From IMG/VR virus record IMGVR_UViG_3300035698_034402, positions 20,989-84,988 of that record: a stretch of 64,000 nt of DNA. One strand, 5' to 3'. Of this stretch, positions 1 to 64,000 are shown piece by piece. How positions within the stretch are numbered: the stretch's first letter is position 1; the number at the start of each line of letters is the position of its first letter. The notes beneath the pieces were generated by a model. The model was not told the DNA's origin. It did not search any database and was given only the letters and a program-made list of their open reading frames with translations. The DNA is from a virus. Both the position numbers and the translations under genes were made by a program.

Positions 1-181
1 TGCACGATCCGGACTTCTTTCGGCGACTGGGTGGCTTTTACATCGGGAAAGGGTTCATGGACGCGGCGCAGCGGGGAGGCAAATCAGAAATCCACGGTCA
101 GAACTGGGGGCACTCTTTGGCGCAGGGGCAGGAGTTTGGTAAGCAATTGGCTACTAAGGGTGTGTATTAAAACTAATGGTT

Positions 182-211
182 TTGAGGGGTCCGAGGTCGG
201 CTTAGTATACT
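182..211 (+). promoter_or_regulatory. Possible sigma70-type promoter upstream of the + strand gene cluster
   Basis: TTGAGG (182-187), 18-nt spacer, TATACT (206-211) in an AT-richer stretch before the first ORF. Confidence 0.3.
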
Positions 212-274
212 GACGAGTATGTCTGGGTGGTTCAACAGGGGAGTTCTCCAGGACGATTTTTGACAGGGTAGCTA

Positions 275-1417
275 GTGCTTACAGCTGAAACAGCTATTTT
301 GCTTGATGATTTTAGCCAATGTCCTGCGGGGGCTGTTCGTATCGGCGACCGTGTGATGACCGCGGACGAGAGCAGGCAGCTGCAATCGCAGCCGGTAGTG
401 GGGCTTCGTAGTGCTTCCGCGGATTGCTATCATGCGGAGTTTTCCGAGCAGAACCGAAGGAAAGAGCGAAAGACTTATGTAGTTGCTGCGTCTCCAGAAA
501 CGGAGATTTTGTCTTTATACGATCCGGGATCGCGGGAGATGTCGGGGCGAACACCCAGTTTTAATGCCTTTGTTGCGGGACCTCGTTCGGCGCAGTTCCG
601 TGGCGTGTTGCATGGCGGTCTGTATGACGATGCCTCCATGCCTAGCGACTCTCGCGATTTATTGTTGGGAATGTTATTGGGCGACGGCTATTACGCGCCT
701 AGTAGCCAGTCTGGAGTGTATCTTTCATGTTACGATCCTACGTTGATAGACGATACCCGGGAGTATTTGCACGGCTTGGGGCTTGTGGCACGGAGTACTG
801 CAGCGCGCCCGGAGTTATATCGCCTGGTGCCTTTCGGACGAAGTGAGGGGCGTTATTACGCATTTGCTAGTAACGATCCGGCACTGGCTATGCTTAGAGA
901 TTTGGGCGTTGAGCGCAAGCTTGCCCACGAAAAGGTGATTCCCGAGGTAGGCTATAGCTGGTCGAATGCGTCCGTGGCTCGTTTGCTATCCGGGCTGCTA
1001 GTGACTGACGGATCAATTTTCTCCCCGTGTGACAGAAGTCACGGCGCGGTGTTTGTTTCGTTTGCTTCAACATCGGAACGTATGGTTCACCAGATCGCGG
1101 AATTGCTTAAGACGCGATTTGGCGTTCACGATTGTCGATTTGTCTCTCATAGCGGCGAGAGAAACAACGCTCTGCATACGTTGAGAGTTATGTCGGCTTA
1201 CTCGGTGCGGAGATTGCTTCGCACGATACCGCTATTCGGCGTAAAGAAATTGCGGGCGGCACAACTTATGCGTTCGTGGACAACGAAGAAAGAACGTCTG
1301 TACGGCTGTTTGAAGCGCGGACCGGTAGTGCATCGCGGGAGCGAAGAGTGCGTAAGCATTCAGATCCCAGCGGAATCGGTGGTGCTCGGCTGCGGACTTA
1401 TTGCGAGGGTTGATTAA
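275..1417 (+). CDS. Free-standing intein-like (HINT) LAGLIDADG/DOD homing endonuclease, probably non-splicing
   Basis: Two LAGLIDADG-like helices (LLGMLLGDGY, LLSGLLVTDGS); N-terminus resembles intein block A (VLTAETAILLDD...IGDRVMT); C-terminus resembles blocks F/G (GSEECVSIQI...VLGCGLIA) but lacks the terminal His-Asn; in-frame TAG at 269-271. Confidence 0.75.
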   Translation: MLTAETAILLDDFSQCPAGAVRIGDRVMTADESRQLQSQPVVGLRSASADCYHAEFSEQNRRKERKTYVVAASPETEILSLYDPGSREMSGRTPSFNAFVAGPRSAQFRGVLHGGLYDDASMPSDSRDLLLGMLLGDGYYAPSSQSGVYLSCYDPTLIDDTREYLHGLGLVARSTAARPELYRLVPFGRSEGRYYAFASNDPALAMLRDLGVERKLAHEKVIPEVGYSWSNASVARLLSGLLVTDGSIFSPCDRSHGAVFVSFASTSERMVHQIAELLKTRFGVHDCRFVSHSGERNNALHTLRVMSAYSVRRLLRTIPLFGVKKLRAAQLMRSWTTKKERLYGCLKRGPVVHRGSEECVSIQIPAESVVLGCGLIARVD

Positions 1418-3748
1418 ATGCGTAAACAAGCGACTGGTGTAGGTTCGCCATCCGACGGTGACTTCGAGGTCACGCTTTCTGATTTAGCCCATGCACAATT
1501 GCGGGATCGTGCTCCGGCGCTGTTGGACTACTTGCTCGGGTTCCAGGTGCTGGACCAGAACGAAGATCAAACACACGGCATCGGGATCATGGGCTTCAAG
1601 ATCGGCGAGCAGATGTTGTTTGTGCCGAGCTTTTTCCTCAACGGGGAGCTGAAACAGAGTCTTATCTACATCAAGAATCAGGATCTGTTTGTTCCACTGC
1701 AGGACAATTGGGTGACTTATCTGCTCAATCGACGTCCGTTTACCATGGGCGAGCCCGAACCGCGCAAGGAGCAGGAATTGGGCGTGCAGCAGCCGGATCT
1801 GTCGGTATTGTCCAATACTCGTACGGGGGCAGCTGGCGGGGCAGATCTTTTTTCTCAGCGACAGGCCAGCTGGGAGCCTTGGACTGCGGGCATCGAACAA
1901 ATGCTCGTTAGAATCGGCGGGCGGTACCAGGAGCTTCCCACTTTGCCGGGATTTTTGTCCAAGACGGCAGCTTATGGGACTTCGCGTGCTTTGCTATGCA
2001 CTATGCGTTCCGATCCTCCGTTTGCCGAAGTGGTGTTGGCCCAACGCCCTTTGCACGAGCTGGCGCACAAGCCCTCCGCGAAGGAGGGTTGTAGTTCGAG
2101 TCGTAAAAAACAGCGGCGGGTGGATCGATGGCATAAGCCTCCGCAGCAGAAGCGCTCCGCGTTACTATTTGACGAAGAAGACTTTTACGAGCGGAACGGT
2201 CCGCAGCGGGTGCGGGCGCTATACGGGCACGTCGAAGATCTGCTGCTATCCGATACGGAAAAGAGTGCGCTAGTCCGCGGGGAGTTCGTGTTCAAGGATG
2301 CGCGGGAGAAGGCTAACCAGGCCTACGCTGCGGAGACCGCGGAGCCCAAGAACCTGGCTAACCCTACCGAGAGCGGGCGTCATGAAATGTTGATTTCCAG
2401 CGGGGAGTATCGCGATGTGCTTATTGGCATCGGCCCCCGTGCTCTAGGCAAAGGTTATCTCCGTGTGGCCCTGGTGGTCGATCGGGATACCGGCAACTAC
2501 GGATACTGGTGGCCGGAGAGCATCTGGGTTAAACCCAAGGAAGAGGTCTGCGAGGACGATGGGGACTACTTTTCCGCCCTTGCTGGCGCTGAATCGGCCG
2601 AGCCGAATAAGACCTACGCGTTAATCAGCAAGACTCGCCAGATGTCGGTCGCTTTCCGGGTGAAGCGCAAAGTTCGTACGGCGGACGGCAAGGTGGAGCT
2701 GTTCGTTCAGCCGATGGTAACTGACCCGGGAGCCAAACCCAGCGTGCTGGAGCCTTATAGGCAGGAAGATGTAGTCCAGTTCGGTGACGGACCGCATCTG
2801 GCTCATGTTGGTAATGTAACCAGTGGCGCCCCTTCCGACTCCGGCTTCGACTCCGAACCCGACTCCGAACCCGATTCGGGCTCTACGCCGGAGTTTGCTC
2901 AGCTATCTCATATTGTTCTGGTGGACGATGACCGAGATCTTCGGGTTGTAAGACAGACCTTATTTGCTCCCAAGACTGCCAAGCTGATCTCGTTGAAAGA
3001 GGGCGAGGCGCTGGAAAGCTGGGGCATGAACGATCCCACCGGCTTGTTAGATGTAGAGATCAAATTGCTCAAGTCCGGCGCGGTCGAGCCCTTGGAGCTG
3101 CTGAAGAAGAGCGAGGGGGTCTATTTGAACAACGTTGGCCCGCACACTCGGGAGCAGGCCGTGCTTGCCTTGGTTAAGTGTGCTGGGTTACGTGGCCCGC
3201 AGGCTGTAGGCATGCTCAATCAAGCGCCGCTGGACCGGCGTCAGCAATTTTTGGTCAAGAATAATATCGGTATGTCAGGGGGGTTTCCGGAACCGGCATA
3301 TGGCTATGACGACTACTCCGGGGCGCTGGAGCAATATCCTACTGAGGACCAGGTGCCTGTGGATATGCCGATGGGAGCTGGGCCGGAGGCTTATCTGGGC
3401 AAGCCCGAGAAACACCAGATCATGGAAGCGGCTCAGACCGGGCAGAAGGATATTTTTGACGCTTCGGCTATTGCCTCCCTGGTGCGTACCTCTGATAGCG
3501 AGGATCTGATCACCCAGTACCTGTCCGACATTATTCTGGGCCTGGACCGGGTCGGGAGAATTCTGTTCATGTACTACTGGCTCAATGAGCAGTTCCGCGA
3601 TCGCTACGGGCAGGAGAACATGGTCGAATTGGAGGACCAGCTCAAATCCGTGCTGAAGGGCACTGGGGACCTGGTTCTCTTCCTTAAGCAGCGGCAGGTG
3701 GAGGGATCGCCGACGGACTCGATGGATATTGATCTGGGCGTGAGATGA
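1418..3748 (+). CDS. Large hypothetical head-module protein (776 aa)
   Basis: Long ORF starting directly after the previous stop; several K-x-A motifs; acidic DSEP microrepeat; upstream of the protease/capsid genes. Confidence 0.6.
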   Translation: MRKQATGVGSPSDGDFEVTLSDLAHAQLRDRAPALLDYLLGFQVLDQNEDQTHGIGIMGFKIGEQMLFVPSFFLNGELKQSLIYIKNQDLFVPLQDNWVTYLLNRRPFTMGEPEPRKEQELGVQQPDLSVLSNTRTGAAGGADLFSQRQASWEPWTAGIEQMLVRIGGRYQELPTLPGFLSKTAAYGTSRALLCTMRSDPPFAEVVLAQRPLHELAHKPSAKEGCSSSRKKQRRVDRWHKPPQQKRSALLFDEEDFYERNGPQRVRALYGHVEDLLLSDTEKSALVRGEFVFKDAREKANQAYAAETAEPKNLANPTESGRHEMLISSGEYRDVLIGIGPRALGKGYLRVALVVDRDTGNYGYWWPESIWVKPKEEVCEDDGDYFSALAGAESAEPNKTYALISKTRQMSVAFRVKRKVRTADGKVELFVQPMVTDPGAKPSVLEPYRQEDVVQFGDGPHLAHVGNVTSGAPSDSGFDSEPDSEPDSGSTPEFAQLSHIVLVDDDRDLRVVRQTLFAPKTAKLISLKEGEALESWGMNDPTGLLDVEIKLLKSGAVEPLELLKKSEGVYLNNVGPHTREQAVLALVKCAGLRGPQAVGMLNQAPLDRRQQFLVKNNIGMSGGFPEPAYGYDDYSGALEQYPTEDQVPVDMPMGAGPEAYLGKPEKHQIMEAAQTGQKDIFDASAIASLVRTSDSEDLITQYLSDIILGLDRVGRILFMYYWLNEQFRDRYGQENMVELEDQLKSVLKGTGDLVLFLKQRQVEGSPTDSMDIDLGVR
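2836..2880 (+). repeat. 12-bp in-frame microrepeat (gactccgaaccc; DSEP)
   Basis: tccgactccggcttcgactccgaacccgactccgaacccgattcg. Confidence 0.6.
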
Positions 3749-3887
3749 TGGCTTTACGTGTCTTCTTTGGGAGCTGAAACGGCTGACTACTGCTCTAGCT
3801 CATTTTAGCCGAAGAGAACTTGTCCCGCTGCCTACTGCGACGGAGCTGGAGGAGGTACGCCGCCGCGCCTACAGCCTGCGCTCTCTG

Positions 3888-4751
3888 TTGGATCCGGAGT
3901 GGCGTTATACCCGCAGCCGCAGTTTACATACTGAGGGCGTTATCCGGTATCGCAGCTCGGAAGATCCCTGGGTGGCCCAGTTGGGCAGTTTTTTGCGGGC
4001 ATTTCATAGTTCAACGGTCGCAGGATTGAGCGCCATAGAAGACCGGTTCCCCGATATCTACTGGGCCTATCAGACGCAGACTATGGAGACTCGTGGCCCG
4101 CGGTACCATCTGGAAGCTTTGGTGCTTACTAGCCTTCCTACTGACGAAATCGCCGATTATTTGGGTCTGCCACCTGCTGTAGTGCTCGCTTATGAGCAGT
4201 GTTTCTTTGATCTGCGCCAACATTTAGCTCGTCCGGAGGCCATTCGCACCTATATTGGCGCTCGTTCACGTGCCCGGGGTATGCGGGACCTGGATCCGGA
4301 TCCGTTTTGGAAGCGGATAGCTCTGTCGGAGGGCGAAGCTTTGTTGTTCTCCTTATGGGATGACGGTGTGCTCGGTCCGGCGGATCGCAAGAAGCTCGAC
4401 GCCCTTATCGAATCGGATGCCCGGCGTAACGCCTTGGAAGCTATGCGGGTTCGACACATCAATTCGGCCAACGCTCACGAGGTCATGGAAGAGTACATCG
4501 CGATTTGCCGGAACGAAACAGAGCGGCTGAAGGCGGAAGCGGAGGTGGGAGAGGCTGCGGGCAGTGTACAAGAATTTGTTGCAGGACTGTTCCACGCCGT
4601 ACAATTTTCAATAGCGCCGGTAGGAAAGGGCGCAGAACAGTCCTATATCGAATTGACGAGCGCGCTGGCGCAGGCTCCTGCTTTGCTAGAACGTTTGCAG
4701 GGCGCGGCTGTGGAGACTAAACATGTCGACATATCAGAAGGCAGCGAATGA
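3888..4751 (+). CDS. Hypothetical protein (start uncertain; frame is open from 3744)
   Basis: 287-aa ORF with an HTH-like segment (LPTDEIADYLGLPPAVVLAYE); overlaps the next gene. Confidence 0.6.
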   Translation: MDPEWRYTRSRSLHTEGVIRYRSSEDPWVAQLGSFLRAFHSSTVAGLSAIEDRFPDIYWAYQTQTMETRGPRYHLEALVLTSLPTDEIADYLGLPPAVVLAYEQCFFDLRQHLARPEAIRTYIGARSRARGMRDLDPDPFWKRIALSEGEALLFSLWDDGVLGPADRKKLDALIESDARRNALEAMRVRHINSANAHEVMEEYIAICRNETERLKAEAEVGEAAGSVQEFVAGLFHAVQFSIAPVGKGAEQSYIELTSALAQAPALLERLQGAAVETKHVDISEGSE

Positions 4752-5661
4752 CGCTTTGGCTACTCTGGATCGGCTGGAAACGGATTCAGAGGCAATAAAC
4801 CAATTAGGTCCCCTGTGCAAGCAAGCGGGGCTTGGCGACGACGAGGCCGTGTATCTCGTTAAATTCGCCCGTTCCTTTGAAGAGGTTACTGCTCTGTCTA
4901 CTGAGGACCTGGTGAAACGGGCGTTGAGGAAGTTTCTCCAGGGTCGCGATTCCGATGCCATCTACCGGGGGATCTCCCTTAGGCAACCGTCGGATTCGGT
5001 CAAATGTGCGGCAGCCTGCGAGATGCTTGGTATACAGGACCTGCGTGAACGTCCCGAGGACGCGGCTCTGGCCGTCGAGCTGGAAAAGCGCGCTATTGGC
5101 GGAGGGATCAGGGCGCTTGGACAGTTGGGGAGGTCGATGGGTCGAGCGGGGCGTTCAGGGGGAAGTTTGATCCGTGGAGGCTCGCGTGCATCTCGTCCGA
5201 GTATTGCGTCTCGCGTGTCCGGTTTGAGAGGAGCGCGTGGCGGAAGAGGCGTCGGTGAAGTAGCCGGGCTGGGGACTGGCCGAATCGGGGGTGTTGCCGG
5301 AGCAGCTGAGGCAGGCGGCGCTGGTGCGGGTGGGATCGGAAATATCGGCGGAGGAGGAGGCGCAGGTGGAGCAGCTGGAGGGGGCTGGGGGAGAACTGCG
5401 CTAGGGGTCGGTGCCGGAGGTGGAGCGGGTTACGGCCTGTCCGAGTTGTCGGGTCCCTCCCGGGAGGAAATGCAGCGAGAATTTTTTCAACAGTACGCTG
5501 TGCCAGCGGTGCAAAGCATGGCCCGGCAGGGGGATATCCCGGGAATTGTGGACTTGATTCAGCAGGCTAAAAGTGCGGATATTCCACCAGAACTTTGGCA
5601 GGCGCTGGCGCGGGCGATGCATTACAACCGCAATTCTTTTATTCCTCAGCACTGGGCATAG
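4723..5661 (+). CDS. Putative internal head/ejection protein, Gly-rich
   Basis: K-x-A-rich N-half (QKAA, CKQA, VKRA, VKCA, EKRA) followed by an Arg/Gly-rich segment and a glycine-zipper-like segment. Confidence 0.55.
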   Translation: MSTYQKAANDALATLDRLETDSEAINQLGPLCKQAGLGDDEAVYLVKFARSFEEVTALSTEDLVKRALRKFLQGRDSDAIYRGISLRQPSDSVKCAAACEMLGIQDLRERPEDAALAVELEKRAIGGGIRALGQLGRSMGRAGRSGGSLIRGGSRASRPSIASRVSGLRGARGGRGVGEVAGLGTGRIGGVAGAAEAGGAGAGGIGNIGGGGGAGGAAGGGWGRTALGVGAGGGAGYGLSELSGPSREEMQREFFQQYAVPAVQSMARQGDIPGIVDLIQQAKSADIPPELWQALARAMHYNRNSFIPQHWA

Positions 5662-5669
5662 GGCTAGTT

Positions 5670-7010
5670 ATGAAGACGTTATCAAGAACTCAGGAATTGC
5701 GCGTCATCGACGCTGCTGAACGGATGGTAGATCTGTCCAATCAGGGGGTTTCCCCTAACGACGCGCTTTTCAAGGTGGCCACGGACGAGAGCTTGAATCC
5801 GGAGTTCGTTCGGCGTCTGACGGAGGTTTACAATACCAGCCGCATGCTGGCTCATTTCCAGACGTGTGCTCCGGAGAAGCGGGCTGACGAGTTTCCGCTG
5901 GCCAGTGCCGAGATCGTGCTGAAGCGTATGTATCCTCAAACGATCGAGGCCGACGGGGTCAAGGCGGCTCGGGAACAATGCCATTCGACCTGGTTCAGTC
6001 CGCCTCCGGATTTCAACCGTCCGCAAGCCCTGGAGAAGACAGCGGTGGCTGCCGTTCCTATGGAGTCTTCATACGGACTCGCAGATCCGAATTTGCTAAT
6101 CAAACGTGCCCGTAATCATCTGGCGTCGTTAAAACGAAACGCGGAGATTGCCCGGACAGACGAGCAGTATTCTCGTGAGCTGGTGCGGGATAGCATCGCG
6201 AAGACGGCAGCATATTTTCGCTCGTTGGACCATGTGCCGTTCGAGCGGGTGGAGTCGGCGGTTCTGACACATTTTGGGGATACTGTTGCTAAGCCGCTGA
6301 TGAACGCGGTTTATTTGGCCTGTCGTGGAGAGACCTTCGGGGAGAAGCGCGGCGCGGCGGATGGTTTGCCGAAGGTATTCAGCCGGGAAGATGATCCTTA
6401 TAGCCATATTTTTGCCGCGGTAGAACGAGCGCGGGAATGGCACAAGGCCGCTGCGGAGGACCAGATGGTTCGTGCTGACGTCCGGCAGTTTGGCGCGGCA
6501 TTGCAAGAGCGCCTGCAAAAGCTCGCGGGGCCGAGGAGGACTCGCATCCCTTTCCCTTTTACTGAGATTGCCAAGAGCGCTGTAGGCCTGTTACCTACGT
6601 TGGCAAGTGGCACGTTTATCGGAAGCAAGCTGAACGAAATGATAGAGGATCCCGCGGAGTTCGAGCAGCGGGTGCAGGGGGCGGCGGATCCGGAGCAGGA
6701 TATTAAGTTGCGCGCGATTCAGACGCGGGCCATGCTGAACGAGTTCATGACCTCGGATCCGGTAATCTCCGGTTACCCTCCGGAAGCAATTATGGCGGCG
6801 TACAATGAGATTTCGCAGATGACCCCTCGGGTGGCCGATCAACCGATGCTTCTACGGGGGATGCTGGCTCGGCGGCTGGAAATGGGCCGGTCGGAACCAT
6901 TCGAGGCCGATCAGGCGATTACCGCGGAAACCGGACTCAAAAAACTCGAAGAACCTCAACGAGCACCGGATAGCCCATCGACATGGACAAGCAAGCCGCT
7001 GAAAAATTAG
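5670..7010 (+). CDS. Putative internal head protein
   Basis: ATG at 5670 after the previous stop; about 9 K-x-A motifs; helical composition. Confidence 0.6.
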   Translation: MKTLSRTQELRVIDAAERMVDLSNQGVSPNDALFKVATDESLNPEFVRRLTEVYNTSRMLAHFQTCAPEKRADEFPLASAEIVLKRMYPQTIEADGVKAAREQCHSTWFSPPPDFNRPQALEKTAVAAVPMESSYGLADPNLLIKRARNHLASLKRNAEIARTDEQYSRELVRDSIAKTAAYFRSLDHVPFERVESAVLTHFGDTVAKPLMNAVYLACRGETFGEKRGAADGLPKVFSREDDPYSHIFAAVERAREWHKAAAEDQMVRADVRQFGAALQERLQKLAGPRRTRIPFPFTEIAKSAVGLLPTLASGTFIGSKLNEMIEDPAEFEQRVQGAADPEQDIKLRAIQTRAMLNEFMTSDPVISGYPPEAIMAAYNEISQMTPRVADQPMLLRGMLARRLEMGRSEPFEADQAITAETGLKKLEEPQRAPDSPSTWTSKPLKN

Positions 7011-8065
7011 CCTCTGAACTAGCCGAATTGGCCATGGAAAAGCGGGCGCTAAGCCCTCAAGAGTGGCCGAGTTGGTTATGGCAGAAGTTCAATGAACTGC
7101 CTCGGGAGCAGCGTAACGCCCTCGTTGCGAGTCTTGCTGGAGGGGCGGCTACCGGCGGAGGATCTGCGCTGACTGGCGGGAACGTTCCTCTGGATACGAT
7201 TTTGGGGCTGTTGCTTGGCGGGGGCGCGGGCTACGCGGGTACTCGCTTGGCGGACTATTTCAAGGGGCGTACACCAATTCCGAGTCGTGAGTTACCGCCT
7301 GAAAGGTGGCGGGAGATTAATGAGGAGTTGCCTAAGAGTCCCTCTTGGGAGAAAGCAAAGCGCATTGGTGGAGCAGGCGCTCGTGGCGCTGCCGTTGGAG
7401 GAGCAGGCACAGCGCTAGGGCTGGGGGCAGCCGGGAGATTACAGCGCGGTGGAGCTGCCGCTATTGCCGAGTCGGTTGGGGGACTTCAAGAGGCGCGGGG
7501 AGAGCTGTCCGGGCTGCTTCAGACTTTGGAGCACATGCGGTCAGGGAATATTAAAGAAGTTCAGACGGCGCGAGGAGAAGTGTCCGAACTGCTTCATAAT
7601 TTGGAGCGCGTGCAGGCAGGGAAGCCTAAGGTAAAAAAGTGGCATTCTCTTGCGGAATTGGAGCGCGCAATTGACCTTAAAACCGAGGCTTTGGGGCACA
7701 CGATGCCGCAGCAGGCCGTTCAGAATGTTTACAAGGGCATGAACTGGAAGCAGCGCGCACGGGCGGCTGTCCCTGGGCTCGGAGGGCAAGCGCAAGCAAG
7801 GACCCAAGCCGAGGTCGCGAGGATGATAAGCGAGCTTAAGAAAGCGGGTCCTGCTGGCAGGCCGCTTAACCCGTTTCCTTGGCTCTCGTCCGGGTCCAAG
7901 GCCGAGAGTTTGAAGCATATTCGTCGCGCTTCGGGAAGACATCTGCGCGGCCTTGGAGCGATTAAAGGAAAAAAGGGTTGGTTGGCTGGGGGCGCTTTGC
8001 TCGCAGGTCTTTTGGGGGCAGGTTACGAGGCGCTTAAGAGCGGCGAGAAGGAGCCAGCAAAATGA
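6983..8065 (+). CDS. Putative ejection/internal head protein with glycine-zipper hydrophobic segments
   Basis: MDKQAAEKLAS...MEKRA leader followed by GxxxG hydrophobic helices (ILGLLLGGGAGYAG; WLAGGALLAGLLGAGY). Confidence 0.55.
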   Translation: MDKQAAEKLASELAELAMEKRALSPQEWPSWLWQKFNELPREQRNALVASLAGGAATGGGSALTGGNVPLDTILGLLLGGGAGYAGTRLADYFKGRTPIPSRELPPERWREINEELPKSPSWEKAKRIGGAGARGAAVGGAGTALGLGAAGRLQRGGAAAIAESVGGLQEARGELSGLLQTLEHMRSGNIKEVQTARGEVSELLHNLERVQAGKPKVKKWHSLAELERAIDLKTEALGHTMPQQAVQNVYKGMNWKQRARAAVPGLGGQAQARTQAEVARMISELKKAGPAGRPLNPFPWLSSGSKAESLKHIRRASGRHLRGLGAIKGKKGWLAGGALLAGLLGAGYEALKSGEKEPAK

Positions 8066-9429
8066 TCAAAGCTGTCTTAAGCGGATCATTTGAATTCGAT
8101 GACCGGGTAGCCGCTATTGTGCCTCTCCATAAAACGGGAGTTGATAGTGGCTGGATGAAGAAACGAGCTGCAGCGCCGTTGTTCGATTTTTCCAAGTTGG
8201 CTGCGGAAGCGCGACCTGACGAGACGTTGGTTCATCTGCTGGCGTTGGGGGACGGAGAGACCCATGGATCTAACCGCAATGGCGATTTTTTCCCTAAGGT
8301 AGCGAATAAGAAATATCATCGCACGTTTTTGAAGGCGCACTATTTCCACGGCCACGACAACAAAGATCCGGCAAAAGCCTATGGGCGCGTAGCAGCTGCA
8401 GCGCATAACGAACCGATGGGTCGAGTGGAATTGGTGATCGGGCTGGATAATGATAAAGCTGCAAAGGATCTCGATGAGCTGAACAAGAAGGGCGAGTTCA
8501 GCGTATCGATGTCTTGCCGAGTGCCCTACGATGTTTGTTCGATTTGCGGCAATCGGGCAACGTCCCGCAAGGACTACTGCAAGCATGCCTCTTTGATGAT
8601 GGGGCAGATTATGGCTGACGGGAAGCAAGCCAGTGTGGTTAATGACCATCCAGATTTCTTCGATATTAGTAAGGTGTTTCGAGGGGCTGATCGAGTCGCC
8701 TTTACTTTCCGCAAGTTGGAGAAAGCAGCTTCTGAAGGCCGGACCCTTGGCGGGGCGGAACTGGCCGAATTGATGAATATCGCCGATCTCGCTGTTCCGA
8801 CGGTACCTTCGGCCTATGCGCGAAGGAAACAGGCCGTCTTGCAGCAAATGGCTAAGGCTGCGGGCGACATTCCGCCGGAATTCCGTAACGCGTTACGCGC
8901 TTCCAAGACAAACGGGGAAATTTTGGATTTGTTAAAGTCTGCGGGGGATCTGGAAGCGCTCTGCGGGGCGCTACATCGGGAAGGGGTATGCTTGCCGCTG
9001 AATGATTTTTTGGCGGTGACCGGCATGGACCAGCGGACCGCGGGAGCAGAAGTCCGGACAGCTATGCAAGGGCTGTTCGCTAAAGTTTCCGAGGACTCGG
9101 AATTGACCCGGCGATTGTGCTCTGATGGCTCCTACGACGGGGCTGTTTCTGCTGTGCCCATGAAGGTTAGTTCTGCGATACGTAGTTTGCGGGGGGAATT
9201 AGGATTGTTCCCTGCTGAAGCGCGCTGCCGGATTTTGTCGAAAGTGGCGGGCGACGGTTTGGGAGAAGTTCTCTTGGAAAAAAGTGCGGGAGAGGTTTCA
9301 TCCGCGGCGAAAGTGGCTGCGGAAGCGTACGCGGCCTATCTGCTTTCGTTTGCCGATGCTGCGGAAAGAACTGGAATTGGTTCTACAGGCTTTGTGCAAA
9401 ACTTGACGGCGCTCCGTGCCTTTGCTTAG
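8062..9429 (+). CDS. Prohead (capsid maturation) protease, assemblin/HK97-like with Zn-finger
   Basis: NRNGDFF, HYFHGHDN, GEFSVSMSC (putative catalytic Ser), CSICGN...YCKH; lies upstream of scaffold and capsid genes; K-x-A-rich C-terminal extension. Confidence 0.75.
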   Translation: MIKAVLSGSFEFDDRVAAIVPLHKTGVDSGWMKKRAAAPLFDFSKLAAEARPDETLVHLLALGDGETHGSNRNGDFFPKVANKKYHRTFLKAHYFHGHDNKDPAKAYGRVAAAAHNEPMGRVELVIGLDNDKAAKDLDELNKKGEFSVSMSCRVPYDVCSICGNRATSRKDYCKHASLMMGQIMADGKQASVVNDHPDFFDISKVFRGADRVAFTFRKLEKAASEGRTLGGAELAELMNIADLAVPTVPSAYARRKQAVLQQMAKAAGDIPPEFRNALRASKTNGEILDLLKSAGDLEALCGALHREGVCLPLNDFLAVTGMDQRTAGAEVRTAMQGLFAKVSEDSELTRRLCSDGSYDGAVSAVPMKVSSAIRSLRGELGLFPAEARCRILSKVAGDGLGEVLLEKSAGEVSSAAKVAAEAYAAYLLSFADAAERTGIGSTGFVQNLTALRAFA

Positions 9430-9489
9430 CTAGCAGGGTAGAGATAGTTTTTTAGTGTCGTCGGCCTATGTTGACGAAGGAGTGTACAC

Positions 9490-10698
9490 ATGAGTTCAGG
9501 CCAAGCTCTGATCGACGAAATCGACAGCTTCTTGAAAGCTGCCGGAACGGAGAAGGCCGCTGAGGAGTCCTCGTCCGACTCAGGGCGCGTCCAGAACCAG
9601 GGCGATACCGCTACTTCGCATCCGTCGAAGTCGGTGGACGACGGCACTCAGGAGGCCCCCGAGGGGGCGCGTTCGGCGGAGAATACGTCTGATGTCAAAT
9701 CGGACGTCCCCGGGCAGCCCGTGGATTCTGCTGCGGAAGATAAAATGGAAGGTGCTTCTGAGCATCCGTTGACCACTGCTAAGCCGACGGGGGAAGACCC
9801 GGCCAATGAAACCGGCTCGGCGAGCCCTAATATCGGCGGGGAGGCAGGTAAGGATTCAACGGGTAAAGACACGACTCATCCTGCCAAAGTTGATTTCGAT
9901 GGCAAGTATGCGTCGGTTAAGGAGGCAGCGGTTTGTCTCATGCAGCAGATCAACGATTACAACGCCAAGATTGCCGCGCTGGAGGCGCCGCTTGAGAGAC
10001 AGGAGGTTGCTGCGGACCCTAAGGTCGCCGGGTACGTGGAAACTGCTTCCCCGGAAAGCAAGGTGGTCAAACCTTCGCCTGACGAGGAAGCTGGGGCCAA
10101 AGCTGCTGAAATCGCGGCGGATAAGCTGGGTTTGACTACTCCGCCGGAGAAATCGGCGGAACTGGTGAAGAACCTTGTCAAGTCCGCGATTGCCGATGCG
10201 GATCGTTACGTCGACTTCTGCGTGGGTTTGCAGGAAGGCGCGACGGAGGAGACGCAGAAGCAGGCCGCTGCTGCGCGAGTTCGCGATGCCCAGAAGCTCC
10301 ACGGACAGGTCAAGACGGCCATCGAAGACGAGATGGCAGGGGCGGACATGCTGGCCGCAGGGGGCGAAGGCGAGGCTCCCGAGGAGATGGGCGAAGGTGC
10401 GGGCGCAGGCGGCGGGGAACTCGGCATGGGCGGCGGAGAACCCGGCATGGGCGGCGACGAGATCGAACAAATTCTTGCGGTTCTGCAAGAGGCCGGAATA
10501 GATCCGGAAGAACTTGCCCAAATTCCTCCGGAGGTACTCGCAGAGGCTCTCGCAGGCCTTACTGGGGGAGCGCCTGGAGGGGGGATGCCTGAGGAGGGGA
10601 TGCCTGAGGAGGGGATGCCCCCGGAAGGAGCGCCCCCGGAGGGAATGATGCCCGCTGGTGAAGGGGCCGCAGAAATGCTTCCTGCGGCGGCTATGTAA
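9490..10698 (+). CDS. Scaffold-like acidic low-complexity head protein
   Basis: Strong RBS (aaggag); acidic, Pro/Gly-rich; 11 K-x-A motifs; GMPEE repeats; lies between protease and capsid genes. Confidence 0.6.
   Translation: MSSGQALIDEIDSFLKAAGTEKAAEESSSDSGRVQNQGDTATSHPSKSVDDGTQEAPEGARSAENTSDVKSDVPGQPVDSAAEDKMEGASEHPLTTAKPTGEDPANETGSASPNIGGEAGKDSTGKDTTHPAKVDFDGKYASVKEAAVCLMQQINDYNAKIAALEAPLERQEVAADPKVAGYVETASPESKVVKPSPDEEAGAKAAEIAADKLGLTTPPEKSAELVKNLVKSAIADADRYVDFCVGLQEGATEETQKQAAAARVRDAQKLHGQVKTAIEDEMAGADMLAAGGEGEAPEEMGEGAGAGGGELGMGGGEPGMGGDEIEQILAVLQEAGIDPEELAQIPPEVLAEALAGLTGGAPGGGMPEEGMPEEGMPPEGAPPEGMMPAGEGAAEMLPAAAM
10582..10650 (+). repeat. 15-bp in-frame repeat (gggatgcctgaggag; GMPEE)
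   Basis: Two near-exact and several degenerate copies at the 3' end of the scaffold-like gene. Confidence 0.6.
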
Positions 10699-10710
10699 GG
10701 AGATTGGACA

Positions 10711-11082
10711 ATGAGTAAGACAGTACAGATTCCTGTCGACCTGCTGCGCCAGAGTGTGCAGATCGGGGCCGAGGCCGCCGCGTTGTGCGAGAAAGTGGCA
10801 GCGGACCATACTGCCGTCGAGACCAAGGCCCCGCTGGTAGCGGACACCTTGATCGCGAACGGCTTGGTCGATGAATTGGACAAGCAAGCTACGGTCGATC
10901 TATTGCGGGATCCGACGAAAACGCTGGACGTTATCGCCAGCTTGGCCAAACAGGCGAAGCCGCGGACGATGGGTACGGCGACTACGGAGAAGCTGGCAAG
11001 CGAGGATTACAGCCCTCAATTTCCGGCGCCCCGGGAGTCCGATCGTGTGTTCGAGGACAAACTGCTCGGTGTGACGCCGTAG
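10711..11082 (+). CDS. Small head-module protein
   Basis: RBS present; K-x-A motifs (EKVA, DKQA, AKQA, EKLA). Confidence 0.65.
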   Translation: MSKTVQIPVDLLRQSVQIGAEAAALCEKVAADHTAVETKAPLVADTLIANGLVDELDKQATVDLLRDPTKTLDVIASLAKQAKPRTMGTATTEKLASEDYSPQFPAPRESDRVFEDKLLGVTP

Positions 11083-11129
11083 CATTGGACTAGAAGCTCT
11101 TTGCGGCTTCGACTTTAGCGAGGAAAATC

Positions 11130-11690
11130 ATGCCTGGTACATTTAATGCATACGGGCAGATGTTCGATCACGAACTCAACCCGCGGAAGGGCTGGTCCGG
11201 GGATCGCGGCATGTGCTTGGAGAAGACGCTGGGGATTGACGCGGACTTGGACAACAACGTTAACGCTGGCGCGGTAGTTCATATCAGCGCGGCTGGTGTG
11301 TTCAAGTTGGGGATAGACACGACTTTGAGCACGGCTACAGTAGCTTGTGTCCCCCTGTTTGCGTTCCAGAACGAGACCGACTTCGATGTAAACTCCGATC
11401 TGGGCAACATCGCAGGCGGGGTGCTCATGGCCTTGTGCTCGCTTGGTCCGTTCGAGTTGGAAAGCACCGAGGTGGCGGATGACCAGACGTTTGCTTACGG
11501 GTCTTACCTGACTAGCGATGATGGCAGCGGCACCGCAGGGACCGGCGCGATTCAGACCGGCACTTTGGCCACCGACATCATCTGCGGAATCGTCAGTGAG
11601 GTCGGCACTAACGCCGACGGAACTTTTGAGAATGAGCACGGCCAGAATGTCGTGCGCTTCTGGACCTATTTCGCTTCGGAGCACATCTAG
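11130..11690 (+). CDS. Putative capsid decoration/cement protein
   Basis: 186-aa beta-rich protein immediately upstream of the major capsid gene; RBS gagg. Confidence 0.55.
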   Translation: MPGTFNAYGQMFDHELNPRKGWSGDRGMCLEKTLGIDADLDNNVNAGAVVHISAAGVFKLGIDTTLSTATVACVPLFAFQNETDFDVNSDLGNIAGGVLMALCSLGPFELESTEVADDQTFAYGSYLTSDDGSGTAGTGAIQTGTLATDIICGIVSEVGTNADGTFENEHGQNVVRFWTYFASEHI

Positions 11691-11738
11691 CCTGTGGTTG
11701 GATGAGTTTTAGAGGCGCGCACAGAAAGAGGTGCAATA

Positions 11739-12677
11739 ATGCCTATTACCACGGACCCTACGGCTCGTATTACCGGCGCTCAGTTCTGGGATCATCTTTC
11801 CAGTGACAATCCACAGATTGTCAAGAACGCCGAGGACGCGGTTAACGCCTTTATCCGGGTGAAGATGCGCGAAGACGGTTTTACCCGGAAGATCATTCCC
11901 CCTCTTCCACTATCCAACGATGATCTGGATCGGCAGGTCGATACCGACAAGCCGGTCATCGTGCTGGATAAGGAGCCGAATTCTCCGGCTGCGGCCAGCG
12001 TGCCGTATGCGACTCAGCCGTTTGCGCGGTACATCAAGGCGCCGCGTTATCGGGTGATGTTCGACCGGATTGTCACTCCTAAGTTCATGAAGGACGTCGG
12101 CGAGCTGCGGACGTACGACATGGATATCCGGCAGATCCTGAGCGACAACGCCGTGAAGGACATGCTGGCGGAGGAGGACGGTAAGTTCATCGCGACGGTG
12201 AACACCTTGCTGGGGGCAGTTGATGTAGCTGTGCCCGAGACCGGCGTGGCGCAGTACCAGACGATTGCTGGCGGGATCACGCGTGATTCGGTCAACGATG
12301 CGCTGATGATCCTTCCAGGGACGCCTGCCCATTTGGAGGCGGCCACGGTCCTGGTGAACAATATCACCATCAAGAACGTGCAGAAGTGGGGCTATGACGA
12401 GATCGGCGGAGAACTGTCGGAGGAGATCCTGCGACAAGGTTTCGCCGAGCGCAACCTGCTGAATGCACGCTGGATCGTCACTATCAAGACGCGTCTGGTC
12501 GCCAATAACCAGATGTACTTTTTCGCAGAACCAAAATTTTTAGGCAAATTTTTTGTTCTCGAAGATACGACGATGCATATTAAACGCGAAGCGTTCATGT
12601 TGGAATTTTTCGCGTACGAAAGCATTGGGGCGGCTATTGCGAATGTGGCGGGCATTGGCCGCGCGGTCTACGTCTAG
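11739..12677 (+). CDS. Major capsid protein (HK97 fold)
   Basis: 312 aa; MREDGFTRKIIPP, YDMDIRQ, LAEEDGKFI, FFAEPKFLG...FFAYESIGAAIAN pattern; RBS gaggtg; follows protease, scaffold and decoration genes. Confidence 0.75.
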   Translation: MPITTDPTARITGAQFWDHLSSDNPQIVKNAEDAVNAFIRVKMREDGFTRKIIPPLPLSNDDLDRQVDTDKPVIVLDKEPNSPAAASVPYATQPFARYIKAPRYRVMFDRIVTPKFMKDVGELRTYDMDIRQILSDNAVKDMLAEEDGKFIATVNTLLGAVDVAVPETGVAQYQTIAGGITRDSVNDALMILPGTPAHLEAATVLVNNITIKNVQKWGYDEIGGELSEEILRQGFAERNLLNARWIVTIKTRLVANNQMYFFAEPKFLGKFFVLEDTTMHIKREAFMLEFFAYESIGAAIANVAGIGRAVYV

Positions 12678-12689
12678 TCGAGAACTCGT

Positions 12690-12739
12690 GGGGCTGTGGC
12701 GCAGTTGCTGTAGTTGCAGTAACTGTGCCTCAGCTTCCC
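12690..12739 (+). terminator. Long intergenic stem-loop after the capsid gene (terminator or mRNA stabiliser)
   Basis: ggggctgtggcgcagttgctg...cagtaactgtgcctcagcttcc is self-complementary with G-U pairs; no clear U-tract. Confidence 0.5.
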
Positions 12740-12755
12740 GCTAGGAGAAATATTC

Positions 12756-13121
12756 ATGGATGCTGCGCAAATGGAAAAGGCAGGCGAGCTGTTGTTTGAC
12801 CAGGTCTACGTCCCGACCTTCATGAAACAGTGCGCGGCCCGCGGGGTTGGATTCAATAGTTCGGACGAACTGGCCGTGGCTTTAGAAAGCACGCTGATGC
12901 TTAAACAGGAGGAGGCAACGGAGCAGGCCGACAACAACGGCGAGTTGCATAAGACTGCCAATGTAGCCATTCGGCAGCTCCTCGGCGAAGACGTTGCTGC
13001 TACGGAGAAGGCGGCTGCCGAGACTCGGCAGCTTACCGAGGCAGGCGCCGAGCTAAAGGGCAATACCGAAGTCAAGAAAGCTGCTGAGCTGCTCGCGAGT
13101 TTGTCGAACGAAACTGCGTAG
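12756..13121 (+). CDS. Small head-module protein
   Basis: RBS aggag; K-x-A motifs (HKTA, EKAA, KKAA). Confidence 0.65.
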   Translation: MDAAQMEKAGELLFDQVYVPTFMKQCAARGVGFNSSDELAVALESTLMLKQEEATEQADNNGELHKTANVAIRQLLGEDVAATEKAAAETRQLTEAGAELKGNTEVKKAAELLASLSNETA

Positions 13122-13136
13122 CGAGGAGGGGGCGCC

Positions 13137-13664
13137 ATGCATCCGGGAACGGCGGTAGGCTACGGTAAGAAGGCCCAGGACTGGTCGTATCTGACGCCCA
13201 AGAATGCGTTATACGTCCAGACTGGGAATATCACCGATCCTACGGATATCCCCGATCTTGCGATTGTCGACACGACGGTGACTCGCAAGGGCGATCCGAT
13301 TGATCGAGCGCGCCAACAGACGCTAGTGATCTACGCCGTGCCTCTAACAGGGGTAACGTTGTCGAAGACTGCGACTTTGCAGCTTTGGATCGAGGTCGAT
13401 TGGAATACAGAGCAATGTTCAAATATCGGCAATCTTTCGTCTTCTTCGGACTGGGAGTGTCCGGCTTACGGACAACCGGAAGATCTTGATGAAGCGGATC
13501 ATTGGGCAGTTATCGGGGCGGCGGTACACGACGACAATAACTCGGACGGGGCTTTGTGTTTCTCGTTCCCCTGGTTGCCCGCAGGTAGATACAAGGCAGC
13601 AATGTCCGATGGCATCAGCGGCGGAACTACCAAAGTGCTAATCATTGAGCAGCATACAGAATAG
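13137..13664 (+). CDS. Hypothetical virion protein with Cys-flanked Ser tract
   Basis: RBS gaggag; beta-rich; QCSNIGNLSSSSDWECP. Confidence 0.6.
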   Translation: MHPGTAVGYGKKAQDWSYLTPKNALYVQTGNITDPTDIPDLAIVDTTVTRKGDPIDRARQQTLVIYAVPLTGVTLSKTATLQLWIEVDWNTEQCSNIGNLSSSSDWECPAYGQPEDLDEADHWAVIGAAVHDDNNSDGALCFSFPWLPAGRYKAAMSDGISGGTTKVLIIEQHTE

Positions 13665-13676
13665 GAGTAGCAAGTC

Positions 13677-14186
13677 ATGGCTTCCTATGCGGGGTGCGCA
13701 GACACCGTAATTGAAAATGTTAGCGGCGGCACGATCTCCCGTTTGTCGCTTTTTAGCCAGAGTAATCTTGTTGACGGCGCAAGATTTACGATACCGGGCA
13801 ATGTGTGGTCCTGGTTAGTTGGTAAATTTCCAGGCATCAAAGGACGCCGAGTAATACAGATATTCAGAGATCTTCTGGATCAGCAGGTTCTGTCGCTCGT
13901 ATCGTGTCCGGAATGCCCTTGTGGCCATCAGCAGTCTTCGTCGTCTTCGTCGAATGCTGGTACTGCGGCAGCGGAGCAGTCTTCGTCTTCGTTGGATGCT
14001 GGTACTGCGGCAGTGGAGCAGTCTTCGTCGTCTTCGTCGGATGCTGGTACTGCGGCAGTGGAGCAGTCTTCGTCGTCTTCGTCGAATGTTGGTACTGCGG
14101 CAGCGGAGCAGTCTTCGTCGTCTTCGTCGAATGTTGGTACTGCGGCAGCGGAGCAGTCTTCGTCGTCTTCGTCGAATGCTGGTTAA
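13677..14186 (+). CDS. Virion protein paralog A with a poly-Ser repeat tail
   Basis: RBS aggag; N-domain, then CPECPC, then tandem AGTAAAEQSSSSSSN units. Confidence 0.7.
   Translation: MASYAGCADTVIENVSGGTISRLSLFSQSNLVDGARFTIPGNVWSWLVGKFPGIKGRRVIQIFRDLLDQQVLSLVSCPECPCGHQQSSSSSSNAGTAAAEQSSSSLDAGTAAVEQSSSSSSDAGTAAVEQSSSSSSNVGTAAAEQSSSSSSNVGTAAAEQSSSSSSNAG
13931..14183 (+). repeat. 45-bp tandem repeat (about 5.5 units) encoding AGTAA(A/V)EQSSSSSS(N/D)
   Basis: Unit gctggtactgcggcagcggagcagtcttcgtcgtcttcgtcgaat, near-identical; one 42-bp variant. Confidence 0.9.
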
Positions 14187-14225
14187 ATTCCGCTGGACGC
14201 GGTGGGTAAGCAGGAGTAATAGATT

Positions 14226-14567
14226 ATGGCTTTATACACAGGGTGTGCGGACACCGTAATTGAAAATGTTAGCGGCGGCACGATCTCCCGTTTGTCGCTT
14301 TTTAATAAAAGCAATCTTGTCGACGGGGCGAGGTTCACGATACCGGGCGATGTCTGGGCCTGGCTGACGGGCAGCTTTCCAGGTATCAAAGGGCTTCGGA
14401 TGATTAAGACGTTCCGTGATCTTATGGATCAGCAGGTTCTGTCGCTCGTATCGTGTCCGGAATGCCCTTGTGGCCATCAGCAGTCTTCGTCGTCTTCGTC
14501 GAATGCTGGTACTGCGGCAGCGGAGCAGTCTTCGTCTTCGGTTGCGGGATCGTCTTCGTCGGCGTAG
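14226..14567 (+). CDS. Virion protein paralog B (tandem duplicate of 13677-14186)
   Basis: Colinear with paralog A at +549 nt; shorter Ser-repeat tail. Confidence 0.7.
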   Translation: MALYTGCADTVIENVSGGTISRLSLFNKSNLVDGARFTIPGDVWAWLTGSFPGIKGLRMIKTFRDLMDQQVLSLVSCPECPCGHQQSSSSSSNAGTAAAEQSSSSVAGSSSSA

Positions 14568-14619
14568 CGCGCGCTATTTAAGGCGCAGTTTTGCAGCGTC
14601 GGTAGCGCGAGACAATGGT

Positions 14620-14670
14620 GTGATTCCCTACGGGCGCGGCGCTCGCTCAGAGCCCGTGCCCGTGTTGTTT
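14620..14670 (+). terminator. GC-rich hairpin with T-rich tail
   Basis: acgggcgcggcgctc-gctca-gagcccgtgcccgt followed by gttgttt. Confidence 0.45.
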
Positions 14671-14682
14671 AGAAGTGGCACT

Positions 14683-15042
14683 ATGGCTGATTTAGCTCGT
14701 TCTCACGGCGTGGATTACACGGTCGTTAAGAACCTGACCGGCGAAGCGCAGTTTCTGCCCTGGTTCCCTGGCACACAATCAGGCAGTTGGGGGCGAGAGC
14801 TGGAGCCGCATGCCAAGGTTCGCTTCTCCGGCAATCTGTTTGAGGCCCTCTCGGGGTTTCCCGATAAAAAGTCCAGCCTGGAGAATGATGCTCGGACCGG
14901 CAAAGTGGCCCTAGCGATCTGCGGTACGGCAGATCCTGACGCTTACGATGCGTTGACTCTTCAAGCTACGCCGGGTTTCGCCTGGTACGGTTGCTTGGAC
15001 TGGCATTACGAGTCTTCGTCCTCGGCCTGGGTAGTGGAGTAG
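14683..15042 (+). CDS. Distant third paralog of the 13677/14226 family
   Basis: ATG at 14683; TVVKNLTG matches TVIENVSG, VRFSGNLF matches FTIPGNVW; ends CLDWHYESSSSAWVVE. Confidence 0.55.
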   Translation: MADLARSHGVDYTVVKNLTGEAQFLPWFPGTQSGSWGRELEPHAKVRFSGNLFEALSGFPDKKSSLENDARTGKVALAICGTADPDAYDALTLQATPGFAWYGCLDWHYESSSSAWVVE

Positions 15043-15046
15043 CTTA

Positions 15047-15955
15047 ATGCCTTTTGATGAAAGCGCCTATCGCAGAATACGTTGCACCGCAGGTACGCCG
15101 GTTCATCGTATGTCCCAGGGTCAGCAGGAGACCTTTACGCTAACTATCCGAGACGAGCAGGGCGACGCGGTCGATCTCAACCAGTTTCGTGAACCTGTTT
15201 CGACTTACTCAGCCACTGCCCCCGTGTGGATGTCCTCCTCATCCTTGGCGCAGACCGAGCTGTTGTCTTCGTCGGTGAGTCAATTCCTGGAGGTTCGGCT
15301 AGCGGCCAGCGCCTGCTTGCAGTCGTCTACGACGGAATTTGAGATCGACGGCACGATTATCGACGCGGAGCTGGGGGAGGTTGAGTTTACGATCACCCCG
15401 ACTGAATCGTCCAGCCCGGGCATTTTTGTAGCCTCAGTGGGGGTCTTCTGGGGCGATATTCTTCGCTTTCAACAGATGATCTATTTCGAGTTCATGCCTA
15501 CCACTTTTACGTTGTCCACCGGCGGGCCAATTACGGTGCCGGAAGTGCGTATGGACTTGATGGACGTGTGCCCGGACGCTAATTACCTGCTCGACGAGTT
15601 GGAGTTCACGGATGCCGAGATTATCCACGCCATGCGCAAAGCGGTGGATGTTTTCAACGAGACTCCGCCGCGCGTGGTGGGTTACACCGCGGAGACGTTT
15701 CCTTTCCGCGTAGTGTGGTTGGGCGCAACAGCCGGGTACCTGTTGCGTATGGTGGCCCATCGCTACCGGCGTAACGCGTTACGCTACTCGGCAGCCGGGG
15801 TGACCGTCGCGGATCAGGAGCGTTATGCCGAATACGAGAAGATCTCGAAAGAGGCCATTGAGAAATTTGAGGAGTGGGCACAAACAATCCAGGTGTCCTT
15901 TAACATTAGCCGAGGTTACGGATCGATTGCTCCGTCGCCGTATCGGCGGGGGTAG
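15047..15955 (+). CDS. Putative head-tail adaptor/neck protein with N-terminal BppU/Ig-like domain
   Basis: N-domain FTLTIRDEQGDAVDL...IIDAELGEVEFTIT; C-domain NYLLDELEFTDAEI...RYSAAGVTV typical of large-phage neck proteins; synteny. Confidence 0.55.
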   Translation: MPFDESAYRRIRCTAGTPVHRMSQGQQETFTLTIRDEQGDAVDLNQFREPVSTYSATAPVWMSSSSLAQTELLSSSVSQFLEVRLAASACLQSSTTEFEIDGTIIDAELGEVEFTITPTESSSPGIFVASVGVFWGDILRFQQMIYFEFMPTTFTLSTGGPITVPEVRMDLMDVCPDANYLLDELEFTDAEIIHAMRKAVDVFNETPPRVVGYTAETFPFRVVWLGATAGYLLRMVAHRYRRNALRYSAAGVTVADQERYAEYEKISKEAIEKFEEWAQTIQVSFNISRGYGSIAPSPYRRG

Positions 15956-15973
15956 TGCGGAGGGTAGTTTCTG

Positions 15974-16300
15974 ATGCCTGAAGTGACGAAGAAATGCGTG
16001 GTGAAGGAAGGCAACGGGGTGGCAGCCAAAATAGCTATGGCCCTGATAGGCATTCTGGCGACGATTGCTATTGCTCTTGCCGGGTTTGCTTTGAAGTGGC
16101 AGTTCGACGCTAACGCACGGATTGAAGTGATGTCCAAGGTAGTCACTGATTTGGTGGACGATACTGCAGAAGACACCCGGCAGAGCAAGAAGCTCCAACA
16201 GCACTGGAAGCTGCATAGCTGGGCGCGGGACCGTATTACTGAACTGCGCGCCTTACACAAGCTACCGGTGGAGCCCTGGCCGGATCTGGGGGGCGATTAA
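15974..16300 (+). CDS. Small single-pass membrane protein
   Basis: Hydrophobic stretch IAMALIGILATIAIALAGFAL followed by a coiled-coil-like region. Confidence 0.55.
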   Translation: MPEVTKKCVVKEGNGVAAKIAMALIGILATIAIALAGFALKWQFDANARIEVMSKVVTDLVDDTAEDTRQSKKLQQHWKLHSWARDRITELRALHKLPVEPWPDLGGD

Positions 16301-16786
16301 ATGGCGAAGGGACCATCTCAGCTGGAATGCCTCTCCGATCAGCTGCACAAGCTCTGGATGGGATGGGCTAAAGCCGTCCAGGGCGAGGTATCGCCCGTTC
16401 GGGCCAAGCGCTGGAAGAAGTTGTTTGTTGCCTACGACAAACTGCCAGAAGTGGAAAAGGATAAAGATCGTAAGCTCGCTCGGCGCGTTCAGAAAGTAGT
16501 TAAGCTGGGCGCTGAGCAGCCAGGAGATGTTTCGATGCAGAAAGATAGTTTCGCTCGTGAACTGGGCCGGGCGTTGGCCAAGACCGCGCTTGATCGCCCG
16601 CGTCGAAGAATGGATCCGGGCGATCCGACTTGTTTGGAAGATCCGGAAGCGGCTCGAAAACGCCGGGCGCAGGCTGCGGTGCATCGGGCGGCGAGGGCGG
16701 CTGCTCGGGAAGAACGGCAGCAATCCAGTCCTTTGAATCAGAAGTCGGAGGCGCGAGAAGCCAGACGAACTAAGCTGCGCGAATAA
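16301..16786 (+). CDS. Basic protein with RyR-like domain
   Basis: LHKLWMGW...LFVAYDKLPEVEKDKDRKLA matches the RyR-domain pattern H..W...LVPY..L.E.EK.KDR; Arg-rich tail. Confidence 0.5.
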   Translation: MAKGPSQLECLSDQLHKLWMGWAKAVQGEVSPVRAKRWKKLFVAYDKLPEVEKDKDRKLARRVQKVVKLGAEQPGDVSMQKDSFARELGRALAKTALDRPRRRMDPGDPTCLEDPEAARKRRAQAAVHRAARAAAREERQQSSPLNQKSEAREARRTKLRE

Positions 16787-17643
16787 TGCCCTACGAGCAC
16801 GGTATAACCCGCAATCCCTTACCGGTAGTAACCCATAGCCGGGTCTTTGATCGTGTCGTGGTTACTCCGGAGATCCGCGGTGGCACCGTAGTTAGTTTCT
16901 GGCTGGATTTGGAGCGGTTCGACGCTGACGGCCCGTATACGTTTTACTTGGAGTGGGCGGAGCATCCCGACGGCGATTTCATTGGAGTTGCGGGTCCGAC
17001 TACTGGTACGGTGCTTGTGGACGTTGATCAGCGGCGTTTCAGCAAGCTGCCTCATAGCGTCTACCGTATCCGTCTGGAGACGCCCGGCGGTCTCTATTAC
17101 AGCGACGCCCATTTGGGGACCGGAAATCTTAATCGTCACCAGTGGCATCTCGCCCGGGAGATCGTCCGCCGGGAATATCTGCGCCTGGAACGTTTCGTAG
17201 GGACTCAAGGAAAATACCTGGCGCGGAAGCAATGGGGAGCCTGGTGTACCGAATGCCTGGATCACAACACGGGCATGCCCACCAACGACCATTGTCCTGT
17301 TTGCTACGGAACCGGCTTCGTTGGCGGGTACTACAGCGCTTCGGACCTCTGGCTAGGCGAGGACCGTGCAGCGGTGCGGGCGCAGCGAGGGGGCGCTGTC
17401 GGGGTGACGGCAGACCAGACTCAGCAGGCTCGGGCGGTAGCGTGCCCGTTCTTGACGGCCAAGGACGTATGGGTCAACTCCGGCACCGGAGAACGCTGGG
17501 TCATTCAGGGCAAGCAGGAATTGGCCGCGTTACAAGGTGTGCCTCTAGTGTATAACGTGGAACTACGGCTCGCCGAGCCTGGGAGCGTAGTTTACGAGGT
17601 GCCGCTGGCGGCTGCGGCAGAATCTAGTTCTGCAGGGTATTGA
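16786..17643 (+). CDS. Putative head-closure/neck protein with Zn-finger
   Basis: CTEC...HCPVCYGTGFVGGY; N-terminal FN3-like domain; lies between adaptor and tail genes. Confidence 0.6.
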   Translation: MPYEHGITRNPLPVVTHSRVFDRVVVTPEIRGGTVVSFWLDLERFDADGPYTFYLEWAEHPDGDFIGVAGPTTGTVLVDVDQRRFSKLPHSVYRIRLETPGGLYYSDAHLGTGNLNRHQWHLAREIVRREYLRLERFVGTQGKYLARKQWGAWCTECLDHNTGMPTNDHCPVCYGTGFVGGYYSASDLWLGEDRAAVRAQRGGAVGVTADQTQQARAVACPFLTAKDVWVNSGTGERWVIQGKQELAALQGVPLVYNVELRLAEPGSVVYEVPLAAAAESSSAGY

Positions 17644-17644
17644 T

Positions 17645-17887
17645 ATGCCGAGTGCTTGGGGAGTACGGCGCAACGATGAACGTATCGGCCCGGTTCGTAA
17701 GCCTGAACCGGTAGCGCCGCTGAAGACTTCTGAACGTATTGCCGGGGAATTACGCAGTATGGAAAGTGCGATCGAGGAGGCACGGACCCGGGGGGCTCTC
17801 CGGGCAGCGGAGGACATGCTTCCGCAGATCTCCTTGACTCGTTATACGCCCCCGGAGGACGCGATCGAGCAGGCTTTGCGAGGCTGA
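17645..17887 (+). CDS. Hypothetical protein
   Basis: 80-aa ORF filling the gap exactly between two genes. Confidence 0.5.
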   Translation: MPSAWGVRRNDERIGPVRKPEPVAPLKTSERIAGELRSMESAIEEARTRGALRAAEDMLPQISLTRYTPPEDAIEQALRG

Positions 17888-17888
17888 A

Positions 17889-18539
17889 ATGGCGACTGAA
17901 CCTTACAACGTGGACAAGGAAATCAGCAGCCTGTGCTCTACGGGCCTGCGTCCCCATATTTTGACAGGGGTAGTTTTGCGCTTACTAACCAGGCACTTTG
18001 CTTCCGAACGCGGAATCCAGGAGCCTCAGCTCAAAAGCTATATTTGGGACCCCGATCCTCGGGCAAGTAAAATCTTAATTGCGCCAGTGTGGCAGTGGTT
18101 GACGCCTGGTCAGCAGAAGCGCCCGGCCGCGGTGATCAAACGTAACGCATTACGTCCGCGGCAATTGGCCCTTGGTGACGGGCAGACCTTGGTCAGCGAC
18201 CTTAGCGAAGAACGGATTCCGGCGGACGGAGCGGTTTCTTCGCAAATTGCGATGGCGGGCAGTCATACGATATTTGCCATCGGCGCGGCGGCGGCACAAG
18301 CTGAATTGCTGGGTACCGAGATCTCGACGAGATTATTGCAGTACCAACAGGCGATTCAGAGGGAGTTTGGATTCAATCGGTTTCGGGTCGCGGAGATCGG
18401 CGCTTTGGCCAAACTGGAAGAGGCTGATGAAACTTTCGTCGTACCCGTAACGGTTGCTTACACGTATGTCGATGCCTGGCAGATCTGGGCAGCGGCGCCG
18501 TTCCTTAAGCGGCTCACCGTGGAAGCGAACGTGACATAG
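17889..18539 (+). CDS. Putative tail terminator/completion protein
   Basis: QKRPAAVIKRN...AQAELLGTEI...FVVPVTVAY; immediately upstream of the sheath gene. Confidence 0.55.
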   Translation: MATEPYNVDKEISSLCSTGLRPHILTGVVLRLLTRHFASERGIQEPQLKSYIWDPDPRASKILIAPVWQWLTPGQQKRPAAVIKRNALRPRQLALGDGQTLVSDLSEERIPADGAVSSQIAMAGSHTIFAIGAAAAQAELLGTEISTRLLQYQQAIQREFGFNRFRVAEIGALAKLEEADETFVVPVTVAYTYVDAWQIWAAAPFLKRLTVEANVT

Positions 18540-18551
18540 AAGGATAAACTG

Positions 18552-21446
18552 ATGAGCTACGTTGTTCCCCAAGTCAAAGTGTTTCAGGAGTTCACGCAGA
18601 CTCCCGCGGCCATTACGAACCCGCTGTACGCGTTCATCGTCGGCCCGAATTTCTATCTATGCAAATATGCCGACGGTGAGGGGGAGCTGGGTCAATATGA
18701 TCCGGATGCTGATACCGCGTACAGCTGGCCGAATCGCCCCGCTGGAGCTGTTGTGGACCAGAGTTTCACCAAGGTGTACGTGAAGGACGCCTTGTTGCGC
18801 TTCTACAGCAATACCGCTGGAGACGTGTCCGACGAAATTCTGGCGGTGTATGGCTACAACAATCGCGTCCGGGCTACAGGTGTGAATTTTGCGGCTAACG
18901 GTACCACGTATCCGCGGGACACCGGATTGCCTGCTCGCGACGTCACCGTGGGCGACATCGCCCGGGTCTTCGCTAACGTGGGCGGTACTACTTACGAGCT
19001 GTGGTCTAAAATTACCGCTCTTGTAGCGGATCAAGCTACCCCGGTAGTCGGCTCGGCAACCGCGGACTCCGACAATTCTCCCGATTACGCTGTTAACTGC
19101 TGTGGCGCGGCTAATGGGCTGGATAACGGGGCCGACGCTGCGGTATCAAACACCGGCACTGGCGGAGGGCTGCGCAGCATCGCTGTAATCGCTGATTCTG
19201 CCGGGTACGCTGGTGTCGTTGCGGGTTATCCGCGGGAGATTTACACCGTCGTGATCACCACGGCTTCCGTGGGCGGAGCTGGTGCTTTGGCTACGGTAAC
19301 TAGCGGCAGCGGCACAGACGACGCCACGAGTGTGGCTATCGCGGCTACTGGCCAGGAAATCGGCTCCCGGGGGTTGACCTTCGATTGGGGCGGCTCCGGG
19401 GAATGGCGGGTCGGCGATACGTGGGTGATTTACGCGCGGCAGGACTTCCGGGCGCCGTCTCTGACCACCGGCGGAGGGTTCGACAGTGACGAGGACACCA
19501 CCTACATTCTCGAAGTCACCGCGGGCGGTGCTGGCGGCAGCGCGCAGGTTTCGGTGTCCACGACCAATGGCCTGGACGTCAGCGGACCGCACACTGTGAC
19601 CGAGGACGTACCGGTCACGATCGGCACTAAGGGGGTAACGGTCACTTTCGGTGACGGGGTGGGCGCGTGTTACGGCGACAGCTCGTCATCATCGGCGTCT
19701 CCCTGCCCGGCGCAATTCAACAAGGGCGACAAGTGGTATGTCGCGTGTACCGGTCGGGAGGGCGAGGGATACAAGACCCTGGTGTTAGCTGACGATTTGC
19801 CGTCGCAGCTACGTGCGGCTTTCAACTCGCAAGGAGGCGCGGGCTCCAGTTCTTCGTTGGTTGAGGCTTCGGATCTCAATTTGCAGTTATTTGTCAGCCG
19901 GGATATCCAGCTGCCGCGAGAGAACTTCCCTGACGCGCCTAATGTCAACTGGACCCAGAACGCCACACAGATCATCCTGGAATCCGGCGCTAAGGTGTAC
20001 CAGAGCGACTTCCTGGACGCCTTGGGCAACTCCGTGGCTTTGAATCTGGATGCGGATAGCGACGAACTCTACAGCATCTGTTATGTGGAGTACCGGGCGC
20101 TACTGCAGACCTACGCTACAGATATTAATACCATCTCCAGCATTAGCGACGTGGTCACCACTTTGGGCGAAGTAAGCACGGATAATCCGCTGGCGCTGGC
20201 AGTCTGGTACGCTCTACGAAACTCCAACGGTACAGCGGTCAAGTACATGGCCGTGCCGACTAATGATCTCGCTGGTTACAGCTTGGCCCTGGATAAGGCC
20301 ACCGGACGTCGGGACATCTACACCGTCGTACCGACGACGCGGAATGCTGTGATTCAGAATACTATTGCCGCCCACGTGGACGAGATGTCTGATGAAGAGA
20401 AGGGTCAATGGAGAATTGCCTTTTTCAACGGGGCTTCTTCGGCCATCGATCCTCTGGTTGCGGAGGACGAGTACTACCCGATCGGCGGTACTGACCAGTA
20501 TGAAGCAGACGACTTGCTGGCAACGATCGGCGATGATCCCGACGCTACAGGTACCCAGCACACCCGAGTGACTTGGGATCCGACGGCTTATCCGGCAGGT
20601 GGCGGATTCGTGGACAAGGGCGTCCGTGCGGGCGACTTGTTCCGAATTAATTACACCGGCGACGGATTTGGCGGCTCCAGCTACGATGACTACGTAATCG
20701 ACTCCGTCTTGAGCAATCAGACCTTGAGGTTGGTCAGCGGACCCAGTTCTCCGATCACTGTGGCCAGAAAGTTCTCTGTGCAACGGAGCTTTACTCGGGC
20801 GGAGGAGGCCGCGGAATACGGCGAGAAGGCTGGATCGTTCTCCGCTCGCCGAGTTTACTACGTGTGGCCCGACGTGATCGAAGATGCTTCGGGAGTTCAG
20901 GTCGAAGGGGTCTATCTCTGTGCGGCGATCGCCGGGCTGATTTCCGGAGTTGTGCCGCAGCAGGGGCTAACCAACGTGGCCATCGAGGGGTTCAGCGACG
21001 TGACGCGGACCACGGATTACATGGCCGAGTCGCAGCTGAACGCTATGGCCGGAGCGGGAGTGTGGGTCGTAGCCGAAGATCCGGATACCGGGCAGATCTA
21101 CTCGCGGCACGAGGTAAGTACCTGTACTACCGACCTGAACTGTCGCGAGCTGATGGTAGTGAAGAACGTTGACGCTATCTCGTATACATTCTTGAATCAG
21201 CTGGCGCCGTATATCGGGCGGGCCAACGTGACTCCTCGCTTTCTGATCCAGCTGCGGCGGGCCGTTATGGGCACAGTGGATTACCTGAAGTCCAATGGCT
21301 CGACTCCGAGTCTCGGAGGGCAGTTGATCGAGGCCGAGTTGACCGAATTGCGGCAGCATGCGGTGAATCTGGATCACGTGATTGCGACTCTTAGTATCAC
21401 GGTGCCCTACCCGCTCAACGTCGTGAGCCTGCATTTGGTCATCTGA
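18552..21446 (+). CDS. Contractile tail sheath protein (964 aa, with inserted beta domains)
   Basis: N-terminal YVVPQVKVFQEF; C-terminal sheath core (NVDAISY...YIGRANVT...VPYPLNVVSLHLVI); followed by the tube gene. Confidence 0.85.
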   Translation: MSYVVPQVKVFQEFTQTPAAITNPLYAFIVGPNFYLCKYADGEGELGQYDPDADTAYSWPNRPAGAVVDQSFTKVYVKDALLRFYSNTAGDVSDEILAVYGYNNRVRATGVNFAANGTTYPRDTGLPARDVTVGDIARVFANVGGTTYELWSKITALVADQATPVVGSATADSDNSPDYAVNCCGAANGLDNGADAAVSNTGTGGGLRSIAVIADSAGYAGVVAGYPREIYTVVITTASVGGAGALATVTSGSGTDDATSVAIAATGQEIGSRGLTFDWGGSGEWRVGDTWVIYARQDFRAPSLTTGGGFDSDEDTTYILEVTAGGAGGSAQVSVSTTNGLDVSGPHTVTEDVPVTIGTKGVTVTFGDGVGACYGDSSSSSASPCPAQFNKGDKWYVACTGREGEGYKTLVLADDLPSQLRAAFNSQGGAGSSSSLVEASDLNLQLFVSRDIQLPRENFPDAPNVNWTQNATQIILESGAKVYQSDFLDALGNSVALNLDADSDELYSICYVEYRALLQTYATDINTISSISDVVTTLGEVSTDNPLALAVWYALRNSNGTAVKYMAVPTNDLAGYSLALDKATGRRDIYTVVPTTRNAVIQNTIAAHVDEMSDEEKGQWRIAFFNGASSAIDPLVAEDEYYPIGGTDQYEADDLLATIGDDPDATGTQHTRVTWDPTAYPAGGGFVDKGVRAGDLFRINYTGDGFGGSSYDDYVIDSVLSNQTLRLVSGPSSPITVARKFSVQRSFTRAEEAAEYGEKAGSFSARRVYYVWPDVIEDASGVQVEGVYLCAAIAGLISGVVPQQGLTNVAIEGFSDVTRTTDYMAESQLNAMAGAGVWVVAEDPDTGQIYSRHEVSTCTTDLNCRELMVVKNVDAISYTFLNQLAPYIGRANVTPRFLIQLRRAVMGTVDYLKSNGSTPSLGGQLIEAELTELRQHAVNLDHVIATLSITVPYPLNVVSLHLVI

Positions 21447-21525
21447 TTAACAGAGTTAACGATGCCTGCGTTCGTGCGAAATTAAGAAGAGTAAGCTGGC
21501 CGCATAGGCCAGAAGGAGAGTTACA

Positions 21526-22032
21526 ATGGCAGATGGCACTTTGGATATTTTGGGCAGAACGCCCCAGGTAGCTAACCGGGCCTACAGTTCGGACTCTTTT
21601 CAGATCGCGATTGCCGGGCCAGATCATGATTTCCTTTTAGTTCAGCAGGTGTCGATGAACTATGCCCAAAATGTTACACGGCTATTTGATCTGGAGAACG
21701 CAGACTTCCAGGCTTACGTGGCTTCGCGTCCTCAGGGGCAAATGACCATGGCGAATGTGGTCACCAACCTGGAGTCGATGATCGAGTTTTTGCAGACCTA
21801 CGGCGATGTCTGCACGGCGGACGTCAACAAGAACATCTTGATCGAGATCCAAGGTCGCACGGAAGACACTGGGCTTTGCCGGGTTCAAGGCGGCTCGATC
21901 TCGCTTAGCCAGCCTGTTCTGGTCTCAACTGCTCTGTCCATCGCCGTAGCTGATTACGTGGTCAATAACAATATGGCCTTCATTTTTGCCAGCGCGAAGT
22001 CAGCGGGATCTACGTCTGGTCAGATCGCCTAG
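21526..22032 (+). CDS. Tail tube protein
   Basis: 168 aa after the sheath gene; LVQQVSMNYAQNVTRLFDL...YVASRPQGQMTM pattern; RBS aaggag. Confidence 0.7.
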   Translation: MADGTLDILGRTPQVANRAYSSDSFQIAIAGPDHDFLLVQQVSMNYAQNVTRLFDLENADFQAYVASRPQGQMTMANVVTNLESMIEFLQTYGDVCTADVNKNILIEIQGRTEDTGLCRVQGGSISLSQPVLVSTALSIAVADYVVNNNMAFIFASAKSAGSTSGQIA

Positions 22033-22101
22033 TAGGGCAGTAACATGAGTTTCGCGCCAGGGCAATCTGCGTAATACATCCGACGGGCTCTTTGCCGCAG
22101 C

Positions 22102-22142
22102 TAGCGGTTGCCGCATAATACATGCCGCAACCGCTATCTTTT
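22102..22142 (+). terminator. Rho-independent terminator-like hairpin after the tube gene
   Basis: tagcggttgc...gcaaccgcta stem followed by tctttt. Confidence 0.6.
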
Positions 22143-22153
22143 AGGAGCTTACT

Positions 22154-24991
22154 ATGAGCGGTCTTTCCGGAATGGGACTTGGGGTCGCAGCACTTCGTCA
22201 GGATCGCGCAGCACATCCTATCCTTTCGATGCCGCCCGGCACTTTGTTCGTTTCCGAAGTGGTCGATTGCATTGCTCATTACGGCACGGTCAAGGTAAAT
22301 CCGGCGGTCGGTGGCGTCACCACCGGGGTGCCCTTGTGGGGGTCCAGTGGCATCTGGGGTCCGCGACGGATCGGCGCCGCTTACCCGCCGCATACTAAAG
22401 TGCTCTGTTTGCGCCCCCCAGGCGAAGACTTCTGTTATGTGCTGGGGGCGATTCCTCACTGGATCATTTCTCCCCAGTTCAATATGGTTCCCGATTGGCT
22501 AGTGATGGGCTCGATGTCCGGATTGGGGTTCGATCGGGTCCATTCCGGGCTTACTGAGCGTCCCAAAGGAGTCTCCCCGGACATCAATTTCGGCGCCGGG
22601 CGCCCAGCTGACGAATTGCCCGGAGATGACGGGTTCATTAATGAGTTAGGGGTGAGCTACGGGATGGGGCGTTTGATGGCCTGGTTACGCGCCAGCCATT
22701 TTTGTGGCGTCGAAGCCCACTGGGTAGACGATCTGCTGCGGCTCAAGGGAGTGAATCTGGAGATAATGACCTCGTCCAGTGAGCTGCGCGCTTTCAACGA
22801 CGAGGGAGAATTTACCGAGCTGTTGCGCTGGGGTCCGTATCCTTGGGAAACAACGGGGATTTACCTTCCGAACACGGATTTCACGAAACACGGGCACGGG
22901 CGGTGGGAGACCGCAGCGGACGGGATCAACCGAGCCGGTCGTGAGCCTCAAGAGGACGACCAGGCGGGTATCTGGAGAGTACAACGTTTCCGCGGGTACC
23001 TGGGGGATTTGGAACGTACCGTTGTGGCCTTGCCAAAGGCCAGCACCTTCGCCGAAGGCGTGGAGCAAATGTCCCGGGACACCGTGTTGCCGGGACTATT
23101 GGACGCAGGCTTCGGAATCGACGGCGCTTACCATATCCGTTCAGCTAAGAGAGTGCTCTTCGAGAAAACTATAGTGCTACCTGTCCCCAAGGAGAAGATT
23201 GCTCCTGACGACCCGACAGGAGACAGCGCCGACGACTACAAAGCTGCGGGCATCTTTGGCACCGGCGAGGACCACACCAAGCAAGAGCCTGAACTACTCG
23301 ACGATCAAGCCGGGCTGCGCTCTTTCTTGTTCTACGAGCGTCACGCTTTGCTTTACGGCTACAACGCCAATCTTCCTTTCATCCGGCACACCAAAGACTG
23401 GTTTCTACCTGAAGAACTGGATGTGTTGAATGAGCTGGGGGTCCGTTCCGGGCTCTACTACTCGGACGAACCAGTCGATGACATAGCGTTCTGGATGCCG
23501 CTGCCTGCCAGCGTGGACCTGGACGTGGACCATCGAGGGAAGGCTAAATACTTTGTCGGACGAGCTTTGCAGTTGTTCGACGAGGACGGCAGCATCATTT
23601 TGGAGGACGCTTACGGCAGCCAGATTCGTATGGAGGGCGGTAACATTATCCTGGCCGCGCGGAACGACGTGCTTTTGCAGCCGGGTCGGAATGCCGTACT
23701 GATGCCTCCGAACGACCTGATTCTACGTTGCGGTCACTCTGCGGATCTAACAGCCAGCCACGGGGACGTGCGGATCAAAGCCCAGGGCAATTTGATGATG
23801 GCCGCAGTGGACAAGGGAGTGCTCATCGAAGCCCGAGACAGCGGCGGCACTCCGGATTGGGAACAGCTGGGCGAGGGCGTCGAGAGTCGGGGGGTATTGG
23901 TCAAGGCGCTCAATTCCAGCGTGATTACCATGAGCAAGGACGCCTACTTCCGTGCCGGGGCTTTGGAAAGTGACCGGACGTCGGGGCAGTTGCATCTGGA
24001 CGCGGGAGAAGGCGCTGGGCCGCTGTATCTGCACGGCGGGACAATTGCCGGGCGGGCGCTAACTCGGGTCGAGTTCGTTACCGGCACTACGGGGGAGTCA
24101 GAGAACGCGGTGTCCATGGACCTGACTACCTCCGAGTTTCTCCTGGGCGGCAAGGCCTTGCTCAACGCCACGATCGGGGCGGCCAACGTTAATCTGACCC
24201 ACGAGGAGTATGACACCAGTCTCAAGGTTATCGGCAGCATTTTCGCCTCTAAGGATGCGTGGCTTGGCGGCGGGTTGGTAGTCGGCGGGATCATTCGTGG
24301 CAATGGGCAGTTGTTGCTGCATGGTAGTATTACCGCTGACGGAAACGGCCTGTTTACGGGATCGCTCGTTGCCCATGGTATTGCAGCTGATACCGGGGCT
24401 CCGTTCTTGGCGTCGACCGGCGATTCGTTTAACGCTTCAGAGCAGGTCCCGCCGGACCATCCAACGATGGGCCAGGATATTACGGATTCCGAGGCTGAGC
24501 GCTCGCGTAACGCGTTACAGCAAGCGAGAGTTAGCGACAACCAGGCAATAACTCAGCTCAAAGAGGATCTTTACGGGGACGACAGTCGGTTCGCCAGCGA
24601 GATGTTAGTAGATCAGGCGGTATTCTCTTTCCGTACTCCGGACGATTACGGCACAGCGCAGGATTTCGTCTGGTTCGAGTCGCGTTGGCAGGAGCTAAAC
24701 CGCAAGATTTTCGGGAAAACTGCGGTCTGGGACGAGATCGCTTTACGTACGCCGGGGACTGGGCGGCAGACCATGCCCTATCCTGGTTACGAGGTTTGGG
24801 GAGAGGAAACTGCCTTTCGTATACTGGAAAGCAAGTTGTTCGACTTCTCGACGGGTACGGCCAAACGACGCACTGGTGGAGAAGATGCGGGGGCGGAAAC
24901 TAGTCAGCCGGGGATCGAGGACGACCTGGCGCTAGGCGAAGTGCAGAGGCGGACTCTTGCTGATGCTTACATTGTGACCTTACAGAACTGA
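22154..24991 (+). CDS. Baseplate central spike/hub protein (gp5/VgrG-like, beta-helical C-half)
   Basis: N-terminal OB-like region (YPPHTKVLCLRP...CYVLGAIP); DGSIILEDAYGSQIRMEGGNIILAA beta-helix repeats; follows the tube gene. Confidence 0.6.
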   Translation: MSGLSGMGLGVAALRQDRAAHPILSMPPGTLFVSEVVDCIAHYGTVKVNPAVGGVTTGVPLWGSSGIWGPRRIGAAYPPHTKVLCLRPPGEDFCYVLGAIPHWIISPQFNMVPDWLVMGSMSGLGFDRVHSGLTERPKGVSPDINFGAGRPADELPGDDGFINELGVSYGMGRLMAWLRASHFCGVEAHWVDDLLRLKGVNLEIMTSSSELRAFNDEGEFTELLRWGPYPWETTGIYLPNTDFTKHGHGRWETAADGINRAGREPQEDDQAGIWRVQRFRGYLGDLERTVVALPKASTFAEGVEQMSRDTVLPGLLDAGFGIDGAYHIRSAKRVLFEKTIVLPVPKEKIAPDDPTGDSADDYKAAGIFGTGEDHTKQEPELLDDQAGLRSFLFYERHALLYGYNANLPFIRHTKDWFLPEELDVLNELGVRSGLYYSDEPVDDIAFWMPLPASVDLDVDHRGKAKYFVGRALQLFDEDGSIILEDAYGSQIRMEGGNIILAARNDVLLQPGRNAVLMPPNDLILRCGHSADLTASHGDVRIKAQGNLMMAAVDKGVLIEARDSGGTPDWEQLGEGVESRGVLVKALNSSVITMSKDAYFRAGALESDRTSGQLHLDAGEGAGPLYLHGGTIAGRALTRVEFVTGTTGESENAVSMDLTTSEFLLGGKALLNATIGAANVNLTHEEYDTSLKVIGSIFASKDAWLGGGLVVGGIIRGNGQLLLHGSITADGNGLFTGSLVAHGIAADTGAPFLASTGDSFNASEQVPPDHPTMGQDITDSEAERSRNALQQARVSDNQAITQLKEDLYGDDSRFASEMLVDQAVFSFRTPDDYGTAQDFVWFESRWQELNRKIFGKTAVWDEIALRTPGTGRQTMPYPGYEVWGEETAFRILESKLFDFSTGTAKRRTGGEDAGAETSQPGIEDDLALGEVQRRTLADAYIVTLQN

Positions 24992-25239
24992 AATCCTGGA
25001 GAACGCCAATCGACTGCCGCCAATTTTTTGACGGTATGAAAGAAGGAGGAAGCCAACCTCCGACTTTCATCGTAAGAGTCGATTAGACAGGAGATCTTCG
25101 AGGTCTCAACTAGCCACCTGGACGTGGCAGTCCGAAGTATGATGCTGGATGCCTCCCTAGTCTGCATCCTCTACGGTGGTGAGTGTCGAAGGGATTAGTT
25201 GCCGTCTCCGAAAGGAGACGAGAGGAGAGGTAACTCTCA
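24985..25239 (+). ncRNA. omega-RNA (HEARO-like) of the IsrB element; the 5' ~20 nt is the putative guide
   Basis: Non-coding, highly structured: aatcgact (25008-15) pairs with agtcgatt (25077-84); inner atgaaag/ctttcat stem; HEARO-like ggatgcctccctagtc and gtcgaaggg; gtctccgaaaggagac hairpin; directly upstream of a PLMP/RRXRR ORF. Confidence 0.7.
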
Positions 25240-26300
25240 ATGTTTGTACCTGTAATTAGCAGTACAGAAAATCCTTTAATGCCTTGTCATCCGGCAAGGG
25301 CCAGGGAACTTCTGGCGAAGGGTAAAGCTGTACGGAAGTTTGACCGAGGATTGTTTTATCTCCGATTGGCCGATCGTGAAGATGGAAAGGTTCAACCGGT
25401 GACTGTAGGTATCGATCCTGGCTCCAAGAAGGAAGCTTTTAGTGTCAAGTCCGAAGCTCATACCTATTTGAACATCCAAACGGATGCTGTGACTTGGGTT
25501 TCCAGACATATTAAATCCCGGAGAGAAGCCCGTAGAGCCCGGCGTTCTCGGAAGACTCCTTATCGGAAATGTCGCCGAAATCGAAGTGTCAAAAATCGGC
25601 TTCCTCCTTCAACCCGAGCCCGTTGGGGCTGGAAACTGAGGATCTGCAATTGGTTGGCTCGAAGGTACCCGATTACAACTTTTGTAGTCGAGGACATTAA
25701 GGCTGTCTCTCGAAAAGGACAGCGCCGCTGGAATCGATCCTTCAGTCCTCTACAGATCGGCAAGAACTGGTTCTATAAAGAGCTGGAAAAGTTAGCTAAA
25801 GTCAAAACTTACTTCGGTTATGAAACCAAGGAGTTTCGGGATTCTCTAGGTCTCAAGAAGATCAGTAAGAAGCTGTCGGATCGATTCGAGGCCCACTGTG
25901 TTGACAGCTGGGTTCTGGCAAACTCCGAAACAGGAGGACATCTTCGGCCAGATGATACCGAGATAATGTATGTCGTTCCTCTGCAATTTCATCGCCGACA
26001 ACTTCATCGTTTCTTGTCAAAAAATGGAGAGCGTAAACGTTACGGGGGGACAATTAGCCTGGGATTTAAGAGGGGGACTTGGGTAAAACATCCAAAGCAC
26101 GGGGTGGGATATATCGGCGGCTGCAAAAATGAGAGGCTTAGTTTACATGGACTTTGGGGCGGAGAGAGACTTTGTCAGAATGCAAGACCCGAGGACTGTG
26201 TTATGCTGACTCGGTGTTCTTGGCGGGTGCGCAAGGGCGAGGTATCCCGAGAGAGCTTGAGTGGGAAATCGCAGAGAGCAGCGTGATTTTGGTACTTTAA
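25005..26300 (+). mobile_element. Non-autonomous IS200/IS605-family OMEGA element (isrB plus omega-RNA, no tnpA)
   Basis: Visibly lower GC than flanks; interrupts the spike-chaperone gene order; ends approximate. Confidence 0.65.
25240..26286 (+). CDS. isrB: IsrB RNA-guided nickase (RRXRR family, split RuvC, no HNH)
   Basis: PLMP motif (NPLMPCHPARAR), RuvC-I GIDPG, Arg-rich bridge helix, RuvC-II VVEDIK, RuvC-III AHCVD, RRQLH; 348 aa; no CxxC/HNH insert. Confidence 0.85.
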   Translation: MFVPVISSTENPLMPCHPARARELLAKGKAVRKFDRGLFYLRLADREDGKVQPVTVGIDPGSKKEAFSVKSEAHTYLNIQTDAVTWVSRHIKSRREARRARRSRKTPYRKCRRNRSVKNRLPPSTRARWGWKLRICNWLARRYPITTFVVEDIKAVSRKGQRRWNRSFSPLQIGKNWFYKELEKLAKVKTYFGYETKEFRDSLGLKKISKKLSDRFEAHCVDSWVLANSETGGHLRPDDTEIMYVVPLQFHRRQLHRFLSKNGERKRYGGTISLGFKRGTWVKHPKHGVGYIGGCKNERLSLHGLWGGERLCQNARPEDCVMLTRCSWRVRKGEVSRESLSGKSQRAA

Positions 26301-26311
26301 GAGGCAGAATA

Positions 26312-27352
26312 ATGAAGAAACAAGGCCATCTGAGTAAATTTCCTGAGGAGCAGCTGGTCGAAGCCAAGAGTTTGTCTGGCAGATTTGATCGTGCGGACCA
26401 GTCTCTCTCCCCTCTGGAACGTGCGGTAGCGGAGCACCAAGGCCTGTTGAACGAAGAGGGGCAGATTAAACCGGAGCACCTGCGGTCACAGGTGACGGCC
26501 CCAGAGTTAAATTTGCCGCCGGGGGTCACTGCTCCCGTGCCGCTGGAAGATCTAAAGCCGGAGATTGCCGCGCAGGTGGAAGAGCAGGTGCAGGAGATTC
26601 GAGGCGAAGCGGCGCCGTCAGCGGACGTCGACGCCGACAAGCAGGTCAGTGCGCCGCTGCCCCCACCGGACTTCAGCGACGGCGAGCCGGAGGACCCGGG
26701 GCTTCCACCGGGGGATCCCGGAGAGATTAAAGGCGCCGGAAGCAAGGTAAGCATTGATGTAGGCGCCGTGGTGGCCAACGCTCTGGAGCCGGTGCGATGC
26801 AGCCATTGCGGCTGGGACATCCGCGGAGCCTTTCAGAGCCCCCCGTTTACCGAAGACGACAAACTGGCTTTTGTTCGCCATATCATGAGCAAGACTGGTC
26901 GTTTCTACAAGACTTTCGAGGTATTTGACGGCCAGTTGAAAGTAACTTTGAGATCCCGTTCTCAGCGCGAATCGGAGATGATCCTGGATCGGGCGCGTAA
27001 GGATCTGCACGAGGAAGCTGTAACCAGCATGGGAGATATGGCCGCTCAGATGCAGCGTTATCACATGTCGGCGGCGGTGCACAAGTTGGCCCCCGCTGTG
27101 GACGCAGGAGAGATAGAGAAATTCCCGTTCCTGCAGGATGTAAATCCTCCGGAGGCCTATGACAGCGATCCCCAGCCGGAGTTTGATGCAGTGAAAGCAG
27201 TTGATAATGAAGTGTTCAGCAGCGGGCGGCCGACTGCTTTGTATACGGTAGTTTTCGCGCTGTGGTTGGAGTTCGAGAAGCTCTATGGTTGGTTCTCATC
27301 CAAGGCCCATGAACCGGATTTTTGGAAAGCAGCCGCTGGGGATCACTCTTAG
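26312..27352 (+). CDS. Tail assembly chaperone (gpG-like) with Zn-ribbon
   Basis: ATG at 26312; Pro/Glu-rich N-terminus, CSHC; two ORFs before the tape measure gene. Confidence 0.55.
   Translation: MKKQGHLSKFPEEQLVEAKSLSGRFDRADQSLSPLERAVAEHQGLLNEEGQIKPEHLRSQVTAPELNLPPGVTAPVPLEDLKPEIAAQVEEQVQEIRGEAAPSADVDADKQVSAPLPPPDFSDGEPEDPGLPPGDPGEIKGAGSKVSIDVGAVVANALEPVRCSHCGWDIRGAFQSPPFTEDDKLAFVRHIMSKTGRFYKTFEVFDGQLKVTLRSRSQRESEMILDRARKDLHEEAVTSMGDMAAQMQRYHMSAAVHKLAPAVDAGEIEKFPFLQDVNPPEAYDSDPQPEFDAVKAVDNEVFSSGRPTALYTVVFALWLEFEKLYGWFSSKAHEPDFWKAAAGDHS
27316..27322 (+). promoter_or_regulatory. Candidate -1 programmed ribosomal frameshift site G GAT TTT
   Basis: Downstream ORF is in the -1 frame and open only from 27313; the slippery-like heptamer lies in the overlap. 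Confidence 0.55.
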
Positions 27353-27771
27353 TACGGGCCGCCGCCAGAGGACTGCTTGATCCAGGAGATGGCTGCCCGT
27401 TGACGCGCCATTACTCGTTCCGCGAGGCGCTGATTATCAATGAGCTGGCTCGGGAAGAGGGAGTAGAACTCAGCAAGACCATGGCCCAGATGCAGGCCAG
27501 CGGTGCCCAGGTGTTGACTGTCGGAGCTTATGAGAAAGTTTGGTGGAAGCTGTTTGAGCATGCCAGCGATCAGGCCTTACTGGCTTATCAAAGAATGGGC
27601 CGACTGATGATGCCCTGGGACCAGAGTTGGAGTGAAGCTCTGGATCGTACGCAACAACGGGTCTATGAAAGAACCAACGAGATCGGCACTACCGGCCTGA
27701 GCGATCAGAGCATCGTTAAATTGGTCTCGGAATACGAACGGGAAAAACAACGGCGGGAGCGACAGCCCTAG
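27322..27771 (+). CDS. Tail assembly chaperone extension (gpT-like), probably translated by frameshift
   Basis: -1 frame overlap with the chaperone gene; only a TTG start with no obvious RBS; ends just before the tape measure ATG. Confidence 0.55.
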   Translation: MESSRWGSLLVRAAARGLLDPGDGCPLTRHYSFREALIINELAREEGVELSKTMAQMQASGAQVLTVGAYEKVWWKLFEHASDQALLAYQRMGRLMMPWDQSWSEALDRTQQRVYERTNEIGTTGLSDQSIVKLVSEYEREKQRRERQP

Positions 27772-27772
27772 G

Positions 27773-30700
27773 ATGAATCCAGCCGATCAAGCTCAAATTG
27801 ACACTCTATTGCGGGCGCTAGGTCACCAGCCCTTCGGTACGCCGGGCTTCGGACCGGCTTTCGGCGATTTACCTGCTATGTATCCTATGCCGCCGGGGGC
27901 CTCGTTCCTGGGTGGCGGTACTTTCTTTGGCCCTCAGCTTCCCTCTCCACATCACCTATCTTTCGGCGCTGGCCCATTCGGACAATTCGCCGGGATGGCG
28001 ATGGAAAATACGATGGCGGCCCGCGGATACCAGTACTTTCCGCGGGGGGTCAATGTTGGGGATGTGCTGCAAGGCCGTCAGTTTGAGCGGAACATGGAGA
28101 GCGTGGCCGGGTTGGGGCGCGAGTTCGACGAGCAGCGCTGGGCTAGGGTTATCGAGGCCGGGCTAAGCCAGTTTATGGACCGCCGCCCGGCAATGGCCCG
28201 GGCTGGCGCGTTGTCTGAAATGACTGCCGGGCCGATGTCCGCTCTCGGGCTCATGCGCCATTTGCCCGGCGGTTCTGCCGAGGACTTTGCCCGCAACATG
28301 TTCCTGGCCACGCAGAACATGCAGGACTACACCCGGACTACTTACGGGCTGGGACTGCCGGTTGGAGAAGCACAAGGCACGGTGCGCCAACTGATGGACT
28401 TCTTCATGCCGGTGTCTGGTGTCGTTAGCCCTCGACGAACCCGGGGGATGAAACTGGGGGACATCGGACAAATGGGCGCTGCTCTGACCAGTTTCGGCCT
28501 ATTACGAACTGATGTAGAGCCCGGTCAAATTGAAGAAATGGCCAAACAGCTGCAGGTTGATCCAGCAACTCTTACCGCTCCGGAGACGGAAAGACTGCGT
28601 GGGGCAGCACGTGCGACCAACATGGGGCAACAGCTCCGGGCTTACTCCGAGGTCATGGGCACGATGCGGGAGATCATGGGGTCTCCTGATGCTCCGATTC
28701 CGCAGATCATGAATCAGCTTCAGCAGCTCACCGGCGGCATGTTCCAACAAATGGATCCCGGGCAATTGCAGAATCTGCTTTACAAGGTCAAGGAGACTGC
28801 TCGGGCCACTAATGTGTCCATGGATGCGATGATGTTAGTGCTTCAGGAGGGGTCCAACATGGCCCAGCAGATGGGTTTACCGGGGCTGTCCGGTGCTCAG
28901 ATGACTTTGGGGGCCGTCGGCGCTACGGTAGCCGCTCAAACGGTAACTACCGGGCCGTTCCCCGGCCGTATGGACCCGATGGAGCATTTGAACTTGCAGA
29001 ATCAGATGATGGCCCGCGGGCGAGTGTCCCCCGCGGCGCGGGTCAATGTCCAGATTATGCAAATGTTGGAAGAGGTCGAGGCAGGATCGACTTTAACGCC
29101 TACAGAGCAGACTGTAGTTAATCAATTGAGACAACGGGCCGGAGTCGGGGAGTTCGACGAACGGAATTGGGGAGAGGCCGCTGGACTGCTTGAGCAATTG
29201 AACATATCGCCTGCGCAGTCTATGCGGCGGATGCGTAGTAATGTCGGTGTACAACCTTGGCTGATGGAGCACCCTGACTTCGATACGGTAATCCGCGGTC
29301 GGTCATACGGAGAAACCGAAGAAGATTATTTTCAGGAGCTGCGATTGAATTTCGCTAGGGGAGGCACCGGCGATGTCCACGAGGAACTGGCACGTGCTGC
29401 CGTAACAAACAACATGAGCGTGGCAGATTTGGTTAATCAATTGGGCACTGCAGTCTTCGAGAGCGGGTCTGGCGAAATCGGGGAGATGCGGAACTGGCTG
29501 ACTAATCAAGGAATAGACTTGCAAGATATCAATTTGGAGAGATTCTACGGCGAGGCCGAATCACAAGGGGGAGTACAGTCAGTTTATCGAAAACGTTCGA
29601 TAACCAAGGGGCGGCGCCAGTTTGCTCAAATGTTCGGGAGAAAGGGACGGCGGGCCGCTACGGAGATGGCCCGGGTTCGTGATCAGGGGGTAGCGGGGCA
29701 GAAACTATTGTCGGACATCAACGCCGAGTTCCGGGGTGGGGCGTTGGAAAGGGTCATGGGAGCGATCGCTGGAGGGGCAGGCGCTCGGGGCACTGCCTTG
29801 CAGCGGATCGAGGCGATATCCATGGCCGCATTCGGCTTCAAGTCCACCGAGGAGCTTCAACAAGCAGTCGGTAAAGACTGGGTTAGAGATATGACCAACT
29901 TGAACACTCGGCTGCAAGAGCTGCAGGGCAGTAATAATCCGGAAGACATTAGAGAAGCGGATAAAATTCGGGAGGAAATGAGGGATCTTAATGTGCGCGC
30001 GAAGGATCTCGCTCCAGGAGGGCTCTACGCTGGACTGGACCGCACCCGAGGTGCTCGGCAGGTTCTGGAAGAGCTGGACCAGGATGCAATAGATGCGGCG
30101 AGGACCTTGGCTGACGATACCAATACCGACCAGGAGCGCATCCAAGCCGCTCAGCTGCTGACGGGGCGCATGGGAGAGATCGACTCCGAGGCTTACGAAG
30201 CCATGGCCGGGGAGATGCGCGGCCCTGGCGGCAAAGCTTTTCGTCACATGACCGGGATAGTTCAAGCGGACGTCTGGAGTTTGCGGGGCAGGTTACGGCA
30301 GTTGGATGACCCCAATCTCACCGATGACGAACGCAAACAAATGACCAGGGAAATCCTGGGTGAAGCTTCGAGGACCGTAGGATACGGAGCGCAGGAAATC
30401 AGGGCGGCTGCAAGGTCGCAGGAACGTAGCTTGCGGGGGCGGGCGCGGTTGCAGCCGCAGTCGCTGCGCGGTCGGGCCGCGTTGTATAACGAATTCATGC
30501 AGAGCTACAACGAGTTTTTGAACGCCGATCCGGACAAGGCTATCGATGCTACCAGGCGCCTGGTCGATATGAGTTTCGATACTGATGCCTTATTTACTAT
30601 GACGCCCGAGGGGGAGATTGTACCCGATGAGAATCTGATCAAGCAGCTTACTTTCATGAACGAGGATGTTTACGGCAAGAGGGAGGCGTCTGCAAAGTAC

Positions 30701-31468
30701 GCCAATAAAGTGCGGAATAATCTTACCCGCATGCTCGAAATTCAACAGACGTTGAAGCTTGCTCCCCTTCTTGATATGTCGCCTGAGTCTATTGCAGATC
30801 TGCAGGAAGAGATGAAGAAGTTAGGCACGATTGACGGTAAGCCGATAAATCTCAGGGCTCTTCCGGGGATGGATGAGCAGACACAGGAGGAGTATCGCGT
30901 GGGCCTCGGCGCTGGTGGCGCAATTAAGGGACAGATCGAGGCACTTGAACAGCTTTTGGATACCCCGATTCCGAAAGGCAAGGAGTCTGCTGCTCGACAG
31001 GCCCGGGCTCTAGGACGCATGGTCAGTGTCATGGCGAAGGATAAGCGGTTATACGGTGACAAAGGCCTGCTTACGAAAAAAGCTAAGGGAGTTATTTTCG
31101 GGAAATATTCTGAAGACGGAGAGCTGGTCGATCCGGACCGGGCATTTGCGCTTATACAGCAATTTGAGGAGATTGGACAGCTGGGACAGCAAGGGATGTC
31201 CACGCAGGAACAGGGTAAGGCTTTGTCAAGTATGCTGAAGGAATGGCAGGCCGAAGACGAAGCTGCTAAGCCGGACAAAGGCAAAGACGGCAAGGGCGGA
31301 AAAGGGCAGATCGAAATAAAGTTCATGCGTGGAGGAGAGGAAATTACAGATTCGCTTGTTGTCGAAGTCGGGGCTGGAGGAGAGGAAAATGTCGGGCGTG
31401 AGGCCACGCAGACTGGTAGTCGAACGGCGCAGATTTTCGGTCCGTTGCTGGGCAGCCTTGGTTTTTGA
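27773..31468 (+). CDS. Tape measure protein
   Basis: 1231 aa, helical, Met/Gln/Gly/Ala-rich, no Cys; follows the chaperone pair. Confidence 0.7.
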   Translation: MNPADQAQIDTLLRALGHQPFGTPGFGPAFGDLPAMYPMPPGASFLGGGTFFGPQLPSPHHLSFGAGPFGQFAGMAMENTMAARGYQYFPRGVNVGDVLQGRQFERNMESVAGLGREFDEQRWARVIEAGLSQFMDRRPAMARAGALSEMTAGPMSALGLMRHLPGGSAEDFARNMFLATQNMQDYTRTTYGLGLPVGEAQGTVRQLMDFFMPVSGVVSPRRTRGMKLGDIGQMGAALTSFGLLRTDVEPGQIEEMAKQLQVDPATLTAPETERLRGAARATNMGQQLRAYSEVMGTMREIMGSPDAPIPQIMNQLQQLTGGMFQQMDPGQLQNLLYKVKETARATNVSMDAMMLVLQEGSNMAQQMGLPGLSGAQMTLGAVGATVAAQTVTTGPFPGRMDPMEHLNLQNQMMARGRVSPAARVNVQIMQMLEEVEAGSTLTPTEQTVVNQLRQRAGVGEFDERNWGEAAGLLEQLNISPAQSMRRMRSNVGVQPWLMEHPDFDTVIRGRSYGETEEDYFQELRLNFARGGTGDVHEELARAAVTNNMSVADLVNQLGTAVFESGSGEIGEMRNWLTNQGIDLQDINLERFYGEAESQGGVQSVYRKRSITKGRRQFAQMFGRKGRRAATEMARVRDQGVAGQKLLSDINAEFRGGALERVMGAIAGGAGARGTALQRIEAISMAAFGFKSTEELQQAVGKDWVRDMTNLNTRLQELQGSNNPEDIREADKIREEMRDLNVRAKDLAPGGLYAGLDRTRGARQVLEELDQDAIDAARTLADDTNTDQERIQAAQLLTGRMGEIDSEAYEAMAGEMRGPGGKAFRHMTGIVQADVWSLRGRLRQLDDPNLTDDERKQMTREILGEASRTVGYGAQEIRAAARSQERSLRGRARLQPQSLRGRAALYNEFMQSYNEFLNADPDKAIDATRRLVDMSFDTDALFTMTPEGEIVPDENLIKQLTFMNEDVYGKREASAKYANKVRNNLTRMLEIQQTLKLAPLLDMSPESIADLQEEMKKLGTIDGKPINLRALPGMDEQTQEEYRVGLGAGGAIKGQIEALEQLLDTPIPKGKESAARQARALGRMVSVMAKDKRLYGDKGLLTKKAKGVIFGKYSEDGELVDPDRAFALIQQFEEIGQLGQQGMSTQEQGKALSSMLKEWQAEDEAAKPDKGKDGKGGKGQIEIKFMRGGEEITDSLVVEVGAGGEENVGREATQTGSRTAQIFGPLLGSLGF

Positions 31469-31477
31469 GTAGTCATC

Positions 31478-32059
31478 ATGGACCTCTTTCATCGTGATCA
31501 GGTCAGCGCAGGGACCCTGAGTGTCTTTACCCTGCCTCAAGTGCGGGGGCAGGCTAAGCTGTTCTTCTTCAACCAGCCTGCGCCTCGGGGCAATACCTTT
31601 GTGCCCGGCGCGATTATTACCAATGTGCAGTACGGACAGCAGACCAATACTCAATTTCAACAGAGCCTGGATAACACCATCTACGTCTATTCCTTCGGGG
31701 ACCAGATGGGCAACGTGACGATCTCCGGGCTGGCCTTTCCGCGGATATGCTCCGGTGACGAAAACGGTCTCCGGGAAGTGCTGGAGTTCTATCGTGCTCA
31801 TCGGGTATCCCGGAACGTTGAACGGGTGCGAGTTACTTTCGCGGACGAGATTATCGAAGGGTTTCTGGTCAGTATCTCCATGACCACGGCGGACGTCGCT
31901 TCTGGAGTGCACAACTTTCAGCTGGGCCTGCGGACCATTCCGTTGGCATTTCAACGCGGCAGTGGAGCTGGTTACGCCGCTTTAACAGGGTCCCCCGAAG
32001 ACACCCGCCGCTATTTTAATGAGCGTGACACTTCGTCGACTGAGGGCGCGGCAACATGA
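31478..32059 (+). CDS. Baseplate tube-initiator/hub-like protein
   Basis: TQFQQSLDNTIYVYSFGDQMGNVTISG tube-like fold pattern; follows the tape measure gene. Confidence 0.55.
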   Translation: MDLFHRDQVSAGTLSVFTLPQVRGQAKLFFFNQPAPRGNTFVPGAIITNVQYGQQTNTQFQQSLDNTIYVYSFGDQMGNVTISGLAFPRICSGDENGLREVLEFYRAHRVSRNVERVRVTFADEIIEGFLVSISMTTADVASGVHNFQLGLRTIPLAFQRGSGAGYAALTGSPEDTRRYFNERDTSSTEGAAT

Positions 32060-32856
32060 TCAACCATGCGCGGACTTTGCTGTTAAACCGCCCGGGCGGA
32101 AAGCAGAATTTAACCGAACTCGGTGAGGAATTTATCCCTTCCGACTTCGCGGCCCAGGACTTAGTGCCTTGGATGGCGGATTATCGTCGGGTGCTGCTGG
32201 GCGCTGATCCGGGGCACGTTTATGCCAATTTCCAGCTGGCTCGTTTGTTGCGAGCTGTTCATGCGACGGAGTATGAGCCCTATTTGACTCTGTTCGACGA
32301 ACGCTTGACTTACGATCCGCGGGCTGCGGGTCCATTTGCTGAGGCGCAGTACGGGCTGAACTGGAGTAGCAGCGCCGGGAAGGTGACCGAGATCAACCGG
32401 ATCGGCGATATCGTGGCAGACGAAGAGCGCGGGCGTATGCAGCAGCGTTGGACGATCTCCATGACCGATGGCGAAGTTACAGTTTATAACGTTGCGACCG
32501 GGCAGTCTCGTACTGCTTCGGTTTACCGGGCCGCTGGGGCATCTTCGGCAATAACTCTACCCGGCAGCGATCTTCAATTGGTACTTACTGTCGGGACATC
32601 TGTCCTATCGGAGTGGACTGATGATTTAATGGTGGAAGTATTAGCACGCCCTACGCGGGAGTTGCACGAAGTGGCAGGGCGCCTGGAAAGCCTGCGTCAG
32701 CATGAGCGTACCTTATTCGGTACACAGTCCCAGCAACCTTATCTGACGTTCTACGGGCTGTGGCAAACCAGCAAGGTATTACCTGAGCGCCTTGCTGGCC
32801 TGTTGCTAGCCTTGATCTACCGGCTACACGCCCATCGCACCGGGAGTACCGCATGA
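32056..32856 (+). CDS. Hypothetical baseplate-region protein
   Basis: ATGA-coupled 266-aa ORF. Confidence 0.6.
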   Translation: MINHARTLLLNRPGGKQNLTELGEEFIPSDFAAQDLVPWMADYRRVLLGADPGHVYANFQLARLLRAVHATEYEPYLTLFDERLTYDPRAAGPFAEAQYGLNWSSSAGKVTEINRIGDIVADEERGRMQQRWTISMTDGEVTVYNVATGQSRTASVYRAAGASSAITLPGSDLQLVLTVGTSVLSEWTDDLMVEVLARPTRELHEVAGRLESLRQHERTLFGTQSQQPYLTFYGLWQTSKVLPERLAGLLLALIYRLHAHRTGSTA

Positions 32857-34685
32857 CTGCCCTCGATGAAACCACCACTACTACGGTGTATGCCGGTATC
32901 CGGGGGCGGGTACTGCTGACCAAAGTAGACCCTTCCGGGGAAATTACTGGGACAGCCGAAGAATTGCCTATGTCTTCGATCCAGGCGACTTTCCTGGTCA
33001 ATACCTTCCCCCGTGCTCAGATTCTCATTCCAGTGGGAAAACCGGCGGACAGTGCTTCTAAAGCTGATGTGATAAAAGCTCGCGAATTAGCGGAGAAGCT
33101 GAAGACTTTCCAAACGATTGAATGTTTTGTCACTATCTCCGGGGAGTTTGCGCCGGGGGTCCGCTGGCCACAAGACGATATCAGGGTGTTTAATGGTTAC
33201 GTCACCGGCACCAGCACTACGCGGGCTACCGGGGTAATCAGCGTGCTGGTCGAAGCTACGCATTGGCTGATGGATCTGGACGCCTCCAGCGCGTTGAGTT
33301 CTGTGTTCGTCTCGGGCGCTCCGGTGTCCTTTAATCTTCCGGCAGCCGGTAACAACGCCGGAAGCCAGGTAGGCGAGATTCTCGATCCTGATTTAGTGGA
33401 TATCGGAGAGAATGTTTGGCTTGCGGCTATCAAACCCAAATTCGTTGCCTTGTGTAAAACGGCGGCCTTGGAGACGCGGCTGAAATGCGCTCCTACAGGG
33501 GTCCGAGCGGAAGCAGCAATGTCCAACGATATCGCTTTGCCACGACTCGACGGATCAGGCAATGGGCGTTTCGACAATAAAGCAGTAGTCGATGTACCTG
33601 ATCTCGCTTTTATTGTAGAGCTGGACCAGATGTTGGAAGGCTCGGCAACCAAGCATGCAGGAGTGTTAATCTACAGCGGCGCTTATGGTAACGCTACATT
33701 TTGGGACCAGCTAACCCGTTTGGCCGCCATGTTTCATTTCACGATTATTCCTACGATAGACTCCGCCGTGTGTGCGCCCTTGTCCAACTGCGTTGCGGGT
33801 ACCGACGTACCGCGGCACGTTACTATCAAAGCTAACGAATATCATCAGATGCAGCCGAGTCAGGGGGTGTTTCGGTTGCGCCGGGGCTTGTCCATTCACG
33901 GCAACTCTACGTCGCCTTGGGGATCTGGCGATGTAACCTTAGTGCCGATAATGGAGACCGGGGGGCAGGTCCGGCGGAAAGTGATCCCTTACGAGTTTTC
34001 CGACGGTTGCTACATCGCGGAGAACGATCCTGATTTACCTGCTGATGTAAAGAAGGCCGCGCGTAAGGGGGCAATGTACTACGATTCGGCGCCGGACTGG
34101 CTGGAGGATAAGGGGATGCAGGCTATATTAAACCGAAAGCAAACCGACCCTCCGCGTAATCCGACGACTACTGCTCAAGATGTCGAAACTGAGGAAGGTG
34201 AATCGACGGAAGAGGAGACAGCAGGACAAGCGGCCGCGGTTAAGAAGGACGCTGCTAAGTGCAAGGAGCTGGGCGACGCTTATGCCAAGTGGCGCTACTG
34301 GTACGATCAGCTGCTGCCGCGGACCGGGCAGCTGGTAGGCAAGCTGCGCTTCGACATTGCTCCGGGTTCAATTGTGAGGATCGAAGATCTCGACGGTAAA
34401 CTGTATGATGATCCGGCGGCGTTTGGCTATCTGTATGCCTGCGTGACCGCGGTGCGGTTTACCATCGATGCGGTCAATGCCAAGGCCTCTACGATGTTCG
34501 GGTTAAGCCATGTTCGCCGGGAAAGCGAGAAGCAGATGGGTACCGATCGGCATCCTCTTTATGAGGACCGTTGGGTCGGCACCGTTCTGCAACAGGTAAA
34601 CATGGTCGCTGGGGGCGCGGGTCCGGGCGCGGCGCAGGCCACGTTCGTCCCGTCCGTCGGCAAACACGAGCATAATCCACAGTGA
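32853..34685 (+). CDS. Baseplate hub protein (gp27/gpD-like)
   Basis: RVFNGYVTGTS...VEATHWLMDLD; C-terminal GKLRFDIAPGSIVRI...VTAVRFTID. Confidence 0.55.
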   Translation: MTALDETTTTTVYAGIRGRVLLTKVDPSGEITGTAEELPMSSIQATFLVNTFPRAQILIPVGKPADSASKADVIKARELAEKLKTFQTIECFVTISGEFAPGVRWPQDDIRVFNGYVTGTSTTRATGVISVLVEATHWLMDLDASSALSSVFVSGAPVSFNLPAAGNNAGSQVGEILDPDLVDIGENVWLAAIKPKFVALCKTAALETRLKCAPTGVRAEAAMSNDIALPRLDGSGNGRFDNKAVVDVPDLAFIVELDQMLEGSATKHAGVLIYSGAYGNATFWDQLTRLAAMFHFTIIPTIDSAVCAPLSNCVAGTDVPRHVTIKANEYHQMQPSQGVFRLRRGLSIHGNSTSPWGSGDVTLVPIMETGGQVRRKVIPYEFSDGCYIAENDPDLPADVKKAARKGAMYYDSAPDWLEDKGMQAILNRKQTDPPRNPTTTAQDVETEEGESTEEETAGQAAAVKKDAAKCKELGDAYAKWRYWYDQLLPRTGQLVGKLRFDIAPGSIVRIEDLDGKLYDDPAAFGYLYACVTAVRFTIDAVNAKASTMFGLSHVRRESEKQMGTDRHPLYEDRWVGTVLQQVNMVAGGAGPGAAQATFVPSVGKHEHNPQ

Positions 34686-35404
34686 AGCCGAATCCCATAG
34701 ATCCGCTCAAAACGTCAGATGAAGTTGCAGATCCCTACGACGTCTGGCAGCGCTACCCCACTTCTACGAACTTGCAGCGAGTGCTGACTACCCTGAATCC
34801 TACGATCAACTCCGCGTTGACCACTTATGCAGGTAGCCAGAGTTCCCCACTGGTTCGCGGACGGGCTAAGACGTTAGCTGTTGGAGCGGTTAAGAACTAC
34901 GATCGACAGCGTGGAGCTTCGTTGTCGACTCATGTGATGTCTCAGCTGCACCCGCTGACCCGTTATGCTGCACAAGCTTCTCAGCCGATGAAGATGTCTG
35001 AACGCCGCATGCGCCAGCTTTCCTCGTTGAGGCGGGTCGAAGAGGATTTTTACGATCGGCATGGACGGGACCCGTCGGACATTGAATTGGCTGATCGTTT
35101 GGGGCTGAGCATGCGCCGGATCGGGCGTATTCGTGCCTACGCTACGCCAATTATAGGCGCCGAGGCGTCCGCCGGAGAGGCTGACCCGGTAACTGCCCGC
35201 CCGGATCCTATGGACGTTTGGGCCGACTACGTGTATTACGATCTGGATCCGATAAATCGGAAGATCTTGGATTGGAAAATGGGACGCAGCGGGCAGCCGG
35301 TTCTGCGTAACGTGGAGATCGCCCGGCGGCTGCAGATTTCGCCCGTCGCGATAACCAAGCGGGTCGCTAGAATTCAGCAAAAACTCATGGAGGGAATGGG
35401 CTGA
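34682..35404 (+). CDS. Sigma-70 family (group 3, FliA/SigB-like) RNA polymerase sigma factor
   Basis: Region 2-like AVKNYDRQRGASLSTHV; region 3 GRDPSDIELADRLGLS; region 4 HTH NVEIARRLQISPVAITKR. Confidence 0.75.
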   Translation: MKPNPIDPLKTSDEVADPYDVWQRYPTSTNLQRVLTTLNPTINSALTTYAGSQSSPLVRGRAKTLAVGAVKNYDRQRGASLSTHVMSQLHPLTRYAAQASQPMKMSERRMRQLSSLRRVEEDFYDRHGRDPSDIELADRLGLSMRRIGRIRAYATPIIGAEASAGEADPVTARPDPMDVWADYVYYDLDPINRKILDWKMGRSGQPVLRNVEIARRLQISPVAITKRVARIQQKLMEGMG

Positions 35405-35892
35405 TGTATGACGTAATTCAGAAATTCCAGGAGCGCTTGGACGAGTTAAAAGGTGATTGCCAGGAACTAGCTGGCGGGCTCCGTGGAATAGCTCAGCCGC
35501 GCTGGATGTTTTCTGGAAAGGACGGGGATACGGTCAAACCAGGCCGTTTCGATTTTGCCGGGGTTCATGCGCTCTTCGACCGTTCTGAGGCTGCAGACAC
35601 TTACATGGAAGCGATCGAGGAGTCTACTGCAGCAGTTGAAGCGGGCGAGGACTCTAAGCGCACCAAGCAAGAACTAGCTATCGCCAAGTTCCAGAGTGAT
35701 TACCTATCCGGCATGGAGCGCGATTTTTTCATGCGTAAACGCAGCCGTGTACGGATGTTGGCCCACGAAGCGACTGCGCGAAAGCACGCGGGCTCGGGAG
35801 CGGGAGTGTTCCAATCCTGTATTTTGGCTTATTTACAAACTCAGGCCCAGCGAGCGAGCGGGAGCGCCGGTAATGGCAACAGCGACTCGTGA
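35404..35892 (+). CDS. Hypothetical protein
   Basis: TGATG-coupled 162-aa ORF. Confidence 0.55.
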   Translation: MYDVIQKFQERLDELKGDCQELAGGLRGIAQPRWMFSGKDGDTVKPGRFDFAGVHALFDRSEAADTYMEAIEESTAAVEAGEDSKRTKQELAIAKFQSDYLSGMERDFFMRKRSRVRMLAHEATARKHAGSGAGVFQSCILAYLQTQAQRASGSAGNGNSDS

Positions 35893-36346
35893 CTATACCG
35901 GCCGCTCGGTCGACCTCTTTATTATGCAAGGCGCTGAAGAGACCGGCATGCGAAGAATCTCTCCCGGCCTGGGCGGAGAGGACGGCGGGCAAGTCACTGC
36001 GGGCGCTCAGAAGGCTGCCCAATTTTTTGCAGTTGTTTTCCTGACGGAAAGGGGGACGGCTGCTCATGACGAGGAATTCGGCACTAACTTCCTGTCTAGT
36101 CTGCGGCGCTCGAACCTGTTGGATTCTCAACTACAGCTGGCCTTTCGGGAGGCTGTGCAGGATGTGTTAAATCAGCAGGATAGTTACCGCCAGAGTGGAG
36201 ATCCGGACGATGAAATTCTGGCGGATGCCGAGTTGACGAGTTTCGCGACACCCAGCCCCGCTGAACTGCAGCTGACCGTGCAGTTGATTACGGTGGCAGG
36301 TGCTCAACGTACGATAATTCTTCCGGTCTCTTTGGCGATTCAGTGA
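35873..36346 (+). CDS. Baseplate wedge protein (gp25/gpW-like)
   Basis: ATG at 35873; GAQKAAQFFAVVFLTERGT...EFGTNF; upstream of the baseplate J gene. Confidence 0.7.
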   Translation: MATATRDYTGRSVDLFIMQGAEETGMRRISPGLGGEDGGQVTAGAQKAAQFFAVVFLTERGTAAHDEEFGTNFLSSLRRSNLLDSQLQLAFREAVQDVLNQQDSYRQSGDPDDEILADAELTSFATPSPAELQLTVQLITVAGAQRTIILPVSLAIQ

Positions 36347-36347
36347 T

Positions 36348-38006
36348 ATGTTAGCTATCAGCGATTTGACGACTACGGACGTGGCGCAGGCGGAGCTGGC
36401 CCTGGTAGAATTCCTTCAGGATGAATATCCCAGCCTGGATCTGTCTAAAGGCCGCGTACTGCGCGACTTGCTCATTCGCCCGGCGGCGATGTTCTATACA
36501 CTCAACGAAGAGAACCTGGATCGCTTACGGCGCTCCATGTCGTTGCAGCAAATCTCTGCGGATCCAACTTTGGCCAACGCCGATATTGTCGACGGAGTGC
36601 TGTCCAATTTGCTGTTAGCCCGTGACACCGGCGCTGCTGCTTCCGGTCAACTGCGGGTCATTGTCACCGCCAGCGTAACCACTCCGGTCGACTCGGACCT
36701 GGTTTTTGCAGCCACAGGGATCAATTATGTTCCGACTCGTGCGTTTGTAGGGGTTACTGACCAGGCTAACGTGGTTAACACGGGTTCGCGATTGATCAGC
36801 CAGCGAAGCGACGGCAATTATGAGTTTCTGATTGATGTCCAGGCGGAGGACACCGGCGCGGAGGGCAATATTGCCGAGGGCACTCGGTTTACCGTATCTG
36901 CGGCCATTCCTCGATTGATAGACGTCCTCGCGGCCAACGACTTCTCCGGGGGTCGAACCACCGAGAGCAACGCGGTATTAGCTGCAAAAGCGCAACAAGG
37001 GCTGAGCCCACGAGTGCTCAGTGGGCGCAGCCATATCGAGGCGCTGTTGGAGGAGACCTATGACGATCTGCAGGCCGTTTCTATCGTCGGCTTCGGCGAC
37101 GTGGAAATGACTCGCGATCGGCACAATCTGTTTTCGCTTAGTAACGGCGGAAAAGTGGATGTCTACGCTCGAACCGCGACGGTGCCTCAGCGGGCGCTGG
37201 TGGAAATAACTGCGACCATGCTGGACAGCGACACTAATACCCTGGCGGTCTCGCTGGACCGAGACACGATGGCTGGAGTTTATGCGGTGTTGGCGGTTTA
37301 TCGGGAAGGGGCTACCCCGTTCCAATTGAATAGCGAAAGTGAGCCCTCTCTGCTGGATTCCTTGGATATCACCAGTCGAGTATGGGCGCATAATGCAACG
37401 CAAACGGGGGACGAATTTGTACCCGATATCGTTAGCGGCAGCGAGGCAGCTTTCACTCGCTACCGGACCATGGTGCTGCAGTTCAAAGATCCTGCTGCAA
37501 CTTTGGAGGCGGGCGGTACGGCCATTTATCAGGTATACCTGCTGAAGATGCCGGATATTGCTTCCATGCAGGATTTTGTTAACGCCCGCGATCGGCGGAG
37601 CCCGGCCTCCGATTATTTAATCCGGGCGCCGGTCCCGGCAATTTGTAGCGTGGGCATTAAAGTGCGAGCGCGGAGCACTGGGGAGGTAGATAGCGACGCG
37701 GTGAAGAACGCGGTGGCCAACCGGATCAATGGTCTAGGCTTTTCTGTGGGGCACCTGCCCGGTTCAGCGATTATCGACGCTGCTCAGGGGCAACTGCCTT
37801 CCGATGCGGTGTTGGATTTGCCGATTAACATGCTGGCCGTGTTGTATCTGCCGGATGGAACTACTCTGGCGCTGACGGGCACGAACGAGCTGCGGGTGCC
37901 AAGTACGGCGGGAGATGCTACAGTGTCGGCGCGGACCGTAGGTTGGTTCCTGCGGACTAGCAATGTTGACGTGAGCGTGGAGGAAATCTCCACGCCGGAA
38001 ACTTAA
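36348..38006 (+). CDS. Baseplate J-like wedge protein
   Basis: LDLSKGRVLRDLLIRP, VQAEDTGAEGNI, FSGGRTTESN, VGFGDVEMTRD, GGKVDVY. Confidence 0.8.
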   Translation: MLAISDLTTTDVAQAELALVEFLQDEYPSLDLSKGRVLRDLLIRPAAMFYTLNEENLDRLRRSMSLQQISADPTLANADIVDGVLSNLLLARDTGAAASGQLRVIVTASVTTPVDSDLVFAATGINYVPTRAFVGVTDQANVVNTGSRLISQRSDGNYEFLIDVQAEDTGAEGNIAEGTRFTVSAAIPRLIDVLAANDFSGGRTTESNAVLAAKAQQGLSPRVLSGRSHIEALLEETYDDLQAVSIVGFGDVEMTRDRHNLFSLSNGGKVDVYARTATVPQRALVEITATMLDSDTNTLAVSLDRDTMAGVYAVLAVYREGATPFQLNSESEPSLLDSLDITSRVWAHNATQTGDEFVPDIVSGSEAAFTRYRTMVLQFKDPAATLEAGGTAIYQVYLLKMPDIASMQDFVNARDRRSPASDYLIRAPVPAICSVGIKVRARSTGEVDSDAVKNAVANRINGLGFSVGHLPGSAIIDAAQGQLPSDAVLDLPINMLAVLYLPDGTTLALTGTNELRVPSTAGDATVSARTVGWFLRTSNVDVSVEEISTPET

Positions 38007-38032
38007 GGAGTCGGTGTTCTGGGGGCCGATTT

Positions 38033-39805
38033 GTGAAGCTCGATCAAACAATAATGAAGCTTCCGCCGGAAGAAGAGCTAGACGACTCGTTAGCTATCCC
38101 TCGCGGGTATCTCTCGGCTTTTGGCAAGCATGTTCCGGTTTACCCCAAGGGGGATTACTCCACTGGCTGGCAGGTGTTGTCGGCTCTAGGTTCGTTCTGG
38201 TCGCGGCATTTTGGGGATCGCGGAGAGTTGCTGGCGCTTTATCGCGGGGAGGCTGCTTTAGCGGTTCAGAGCTACATCGATTACTTGGAAGCGGTAGCCT
38301 GTGTCAGTAAAGAAGAGTGTCCGATTTTCCACCGGCGCACTTGGTACGCTTTAACTATTCTCGAAAGCGAATTGAGCAGCGGCAAAGCCGCTTTGCTGCG
38401 CTATGGCGACGCCCGCGGCGCAGGGTACGGCGAGTCTTACGCTTATGGGACGCCGGTGACCGACGATCTGTTAGTTGTCGATTTGGGCGAGATCAAGCAT
38501 GTCGGGCTGCTAACCAATCGTATTTTGGATCCCAGTCTAACTTGGGTGAATGGGACGGATTACTACCTGGAAGACGGGGCGCTGGCCTTGCGGGCTAATC
38601 CTTTTACGGACGGGCGCTTGCCGGTACAAAATATCTTGGACTCTGCCGGGAAGGTGACCGATCGCCAGGTGGTACTGTGGGGTTTCGACACTCAGCAGGA
38701 TCACGAGTACCTCTATCAACACTACGGCTTTGTCCTGCGGTACAAAGCTTCGTCCTCCCAAGGCTACAAGGATCTGATCAACGCGGTCTGGAACGGCTTC
38801 GTAGGTGGGTTGTCCACTCGGGATTTGGAGTGGATGCTTGCTGCACTGGCGGGGATTCCTGCAGTGAAGGAGTCCCAGGAAGTCGTCGAGGCTATTTTGC
38901 CTTACGCCTACAAGACCGTGGTGGTTACCGATCGACACAGCTATATCTACCCTCAGGGTTCCGTGGCCCGGGTGACCGTGGGCGAGCAAGTGTATGTAGG
39001 GCAGGCGTTGGTGGACACGGTTAGCGTATTTGACCTGGCAAACTTCGACGATTGTGTGGATCTTCTCACGCGCCCGTTCGTCAACGACACCGGTAGGGTT
39101 GTAACGCGTTACACTTTCGCCGATTCGTCCTCTTCAGAGGGAGCTGTGCAAGCGGTTACTCAGTATTTAGGGCACCGTTCGCCGTCTAAGGTGATCCCGG
39201 ACGCAGATACTGCTCCTCTACTGGTATTGTTGCCGATCGGTAAGGGCTTTTTAGGCACAGGCTACCAGGGTCCGCTGGGCTTTATGAACGAGCGCGGGGC
39301 CTACGACACTTCATCGATGGACGCTGCCGGGCGGATCATCGGTAAGGTGGCCCCGGTGCGGGGGACGGACGCGGACTTGGATTCATTTTGGAATGCTGCG
39401 CATTCCGCGGGGGTGGCCGAAGGCGAAACCTGGCTGCAAAAGCTCAAGCCGCTTCCGACGTACGTGAATCCGGCTGGCTTTGTCATCGAGCATTTTCTGC
39501 AGAATCACGGGCTGGTGGTATATTTGCGGTACACGCGCTTCGATGAAGACGCGCAGAACCTGGGGTTGCTACGTCTGTTGCGCGATACCTTGCCGCCGGA
39601 GAAGACGGTTATCTTCCTGCTGGATGTGGAGCAAGAAGACGACGGATCGCTGGGGGCGGAGGAGCATAAGAATTGCTACGCTGCGGTCACCAGCGAATGC
39701 TCCGTAGGCCACGAGCTGCTTTCGTCTTCTTCGGCAGAGACCTGTATGGGCGGTACCCGCATGACGGATGACCCTCAAAGTTATTATGTGAGTCGGTGTG
39801 GCTAA
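38033..39805 (+). CDS. Baseplate wedge protein (gpI/gp7-like)
   Basis: LYQHYGFVL...YKDLINAVWNGFVGG...LAALAGIP; follows J; two Ser tracts. Confidence 0.55.
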   Translation: MKLDQTIMKLPPEEELDDSLAIPRGYLSAFGKHVPVYPKGDYSTGWQVLSALGSFWSRHFGDRGELLALYRGEAALAVQSYIDYLEAVACVSKEECPIFHRRTWYALTILESELSSGKAALLRYGDARGAGYGESYAYGTPVTDDLLVVDLGEIKHVGLLTNRILDPSLTWVNGTDYYLEDGALALRANPFTDGRLPVQNILDSAGKVTDRQVVLWGFDTQQDHEYLYQHYGFVLRYKASSSQGYKDLINAVWNGFVGGLSTRDLEWMLAALAGIPAVKESQEVVEAILPYAYKTVVVTDRHSYIYPQGSVARVTVGEQVYVGQALVDTVSVFDLANFDDCVDLLTRPFVNDTGRVVTRYTFADSSSSEGAVQAVTQYLGHRSPSKVIPDADTAPLLVLLPIGKGFLGTGYQGPLGFMNERGAYDTSSMDAAGRIIGKVAPVRGTDADLDSFWNAAHSAGVAEGETWLQKLKPLPTYVNPAGFVIEHFLQNHGLVVYLRYTRFDEDAQNLGLLRLLRDTLPPEKTVIFLLDVEQEDDGSLGAEEHKNCYAAVTSECSVGHELLSSSSAETCMGGTRMTDDPQSYYVSRCG

Positions 39806-39816
39806 GGATCGACATA

Positions 39817-40377
39817 ATGAGTATCGAGCAACCTGGAAGAATCGTTGGCGAAGTAGAGCTTGCTCTGGTAGATCGCTTTGGCCACAAGTTGGCTTCGCTG
39901 TACCACGGACGCAATACCTTAACCTACGAGGGTGCCGATGCAGTAGGGCAGATCTTGGCGGGCACGTTGGAGGGGCGCATCAGCGGCATGTACTTCGGGT
40001 TCGACAGCACCGGGGCCGGAGGTGCGCCGATATCGACCAATGCCTATAGCCGAGCAGCCGACTTTCGTAGTTTGAGTTCGCCTTATGACTTCGTCCGCGT
40101 GCGGATGGGCACTGGGGTAACCAGCGCCTCGGCCTCTCAATACCAGCACAACCGAGTGATCTTTACCGCGGTAGCCGAGGCGGGCGAGACGGGTTACAAC
40201 GGCCTGGCTTTTGCCGGAAGTACCGCGGAAGTTACCCATTTCGGTTTGGTAGTGATCCCAGATTGGAATGACGCGACGCAGGACCTGGTTTACGCGGTCT
40301 ACAGCCCAGCCGCGGTGATCGGGGTTCCTGCGAACACTGGCGTGGCTATGCGATGGCAAACAGCTTTCAGCTCGTAG
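39817..40377 (+). CDS. Tail-collar/fibre attachment protein
   Basis: GEVELALVDRFG...GRNTLTYEG...ISGMYFG pattern; ATG at 39817. Confidence 0.5.
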   Translation: MSIEQPGRIVGEVELALVDRFGHKLASLYHGRNTLTYEGADAVGQILAGTLEGRISGMYFGFDSTGAGGAPISTNAYSRAADFRSLSSPYDFVRVRMGTGVTSASASQYQHNRVIFTAVAEAGETGYNGLAFAGSTAEVTHFGLVVIPDWNDATQDLVYAVYSPAAVIGVPANTGVAMRWQTAFSS

Positions 40378-40386
40378 AGATTTATA

Positions 40387-42204
40387 ATGTCGATATGGCG
40401 CGAGAATCTTAGCCTAATCAGCGACGGCGATACGGTAGACGCGCAAACTACTAATCCACCGCTGATCCAGCTAGCCGAACGTACACAATACCTCAAGAAT
40501 CGAATGGACGCTCAGGCCAGCGGTGAGGGGGTTGTGCTCTTTTCCCAAACGTTGGATTCTACGGTTTCCGAGGGCGACGCAGTCTACTATGACATTGTCT
40601 CGGAGACCTTCAAGTCCGCCTTGGCTACTGCCGTCGATACCTCCGGGCAATTGAAGACCGCCCCTTCCGCCTTTGTAGTAGGTGTCGTTATCCGCAAGCT
40701 GACGACTACCAGCGGCGATATCCTCATCCAGGGGCGCTATGGGGACGTAACGCTGACTGATGCAGCGGGTGCGGCCTTGGCCTATGGGAACTACTACTTG
40801 TCGGCCAACGACGCAGGTAAGCTGGTAAGCACCCGCCCCGCAGTGGGAATTTACGTTTGCGCGGTTACTGATCAGGGCATCATCGTCAACCCCACACCGC
40901 GAGAGGTGCTGGAAGATCATCTGCACTACCGTTTCGAGCTGGATGTCGATCCGGCGGGGCAGGCCATCTGCTACGACGAGAACCGGGTAGGTATCGAATA
41001 TGCTGATTCCTCACGGGAGGGTTGGCTGCCTGCTGATGACGCGGTGTTTCAAGGCGCCGCTTCGACAGGCGCCCAGTTCGGATACAACCTCTGGCAAAAC
41101 GCCGAGTTGGCCGCAGCTTGGCCGCCGCAACCTTTAGGCGCAGCTTACCTTGAGCTGAACGGTGTCGGAGTCTCGCAGGATCTGTTCCAGATAGACGCTC
41201 ACGGGATCTGGTGGCTGAGCGCCTGCCGCACTCAGGTGCCTTGGGAGAGCAATATCTGCTTGAGCAGCAGCCTGTCAGTTGCCGAGTCAGAGGTCTCGTC
41301 CTCCTCGTCCCCGGCGGCTGCTGCGCCGGTATGCGGTCCGACCACGCGGCGCCTGATCCTGTGGTTCACTACGCTGCTATCTAAGACCGATCAGGCAGCA
41401 GTTACCGGGATCAAGGCAGCTACCAACGAGCCCATCATGGTTACGGGGTGCGCTGAACCAGACGCCAATGGCTACCTCCAGGGGCGCGTTGAAGTAGCAC
41501 TGAATATGGATTGGTCGCGAGCGGGAGATACCGCAGGTTCCGAGGTGCTCAAGACCATCACCGGCGACGGAGTCTTGGGAGTCGGCCACGTGGTCGAGGG
41601 CATTCGAGGAACCGGCCTGATCTCCGCGACGGGTTCCCAGAGGCTCTCTGGAGGCTATTCCGCTGGCTCTGTGACGCTTTCAGGGCTCGACCCTACTCAG
41701 ATCACCCGAAAAGTCGACGTGACGCTTGTAGCGCTTGCTGGCGCTGCTGAAGGCATCTACGAAGGGATTGTGCCTTATATCGGGTTGGTAGCCGGAAGGG
41801 ACAATTCCTTTGTTGGCCGGGTGCGTGTGGATCAGCTATCCATGACCAGCCCGCGATTGCGATTGACGCTGTGGTTTGCTACTCCGACCGCCGGTACTCC
41901 TCCATCTACGGTGTCGATCGCGTATGCACGGATTGCAGCCGCCGACCTGGTCGGCGAGTCGTCTTCTTCGCTGGTCGGGGGCGGATTTGCCACTTTGCCG
42001 ACTGCCTGGTCCAGCGCGGTCAACTTGAGTCTTGAGGATCTGGGTAATGTGGGGGCCGGAGAGTACTTCGCCCGGCGGTCTTTAGATCTCTCGGTGGCCA
42101 GCGATGAACTGCTGCTATTTCGACTAAGACGTTCTGCGACAGGAGGTTACAGCGGAGAACTAGCGGTCGTGAACATGGTGGCCTTACTTTACGATGGGGC
42201 GTAA
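40387..42204 (+). CDS. Tail fibre-type protein
   Basis: N-terminal ISDGDTVDA...NPPLIQLAERTQYLK typical of fibre N-termini; GDAVYYD...YYLSANDAGKL module; two Ser tracts. Confidence 0.6.
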   Translation: MSIWRENLSLISDGDTVDAQTTNPPLIQLAERTQYLKNRMDAQASGEGVVLFSQTLDSTVSEGDAVYYDIVSETFKSALATAVDTSGQLKTAPSAFVVGVVIRKLTTTSGDILIQGRYGDVTLTDAAGAALAYGNYYLSANDAGKLVSTRPAVGIYVCAVTDQGIIVNPTPREVLEDHLHYRFELDVDPAGQAICYDENRVGIEYADSSREGWLPADDAVFQGAASTGAQFGYNLWQNAELAAAWPPQPLGAAYLELNGVGVSQDLFQIDAHGIWWLSACRTQVPWESNICLSSSLSVAESEVSSSSSPAAAAPVCGPTTRRLILWFTTLLSKTDQAAVTGIKAATNEPIMVTGCAEPDANGYLQGRVEVALNMDWSRAGDTAGSEVLKTITGDGVLGVGHVVEGIRGTGLISATGSQRLSGGYSAGSVTLSGLDPTQITRKVDVTLVALAGAAEGIYEGIVPYIGLVAGRDNSFVGRVRVDQLSMTSPRLRLTLWFATPTAGTPPSTVSIAYARIAAADLVGESSSSLVGGGFATLPTAWSSAVNLSLEDLGNVGAGEYFARRSLDLSVASDELLLFRLRRSATGGYSGELAVVNMVALLYDGA

Positions 42205-42206
42205 CG

Positions 42207-43142
42207 ATGGTTGCTGGAGCCATCACGCATACCGAATGGCTGAACGAGAACCGCAACCGGAGGTACCCCTTCTGGGATTATTGCTCGTTGAGGGATTCCT
42301 CCAGCTCGATGCAGCTGCCTAACGAGCTAATCGTGGATTTGGTCTTCCCGGTTCACGCTCTGGATCAGGACGTTTCTCAGTTCCATCTCAAAGAGCTGGT
42401 TGTCTTTGGGGGCGGAGTAACCATCACCCTGGGGTATGGCGGGGTAGCCATCGCTACTCGGACCATCACCGAGGCCGAGCACACCGAGAACAGGACCTAT
42501 TGCATCGAGGGCCTCGGAGATTTCGCCGATAGCGTGGGCCGAATCATCATCGGGCGCTTGGAGGACGTTAAAGATTACGGGGGAAGTTACGCGTTCAACA
42601 TTGCCGATGCCCGGCTCTTGCCAACGGTACTCCGCCCCAGTCTCAAAGGAGTCAGCAGTCTGCGGGTGGTTAGCGCAGATAATGACATCAGCGACCTGCT
42701 CCAGGGGGATATTGAACTGGTAGCGGGCGACAATATCCAGATGACTATTACCGACGCAGGCGGCGGAGTTAAACGTCTGAAGATATCCGCGGTGACCAAT
42801 TCCGACTTCCAAGAGAGCTGCGACTGCCCGGACGAGGCCCAGGGCGAGCCGATCAAAACTATCAATGGCGTGAGCCCCAACTCCAACGGGGAGTTTTTTA
42901 TCACAGGACTCGATTGCGTGACTATTGACAACGGTGCGGTAGCTAACGGTATTCGGATCGAGGATGACTGCGCGGAGCCATGCTGCGGCTGCAAGGAGCT
43001 GGATGTTCTACGGGACGAGATAGCCCGGCTGGGCGCTCAGCTCGCTACACAGCGAAATTTTGCTCAGCGAGCCACAGGCTCTATCGAGCAAATGCGGGAT
43101 GTAATTTTAGCTTCTAAGCTCGGGGCAGTAGTGCCGTGTTAG
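42207..43142 (+). CDS. Cys-rich tail appendage protein, paralog 1
   Basis: EWLNENRNRRYPF; IKTINGVSP; DDCAEPCCGC; C-terminal coiled coil. Confidence 0.65.
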   Translation: MVAGAITHTEWLNENRNRRYPFWDYCSLRDSSSSMQLPNELIVDLVFPVHALDQDVSQFHLKELVVFGGGVTITLGYGGVAIATRTITEAEHTENRTYCIEGLGDFADSVGRIIIGRLEDVKDYGGSYAFNIADARLLPTVLRPSLKGVSSLRVVSADNDISDLLQGDIELVAGDNIQMTITDAGGGVKRLKISAVTNSDFQESCDCPDEAQGEPIKTINGVSPNSNGEFFITGLDCVTIDNGAVANGIRIEDDCAEPCCGCKELDVLRDEIARLGAQLATQRNFAQRATGSIEQMRDVILASKLGAVVPC

Positions 43143-43152
43143 GAGGCTAACT

Positions 43153-44529
43153 ATGCCGAGCGTGGAAGGCGAGTGGTTAGAACGCAACAGGTATCGCAGC
43201 CATCCGTTCATCGTTACGCCCCAAGCAGTAGCATATCAGACCTTGATTGACGGGCTGTTCGTTGACGCCTATTTGGTTCACGAAGAGAGTCTGGGCGATG
43301 CGCCGCTGACGATCCAATTCGTCGATTTTACTGGCGACATATTAAAATTAGCCGAAGCGGACACTTCGGTGACTCTGCTCCAGCTAACCGCTCCCGACAA
43401 GACTAATTCCGATGACGGCCGCTACCGCACTTACTTATGGTCCGATGATGCGCTACGCGTCGCCGTAACGCTGATCGTTTCGTTGGATAGCCCCTTTTGG
43501 GATGAAGTGGTCAAGGAGACTGAGTTCACTGCAGATAATGCCCTAGTATCGAAGTGCGTGGAACAGCAAGCCCAACGTGTTGATCAACTTGGGGTACGTG
43601 CCGGGGCTATTGTCGTCGATATCGGCGAAGTTGGACATTACGTCGAGGGCTCCAATATTCGATTAGAGCTTGACCCGAACACTGCGCGTATGCAGGCTTT
43701 AGAATTGAGGGAGTCTGGGCTGCGGCCGAATCCATATCGCATTGTTATCGGCGCGGTAGCTGGGGCGGGGGAGGGTCGAACAGAGGTGGGCTGCGCAGCG
43801 ACGGCCGATGCGGTCTATAGCATCAACGGACAACGTCCTACAAACGGAGGGCTACAGCTGGAAGGCGACACGTGCTATAGGATTACACGTCCGACTGGGG
43901 CGCTGGTCATGGACGAATTCAAAAGTACCCGGCACACCTTACAGCTCGCTAACGATTGCCAAGCCTGCTGCGATTGCGCGGATTTTATTGAGGTGCTGGA
44001 ACAGATCCGCGACTTGAAGGACGAGGGCTTGCGCGTCCGCCGCGAATGGGAAGACGCCCGGGAAGCCTTCGAGCAGGTTTTGTCCGACTGGCAAGCGACG
44101 TTGACCTGCGTGGGCACCAGCTGTATTTCCCGGCTGTTCGGCTATTCGTTTACCGGCTGGCTGGTCACCGTGCAGATCTGGATCGGCAACCCCCAGGCTT
44201 GTCTGCGGCCGGGTGCCAGCATCGAAGTGCGTTTCAGCAACGGGGACTTCGACCCGGTTTACGTCGAAGGCACCGGTATGGCGTACAACGACCAAGACAT
44301 GTATGCCCAGGCGGAGGTTACCGAGGCTGCCGGGGTATTTACCATGGAAGACAACAATGCGATCAAGGGAGGGGGCTACAAGATCTTCGTGTTCTCGGTG
44401 CGAATGCAGCCGTCCGTTGACCGGGTGGATGGAAATACGGTGCAGATTGACGCTTCGGTCGCCGCTTGCGAGCAAGCTCCCGAGTTGTTGACGACCCTGG
44501 TAGAGCTGCGCGGCAATGCGAGTAAGTAA
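43153..44529 (+). CDS. Cys-rich tail appendage protein, paralog 2
   Basis: EWLERNRYRSHPF; VYSINGQRP; NDCQACCDC. Confidence 0.65.
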   Translation: MPSVEGEWLERNRYRSHPFIVTPQAVAYQTLIDGLFVDAYLVHEESLGDAPLTIQFVDFTGDILKLAEADTSVTLLQLTAPDKTNSDDGRYRTYLWSDDALRVAVTLIVSLDSPFWDEVVKETEFTADNALVSKCVEQQAQRVDQLGVRAGAIVVDIGEVGHYVEGSNIRLELDPNTARMQALELRESGLRPNPYRIVIGAVAGAGEGRTEVGCAATADAVYSINGQRPTNGGLQLEGDTCYRITRPTGALVMDEFKSTRHTLQLANDCQACCDCADFIEVLEQIRDLKDEGLRVRREWEDAREAFEQVLSDWQATLTCVGTSCISRLFGYSFTGWLVTVQIWIGNPQACLRPGASIEVRFSNGDFDPVYVEGTGMAYNDQDMYAQAEVTEAAGVFTMEDNNAIKGGGYKIFVFSVRMQPSVDRVDGNTVQIDASVAACEQAPELLTTLVELRGNASK

Positions 44530-47229
44530 ATGGTAGTTAGCCAGCATACCGTGGGGAGTCTAAACGATGTCCGAGCGTATCCCTTTGCGGACAACGCTAG
44601 CTGTTGCGCTGATGACGGCAGCGCTTTGCCTGAGAGCATTTTGAACGATTGCCACGTTTGGTGGCCGGATCTTTATGGTTCGACAGGTTTTATTGCCTCT
44701 ATCACAGTGAGCCCCAATCTTATGACTTTGACCATCGCAGCAAAGCACCTCGTGACCGGCGCGATTACAGTATTAGCGGCTGTTCAGATCGCCCGCTCGG
44801 CCACACCGTATCGCAGTTATCCGGTTGAAGCTCTACAGGCCGGAGTGGGCGGTTGGGTAGCGCCTGGAAAGATTCCCGAAGAAATGACAGGAGTGCGTAC
44901 CTGGTTGTTCAGCGACCCGGACCAGGCTGCTTTGCTACCCAGACTTGCCCACGCTTACCCCGTCGGCGGGGTGCTCTCTCTGGGCAAGGAAGACAGCGCC
45001 GAAGCGCTGGACGGAAGAGTGCGTTTTATCGCAGGCACCAATATGACCGTAGAGGAGGGCTACCGCTACATCGACGGAGCGCTGACTCGTTGTATTGTCT
45101 TCGGCTTGAACTCCGAGCAGTTGCCCGAGATGTACAAGCTTTTTGCTGGGCCGTGCGGCAAGCGCCCGGAAAGCGGCACCTGTGATCGTGAGCCTTTGCG
45201 GACTATCAACCAGGTAGAGCCGGATTGCGCAGGGCTCATTTATCTGGAGATCGACGACACCAACGGAGTTCTTGCCGGGTATCCTGATATTACCGACGAC
45301 GCAGGCGGCACCGGGATCGTGTTGACTACGCCGGTGGCCTATGGTGACGTGTGCGAAACAGTCGTGCGTTTTGATCCGCTGGCGGAGGACCAGTGCGCTT
45401 CTTCGTTAAGCGAGTACGTTCCGGAGGAACCGGAGGCAGAATCATCTGCTGCATTAGTACCACAATCCTCTTCTTCCTGGGTTGCTGCCCGGAGGATCGA
45501 ATATAGCTTTTCCGATTTAGAAGCTCTTCGCGACTGGTCGCCGTTCGAGGGACTCGGCAAGGTCTCGGGGTTTCATTGGGCCATGGATCATTTGGGCAGT
45601 GATTGGAGATTTGATCGAATACCCGGAACGGTTACTGATACGGCTTTACGAGTTGAAACCGGCGCCCTGGTAATTCCGTCTTATGAGGGACCTACTAACG
45701 TAATTCAAAGGGTATTGCGAAATAACAACTGGCGAATGGGACTCGATCGACACGGCGACTTTGTCGACGTAGAACTGGACTGGGAGATTTCCGCCCTTTT
45801 GCTTTCGGAGTTAGTTGAAGACGGGTACGGACATACGCGGTCGTTACAGTTTTACATCTCGTGCGGCCTAATGACCCGCGCGTATCCGTGGCTTGGGCGG
45901 GTGCTCCGAATGAACGTCGAGTACAGCCGGGTGAGCCAGCCCGGAGAACCGGCCTGTCCTTGGAAGCACGGGATCAAGGTGGAGGTCTCCTTACAAGCGA
46001 CCTATGTTCAAATTAACTGGTTGAAGTTAACCGACAGCCAAGTTAAGTATTTTTACCGGCTGCCTAGTGAAGGAGGATTGCTTTCGTCTTCGTCGTTCGA
46101 TGCCGACGAGCTATTGCGCGAGCGCGTTCATTTCCGTTTAACTCGTCGCAATCTTCCGGACTACGCCCTCCTTCGGGGCGAGCGTTCGTCTTCGTCTTCT
46201 ATAATAGGAAGGAGCCCGTACTTAGACTGGGAATACACTTACAACGACGAGACTACTGTCGACGGCCGTTTTGATCTTAGCTACCTGGCTGGAGACGGCA
46301 CCGAAAATTGGGAGTACATGAAATTTTTTGGCGTGCGTTACGCGACTGGCTCCCAGGATGCCCCGTTCATTCAGGTCCCGCTGCGTTTGCGGAACTTGGC
46401 ACTAACAGCCACTCGCCTGGCTCGCCAGGATTGCGACGACGAGGACTACCGCGGCGATGCAGACGCGGAAACAGTGGATTATGCAGTACGTTATGACCCG
46501 ACGAACCACTGGTCCAACGACTTTGGTACCACGCGGGCTCTACGGATGTTTCAACGTCTGCCGAGTTCAACGTACCTTTTGCCGCAACAGTTCTATCTTG
46601 ATGGCGCTTATCTGGTCTACCCCCGGCAGTATCTGGACGCGGGCTTTGGTACCAATCACAAGTACGGGGTGTTGCACTGCTCAGACAGCTCCGTAGATAC
46701 CTACGTTTATTCTGCGGCCTTCAAAGGCATCAGCGCGAACCCGAAAGTAGGCGTCTTGCTGGGCTACCAGAACGACGACGCCGACACTTTCTGGGCGGTG
46801 GTTGTCGATCTTAACCGCCGGAAGATCTCCTACGGCGTGCAAGCCTATGGAATCTTTACCCCGGTGAGTTGGGAGAACTTAGTTGGTCTAGGGGACCCGA
46901 CCGACTGGCATCGTCTAGTAGTGCATATTGCCCCCGGATACCCCGGATATGTCGTACGGGCTTGGGTGAACCCTTGGTCTCCGGGATCGTCATCTGGCGG
47001 CGGGCCAAATCTGACAAAGACGATACCGATAGATTACGCTAGTCCTACGTACGCGTTGACGTCAATCTCGGCCTGGGCGCCCGGTTCGCTGACGCCGCAG
47101 GACGAGTTCGCCGACGGAGCGCCTGGGTTTTATGTCTACGGGGGTACGGCGCGGATCGCCGAGTTTACTGCTTCCCCGGTTAATGAAGACATTGTGGTGC
47201 CTAACAAGGTGCCCTGGTTACCTCGGTAA
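44530..47229 (+). CDS. Tail appendage protein, paralog 3, with C-terminal beta-sandwich (lectin-like) domains
   Basis: LNDVRAYPF; LRTINQVEPDC; three Ser tracts; aromatic-rich C-half. Confidence 0.65.
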   Translation: MVVSQHTVGSLNDVRAYPFADNASCCADDGSALPESILNDCHVWWPDLYGSTGFIASITVSPNLMTLTIAAKHLVTGAITVLAAVQIARSATPYRSYPVEALQAGVGGWVAPGKIPEEMTGVRTWLFSDPDQAALLPRLAHAYPVGGVLSLGKEDSAEALDGRVRFIAGTNMTVEEGYRYIDGALTRCIVFGLNSEQLPEMYKLFAGPCGKRPESGTCDREPLRTINQVEPDCAGLIYLEIDDTNGVLAGYPDITDDAGGTGIVLTTPVAYGDVCETVVRFDPLAEDQCASSLSEYVPEEPEAESSAALVPQSSSSWVAARRIEYSFSDLEALRDWSPFEGLGKVSGFHWAMDHLGSDWRFDRIPGTVTDTALRVETGALVIPSYEGPTNVIQRVLRNNNWRMGLDRHGDFVDVELDWEISALLLSELVEDGYGHTRSLQFYISCGLMTRAYPWLGRVLRMNVEYSRVSQPGEPACPWKHGIKVEVSLQATYVQINWLKLTDSQVKYFYRLPSEGGLLSSSSFDADELLRERVHFRLTRRNLPDYALLRGERSSSSSIIGRSPYLDWEYTYNDETTVDGRFDLSYLAGDGTENWEYMKFFGVRYATGSQDAPFIQVPLRLRNLALTATRLARQDCDDEDYRGDADAETVDYAVRYDPTNHWSNDFGTTRALRMFQRLPSSTYLLPQQFYLDGAYLVYPRQYLDAGFGTNHKYGVLHCSDSSVDTYVYSAAFKGISANPKVGVLLGYQNDDADTFWAVVVDLNRRKISYGVQAYGIFTPVSWENLVGLGDPTDWHRLVVHIAPGYPGYVVRAWVNPWSPGSSSGGGPNLTKTIPIDYASPTYALTSISAWAPGSLTPQDEFADGAPGFYVYGGTARIAEFTASPVNEDIVVPNKVPWLPR

Positions 47230-47243
47230 TAGGAGAAAAGATT

Positions 47244-47507
47244 ATGGACATCAAGACCCGCGGATACGCTACAACGGAGTTTTTACTGCAGATCGTCGCC
47301 GTCGTTTGTATCGTCGGAGCGACGGTAGCTAAAAACGCCTGGGGTTGGGAGATTCCGGAGGACTTGCTGAAGCTGCTTTGGGGGCTGGTCGGCGGTGCCT
47401 CGGTCTACACTGTCGGGCGATCGTATTATAAGGGCCAGAGAGTCAAAGCGATGCTGACGAACGGCGGAGCGCCGATAGCGCCGATAGCGCCGTCCAAGAA
47501 GAAGTGA
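47244..47507 (+). CDS. Putative holin/small two-TM membrane protein
   Basis: RGYATTEFLL motif, two hydrophobic helices, YTVGRSYYKG, basic C-terminus; RBS aggag. Confidence 0.5.
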   Translation: MDIKTRGYATTEFLLQIVAVVCIVGATVAKNAWGWEIPEDLLKLLWGLVGGASVYTVGRSYYKGQRVKAMLTNGGAPIAPIAPSKKK

Positions 47508-47526
47508 TCTGTAACGCGTTACACCA

Positions 47527-48366
47527 ATGAGAATTACCTACCCGTCTTACTACGAGGAGTCTGTTGATGCAGACTACCCCTTTGAATCCGGAGCCAGCCG
47601 GAACAACGGGGACGTTGTCATCGAGAACGACGTCTTTGTCGACGGACGCCTGTTCCCTCCGGACGGGCGGTACGATTTGTTCATCTCGGCAATCGAGGTC
47701 GGCGATGAAGTAAATATTACTTTGTCTGACGGGACCGGCGAAGTCGGGAGAGGATCTTTCGACCGTAATGCCCCGCCGTCGTTTCTTACTTTTTACACCG
47801 CAGATTTCGCAGTATATCTGGGCCTGCTGCAGTGTCTTTATCCGGAGACGTACGGGGGAGCGTCGCATGCCGGATTGAACAAGTTGGCTGGATGGCCGAA
47901 CGGAGTGTATCGCTTCGATCAAGAGCAGACGCGCTTTGCGGCCACTGTAGTAGTCCCCCAGCCGCAAGGCGTGGTCCGGTCCATCGTGCTGGACTCGGGA
48001 GCCGTATTTCGCGGGGATGTCGTGCTGTATGGCGAGCAGGGGGTGCAGTTAACCATCCCGAAGGAAACCGGATCTTCGTCTTCCAGCCGGGGTCCGTACT
48101 GCGGATTCGACGGGTACTTGGACAACCGTATCCGCGTGGACGTGGTTGGCGACCCATTGTTCGTCCGCCGGGGTTGCGAAGACCGCGGTGTGCAGACACG
48201 ACAGAATGTGCTGGTCAAAGGAATCGTTTTTGACAGTTCGGCTATCGAGCCGGACGCAACCGGGGCGTTTCATCTAACCCTGGCGACACTGGCTGCGGAC
48301 GAACGCCCGGGGTTGCGACTCACTACAGAGCGCCACGGGCTGCGGGTCGGCTTTCTAGGCGGCTGA
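47527..48366 (+). CDS. Tail appendage protein, paralog 4
   Basis: YYEESVDADYPF; FRGDVVLYGEQGVQL; IEPDATGAFHL; Ser tract. Confidence 0.6.
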   Translation: MRITYPSYYEESVDADYPFESGASRNNGDVVIENDVFVDGRLFPPDGRYDLFISAIEVGDEVNITLSDGTGEVGRGSFDRNAPPSFLTFYTADFAVYLGLLQCLYPETYGGASHAGLNKLAGWPNGVYRFDQEQTRFAATVVVPQPQGVVRSIVLDSGAVFRGDVVLYGEQGVQLTIPKETGSSSSSRGPYCGFDGYLDNRIRVDVVGDPLFVRRGCEDRGVQTRQNVLVKGIVFDSSAIEPDATGAFHLTLATLAADERPGLRLTTERHGLRVGFLGG

Positions 48367-48367
48367 T

Positions 48368-49270
48368 GTGGCAGACACTGACTTCTACAACCGGAATCTT
48401 TATCGGTCGTACCCCCTCGTGGGATCGCCGTATACGCTGACTGACGAGGATAGGTTCAGCCGATTTGGTTTAGTAGACTTTGGCATCGTTTTCAACGAAG
48501 CTGCCGGTTTCGACCCAGACGAGGACGAGCATCGGGTGTGGCCGGTGTCGACGAACTGGAGCGCTCCGAATGTAACCGTTACGCTAAAGATCAACGCCCC
48601 GGGTACTTTGGTACACGACGAAACGATCACGCTCCACGGGGCCTACTCCGCTTTCGAGGTAGTTCCTTTTTCTCATTCAGCGGGGGGACGATTACTTTTC
48701 TACGGCTTTGCGGTAATTGGAAGACCCGAGCTGATAGCCGCCGGGATGCTTGTACAAGTTTACGACGTTGCGCTTGAATTTATCGAACGTCGCTGCATCC
48801 AGGTTCAACAGGGACATCGGGTTGATCAACTGGCGGTAGCCAATGAAGCACGCACTGTCGCTTTACCGATGTGCCCATCGGAAAGCAGCTCCTCGCTTGC
48901 TGTTGCAGCTACTGCTTACGCGCCTGGCGGCGAAGCCCTGGAGGGGCATCTTCGCTTTCGCGCGGGGTACAACTGCAATCTCGCTGTATTGCCAACTGCT
49001 AACGCTGTCCGCTTCGGGGCTAAGGTGGGCGCAGGGGCTGGAGAAGCCTGCACAGAAATCGCTCGTACCCTCGAAGAGCAGGAGCGGTTGGATGCTGGGA
49101 TCACTTTGGACCGCGCGACGTGTTGCAATGAAGTGTTCAACAGTATCAACGGGATCCCGCCGAACGCTTCCGGAGATTTCGTTTTGCAGCCCGGCCGCGG
49201 GGTAGAAATCACTAACCCCAGCGCCCATACGATTCGGATTGCTGGACGGACGTCAATGGAGGAGTGTTGA
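48368..49270 (+). CDS. Tail appendage protein, paralog 5
   Basis: DFYNRNLYRSYPL; RVDQLAV; FNSINGIPPNASGDF; Ser tract. Confidence 0.65.
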   Translation: MADTDFYNRNLYRSYPLVGSPYTLTDEDRFSRFGLVDFGIVFNEAAGFDPDEDEHRVWPVSTNWSAPNVTVTLKINAPGTLVHDETITLHGAYSAFEVVPFSHSAGGRLLFYGFAVIGRPELIAAGMLVQVYDVALEFIERRCIQVQQGHRVDQLAVANEARTVALPMCPSESSSSLAVAATAYAPGGEALEGHLRFRAGYNCNLAVLPTANAVRFGAKVGAGAGEACTEIARTLEEQERLDAGITLDRATCCNEVFNSINGIPPNASGDFVLQPGRGVEITNPSAHTIRIAGRTSMEEC

Positions 49271-51306
49271 TGAATTCCAGCTCTTCCTCCTTGCTTCCTG
49301 AATTGCTGTCGTCTTCTTCGGTTATCCCGCCCCCTCCGCCGCGGGCTTTTGACAAGGAATGCGTTCCTTCAGCAACGCCTATCGGGGACTACGATCTTAT
49401 CGACGACTGCAATTTCCCGCAGCCGCCGGACATGATTTTGACCCCGGTTGACCCGCCGATTCCCATCCCGCCGGTGGATCAAGGCTGCTTCTCCTTAAAC
49501 ATCGACGGTGAGTTGTATGTGCCGGGCGAGAGCAGCGCTATCGAGGGCGGGTTGGAGATCACTACGACTTACCCAACCGGCGACGTCTGCGAACCGGAAA
49601 TCGATATTCGCCTGAATGTCCCTTGCTTCGTAGGTTTTTCCGCGGGCGAGGGCAATGTAAGCTGGGATCCGGCAGCCGATTCTGCCTCTTTGGACTTCAG
49701 TGTTATCGAGGGAGAGGAATGTGACTTCACTCTCGACATAGATCTAACGTTGCCCTGTCCTACAGATCTGACCGGCGGCGGAGGCAGCGTGGATTACGTG
49801 CCCGGCGCCGCAGGGTCCGCGGTAGTCCGGGCTTCTGCATTGCCGGATAGCTGCGACTTTGAATTGGCCGTGGATGTGGTACTGCCCTGCCCGGGAGTAA
49901 TTACTGCCAGCGTGCGATCGGTCGGCGAGGAATGCGTGCCCCACCCGCCGACTCTGACTGTCCAAGTTACCAATCCTCCAGAGATTGTCTCTTCGTCCAG
50001 CGCACGCGAAACTTGTAATTATCATCTGGATTTCCAGCTGAATGTGCCGTGCCCAATTGATTGGCAAGGCGGTACGGTAGTTCCTGCTCTGGTCAACGCC
50101 GTAGGGTTACCTACCGGCAGTTTGATCGTTAATCTGGCCGGGATCTCTTCTTCCGTGCCTTGCGATAATGCCGCCTGTGAGCCTTATTTTACGCTGAGGC
50201 TAAACATGCCCTGCCCGGCGGACTTTTCCGGGATGGGCGGGCCGCTCAGTATTTACGCATACGATTCGGCGTCTGGTATCCCGGCGCCGTGGGCCACAGA
50301 GCCGGATGGCCGTCTCGCAGTAGACTATCAAGACGGCAGCGTATGCGCCCCGACTCTGGAGATTAGCCTGAATCTGCCTTGCCCGGTGGAGTTCGACGTC
50401 GGAGACGAGCCCTCGATCAACGTGTTGGACTCGGCTTTTTACGAGGGAGTCGATCCCCCGAAAGAACCGCCGGTGCGTAAATGGGCCTTTGGCCAGCCGA
50501 CTGGGCTATTAACTATCGATTTCGGCTCGGTAGGTGATGATTCAACGCAGTGTCTGCCTTCGTTGGATTTCTCTTTGAATCTACCTTGTCCAGCTGGCGG
50601 TTGTCATCATAGCCCGGTTACCGATGATGAGTTGAGTCTGCTTTCCTGGCGGCAAGAGCAGCCGCCGTATGACACCGATCATGAGCATCCGTACTACAGC
50701 GTTATCCCGAACGGCACGATTATGTGTGGGCAGCAGGATCCCAAGGAATACGGAGATCTGCTATATGAAGAGCCGTCCGGGCTGCTTGCGCGGATGGAGT
50801 TTGATGAGAGCTGCAATCTGGACTTCGACCTCAGTTTGTACATGCCCTGTTCGCATCGGGATCTGGGCGTCCAGCTCCGCAATTACGAAACCGGCAGTCT
50901 GCTAGGCTCGTTGGAGGGGTATTCGGTAGACGTCTCCCAGGACTACGCTGCGGCTGGAGACAATCCTTGCGCGTTCACCGACGACGTGGATATCTACCTT
51001 CCACCGAGCGGAAGCGGGGGTGGAGGGCGTTTCGCTGAAATTCTATCGGCTACGGGGCTGCGCGCGCCTTGGAACTACGTAGCTCAAGAAGTGACTTTCG
51101 AGGATTACGAGGATCCGGATTCAGTGGTCGTCGTAGAGGGGTCCTCTTACACCGGCGACAACTTTTTCAACATGGCCGAGTTCCTGCAGGACTGTCCGAC
51201 CGAGTTGTCCCCCGGCGAAATCGTGGTATTCTGGGTGACTACGGACGAGAATCAGGTGCAGATGAAAATGTTCTACAATCTCGGGCAGAAAGCGGTGTAT
51301 CTCTGA
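49270..51306 (+). CDS. Acidic Cys/Pro-rich repeat protein (8 x C-x10-P-C)
   Basis: TGATG-coupled ATG at 49270; repeats such as CDFTLDIDLTLPCP and CAPTLEISLNLPCP. Confidence 0.7.
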   Translation: MNSSSSSLLPELLSSSSVIPPPPPRAFDKECVPSATPIGDYDLIDDCNFPQPPDMILTPVDPPIPIPPVDQGCFSLNIDGELYVPGESSAIEGGLEITTTYPTGDVCEPEIDIRLNVPCFVGFSAGEGNVSWDPAADSASLDFSVIEGEECDFTLDIDLTLPCPTDLTGGGGSVDYVPGAAGSAVVRASALPDSCDFELAVDVVLPCPGVITASVRSVGEECVPHPPTLTVQVTNPPEIVSSSSARETCNYHLDFQLNVPCPIDWQGGTVVPALVNAVGLPTGSLIVNLAGISSSVPCDNAACEPYFTLRLNMPCPADFSGMGGPLSIYAYDSASGIPAPWATEPDGRLAVDYQDGSVCAPTLEISLNLPCPVEFDVGDEPSINVLDSAFYEGVDPPKEPPVRKWAFGQPTGLLTIDFGSVGDDSTQCLPSLDFSLNLPCPAGGCHHSPVTDDELSLLSWRQEQPPYDTDHEHPYYSVIPNGTIMCGQQDPKEYGDLLYEEPSGLLARMEFDESCNLDFDLSLYMPCSHRDLGVQLRNYETGSLLGSLEGYSVDVSQDYAAAGDNPCAFTDDVDIYLPPSGSGGGGRFAEILSATGLRAPWNYVAQEVTFEDYEDPDSVVVVEGSSYTGDNFFNMAEFLQDCPTELSPGEIVVFWVTTDENQVQMKMFYNLGQKAVYL

Positions 51307-52214
51307 TGGAAGGGAAGGGGCAGTTTGCTTTGGCACTGTATGACCGGGGCGGGCGCCGTCTTTGGAGAGACGTGCAGAAGAACATGCTCCATTGGGACGC
51401 TCGGCAACTAGCCTATGATGTTTTGCTCACTGGCGATCAGTCTCCGGACACCACGAGCTACTTTATCGCCCTGGATATGCGAGGCACCGGCGGCAAGGAA
51501 AACAACCCGATTTCTTACTTGATGGGTGGCGGCGGGGCGCAGAGGGACGACGACATGTCCCGGATGAGCCAGTACGAGGACTTCCTCGGCGCCCAGTATT
51601 ACCACGTGGAGCAGGCCTCTCCTCGCCACGATCTTGATTACGATACCGGATACCGCAGGGTGAAGAGGACCCCGGCGGTTCAGCGGTTCGGTAACGTTTG
51701 GCGGGTTAGGCTGCAGGCCTGGTCGGGATTCCAATGCTTAACCAGTGCCACTGCGGCGGAGGGGGCTGACGCGGACGATTGGTACTGGAAGCAAATCTGG
51801 TATCCCGGAGGTCTGGACGAGAGCTACCAAGCGCCTTGGCGCGAGGAGCAGAGTTACGGGGGGACCGCCGACGGGGGCGCGGCGCGGCAGAAGTCCGTAT
51901 GGGAAAGCGAGGTCGGTTACCCCTGGCAAAGACCGGAGGTCTACCCTGCAGGATTCTTCGACGATGGCTGGGACTTTAGATTCGATGCGCCGTACATGAA
52001 CCAAAATGCCTGGAAGACCATGTGGATGCCGATTGGGAGAGTTTCGATTATGGCCTGGGTCGGGCACTCGGGTACGCCGGAGTACAACTACGTGCCCACC
52101 TACGGTGATCCGGATTGGCGGCTGCTATGTTCCGTAGCGACTCGTAACAAGATCCTCATGAAGCCCGGGCAGTCTTTGTCCGTGGACTTCGAGGGCTTCG
52201 TGAGCGGGAGCTGA
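51306..52214 (+). CDS. Tail-collar/fibre attachment-like protein (distant paralog of 39817-40377)
   Basis: TGATG-coupled; KGQFALALYDRGG...KNMLHWD resembles the 39817 N-terminus; Trp/Tyr-rich insert. Confidence 0.55.
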   Translation: MEGKGQFALALYDRGGRRLWRDVQKNMLHWDARQLAYDVLLTGDQSPDTTSYFIALDMRGTGGKENNPISYLMGGGGAQRDDDMSRMSQYEDFLGAQYYHVEQASPRHDLDYDTGYRRVKRTPAVQRFGNVWRVRLQAWSGFQCLTSATAAEGADADDWYWKQIWYPGGLDESYQAPWREEQSYGGTADGGAARQKSVWESEVGYPWQRPEVYPAGFFDDGWDFRFDAPYMNQNAWKTMWMPIGRVSIMAWVGHSGTPEYNYVPTYGDPDWRLLCSVATRNKILMKPGQSLSVDFEGFVSGS

Positions 52215-52657
52215 TGATCACCGTCGATTTCGCAGAATTGCTCGCCAAGGCCGTGTTTTCCGGCGCCTCCGCCACGTATCCCAGCGCAATTCATTTCGGG
52301 CTGGCCTGGATCGCGCTTGATAACGAAATCCTGGCGGATCCGCTGATCGACATGTCCATGGTGGCGCCTTACGAGATCACCGGCGTGGGGTATGCGCGGG
52401 ACGAGATACTCCGGGGAGGATGGGCGGTCACCCCGGGAGTACATCCCGTGAGCCCGTACGCCGCGTGCACTTTGCAATGGAACAACACGTCCCCGGAGTA
52501 CGCGTGGCCGGTCTGCAATCACACTTTTTTATCCACCGCGGCCAGCGGGGGGACGCTGCTTGCGTTACAATACCTGGGGCAAGATGTGGTGGTGCCCTTC
52601 GACGACTTCTTCCGTATTGAAAGTTTTCGTTTCTGGTTCCGTGACTACGACGAGTGA
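52214..52657 (+). CDS. Small tail-associated structural protein
   Basis: EITGVGYARDEI...AWPVCNHTFLSTAASGGTLLA pattern seen in phage tail accessory proteins. Confidence 0.55.
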   Translation: MITVDFAELLAKAVFSGASATYPSAIHFGLAWIALDNEILADPLIDMSMVAPYEITGVGYARDEILRGGWAVTPGVHPVSPYAACTLQWNNTSPEYAWPVCNHTFLSTAASGGTLLALQYLGQDVVVPFDDFFRIESFRFWFRDYDE

Positions 52658-55275
52658 CCCCGATGCCCAAGACTATCAGCACCCTGTATCTGCAGGCCAA
52701 TTGGAAGGAGTCGAGGGCGGCGGAGCGCTCCGATCCGGCGTATAGCCCGGACCCCTGCGCCTACCCCACCAATGCTGCGGTCAAGTCCGCGTTCCAGCGC
52801 CTGGAGCAGATGATCTACGCTCTATGCGGGGCGATCCCGACTCCCGACGGGGGGACCACTTGGATGACGCCGCATGACAAAGCTCATCCACGGGCAATGT
52901 GGCCCAAGCTGTACCGGTTCCACGGCCTGGAGATACTCGAAGACGAGTACTATAATCGGAACGAATACTTGTCTCGCGGCGAAACGGATTCCCCGACTTT
53001 TTTCCCCACGTTGCCCTCTTCGAGGCCGACCTACGCCAATCACGTCCCGGTACGGCCGCGCAGCGTGCAACATGCCCGGCAATTCATGACATACTCACAT
53101 CACGAGCGGGTAGTTTTAGTCTCTCGGAATCAGGACGTGTTTCCTTACGATGTAAAAGATGACCAGGATGTAGTTTTCCTTGTTGTTGTGCAGCAAGCTA
53201 ATTTGACTGGCGCAGAAATGATCTGGCGAAAGAAGCCGGATGGCGGCTCGTGGAGCGGACTGACCCATGTCAACCTCACGCCCCCGGACTTTCCAGAGGC
53301 GACCCTTCCATCCGCTGATTTCACGCGGCTGGATGAATATGAGCTTCATTTCGAGTTTAGCTACACGGATATCCATTCCATGTGGGATCCGGATCCGCCA
53401 GCCCAGGACAGGTATAGTTTCGTGGTACTGAACCACGAAAATCCCTACGCGTACGGTTTGCCGGAGTTCGTTACTTCTGAGAACGACGATAGCTGGTTCC
53501 CGGAGGCGCCTTTCGAGGGCTGCCTGTACCAGCCGCAGGCTCACCATATCAACATGGTGCGCTGGGCGCTGAACTATTTCGGGCAGCAAGGCATACAGTT
53601 CGACCCGCGGGATCGCGACAGTCCGGAGAGTTGTTGTTACGAACAGGAGATAAAATTCCGTTGGATGGGGTCCAATGTGCCGGGGCACTATGTCTACGGG
53701 GGCAAAGGGACGACCGATTCGATCGCCTATCCCTATGCCTCGACAACTGCCGCACGACATGGCCTAAGTTCTGGCAGTCGGGGATCGCGGATGTGGTGGA
53801 GGGGGCACCCCCGCAACGTGTACAGCGATAGCTACGGGGTCAACTCTGAACCTCCGGTAACTCTGTTGGCGGAGAAGACGACGGGGGACGACGGATTCCC
53901 GTGCCACCCGTATCGTTATCAACAGGATTATCTGGGCGGGGATGAAAGTTGGATGTCCTTGCCCAATCAGTTCCCCAAGTCCGACCAGATGACTTGCGAC
54001 GACTTGCCGGAAGCAGACATGGTTGACTACATTGCGCGTCGGGGCCTGTTGGAATGCGACGAAGTGACCCCGGAACATGTTCATGAGATGGTAGATTCGA
54101 TCAACTGGTTGTGGAACAATGGACTGTGGTTCGGGGACCCGAACCTGGTAAGAGTGCGCATGGCCACGCCGTCGGCGGTGTTTGGTTCGTACTGCGGCCA
54201 CGTGATTCACCCGTTTTTTGGAGACTACGCGGAATGCGACCAGTACCATAACGAGTGCTTCATGTGTCATGTTGACGATCCGGATATCGAGCCGGGGGTA
54301 GGCGAAGTTATCGAAGGCCCGAGCAGCGCAGAATGCGACTCCCCTACCTGGGATACGGACCACCTGCTAAACAACAAAATATGCAAGTATACACTTAGTT
54401 GGAGCTTTGGGGTGCCCGATCCGGAGGACGCTACCGAAGCGGCGGTCTGCATCCGGGGAGGTCCAGGCGGCGCGCCGGAACATGGCATGAACGGAGGATA
54501 CAACCAGTGTTGCTACGGCGGAGAGAGCGCGACTAAAGCGCTTGAGGGCCAGTTTCTTGCCGAGGATTGCGGCCAGTGCACTAATTGGGATTATTCCGGC
54601 GTCCGGGGATACGAATACTGGGCTTGCGGCCCTGTAGAATGCCGGGCCAATGGGGTGGACGACTATCTCGCCACGCTTAACCCTACGAATCACGGGAACT
54701 ACTGGGACGACGGCCCCGATAGAATACAGCCCGGAGAATTCCCTTGTTGGGCGCAGTCCACCCGCGGCGGCGGCACCGATCACCGGGCTACTTCGCTGGG
54801 CAATTGTTTCGACAAGGTCTATTACTGCAACGACACGATGTACAATCTTGCGGGAGCCCCAATCGGAGAGCCTGGTTTCGGGGAGACCGTGCGCGTCAAG
54901 TGGAACGGCGTAGTGCCCGGCTGGGCGAGGGCAAGCGGCGGTTGCGGGCCGTCTCTCCCGGGAAACCCTCGGGGGCTGCATAATCTGCAAGCTGCAGAGG
55001 GCTCCTTTTACTACGGGAACCCTGATTATCCCGGGCATGAGCTTTGTGGCAGCTGTAGCGGCGATCCTCCTAATGAAGACGATACCGAACTCTGGTGTAT
55101 GGTCCGCGCCGAGCATTACCCTTCGGCGGAGATGTGCTCGCCCACGGCGGGATATTTGCGTGTCAGGGTGCCGGATGTCGGGACTAACCCGTTGACTTCG
55201 TATCCGTCCGAGGCTTCCTGGGACAGAGAATACCCGGACCACTATTGCTCCGTGTTTCAGGTGTTGACCTACTAG
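52654..55275 (+). CDS. Large Cys/Trp/Tyr-rich protein, putative distal fibre or receptor-binding subunit
   Basis: 873 aa, about 30 Cys concentrated in the C-half; two H(I/V)xxMxxxxN helices. Confidence 0.6.
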   Translation: MTPMPKTISTLYLQANWKESRAAERSDPAYSPDPCAYPTNAAVKSAFQRLEQMIYALCGAIPTPDGGTTWMTPHDKAHPRAMWPKLYRFHGLEILEDEYYNRNEYLSRGETDSPTFFPTLPSSRPTYANHVPVRPRSVQHARQFMTYSHHERVVLVSRNQDVFPYDVKDDQDVVFLVVVQQANLTGAEMIWRKKPDGGSWSGLTHVNLTPPDFPEATLPSADFTRLDEYELHFEFSYTDIHSMWDPDPPAQDRYSFVVLNHENPYAYGLPEFVTSENDDSWFPEAPFEGCLYQPQAHHINMVRWALNYFGQQGIQFDPRDRDSPESCCYEQEIKFRWMGSNVPGHYVYGGKGTTDSIAYPYASTTAARHGLSSGSRGSRMWWRGHPRNVYSDSYGVNSEPPVTLLAEKTTGDDGFPCHPYRYQQDYLGGDESWMSLPNQFPKSDQMTCDDLPEADMVDYIARRGLLECDEVTPEHVHEMVDSINWLWNNGLWFGDPNLVRVRMATPSAVFGSYCGHVIHPFFGDYAECDQYHNECFMCHVDDPDIEPGVGEVIEGPSSAECDSPTWDTDHLLNNKICKYTLSWSFGVPDPEDATEAAVCIRGGPGGAPEHGMNGGYNQCCYGGESATKALEGQFLAEDCGQCTNWDYSGVRGYEYWACGPVECRANGVDDYLATLNPTNHGNYWDDGPDRIQPGEFPCWAQSTRGGGTDHRATSLGNCFDKVYYCNDTMYNLAGAPIGEPGFGETVRVKWNGVVPGWARASGGCGPSLPGNPRGLHNLQAAEGSFYYGNPDYPGHELCGSCSGDPPNEDDTELWCMVRAEHYPSAEMCSPTAGYLRVRVPDVGTNPLTSYPSEASWDREYPDHYCSVFQVLTY

Positions 55276-55281
55276 ACCGTT

Positions 55282-55665
55282 ATGCAAAAGCTGGGCAATC
55301 TTAAAACCGTAGAGGCTGTGGACCTGGACCGCTACACGATCTGGGTGGGGGCGTATAACCCGCTGGATATCTACTCCCTGATGGTCTGCGCTTTCGTAGT
55401 TGCCCAGGTCAAGAAGTCGCTAGCGGGTATTCCCATGGAAGAGATCGAGCAGTGGATGCAGGACAATGTCGACGGAGCCGAGGAAATCTTGCAGGCCAAG
55501 CACGAGGGCAGGTTGATCCCGCTAACCCCGCCTGGCAAATGGCCTATTTCCCCGGGGAAGGCATTTGTTGAACTTCCCATTGTTCAAGAAATTCACAGAC
55601 GAGGAGGCGCTACTTGTGACATCCCCCGCCGTCCCAAATTTTCTGCAGATAACGAGCCTGAGTGA
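55282..55665 (+). CDS. Hypothetical protein
   Basis: 127-aa ORF closely following the previous gene. Confidence 0.55.
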   Translation: MQKLGNLKTVEAVDLDRYTIWVGAYNPLDIYSLMVCAFVVAQVKKSLAGIPMEEIEQWMQDNVDGAEEILQAKHEGRLIPLTPPGKWPISPGKAFVELPIVQEIHRRGGATCDIPRRPKFSADNEPE

Positions 55666-55675
55666 ACTGCTCCAC

Positions 55676-56122
55676 ATGTTAACGGTCTGCGTTTTCGTGA
55701 TCGGAGTTCACTACGTTCTGTTCAGTTCCTTGCTGACCAAGGAAATAGGGAGATGGTGGTATCGGCGCCATCACGAGTACTACGAAGAGACGCGACGGCT
55801 GCAATACGAACTTAGACGCGGCCAGGAATATCGCGAGAACGCTACTCATCCCGCGCTGGAAGCTGCAAAGCGGCTAGAAGATACCGAACTGGAAGAGCGC
55901 AAAAAACGTCTGATTGCGCTACAGACCCGGCGCCCGGGTAACCGGTGGCTGAGTTACTTTCTGGGTTGCTTCTTTTGCCAGACCTCGTGGATGGTGCTAG
56001 CGGTTAGCTTACTAGCAGGTTGTGGCTGGCACAGTCTGGCAAACATGCCGGGGTATGCCATGGTTATCGTGTGGATGAATTCTCTGATCTACCGGAGCAC
56101 TCCTCACGAGCGGACCCGATGA
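55676..56122 (+). CDS. Membrane protein with CxxC (DUF1360-like)
   Basis: ATG at 55676; three hydrophobic segments; YFLGCFFCQTSW. Confidence 0.55.
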   Translation: MLTVCVFVIGVHYVLFSSLLTKEIGRWWYRRHHEYYEETRRLQYELRRGQEYRENATHPALEAAKRLEDTELEERKKRLIALQTRRPGNRWLSYFLGCFFCQTSWMVLAVSLLAGCGWHSLANMPGYAMVIVWMNSLIYRSTPHERTR

Positions 56123-58107
56123 AGACCCCTCAGCAGTATCTCTTCCGGAATATGCAAGCGCCGGGTGACGTGCTAATGATGACCGCGGCGATCCGGGATT
56201 TACACCGGTGTTACCCTGGGCGGTTTATTACAAATGTGGAAACCACCGCGAGCGAACTATGGCAGCATAATCCTTACTTGCAGAAGGTGAACAAGAGACA
56301 CGCCGCTAAAATTACTCTGGGGTATCCGCTGATTCAGCAATCTAACCAGTGCGGGTTGCATTTTATTCAGGGGTTTATTGACGATCTTAACCGGAAGCTC
56401 AAGCTTAAGATCCGGTTGACCGAGTTCCGTCCGGACTTGCATTTTTCCAAAGAGGAGATGGAGAAGCCGCTTGTTGAGGGGCAGTACTGGGTACTGCTCT
56501 CGGGAGGGAAAGCTGATTTTACCACCAAGTGGTGGGATCCGGGGCGCTGGCAACAAGTCGTAGATGACTTAGAGGGGCAAGTCGCCTTCGTCCAGATCGG
56601 CAATAAGCCGAGCGGTGGAGGCGCTCGACACTACCATCCGCCGCTCACTAAGGTAGTTAATCTGGTGGGCAAGACCAATCTGCGGCAGGCTATCCGGGTC
56701 CTGCTGCATTCGTGCGGAGTGGTAACCCCTGTAACCTTCGCGATGCATGCAGCGGCTGCAATGGCCAAACCCACTATAGTTATCGCCGGGGGGCGCGAGC
56801 ACTGGACCTGGGAGGCGTATACCGAAGAGACTTTGCGACGCAATTTGGCCTACGCAGCGGGGTTGCTGTCCAAACCGCCGGGTAAACCCAAGGAATGGAA
56901 GCGTTGGTCTCCGCACACTGACGGGCGGTTCGTAGATCACGCGTTTGTGCCGCACCAGTTTCTTCACACTGTCGGCCAGCTAAGCTGTTGCAAGAACCAG
57001 GGATGCTGGAAGACCAAAGTTACCGAAGGGAGGCCGGAGCAGAACTGTAAAGACGTCGTACGCAGGCCGGGTCGTACGCCGCTGCCGCGTTGTCTGGACA
57101 TGATCACTTCTGCTATGGTAGTGAAAGAAATCTTGGAGCATGAAAAGCGAGTTAACCAAGGGGGACTTATGCCCACTGTCAAGGATCTGATTGTCGCTAT
57201 TCCCGGGGCCGACGCGCCGCCGCCTCCTCAAGATCCGTCTCCGGTGACTGATAAGCCTTCTAAGAGCGAGAAAAAGAAGAAGAAGGCAAAGCAAGCTGTG
57301 GCCGGGCGGCCATTAGCTCCGGCTCAGCTGCAGTTCAAACATCTTACCTTTCCAATTACAGTTTGCGGTATTGCCTACGGAGATCATGAGAAGCTGATCA
57401 TGCGTTGTCTGGAGAGCATTTACCGCTGCCTGGATATCAACCTGTTTCGGCTGCGCTACGGGATGAACGCGGTGCCGCTGAAAATCGAGAAACGCATCAT
57501 CGCTTTTTTGGAGGACAAGCCCAATCTCGAACGGATTTACCGGGCTAATCCGCAGGTCTATAAATATCCCCTGATGCGTCGGATGTTTCGTGATCCGGAA
57601 TTGCCGCTGGAGACCGACTGGGTCATGTGGTTAGACGACGACAGCCATATTGTCGATCCAGAATTTATCCGGCGCTTGGGGGAGGTAGTCGATATAAAGT
57701 TCTTGGAGCAGAACGAACGTACGCCAAAGGGGCATCACTGTTTTGGAAAGGTGTACTATTTCCATCTTCGCGGAGAGCAGATCGCGGCTACAAGCAAGAA
57801 CGGTAACCTGGGTTGGGTGGAACAGGCTTCCTGGTATTCCGGACGTCCGTACAATTTGGACCGTACTAAGCATCCTCCTATGCCCAAAAGCGATTTCTGC
57901 ACCGGGGGCTTCTGGTTGGTAAGCCGACAAGCGCTCCAAGATTGCGATGGGCCGGACCCGCGGCTGCGACATCGCGGCGGAGATATCATGTTCGGAGCTG
58001 CGCTGCAGCAGCAGGGCTTCGGCGTAGCGCAATGTTACGAGGGGGTGAGGATCAGCGATGCTGGAAAACGAGGTTTCGACGAGCCCATTGCGGGTATCCA
58101 AAAATGA
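56119..58107 (+). CDS. Bifunctional glycosyltransferase: GT9 (heptosyltransferase-like, GT-B) fused to a GT2-like (GT-A) domain
   Basis: ATGA-coupled start at 56119; APGDVLMMTAAIRDL, KWWD...WQQVV, VNLVGKTNLRQ, MHAAAAMAKPTIVIAGG, CCKNQGCWK...C...CLDMIT; Pro/Lys linker; WVMWLDDDSH (DxD), FCTGGFW, GGDIMFG. Confidence 0.8.
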   Translation: MKTPQQYLFRNMQAPGDVLMMTAAIRDLHRCYPGRFITNVETTASELWQHNPYLQKVNKRHAAKITLGYPLIQQSNQCGLHFIQGFIDDLNRKLKLKIRLTEFRPDLHFSKEEMEKPLVEGQYWVLLSGGKADFTTKWWDPGRWQQVVDDLEGQVAFVQIGNKPSGGGARHYHPPLTKVVNLVGKTNLRQAIRVLLHSCGVVTPVTFAMHAAAAMAKPTIVIAGGREHWTWEAYTEETLRRNLAYAAGLLSKPPGKPKEWKRWSPHTDGRFVDHAFVPHQFLHTVGQLSCCKNQGCWKTKVTEGRPEQNCKDVVRRPGRTPLPRCLDMITSAMVVKEILEHEKRVNQGGLMPTVKDLIVAIPGADAPPPPQDPSPVTDKPSKSEKKKKKAKQAVAGRPLAPAQLQFKHLTFPITVCGIAYGDHEKLIMRCLESIYRCLDINLFRLRYGMNAVPLKIEKRIIAFLEDKPNLERIYRANPQVYKYPLMRRMFRDPELPLETDWVMWLDDDSHIVDPEFIRRLGEVVDIKFLEQNERTPKGHHCFGKVYYFHLRGEQIAATSKNGNLGWVEQASWYSGRPYNLDRTKHPPMPKSDFCTGGFWLVSRQALQDCDGPDPRLRHRGGDIMFGAALQQQGFGVAQCYEGVRISDAGKRGFDEPIAGIQK

Positions 58108-58480
58108 CTTCATTTGCAACGCAGAGAACGTGCTCTGGTTGCTGGGGCGCCCTCGTTTTTACCGCATGTGCCCCTCGTTTGCCCTGCTGCGGCCTCCGGT
58201 TCAAGAACTCTACCAGTACATGAAAGCGCACGGTCTGCTGGGCGGCTTGCAAGCCGGATGCGCCGGTTGCGACATATTCAAGGTGCGCCGGGCGCAGGGG
58301 CGGCTACTGGACGAGTTTGCCAGAATTTTCCTCTGGCTCTACGACGCCGGTAGAATGGACGAGCTGAATAAACTGCGGGCTTTGGCCGGTTCGGTGCGGC
58401 GCCAAGTATTTCGTAGGGTAATTTTGGCGTACTCCGGGCAAGCGACTAAAAAGCAGCATCGCCTTGTTATCGTGGAGTAG
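58058..58480 (+). CDS. Small basic protein with CxxC
   Basis: AGCAGCDI; loosely similar to 61342-61623; start uncertain. Confidence 0.5.
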   Translation: MLENEVSTSPLRVSKNDFICNAENVLWLLGRPRFYRMCPSFALLRPPVQELYQYMKAHGLLGGLQAGCAGCDIFKVRRAQGRLLDEFARIFLWLYDAGRMDELNKLRALAGSVRRQVFRRVILAYSGQATKKQHRLVIVE

Positions 58481-58485
58481 AGCGC

Positions 58486-60480
58486 ATGAGCAAGCTCGTC
58501 AATTGCTGGGCAGGCAACTTCGTTTCAGTCAATAACGAATATGTGAAAGTTGGCTCCTACTCCACGTTCAATTTCATTCCCACGCTAAATGCTTTCACTA
58601 TTCAGGCCTGGGTCCGCACCACCACGGGCAACGGCGAGCAGTACATTATCGGCAAAGGCGACGCGGTTGGTTTGCAGTATGCTATTTCCTTCGCGGACCC
58701 TGATCTTAATATCACCATCGGCGACGACGCATTCTCTTTCGATATCAACGCTCTTTTGGGATATGGCTTGAATAATGACGGCTGGCACCACATTGTCGTC
58801 GTGGTGAGCACGACTACTGCTACGCTCTACATCGCTGGAGCGCAAGTGGGAGCGGCGCAGGCTCTTTCTGGCGTAGTCACCCGGCCCCGGGATCTTCTGA
58901 TCGGCGGCATCCGGAACGTTGATAATACGGATGTCAAGGGCTCCTGGGACGAGTACATAGACGAGATCGGAATTTGGGACGAGGCTCTCGGGGCGGCGGA
59001 GATTACCGCGCTTTACAACGCCGGAGTGGGTATCGCGCTGGACGACGATTCGGGCAATTACACTAGTTCAGATCATCTGATCGGCTGGTGGCGTATGGGT
59101 GACGGCGCCACCGAAAACGCCGGAGGCGTGCCGACGGCTAATATCGCCGACGAGTCGGGTAACGAACACAGTGCTACAGTTGAGAGCGACGCTTTGGATC
59201 TGGAGGTCTTCTACGCCGCGACGGCCAGCGCAGGCGGGCCGGGCGAGTGCCCGGTATTCGATTCTTCCTCCTCGCTTTACCCGGCGATTCCCCCGCGTTT
59301 GACTATCACTCGTGCTGACCAGGGCAATTTGGAGAAACGCGTTGGATTTGAAGGGGATTTGCATCGTCTGGTAGTCACCGCTACTGGCAACCAGGACAGC
59401 GTGCCCACCAAGCTTTTTGTTTACGAACGCGCCCGGGTAACTATCGGGCTGCCGTTGCAACGCCCGACTTTCCGACGGGTAGCGACGCTTCGTGACTTAC
59501 AAACTATTCCGGAGGATGCCCCCGGCACCACGATTCCCTTTGCGTATCGACGTGAACAGGCTGAGATCCTGTGCGAGACTGCGGCTAAATTAGACGAAGC
59601 TTGGATAGAGATTCAACGCCAGACGGCCACTTTGGCTCTCGACCTGAATGACTTCGGGATACCTGATGCGGACGGTGTGCTGCGCGGCGGCAGAGACGAA
59701 GCTGCGACTACAGATACCGAGACTTTCGATTTGGTAACGCCTTCTCCAACGCCTCCAACGCCGAGCCCGTCGTCATCTTCGTCGTCTCCGGTGCCTATTC
59801 AGGCGCCGCTGCGGCTGTCCTCTTCGTCATCGTTGTTTGTCTCTCCGCCGCAGCTATCTTCCTCGTCCCTGTGGGTCGATCCGCACGCGCTTGGTACAAG
59901 ACTTTATCCAGCTGTTGCTACCGATGTCGTGGCCCGGTTGACCGATGCAGCTACCGGCGTCAAGACCCTCTTCACCGATCTGGGCTTTGTCCGCTTTGGA
60001 AGAGACAGCGATCCATTGCGCACTTGGGATACATTCTTCCGGGTCCAGTTAGATATCCCCAAGTGTTCTTTGATCCAGACAGCGTATCTCATTTTGGGGG
60101 CACATACTTCGGAGACCGGGGAAGACGTCGTAGTCCGACTGTCCGATATTTACGCTGACGCTGCCTTTGCTGCCGTCGGGGCTTTCTCCGGGACTGACGA
60201 TCCGGCTAAGACAAACCAAACTCTGGTCTGGTCTCGGATCGCTGCGACAGGGGCGGGAAGCGGCTTGATAACTCCGAGTTTGGCGGACATGTTACAATTC
60301 TTCGTGGATCGCGGGAATTACACACCGGGCAGCGATTATTTCGGTCTCTGGATCAAGGAAGAAGCTTCGGACGACGGTGCTCGGCGGGACGCAACCGTGA
60401 CCGTGTCCTCTACACCGTATCTCAGAGTAGAGTACCGAGATGACCGGGAATGCCGTTCGTCCTCGTACTTGGGAGCTTGA
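58486..60480 (+). CDS. Multidomain adhesin-like protein: LamG/ConA-like, unknown domain, Ser/Pro linker, DNRLRE-like
   Basis: FTIQAWVR...DGWHHIVVV...IDEIGIWDEALGAAEITALYN...GWWRMGD (LamG); C-terminal FRVQLDIP...AYLIL...TPYLRVEY; four Ser tracts. Confidence 0.7.
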   Translation: MSKLVNCWAGNFVSVNNEYVKVGSYSTFNFIPTLNAFTIQAWVRTTTGNGEQYIIGKGDAVGLQYAISFADPDLNITIGDDAFSFDINALLGYGLNNDGWHHIVVVVSTTTATLYIAGAQVGAAQALSGVVTRPRDLLIGGIRNVDNTDVKGSWDEYIDEIGIWDEALGAAEITALYNAGVGIALDDDSGNYTSSDHLIGWWRMGDGATENAGGVPTANIADESGNEHSATVESDALDLEVFYAATASAGGPGECPVFDSSSSLYPAIPPRLTITRADQGNLEKRVGFEGDLHRLVVTATGNQDSVPTKLFVYERARVTIGLPLQRPTFRRVATLRDLQTIPEDAPGTTIPFAYRREQAEILCETAAKLDEAWIEIQRQTATLALDLNDFGIPDADGVLRGGRDEAATTDTETFDLVTPSPTPPTPSPSSSSSSPVPIQAPLRLSSSSSLFVSPPQLSSSSLWVDPHALGTRLYPAVATDVVARLTDAATGVKTLFTDLGFVRFGRDSDPLRTWDTFFRVQLDIPKCSLIQTAYLILGAHTSETGEDVVVRLSDIYADAAFAAVGAFSGTDDPAKTNQTLVWSRIAATGAGSGLITPSLADMLQFFVDRGNYTPGSDYFGLWIKEEASDDGARRDATVTVSSTPYLRVEYRDDRECRSSSYLGA

Positions 60481-60482
60481 GT

Positions 60483-61349
60483 GTGTCTCAGCAGCTTACA
60501 ATAACTCGGCAAGTCTACGCGCCTGATGCACGATTGGAACATATGGGCGCTAGGATGGATTTGACCGTTGAGCAAGGCCTGGCGGATACTCCGCTCATGT
60601 TCTCGTCTTCATCTTCGCGGATAGAAATAGTCTTTTCGTCTTCGTCGGCAGCTGCAATTGGGACCGTAGAAAGCCTCTTCCTTCACCGCGAAGTCGGCGG
60701 GGAAAGCTATTTCTTGGGAATTTGTAGCCCCCAAGATCTAGAGGCCCAGCTGGTAGACTTGCCGGACGTCGAAACAGGACTGTATCGTAAGGCCACTGTA
60801 TCTCTGACTTTCCGAACGGAGACGTTGCTGGAAGAAGCCTGGGAGGCCTTGTTAGCCGAGATTAACGCGCTCGCCGATGCCTTGACTATTCTGGCGAGTT
60901 TAGACGAGAGTGAAGAAGTTGTTTACGATTACGAACCTGCTGCCTGCCTCATTTTAACCCGAGACGCAGTACGGATTTACCCGACGAGTTCGCCGGTAGG
61001 CTACCGGCTACATGTAGCCTGTCGCCCTGGAGAACGGGGGGACAACGATCCGAAGATCTTTTTGCATCGCGACGACTTGCCGGACCGGGAACGAGAGAGC
61101 CATTCGCGGCCAATCGCTGTATGCAGCCCTGGCGATTTGGCAGACTATCCGGAGGACGCGGCAAATGCTCGCCAGTTCCCCAGCTTGTATCGAACAGCGG
61201 AATTTGATATTGTCTCGGGTGATTTGGATCTGATTCAAGAAACCTGGGCTAACATTCAAGTTGAGGTAAGCCAGCTGACTGCGGCGCTGGAATGGCAGCA
61301 AACTCAGCTTACCGGGGTGACTACTACGATAATAGGTTACAATGCCTAA
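60483..61349 (+). CDS. Protein of two tandem copies of the domain found in the middle of 58486-60480
   Basis: GTG at 60483 with ggag RBS; LTITR...LFLHRE...ICSPQDL...LYRK...EEAW occurs twice. Confidence 0.65.
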   Translation: MSQQLTITRQVYAPDARLEHMGARMDLTVEQGLADTPLMFSSSSSRIEIVFSSSSAAAIGTVESLFLHREVGGESYFLGICSPQDLEAQLVDLPDVETGLYRKATVSLTFRTETLLEEAWEALLAEINALADALTILASLDESEEVVYDYEPAACLILTRDAVRIYPTSSPVGYRLHVACRPGERGDNDPKIFLHRDDLPDRERESHSRPIAVCSPGDLADYPEDAANARQFPSLYRTAEFDIVSGDLDLIQETWANIQVEVSQLTAALEWQQTQLTGVTTTIIGYNA

Positions 61350-61623
61350 AGTGATCACCCTAACTAATTCTGCCCTGTTGTCCACCTTGAGTAACCCGGA
61401 GGTAGCCAAAGCTTTTCCGGGGTTAAAAAAGGCCCGTAAGCGGGCGACTCGGCGCCGCGCCGGATGTTGTGGGGGCCGACGTCGGCATGAACAGGACGCG
61501 GCGGTCAACCAAATAAAACTCGCGATTAGTGCCTGGCCTGCGGGGGACAAGCAAAAGCTGAAACAGCTACTCAATGCCAAGAAACTGCGGATGTACGTTG
61601 GTAAACAAATGCTGGAGTTCTAA
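61342..61623 (+). CDS. Small basic protein with GCC motif
   Basis: RRRAGCCGGRRR; coupled to the previous gene. Confidence 0.6.
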   Translation: MPKVITLTNSALLSTLSNPEVAKAFPGLKKARKRATRRRAGCCGGRRRHEQDAAVNQIKLAISAWPAGDKQKLKQLLNAKKLRMYVGKQMLEF

Positions 61624-61639
61624 AAAGGAGAACGAATGT

Positions 61640-62101
61640 ATGACTGCGCAACCTGATCCCAAGTCTATGGACGGTATCGAAGTTATTGACACGATTAGTC
61701 CGGCGAAAAGCCCGTCGGAACCTGCCCAATTACGCCCCAGCGAGTTGCCCCCGGAGGAGCCGGTGGAAATGGTGCCTGCTCCGCAATCTGTAGCGGCCCG
61801 AGAGCCGCCCAGCGGGACTAACTTGCCGGGGGTTACAAGCGCAGTCGCCAAGCAGTTGTGGGAAGAAAAACGACTGAAGATCGTGGACGCCGAACGGGAG
61901 GGCACTTATCTGTACCTGACAGTAGAAGGCGACTACCCTGAAGATGTCGGAGAAGCAGATGCACGCAAGTTGGCTTTCGACGCCCGTTTTGACTACGGCT
62001 TCGACAACGCCGGAATCGAGCCTTACGGTGGTCTGCTATTAGTGGCCGATACATCTCCGCAGCGTTATCGGCAGACTTGGAGGCTGACTCGGGGACTCTA
62101 G
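61640..62101 (+). CDS. Hypothetical protein
   Basis: RBS aaggag, ATG at 61640; Pro-rich N-terminus. Confidence 0.6.
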   Translation: MTAQPDPKSMDGIEVIDTISPAKSPSEPAQLRPSELPPEEPVEMVPAPQSVAAREPPSGTNLPGVTSAVAKQLWEEKRLKIVDAEREGTYLYLTVEGDYPEDVGEADARKLAFDARFDYGFDNAGIEPYGGLLLVADTSPQRYRQTWRLTRGL

Positions 62102-62626
62102 ATGATAGCAGCACGTGAAATCGCCCGCGAGGGCGTCAGTTGGGCGGCCATACGGCGGTATGGCCGTCAGCTTTTTCCGCAGGGGGTTGCTTGGCAAGAT
62201 CTGGACCGCCGTAGCGAGGTTCCAGCGGAGGCGGCCCTGTGCATTTGCGCGGTTTACCATTTGACCGAGCGCCGAGTGTTGACGGAGGCGGAGGCCCTAT
62301 CTGCCTTGGCCTTTCATTGTGAAAGCGTAACGCGTTACGCGCGGACTGTGGAAAAGAGCCTACTCCCGTTTTTGGATGGAGAAGCTGAGCTGGCGGATCT
62401 TGCGTTGCCCGCGGCAATGTTGGAAATTCTGGACGGGCGCTGGGTGCGTTTCGGGCGCGGGCAACTCTTCGATGTCGAGAAGCAGCAAGCGCTTGATTTT
62501 CACGCTCTGGCTACTCCAGAGCACTGGTGGAAGCATCTCTGGTCGCATTGCCTTAGCTTACTTCAATTGCTTGTTAGACTTTACCCATTAGAGGAGCGGG
62601 ACCATGATGCTGAACACGACGCGTAA
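62102..62626 (+). CDS. Hypothetical protein
   Basis: Starts directly after the previous stop. Confidence 0.55.
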   Translation: MIAAREIAREGVSWAAIRRYGRQLFPQGVAWQDLDRRSEVPAEAALCICAVYHLTERRVLTEAEALSALAFHCESVTRYARTVEKSLLPFLDGEAELADLALPAAMLEILDGRWVRFGRGQLFDVEKQQALDFHALATPEHWWKHLWSHCLSLLQLLVRLYPLEERDHDAEHDA

Positions 62627-63344
62627 GCAACAGCTGCAAGCGAAGATGCGGGATGAGGGGGCGTTTGCTACATCCCTGTTAGCAATTTGTCTGGACACCT
62701 ACGGTACGGACATTTTTACATGGGATCCTCGTACTTTGTGGATCAACATTGCCGAGGATTTTGGGGTAGAGCTGCTCCCGCTTAGTAAGGATAAGATCCA
62801 GGCGCTGATTCTGGTGTATACGACGGACTTGCCGCTTGTTTCTGTGGAGGCCTTTAACCATGTCTGCAACGTGCTTAGCGGCAGCGAAGCTAATTTTCGT
62901 AGCTGGGATAGGCTCGATGTTCACGAGGCCTTGTGGGGCATATACGAAATGCTGCTGCATATCGGCATCAACCGCGAAGAGGGCGAAGATCCTCCAGAGT
63001 TTGGCCACGAGGTGCGGCGCTATCTAGGCGTCATTCTACAGGAGGATGGCATTTTTGATCCTCCGGACATTTTGAAAATCGCGGAGATGGACGATGCCTT
63101 GGGACCGGAGATATGGGCTGACGACCCGCAGCTCTTTAACGCAGCCTACGATTTGCAAAAGACGAATCAGCGGGAGTTGCTGAATTTTCTGGCGCAACGC
63201 CTGGGGCAGATGATGCAGGAGATCAATAATCTACCTCTGCAACATAAAGATGCGGAGACCTGGCAGAAGTTCCGCGCCGCGACTGAGCAGTCTATTCCTC
63301 AATTACTTTCTGAACAGTCCGCTGCTACAAGTGCCCGGATGTAA
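62604..63344 (+). CDS. Hypothetical protein
   Basis: 246-aa acidic ORF with RBS gaggag. Confidence 0.6.
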   Translation: MMLNTTRKQQLQAKMRDEGAFATSLLAICLDTYGTDIFTWDPRTLWINIAEDFGVELLPLSKDKIQALILVYTTDLPLVSVEAFNHVCNVLSGSEANFRSWDRLDVHEALWGIYEMLLHIGINREEGEDPPEFGHEVRRYLGVILQEDGIFDPPDILKIAEMDDALGPEIWADDPQLFNAAYDLQKTNQRELLNFLAQRLGQMMQEINNLPLQHKDAETWQKFRAATEQSIPQLLSEQSAATSARM

Positions 63345-63398
63345 TTCTTGGTCACAAGCAGTGGCGTAGTATATAGTGAGTGTGGACTTTGTTCTCCT

Positions 63399-63446
63399 GG
63401 CCCCGGTGACCCGGCCGCACGCTGGTCGCCGGGGCCGCTTATTTTA
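63399..63446 (+). terminator. GC-rich hairpin ending the late gene block
   Basis: ggccccggtgacc...ggtcgccggggcc followed by gcttatttt. Confidence 0.55.
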
Positions 63447-63565
63447 GTCTACCAATAAGGTTAACTTTTGCCCTCTAGTGCGCTATATTTATATGCTAAA
63501 GGTATAGGTATCGTTTGGACATGTTACCTTGGCTCCCCGAGCATTGCCGTGCTCCGGGAGCCTTC
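63447..63565 (+). promoter_or_regulatory. AT-rich putative promoter region plus hairpin
   Basis: ttgccc...tatatttatatgct; downstream ggctccccgagca...tgctccgggagcc stem. Confidence 0.35.
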
Positions 63566-63634
63566 CTTAGTTGTCGAGCGTTCGGGCAGCCATCACTTTC
63601 CGTTCTTTGTCCTTATGTCGCAGGAGTAAACCTT

Positions 63635-64000
63635 ATGCAAACGGTCGAAGTTAAAACCCAGGAGGAACTTGACGCTGCGTTGCGGCGCGACAATGCAGTA
63701 GTTTATTGTAGGGGGAACAGTTCGTTTATAGTTCGTGGCTCGTCCACGGTGCACGCCTACGATTCGTCCACGGTGCACGCCCACGATTCATCCACGGTGC
63801 GCGCCTACGGTTCGTCCACGGTGCACGTCCACGAGTCGTCCACGGTGCACGCCTACGATTCGTCCACGGTGCACGCCCACGAGTCGTCCACGGTGCACGC
63901 CCACGAGTCGTCCACGGTGCACGCCCACGAGTCGTCCACGGTGCTCGCCTACGATTCGTCCAAGGTGCACGCCTACGATTCGTCCACGGTGCGCGCCTAC
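63635..64000 (+). CDS. Octapeptide-repeat (beta-solenoid) protein, truncated by the window end
   Basis: RBS aggag, ATG at 63635; MQTVEVKTQEELDAAL...(SSTVHAYD)n; absent from the ORF track because it has no stop in the window. Confidence 0.75.
   Translation, partial: MQTVEVKTQEELDAALRRDNAVVYCRGNSSFIVRGSSTVHAYDSSTVHAHDSSTVRAYGSSTVHVHESSTVHAYDSSTVHAHESSTVHAHESSTVHAHESSTVLAYDSSKVHAYDSSTVRAY
63740..64000 (+). repeat. 24-bp tandem repeat, about 11 units (tcgtccacggtgcacgcc[tc]acga[tg])
   Basis: Directly visible, in frame with the 63635 ORF. Confidence 0.9.

Follow-up and report, generated by a model that had tools for sequence, protein, structure and literature searches.

The window, a 64,000-nucleotide stretch of an 84,988-bp contig, derives from an uncultured salt-lake phage of the myovirus type with a genome of about 200 kb. 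Runs of at least four serines (S4+), here called tracts, were located in plus-strand open reading frames (ORFs), and 33 such runs were found in 15 ORFs of the window, the first starting at position 13437 and the last ending at 60647. The total and the per-gene numbers matched exactly those of a preliminary description made from the letters alone. The tract-bearing genes and a predicted glycosyltransferase (GT) are as follows, with orthologs in G001, a complete genome of 216 kb, included for reference.

13137..13664, + strand: 175-aa ORF of the neck region; S4 at 13437-13448 (aa 101), between two Cys, common to the G001 ortholog
13677..14186, + strand: 169-aa ORF; tracts at 13935, 13980, 14022, 14067, 14112 and 14157, of which G001 has only the first; C-terminal tail a 15-aa repeat, encoded by a 45-bp tandem repeat of 5.7 copies (13930-14183)
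14226..14567, + strand: 113-aa tandem paralog of 13677 (87% identity); tracts at 14484, 14529 and 14550
14683..15042, + strand: 119-aa ORF (208 aa from GTG 14416); C-terminal S4 at 15013-15024, common to G001
15047..15955, + strand: 302-aa ORF; S4 at 15233-15244
18552..21446, + strand: tail sheath, 964 aa (phrog_2839, E=1.2e-11); S5 at 19680-19694 (aa 377), S4 at 19845-19856 (aa 432)
38033..39805, + strand: 590-aa ORF of the baseplate region; S4 at 39125 and 39722, both common to G001
40387..42204, + strand: 605-aa ORF; S5 at 41296 (aa 304), S4 at 41959, the latter shared with G001 only
42207..43142, + strand: 311-aa ORF; S4 at 42297, where G001 reads D-S-D-S
44530..47229, + strand: 899-aa ORF; tracts at 45466, 46084 and 46186; six tracts in the G001 ortholog
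47527..48366, + strand: 279-aa ORF; S5 at 48073
48368..49270, + strand: 300-aa ORF; S4 at 48884, among the few tracts with AGC codons; no ortholog found in a search of G001
49264..51306, + strand: 680-aa ORF; tracts at 49276, 49309 and 49990
56119..58107, + strand: predicted bifunctional GT, 662 aa (Pfam GT9 family PF01075, 37.7 bits, cut-off 22); no Ser tract
58486..60480, + strand: fibre-like protein, 664 aa, with an N-terminal ConA-like lectin domain (PF13385, E=1.2e-17); tracts at 59263, 59770, 59818 and 59857, all four shared with G001
60450..61349, + strand: 299-aa ORF; tracts at 60603 and 60636; in G003 the homolog adjoins the GT and carries two runs of S5

Serine runs and their codons

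To compare tract abundance with chance, Ser run lengths were tallied across all 27,567 aa encoded by the 79 ORFs of the full contig, giving 1,470 single residues, 115 runs of two, 13 of three, 18 of four, 7 of five and 6 of six. The distribution was bimodal, with 13 runs of exactly three against 31 of at least four, and serine was alone in this among the eleven residues examined, as no second mode appeared for A, T, G, L, V, P, E, D, R or Q. Moreover, when residues were shuffled inside each protein 300 times, a check that the preliminary description had suggested, the 31 S4+ runs of this ORF set compared with an expectation of 1.23 ± 1.09 (maximum 5). We conclude that a chance origin of the Ser runs is excluded.

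The sequence (TCN)x4 occurred on the plus strand in the Ser frame in 46 of 46 cases and was counted four times on the minus strand. Tract codons (n=157) were TCG (44%), TCT (30%), TCC (16%), AGC (5%), TCA (4%) and AGT (1%), whereas AGC and AGT made up 24% and 13% of Ser codons outside tracts. The preliminary description had taken a mixture of TCN and AGY codons as a sign of protein-level selection, but that codon argument is weak, as only 6% of tract codons are AGY; we attribute the AGY depletion to selection for Ser among codons that stay confined to the TCN box. The number of independent sites is about 25, because 9 of the 33 tracts sit in the tandem paralog pair 13677 and 14226, one member of which carries the 45-bp repeat.

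One way in which such tracts could arise is by neutral slippage of a (TCK)n microsatellite, tolerated in the Ser frame only. Consistent with slippage, TCG and TCT together account for 74% of tract codons but 36% of those outside, one gene holds a 45-bp tandem repeat, and tracts come and go as indels. Orthologs argue otherwise. Of the 33 tracts, 19 have a counterpart at the matching position in G001 orthologs of 42-69% identity, and aligned Ser codon pairs between the window and G001 are identical in just 26 of 76 cases, such that synonymous codons have been scrambled while position was kept. Further evidence against slippage is that tracts are confined to one module, that the Ser arrays of another relative, G030, draw on both Ser codon boxes and, weakly, that no length variants were seen at two tracts in low-depth contigs of two to three independent runs. 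Slippage is thus largely refuted, and we consider it very improbable.

Conservation and placement of the tracts

For the 19 shared tracts, identity was 0.83 within the tract, 0.29 in the flanks and 0.47 over the whole protein. The alignments thereby support the earlier claim of protein-level selection better than the codon mix had done, and we conclude from them that the Ser runs are maintained at the level of the protein.

Also upheld was the claim that the tracts are insertions in unrelated proteins, as alignments placed them in variable, indel-prone segments. The tract of 15047 falls within a 17-residue insertion, and distant relatives are Ser-rich in the same loop. The sheath S5 lies in a 13-residue, Cys-flanked insertion, and both sheath tracts are in insertions missing from more distant homologs; an S4+ run is kept at reference positions 424-433 in 13 of 16 close sheath homologs, and three hot-spot loops hold the recurring tracts among 63 sheath homologs. 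In 40387, aa 304 lies in a Ser-rich interdomain segment that aligned in the window, G001, G003 and a 543-aa G005 ORF of uncertain orthology; the best G005 match to the protein is another ORF, which lacks an S4+ run. The tracts of 58486 are in a Pro/Ser-rich linker.

Tracts were also restricted by gene class. In G001, 31 of 35 tracts were inside the neck-to-fibre module, that is, 31 in its 15,696 aa versus 4 in the other 54,226 aa, and in G000 the numbers were 30 within and 1 outside, in agreement with the proposed limitation to neck, sheath, baseplate and fibre proteins. Within the window no tract was present in the major head protein 11739, the tube 21526 (assigned by position), the tape measure 27773 (by size and position), the RRXRR/IscB-family gene 25240 (IsrB in the preliminary description) or the GT 56119, as had been noted earlier.

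The residue following a tract was hydrophobic or Ala in 20 of 31 cases in G000 and 22 of 33 in G001 (background 0.37), a preference missing in G003 (3 of 16), and K, R and H made up 5-7% of tract flanks versus 12-15% overall. We conclude that the context of the tracts is likely sequon-like.

The placement could indicate instead that the runs are unmodified, serving as hydrophilic flexible hinges or spacers kept because they are soluble and uncharged, with the GT having another role. The fast evolution and indel-prone character of the tract segments are consistent with such linkers, the segment at aa 304 of 40387 and the Pro/Ser region of 58486 are evident interdomain linkers, and many GT-bearing relatives are without tracts. 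Polyserine linkers have been reported from secreted enzymes of some Gram-negative bacteria. A generic linker, however, does not need pure runs of at least four Ser, and runs of exactly three are rarer than these; Ser is kept while flanks diverge; and unmodified spacers leave unexplained both the restriction to the virion module and the clustering by one enzyme family across lineages. We consider unmodified linkers unlikely, though the least unlikely of the alternatives.

A predicted bifunctional glycosyltransferase in the fibre module

In GT 56119, the N-terminal half comprises a GT9-like domain of the GT-B type, after which five invariant Cys form a cluster (C290, C291, C296, C310 and C325); the C-terminal half comprises a GT-A domain in which a DDD (506-508) is invariant. 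Profile matches included WaaF (E=7e-7) and WaaC (E=4e-3), and the nearest Atlas clusters were 75-100% viral. We conclude that GT 56119 is, as predicted from its domains, a GT9-like and GT-A fusion of a phage-typical family. The preliminary description had drawn a parallel to AAH/TibC, but by sequence the GT is no member of that family, and the 10 PDB sequences that it matched at E<=1 included no TibC chain. The gene was conserved within the fibre module of G001, G003 and G005, was found in 25 of 38 large relatives and, in these large phage genomes, lies within the late structural operon and in its orientation.

Alternatively, the GT could act on host lipopolysaccharide (LPS), the envelope or phage DNA bases, and merely travel with Ser-rich cargo of the fibre module. 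Characterised GT9 enzymes mostly act on LPS, and those with solved structures are LPS heptosyltransferases. Phage GTs that glycosylate 5-hydroxymethylcytosine (5hmC) in DNA have also been shown in a preprint (10.1101/2023.12.21.572611). Against a DNA target, neither a ThyA-like hydroxymethylase nor a C5-methylase was present in 5 of 5 genomes, with controls working (a Tet_JBP dioxygenase search was also run, in which the control gave no signal). Against non-protein targets in general are the co-orientation of the GT inside the late structural operon, its gain and loss along with poly-Ser proteins, and the presence of the same GT family beside a poly-Ser protein in a bacterial tail-like injection-machine locus. 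A target other than protein therefore seems improbable.

Association of the glycosyltransferase with serine runs

Of 20 GT-bearing relatives, 12 had S4+ runs no more than 10 kb from the GT and 8 had none, with 113 runs in 126,280 aa near the GT versus 37 in 147,490 aa of the sheath loci of the same genomes. Among 64 de-duplicated IMG/VR GT loci, 46 had at least one Ser run within 10 kb and 22 had at least four (351 runs versus a null of 91), and 49 of 80 prokaryote GT loci had at least one (265 runs versus a null of 46). The loci in all three samples are phylogenetically non-independent, and a small number of extreme arrays account for most of the totals. For comparison, the GT-lacking genomes G034 and G017 had 6 and 4 scattered runs. 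In cultured Paraburkholderia (P. phymatum EG181B), a member of the GT family lies in the tail-like injection-machine locus mentioned above. Moreover, comparison of G030 with the syntenic, GT-lacking G034 showed that the GT, a 178-aa ORF and three proteins of 22-46% Ser form one block present in G030 only. We conclude that the GT and the three poly-Ser proteins were gained or lost as a single cassette in this sister pair.

The expectation that tracts co-occur with the GT was borne out in part. Relatives complete enough to judge all carry the GT, and their load ranges from 35 tracts to 3 per genome, the lowest being that of G005. The neck-sheath locus had no tract in 11 of 25 GT-bearing records. 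A tree-corrected test on the sheath tree, with five independent contrasts of GT presence and absence, was not significant (p 0.5-1), as tract status changed in the same direction in 1-2 contrasts, in the opposite direction in 0 and not at all in 3-4.

Because most window tracts are 8-43 kb from the GT and the association concerns neighbouring genes, above all long arrays, the tracts could be modified by another chemistry or enzyme (phosphorylation, acylation or host glycosylation), with the GT linked to the long poly-Ser fibre proteins only. The module also holds unannotated ORFs (51069, 52654, 55282 and 58058) that gave no match in a family search. Nonetheless, the module proteins that were scanned included no recognisable kinase or other modifier, and composition and context are common to short tags and long arrays. 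We regard another modifier as improbable. Of the earlier proposal that GT 56119 serves the tracts, the GT9-like character and the link to poly-Ser genes in many lineages are upheld, whereas kinship with AAH/TibC is not upheld by sequence.

Proposed glycosylation of the tail

The reading that we favour, as an even call on the sequences at hand, is that the Ser runs are exposed acceptor tags O-glycosylated by the phage's own GT 56119, which would coat the tail. Given that tracts occur on 15 virion proteins and that the relatives of its GT usually adjoin Ser-run proteins, the phage probably sugar-coats its tail. Runs of four to six Ser would be short tags on the surface of neck, sheath, baseplate and fibre proteins, placed at termini, between domains or in variable loops. 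In the infected cell, the soluble bifunctional enzyme encoded at 56119-58107 would O-glycosylate these Ser residues, its GT9-like GT-B half adding the first sugar, possibly heptose from the host ADP-heptose pool, and its fused GT-A half perhaps extending it. The outcome would be a hydrophilic glycan coat over the tail.

Comparison with known systems

Phage GT-A and GT-B enzymes glycosylate 5hmC DNA, heptose included, are sometimes near structural genes and are related to LPS or teichoic-acid enzymes; in the systems that the source describes, they adjoin a C5-methylase and 5mC dioxygenase or a ThyS-type hydroxymethylase (10.1101/2023.12.21.572611). The present phages differ from those systems in that a ThyS-type hydroxymethylase and C5-methylase were not found in the five genomes searched.

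The bacterial autotransporter heptosyltransferases TibC and AAH (BAHT) are described as cytoplasmic, GT-B-like and akin to WaaC in structure, hyperglycosylating many Ser of a folded surface protein, with a metal finger of four Cys inserted towards the end of the C-lobe (PMC4358343). A comparable feature of the phage GT is the invariant cluster of Cys that follows its C-lobe core. Relative to that description, however, the phage GT spaces its Cys differently, cannot accommodate the 97-residue N-terminal beta-barrel and carries a fused GT-A domain, and the proposed acceptors are Ser runs in loops rather than Ser on a beta-helix face.

In sequence, the donor-binding C-lobe of the phage GT is best matched by WaaC and WaaF (CAZy GT9; PDB 2h1f and 1psw). 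Unlike them, the phage GT scores far under the NCBIfam equivalog cut-off (30 versus 185 bits), has the extra Cys cluster and fused GT-A domain, and is a member of a viral family, with its gene in a late structural operon.

Genes for the Ser-rich repeat glycoproteins of Gram-positive bacteria adjoin those of their own cytoplasmic GTs, in which the GT-B enzyme GtfA/GtfB initiates and accessory GTs extend. The GT neighbours in G030, G008 and G009, with (SSSSx)n arrays, resemble these glycoproteins. The Gram-positive system uses GT4 enzymes, and its substrates are adhesins that are exported and have long repeat regions; in the phage, the enzyme is GT9-like and short tags are scattered over many virus structural proteins.

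Finally, mycobacteriophage GTs reportedly decorate the phages' own virion proteins (Freeman et al. 2023, Cell Host Microbe). Those phages are reportedly siphoviruses that infect Actinobacteria, and their glycans, added by other GT families, are on subunits of the capsid and tail tube. The systems are alike in that a phage-encoded GT acts on the phage's own virion proteins, which we propose here from the genes, and they differ in that the present enzyme is a GT9-like and GT-A fusion and the poly-Ser tags are on neck, sheath, baseplate and fibre genes rather than on capsid and tube genes.

Serine runs in a virion gene module

The window comprises bases 20989-84988 of its 84,988-bp contig, for which CheckV gave a completeness of 42%. 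Every long open reading frame (ORF) in the window is on the + strand, G+C content is 55 to 59%, and family matches provide four landmarks.

11739, + strand: major head protein (phrog_2522, E=6.5e-5)
18552, + strand: tail sheath protein (phrog_2839, E=1.2e-11)
25240-26286, + strand: RRXRR gene of the IscB/IsrB type (PF14239, E=7.9e-34), co-oriented amid tail genes and without a serine tract
36348, + strand: Baseplate_J protein (E=1.4e-8)

Because of these landmarks, we interpret the stretch as a myovirus-type neck-tail-baseplate-fibre module. PHROGs and Pfam scans returned nothing for most of the proteins that bear serine tracts, and most module proteins were without any family match. Four salt-lake metagenome runs from four studies hold short contigs at least 99% identical to the stretch, at a depth of 2 to 4. 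One contig per run (4/4) matched the 36 bases at 16433-16468 alone and was unlike the window on both sides; the consensus of the loose ends was the same in every run, these bases being a short segment shared with another abundant element.

Recounting serine tracts, defined as runs of at least four Ser (S4+), reproduced the list in the preliminary description exactly: 15 ORFs hold 33 tracts, which extend from 13437 (first tract) to 60647 (end of the last tract). Across the whole contig (79 ORFs, 27,567 aa), Ser runs of lengths 1 to 6 numbered 1470, 115, 13, 18, 7, and 6, a second mode in run length that was seen for Ser and for none of ten other residues examined. When residues were shuffled within each protein, 1.23 ± 1.09 S4+ runs were expected, compared to the 31 observed. 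Nine tracts fall within a pair of tandem paralogs at 13677-14567 that are 87% identical over 101 aa, and we therefore count about 25 independent sites. The first paralog (13677) contains a 45-bp tandem repeat of 5.7 copies (13930-14183), giving a C-terminal tail of Ser6 blocks separated by a 9-residue Ala/Gly-rich unit. We conclude that the Ser-run observation is real and robust.

Selection for serine at the protein level

The preliminary description had argued for protein-level selection from a mixture of TCN and AGY codons within the tracts. That argument proved weak, as only 6% of tract codons were AGY and 74% were TCG or TCT, compared to 37% and 36%, respectively, outside the tracts. The depletion of AGY arises because, in a run that has to remain Ser, single changes do not lead from one Ser codon box (TCN) to the other (AGY). 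All 46 (TCN)x4 positions were in the Ser frame, a restriction that by itself cannot separate selection for Ser from slippage tolerated only in the Ser frame. The question was settled by relatives.

A search with the sheath protein recovered G001, a complete relative of 216.5 kb whose sheath is 67-69% identical, as well as more distant relatives. The G001 orthologs, although only 42-69% identical, carry an S4+ run at the aligned position of 19 of the 33 tracts; 2 others were partial and 12 were absent, 7 of these being extra repeat copies and 1 lying in a gene without an ortholog. The same codon was used in only 26 of 76 aligned Ser-Ser pairs. A DNA-level motif was rejected, as the (TCN)x4 matches were confined to the Ser frame and codons were scrambled between orthologs. 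Identity at the shared tracts was 83%, a value that is partly circular because sharing was the selection criterion, compared to 29% in the ten residues on each side and 47% in whole proteins. The contrast between flanks and whole proteins is not circular, and the tracts therefore sit in the fastest-evolving segments. Neutral replication slippage, which would produce the tracts by expansion of the DNA, is contradicted by these ortholog data. The low-depth salt-lake contigs contained no indels at the tracts they covered, which is weak evidence that speaks for the covered parts only. At the place of the 13677-14567 pair, G001 has three shorter paralogs.

Location of the tracts

Tracts were concentrated in the neck-to-fibre module of both genomes. 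In G001, 31 of 35 tracts were in the module (46 ORFs, 15,696 aa) and 4 were in the other 240 ORFs (54,226 aa), and the window's contig had 30 tracts within the module versus 1 outside. Within the sheath, the tract at aa 377 lies inside a 13-residue Cys-flanked insertion missing from G001, and the tract at aa 432 lies inside an insertion that is common to G001 and missing from relatives at 37-41% identity. Among 63 sheath homologs, the 16 at 59-77% identity carried an S4+ run at reference positions 424-433 in 13 cases and at 371-377 in 3, and runs were found in 11 of the 47 homologs at 32-46% identity, mostly at the same loops (positions 283 and about 431). One 975-aa sheath homolog (P0183; 16% Ser) has 14 S4+ runs, all at the loop aligned with window sheath residue 283.

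Two tracts look ancient from their alignments. In the 15047 family, five genomes have a Ser-rich loop. In the 40387 family, Ser is abundant in an interdomain segment in the window, G001, and the relative G003, and also in a 543-aa ORF of the relative G005; the G005 case is uncertain, as another ORF there, which has no S4+ run, matches 40387 best.

The sequence around the tracts was also biased. Lys, Arg, and His were scarce in the flanks (5-7% versus 12-15%), and the residue after the tract was hydrophobic or Ala in 20/31 cases in the window's contig and 22/33 in G001 (background, 0.37), compared to only 3/16 in G003. Closure of the loops by Cys lacked statistical support, with no significant enrichment of Cys at tracts: a Cys lay within 12 residues in 11/31 (window's contig) and 13/35 (G001), with about 8 and 12 expected by our own arithmetic from Cys frequencies of 1.2% and 1.8%. 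Only 3 tracts per genome had Cys on both sides, and the real individual cases are 13137 and the sheath aa 377 insertion.

Association of tracts with a glycosyltransferase

The ORF at 56119-58107 (+ strand) encodes a fusion of GT9-like and GT-A domains, here called GT, which the preliminary description had proposed to glycosylate the tracts. GT is present at full length in G001, G003, and G005. Two further relatives, G002 and G004, were rejected as examples lacking GT because their contigs stop within the 44530 homolog, a short way upstream of the expected GT position. Tract load varied among GT-containing genomes, with 35 in G001, 16 in G003 (null, 4.0), and 3 in G005 (null, 0.7). The GT N-domain was present in 25 of the 38 records that were 150 kb or longer, and S4+ runs were found in the neck-sheath locus of 14 of these (50 runs) versus 1 of the 13 records lacking it (1 run). 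A test of GT against tracts on the sheath tree was not significant, with only 5 independent contrasts of which 1-2 were informative. Whole-genome (TCN)x4 counts were rejected as a proxy for tract load, as the pattern was counted without its trailing N and as such counts match poly-Asp/Glu on the opposite strand and miss AGY-coded arrays such as those of the relative G030. Comparison of G026 with G017 found no homolog of the region and was uninformative, and the 33.6-kb structural region of Salmonella phage Arash, which is too distant to count for much, contained no S4+ run.

Stronger evidence came from the neighborhood of GT itself. S4+ runs were found within 10 kb of GT in 12 of 20 GT-containing relatives (113 runs in 126,280 aa), and the sheath loci of the same 20 had 37 runs in 147,490 aa. 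Near GT in G030 is an array in which the unit SSSSx is repeated about 26 times. Of the genomes lacking GT, the complete G034 had 6 scattered runs (null, 1.65), and G017 had 4 (null, 1.5). Synteny between G030 and G034 holds on either side of a five-gene block found only in G030.

L141 (G030:100619-120618), ORFs 8462-16084, - strand: GT, a 178-aa ORF, and proteins of 203, 830, and 667 aa

The last three proteins are 25%, 22%, and 46% Ser, respectively, and the Ser codons of the 667-aa protein come from both codon boxes.

The association extended beyond the clade defined by the sheath. Among 64 de-duplicated GT loci in IMG/VR, a set that overlaps the 20 relatives, 46 had at least 1 run within 10 kb and 22 had at least 4, for 351 runs versus a null of 91. 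In prokaryote assemblies, 49 of 80 GT loci had at least 1 run within 10 kb, and 265 runs were found versus a null of 46. In cultured Caballeronia telluris LMG 22936 (L299, 8385-13526), the same GT9-like enzyme directly adjoins a 655-aa protein with 13 runs, and in cultured Paraburkholderia phymatum EG181B (L327, 1558-14931), it comes directly after a DUF6519 protein of 1066 aa whose longest run is S12. The P. phymatum locus encodes a tail-like injection machine; its products include Baseplate_J, an eCIS core protein, and, as a second GT9, a fusion with a methyltransferase. A separate 461-kb contig (L234, IMGVR_UViG_3300037247_001786) has one ORF with 58 S4+ runs less than 10 kb from a GT homolog consisting of the N-domain only.

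One possible explanation for the runs is that they are plain flexible linkers. Linkers would not account for the minimum of four residues, for the confinement of the runs to the virion module, or for their tie with a single enzyme family.

GT family and candidate acceptors

GT (662 aa) passes the PF01075/CAZy GT9 model with 37.7 bits (cut-off, 22) over residues 152-270, and PF01075 is present in most GT homologs among the matches listed. A profile built from 21 homologs matched WaaF (1psw, E=7e-7) and WaaC (2h1f, E=4e-3), both in the donor-binding lobe, and its C-terminal half matched GT-A enzymes weakly. Orthology to LPS heptosyltransferase I, II, or III was not found with NCBIfam equivalogs, which scored 17-30 bits against cut-offs of 135-569. 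Invariant columns included C290, C291, C296, C310, and C325 after the GT9 core and DDD at 506-508. A database search returned 300 homologs, in which the N-domain is fused to GT2, GT8, mannosyltransferase-like, GT1, methyltransferase, or Erv1 domains. The fusions to the Erv1/ALR sulfhydryl oxidase (PF04777; P0101, P0107, and P0119) are an odd partnership given the invariant Cys cluster. The nearest Atlas clusters to GT were 75-100% viral, and no homolog was found in 50,697 cultured-phage records.

GT might instead target phage DNA, since phage GTs glycosylate 5hmC DNA, according to one preprint (10.1101/2023.12.21.572611). Enzymes of the acceptor-base pathway were not found in five genomes, with working controls for 2 of the 3 families searched: PF00303 (ThyS-type hydroxymethylase) was in 0/5 (control, 10/14) and PF00145 (C5-methylase) was in 0/5 (control, 9/14). 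PF12851 (5mC dioxygenase) was also in 0/5, a result that is uninformative as the control also gave no match.

From comparative genomics, the best explanation, held at about even odds, is that the phage GT9-like/GT-A enzyme O-glycosylates the Ser runs, which would act as its tags. More tentatively, and on balance slightly doubtful, contractile-tail particles, both phages and bacterial injection machines, may glycosylate themselves through a widespread system of poly-Ser tags and Cys-finger GT9-like transferases. In such a system, at least four Ser followed by a hydrophobic residue would be a minimal, portable sequon, which evolution could place in any exposed loop such that one enzyme would coat a dozen unrelated structural proteins.

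If the Ser runs do accept glycans, many large environmental phages and bacterial tail-like injection machines would have glycan-coated tails, baseplates, and fibres, which would matter for adsorption, for stability in brine, and for evading recognition by hosts or predators. For site-directed glycosylation, a tag of four residues that a soluble enzyme recognises would also offer a compact tool. Cultured P. phymatum and C. telluris both have the pairing of enzyme and candidate substrate, so the question can be tested directly.

Comparison with known glycosylation systems

To our knowledge, glycosylated phage particles have been documented so far for a few mycobacteriophages. As in virion glycosylation of the mycobacteriophage type, where a phage GT lies within or next to virion structural genes, the window GT is flanked by co-oriented fibre-module ORFs, with synteny in G001, G003, and G005. 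A literature search, run on text outside supplements, found no description of poly-Ser tags or GT9-like enzymes on phage virions. Phage DNA sugar-hypermodification clusters differ, as there the GT co-occurs with a C5-methylase and a 5mC dioxygenase or with a ThyS-type hydroxymethylase. Like cassettes of a Ser-rich protein and a dedicated GT, the system has adjacent, co-inherited Ser-rich candidate substrate genes, as indicated by the neighborhood counts and the G030/G034 block.

According to PMC4358343, the defining features of bacterial transferases of the TibC/AAH type (BAHT) are a GT-B-like core preceded by an N-terminal beta-barrel, together with a beta-hairpin thumb, a 4-Cys iron finger, and assembly into a dodecameric ring. 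No TibC chain was among the 10 PDB sequences matched at E<=1 with the GT homolog profile, and tblastn at E<=10 found no AAH-like sequence in plasmids. The donor-lobe motif at WaaF residues 245-288 corresponds to GT residues 181-224, and Atlas structural matches of GT to GT9 clusters span residues 4-335; because of this offset and span, GT appears to have no room for an extra 97-residue beta-barrel (TibC residues 1-97). The TibC finger lies in the C-lobe (Cys339/342/358/370; PMC4358343), and the GT Cys cluster, accompanied by near-invariant H279 and H283, is in an analogous late position, a likeness in position. Thus, GT and BAHT have the general fold class in common, and GT differs in apparently having no room for the barrel and in showing no detectable sequence kinship. 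We conclude that GT, judged by its sequence, is not a BAHT member but may, by analogy, work like one.
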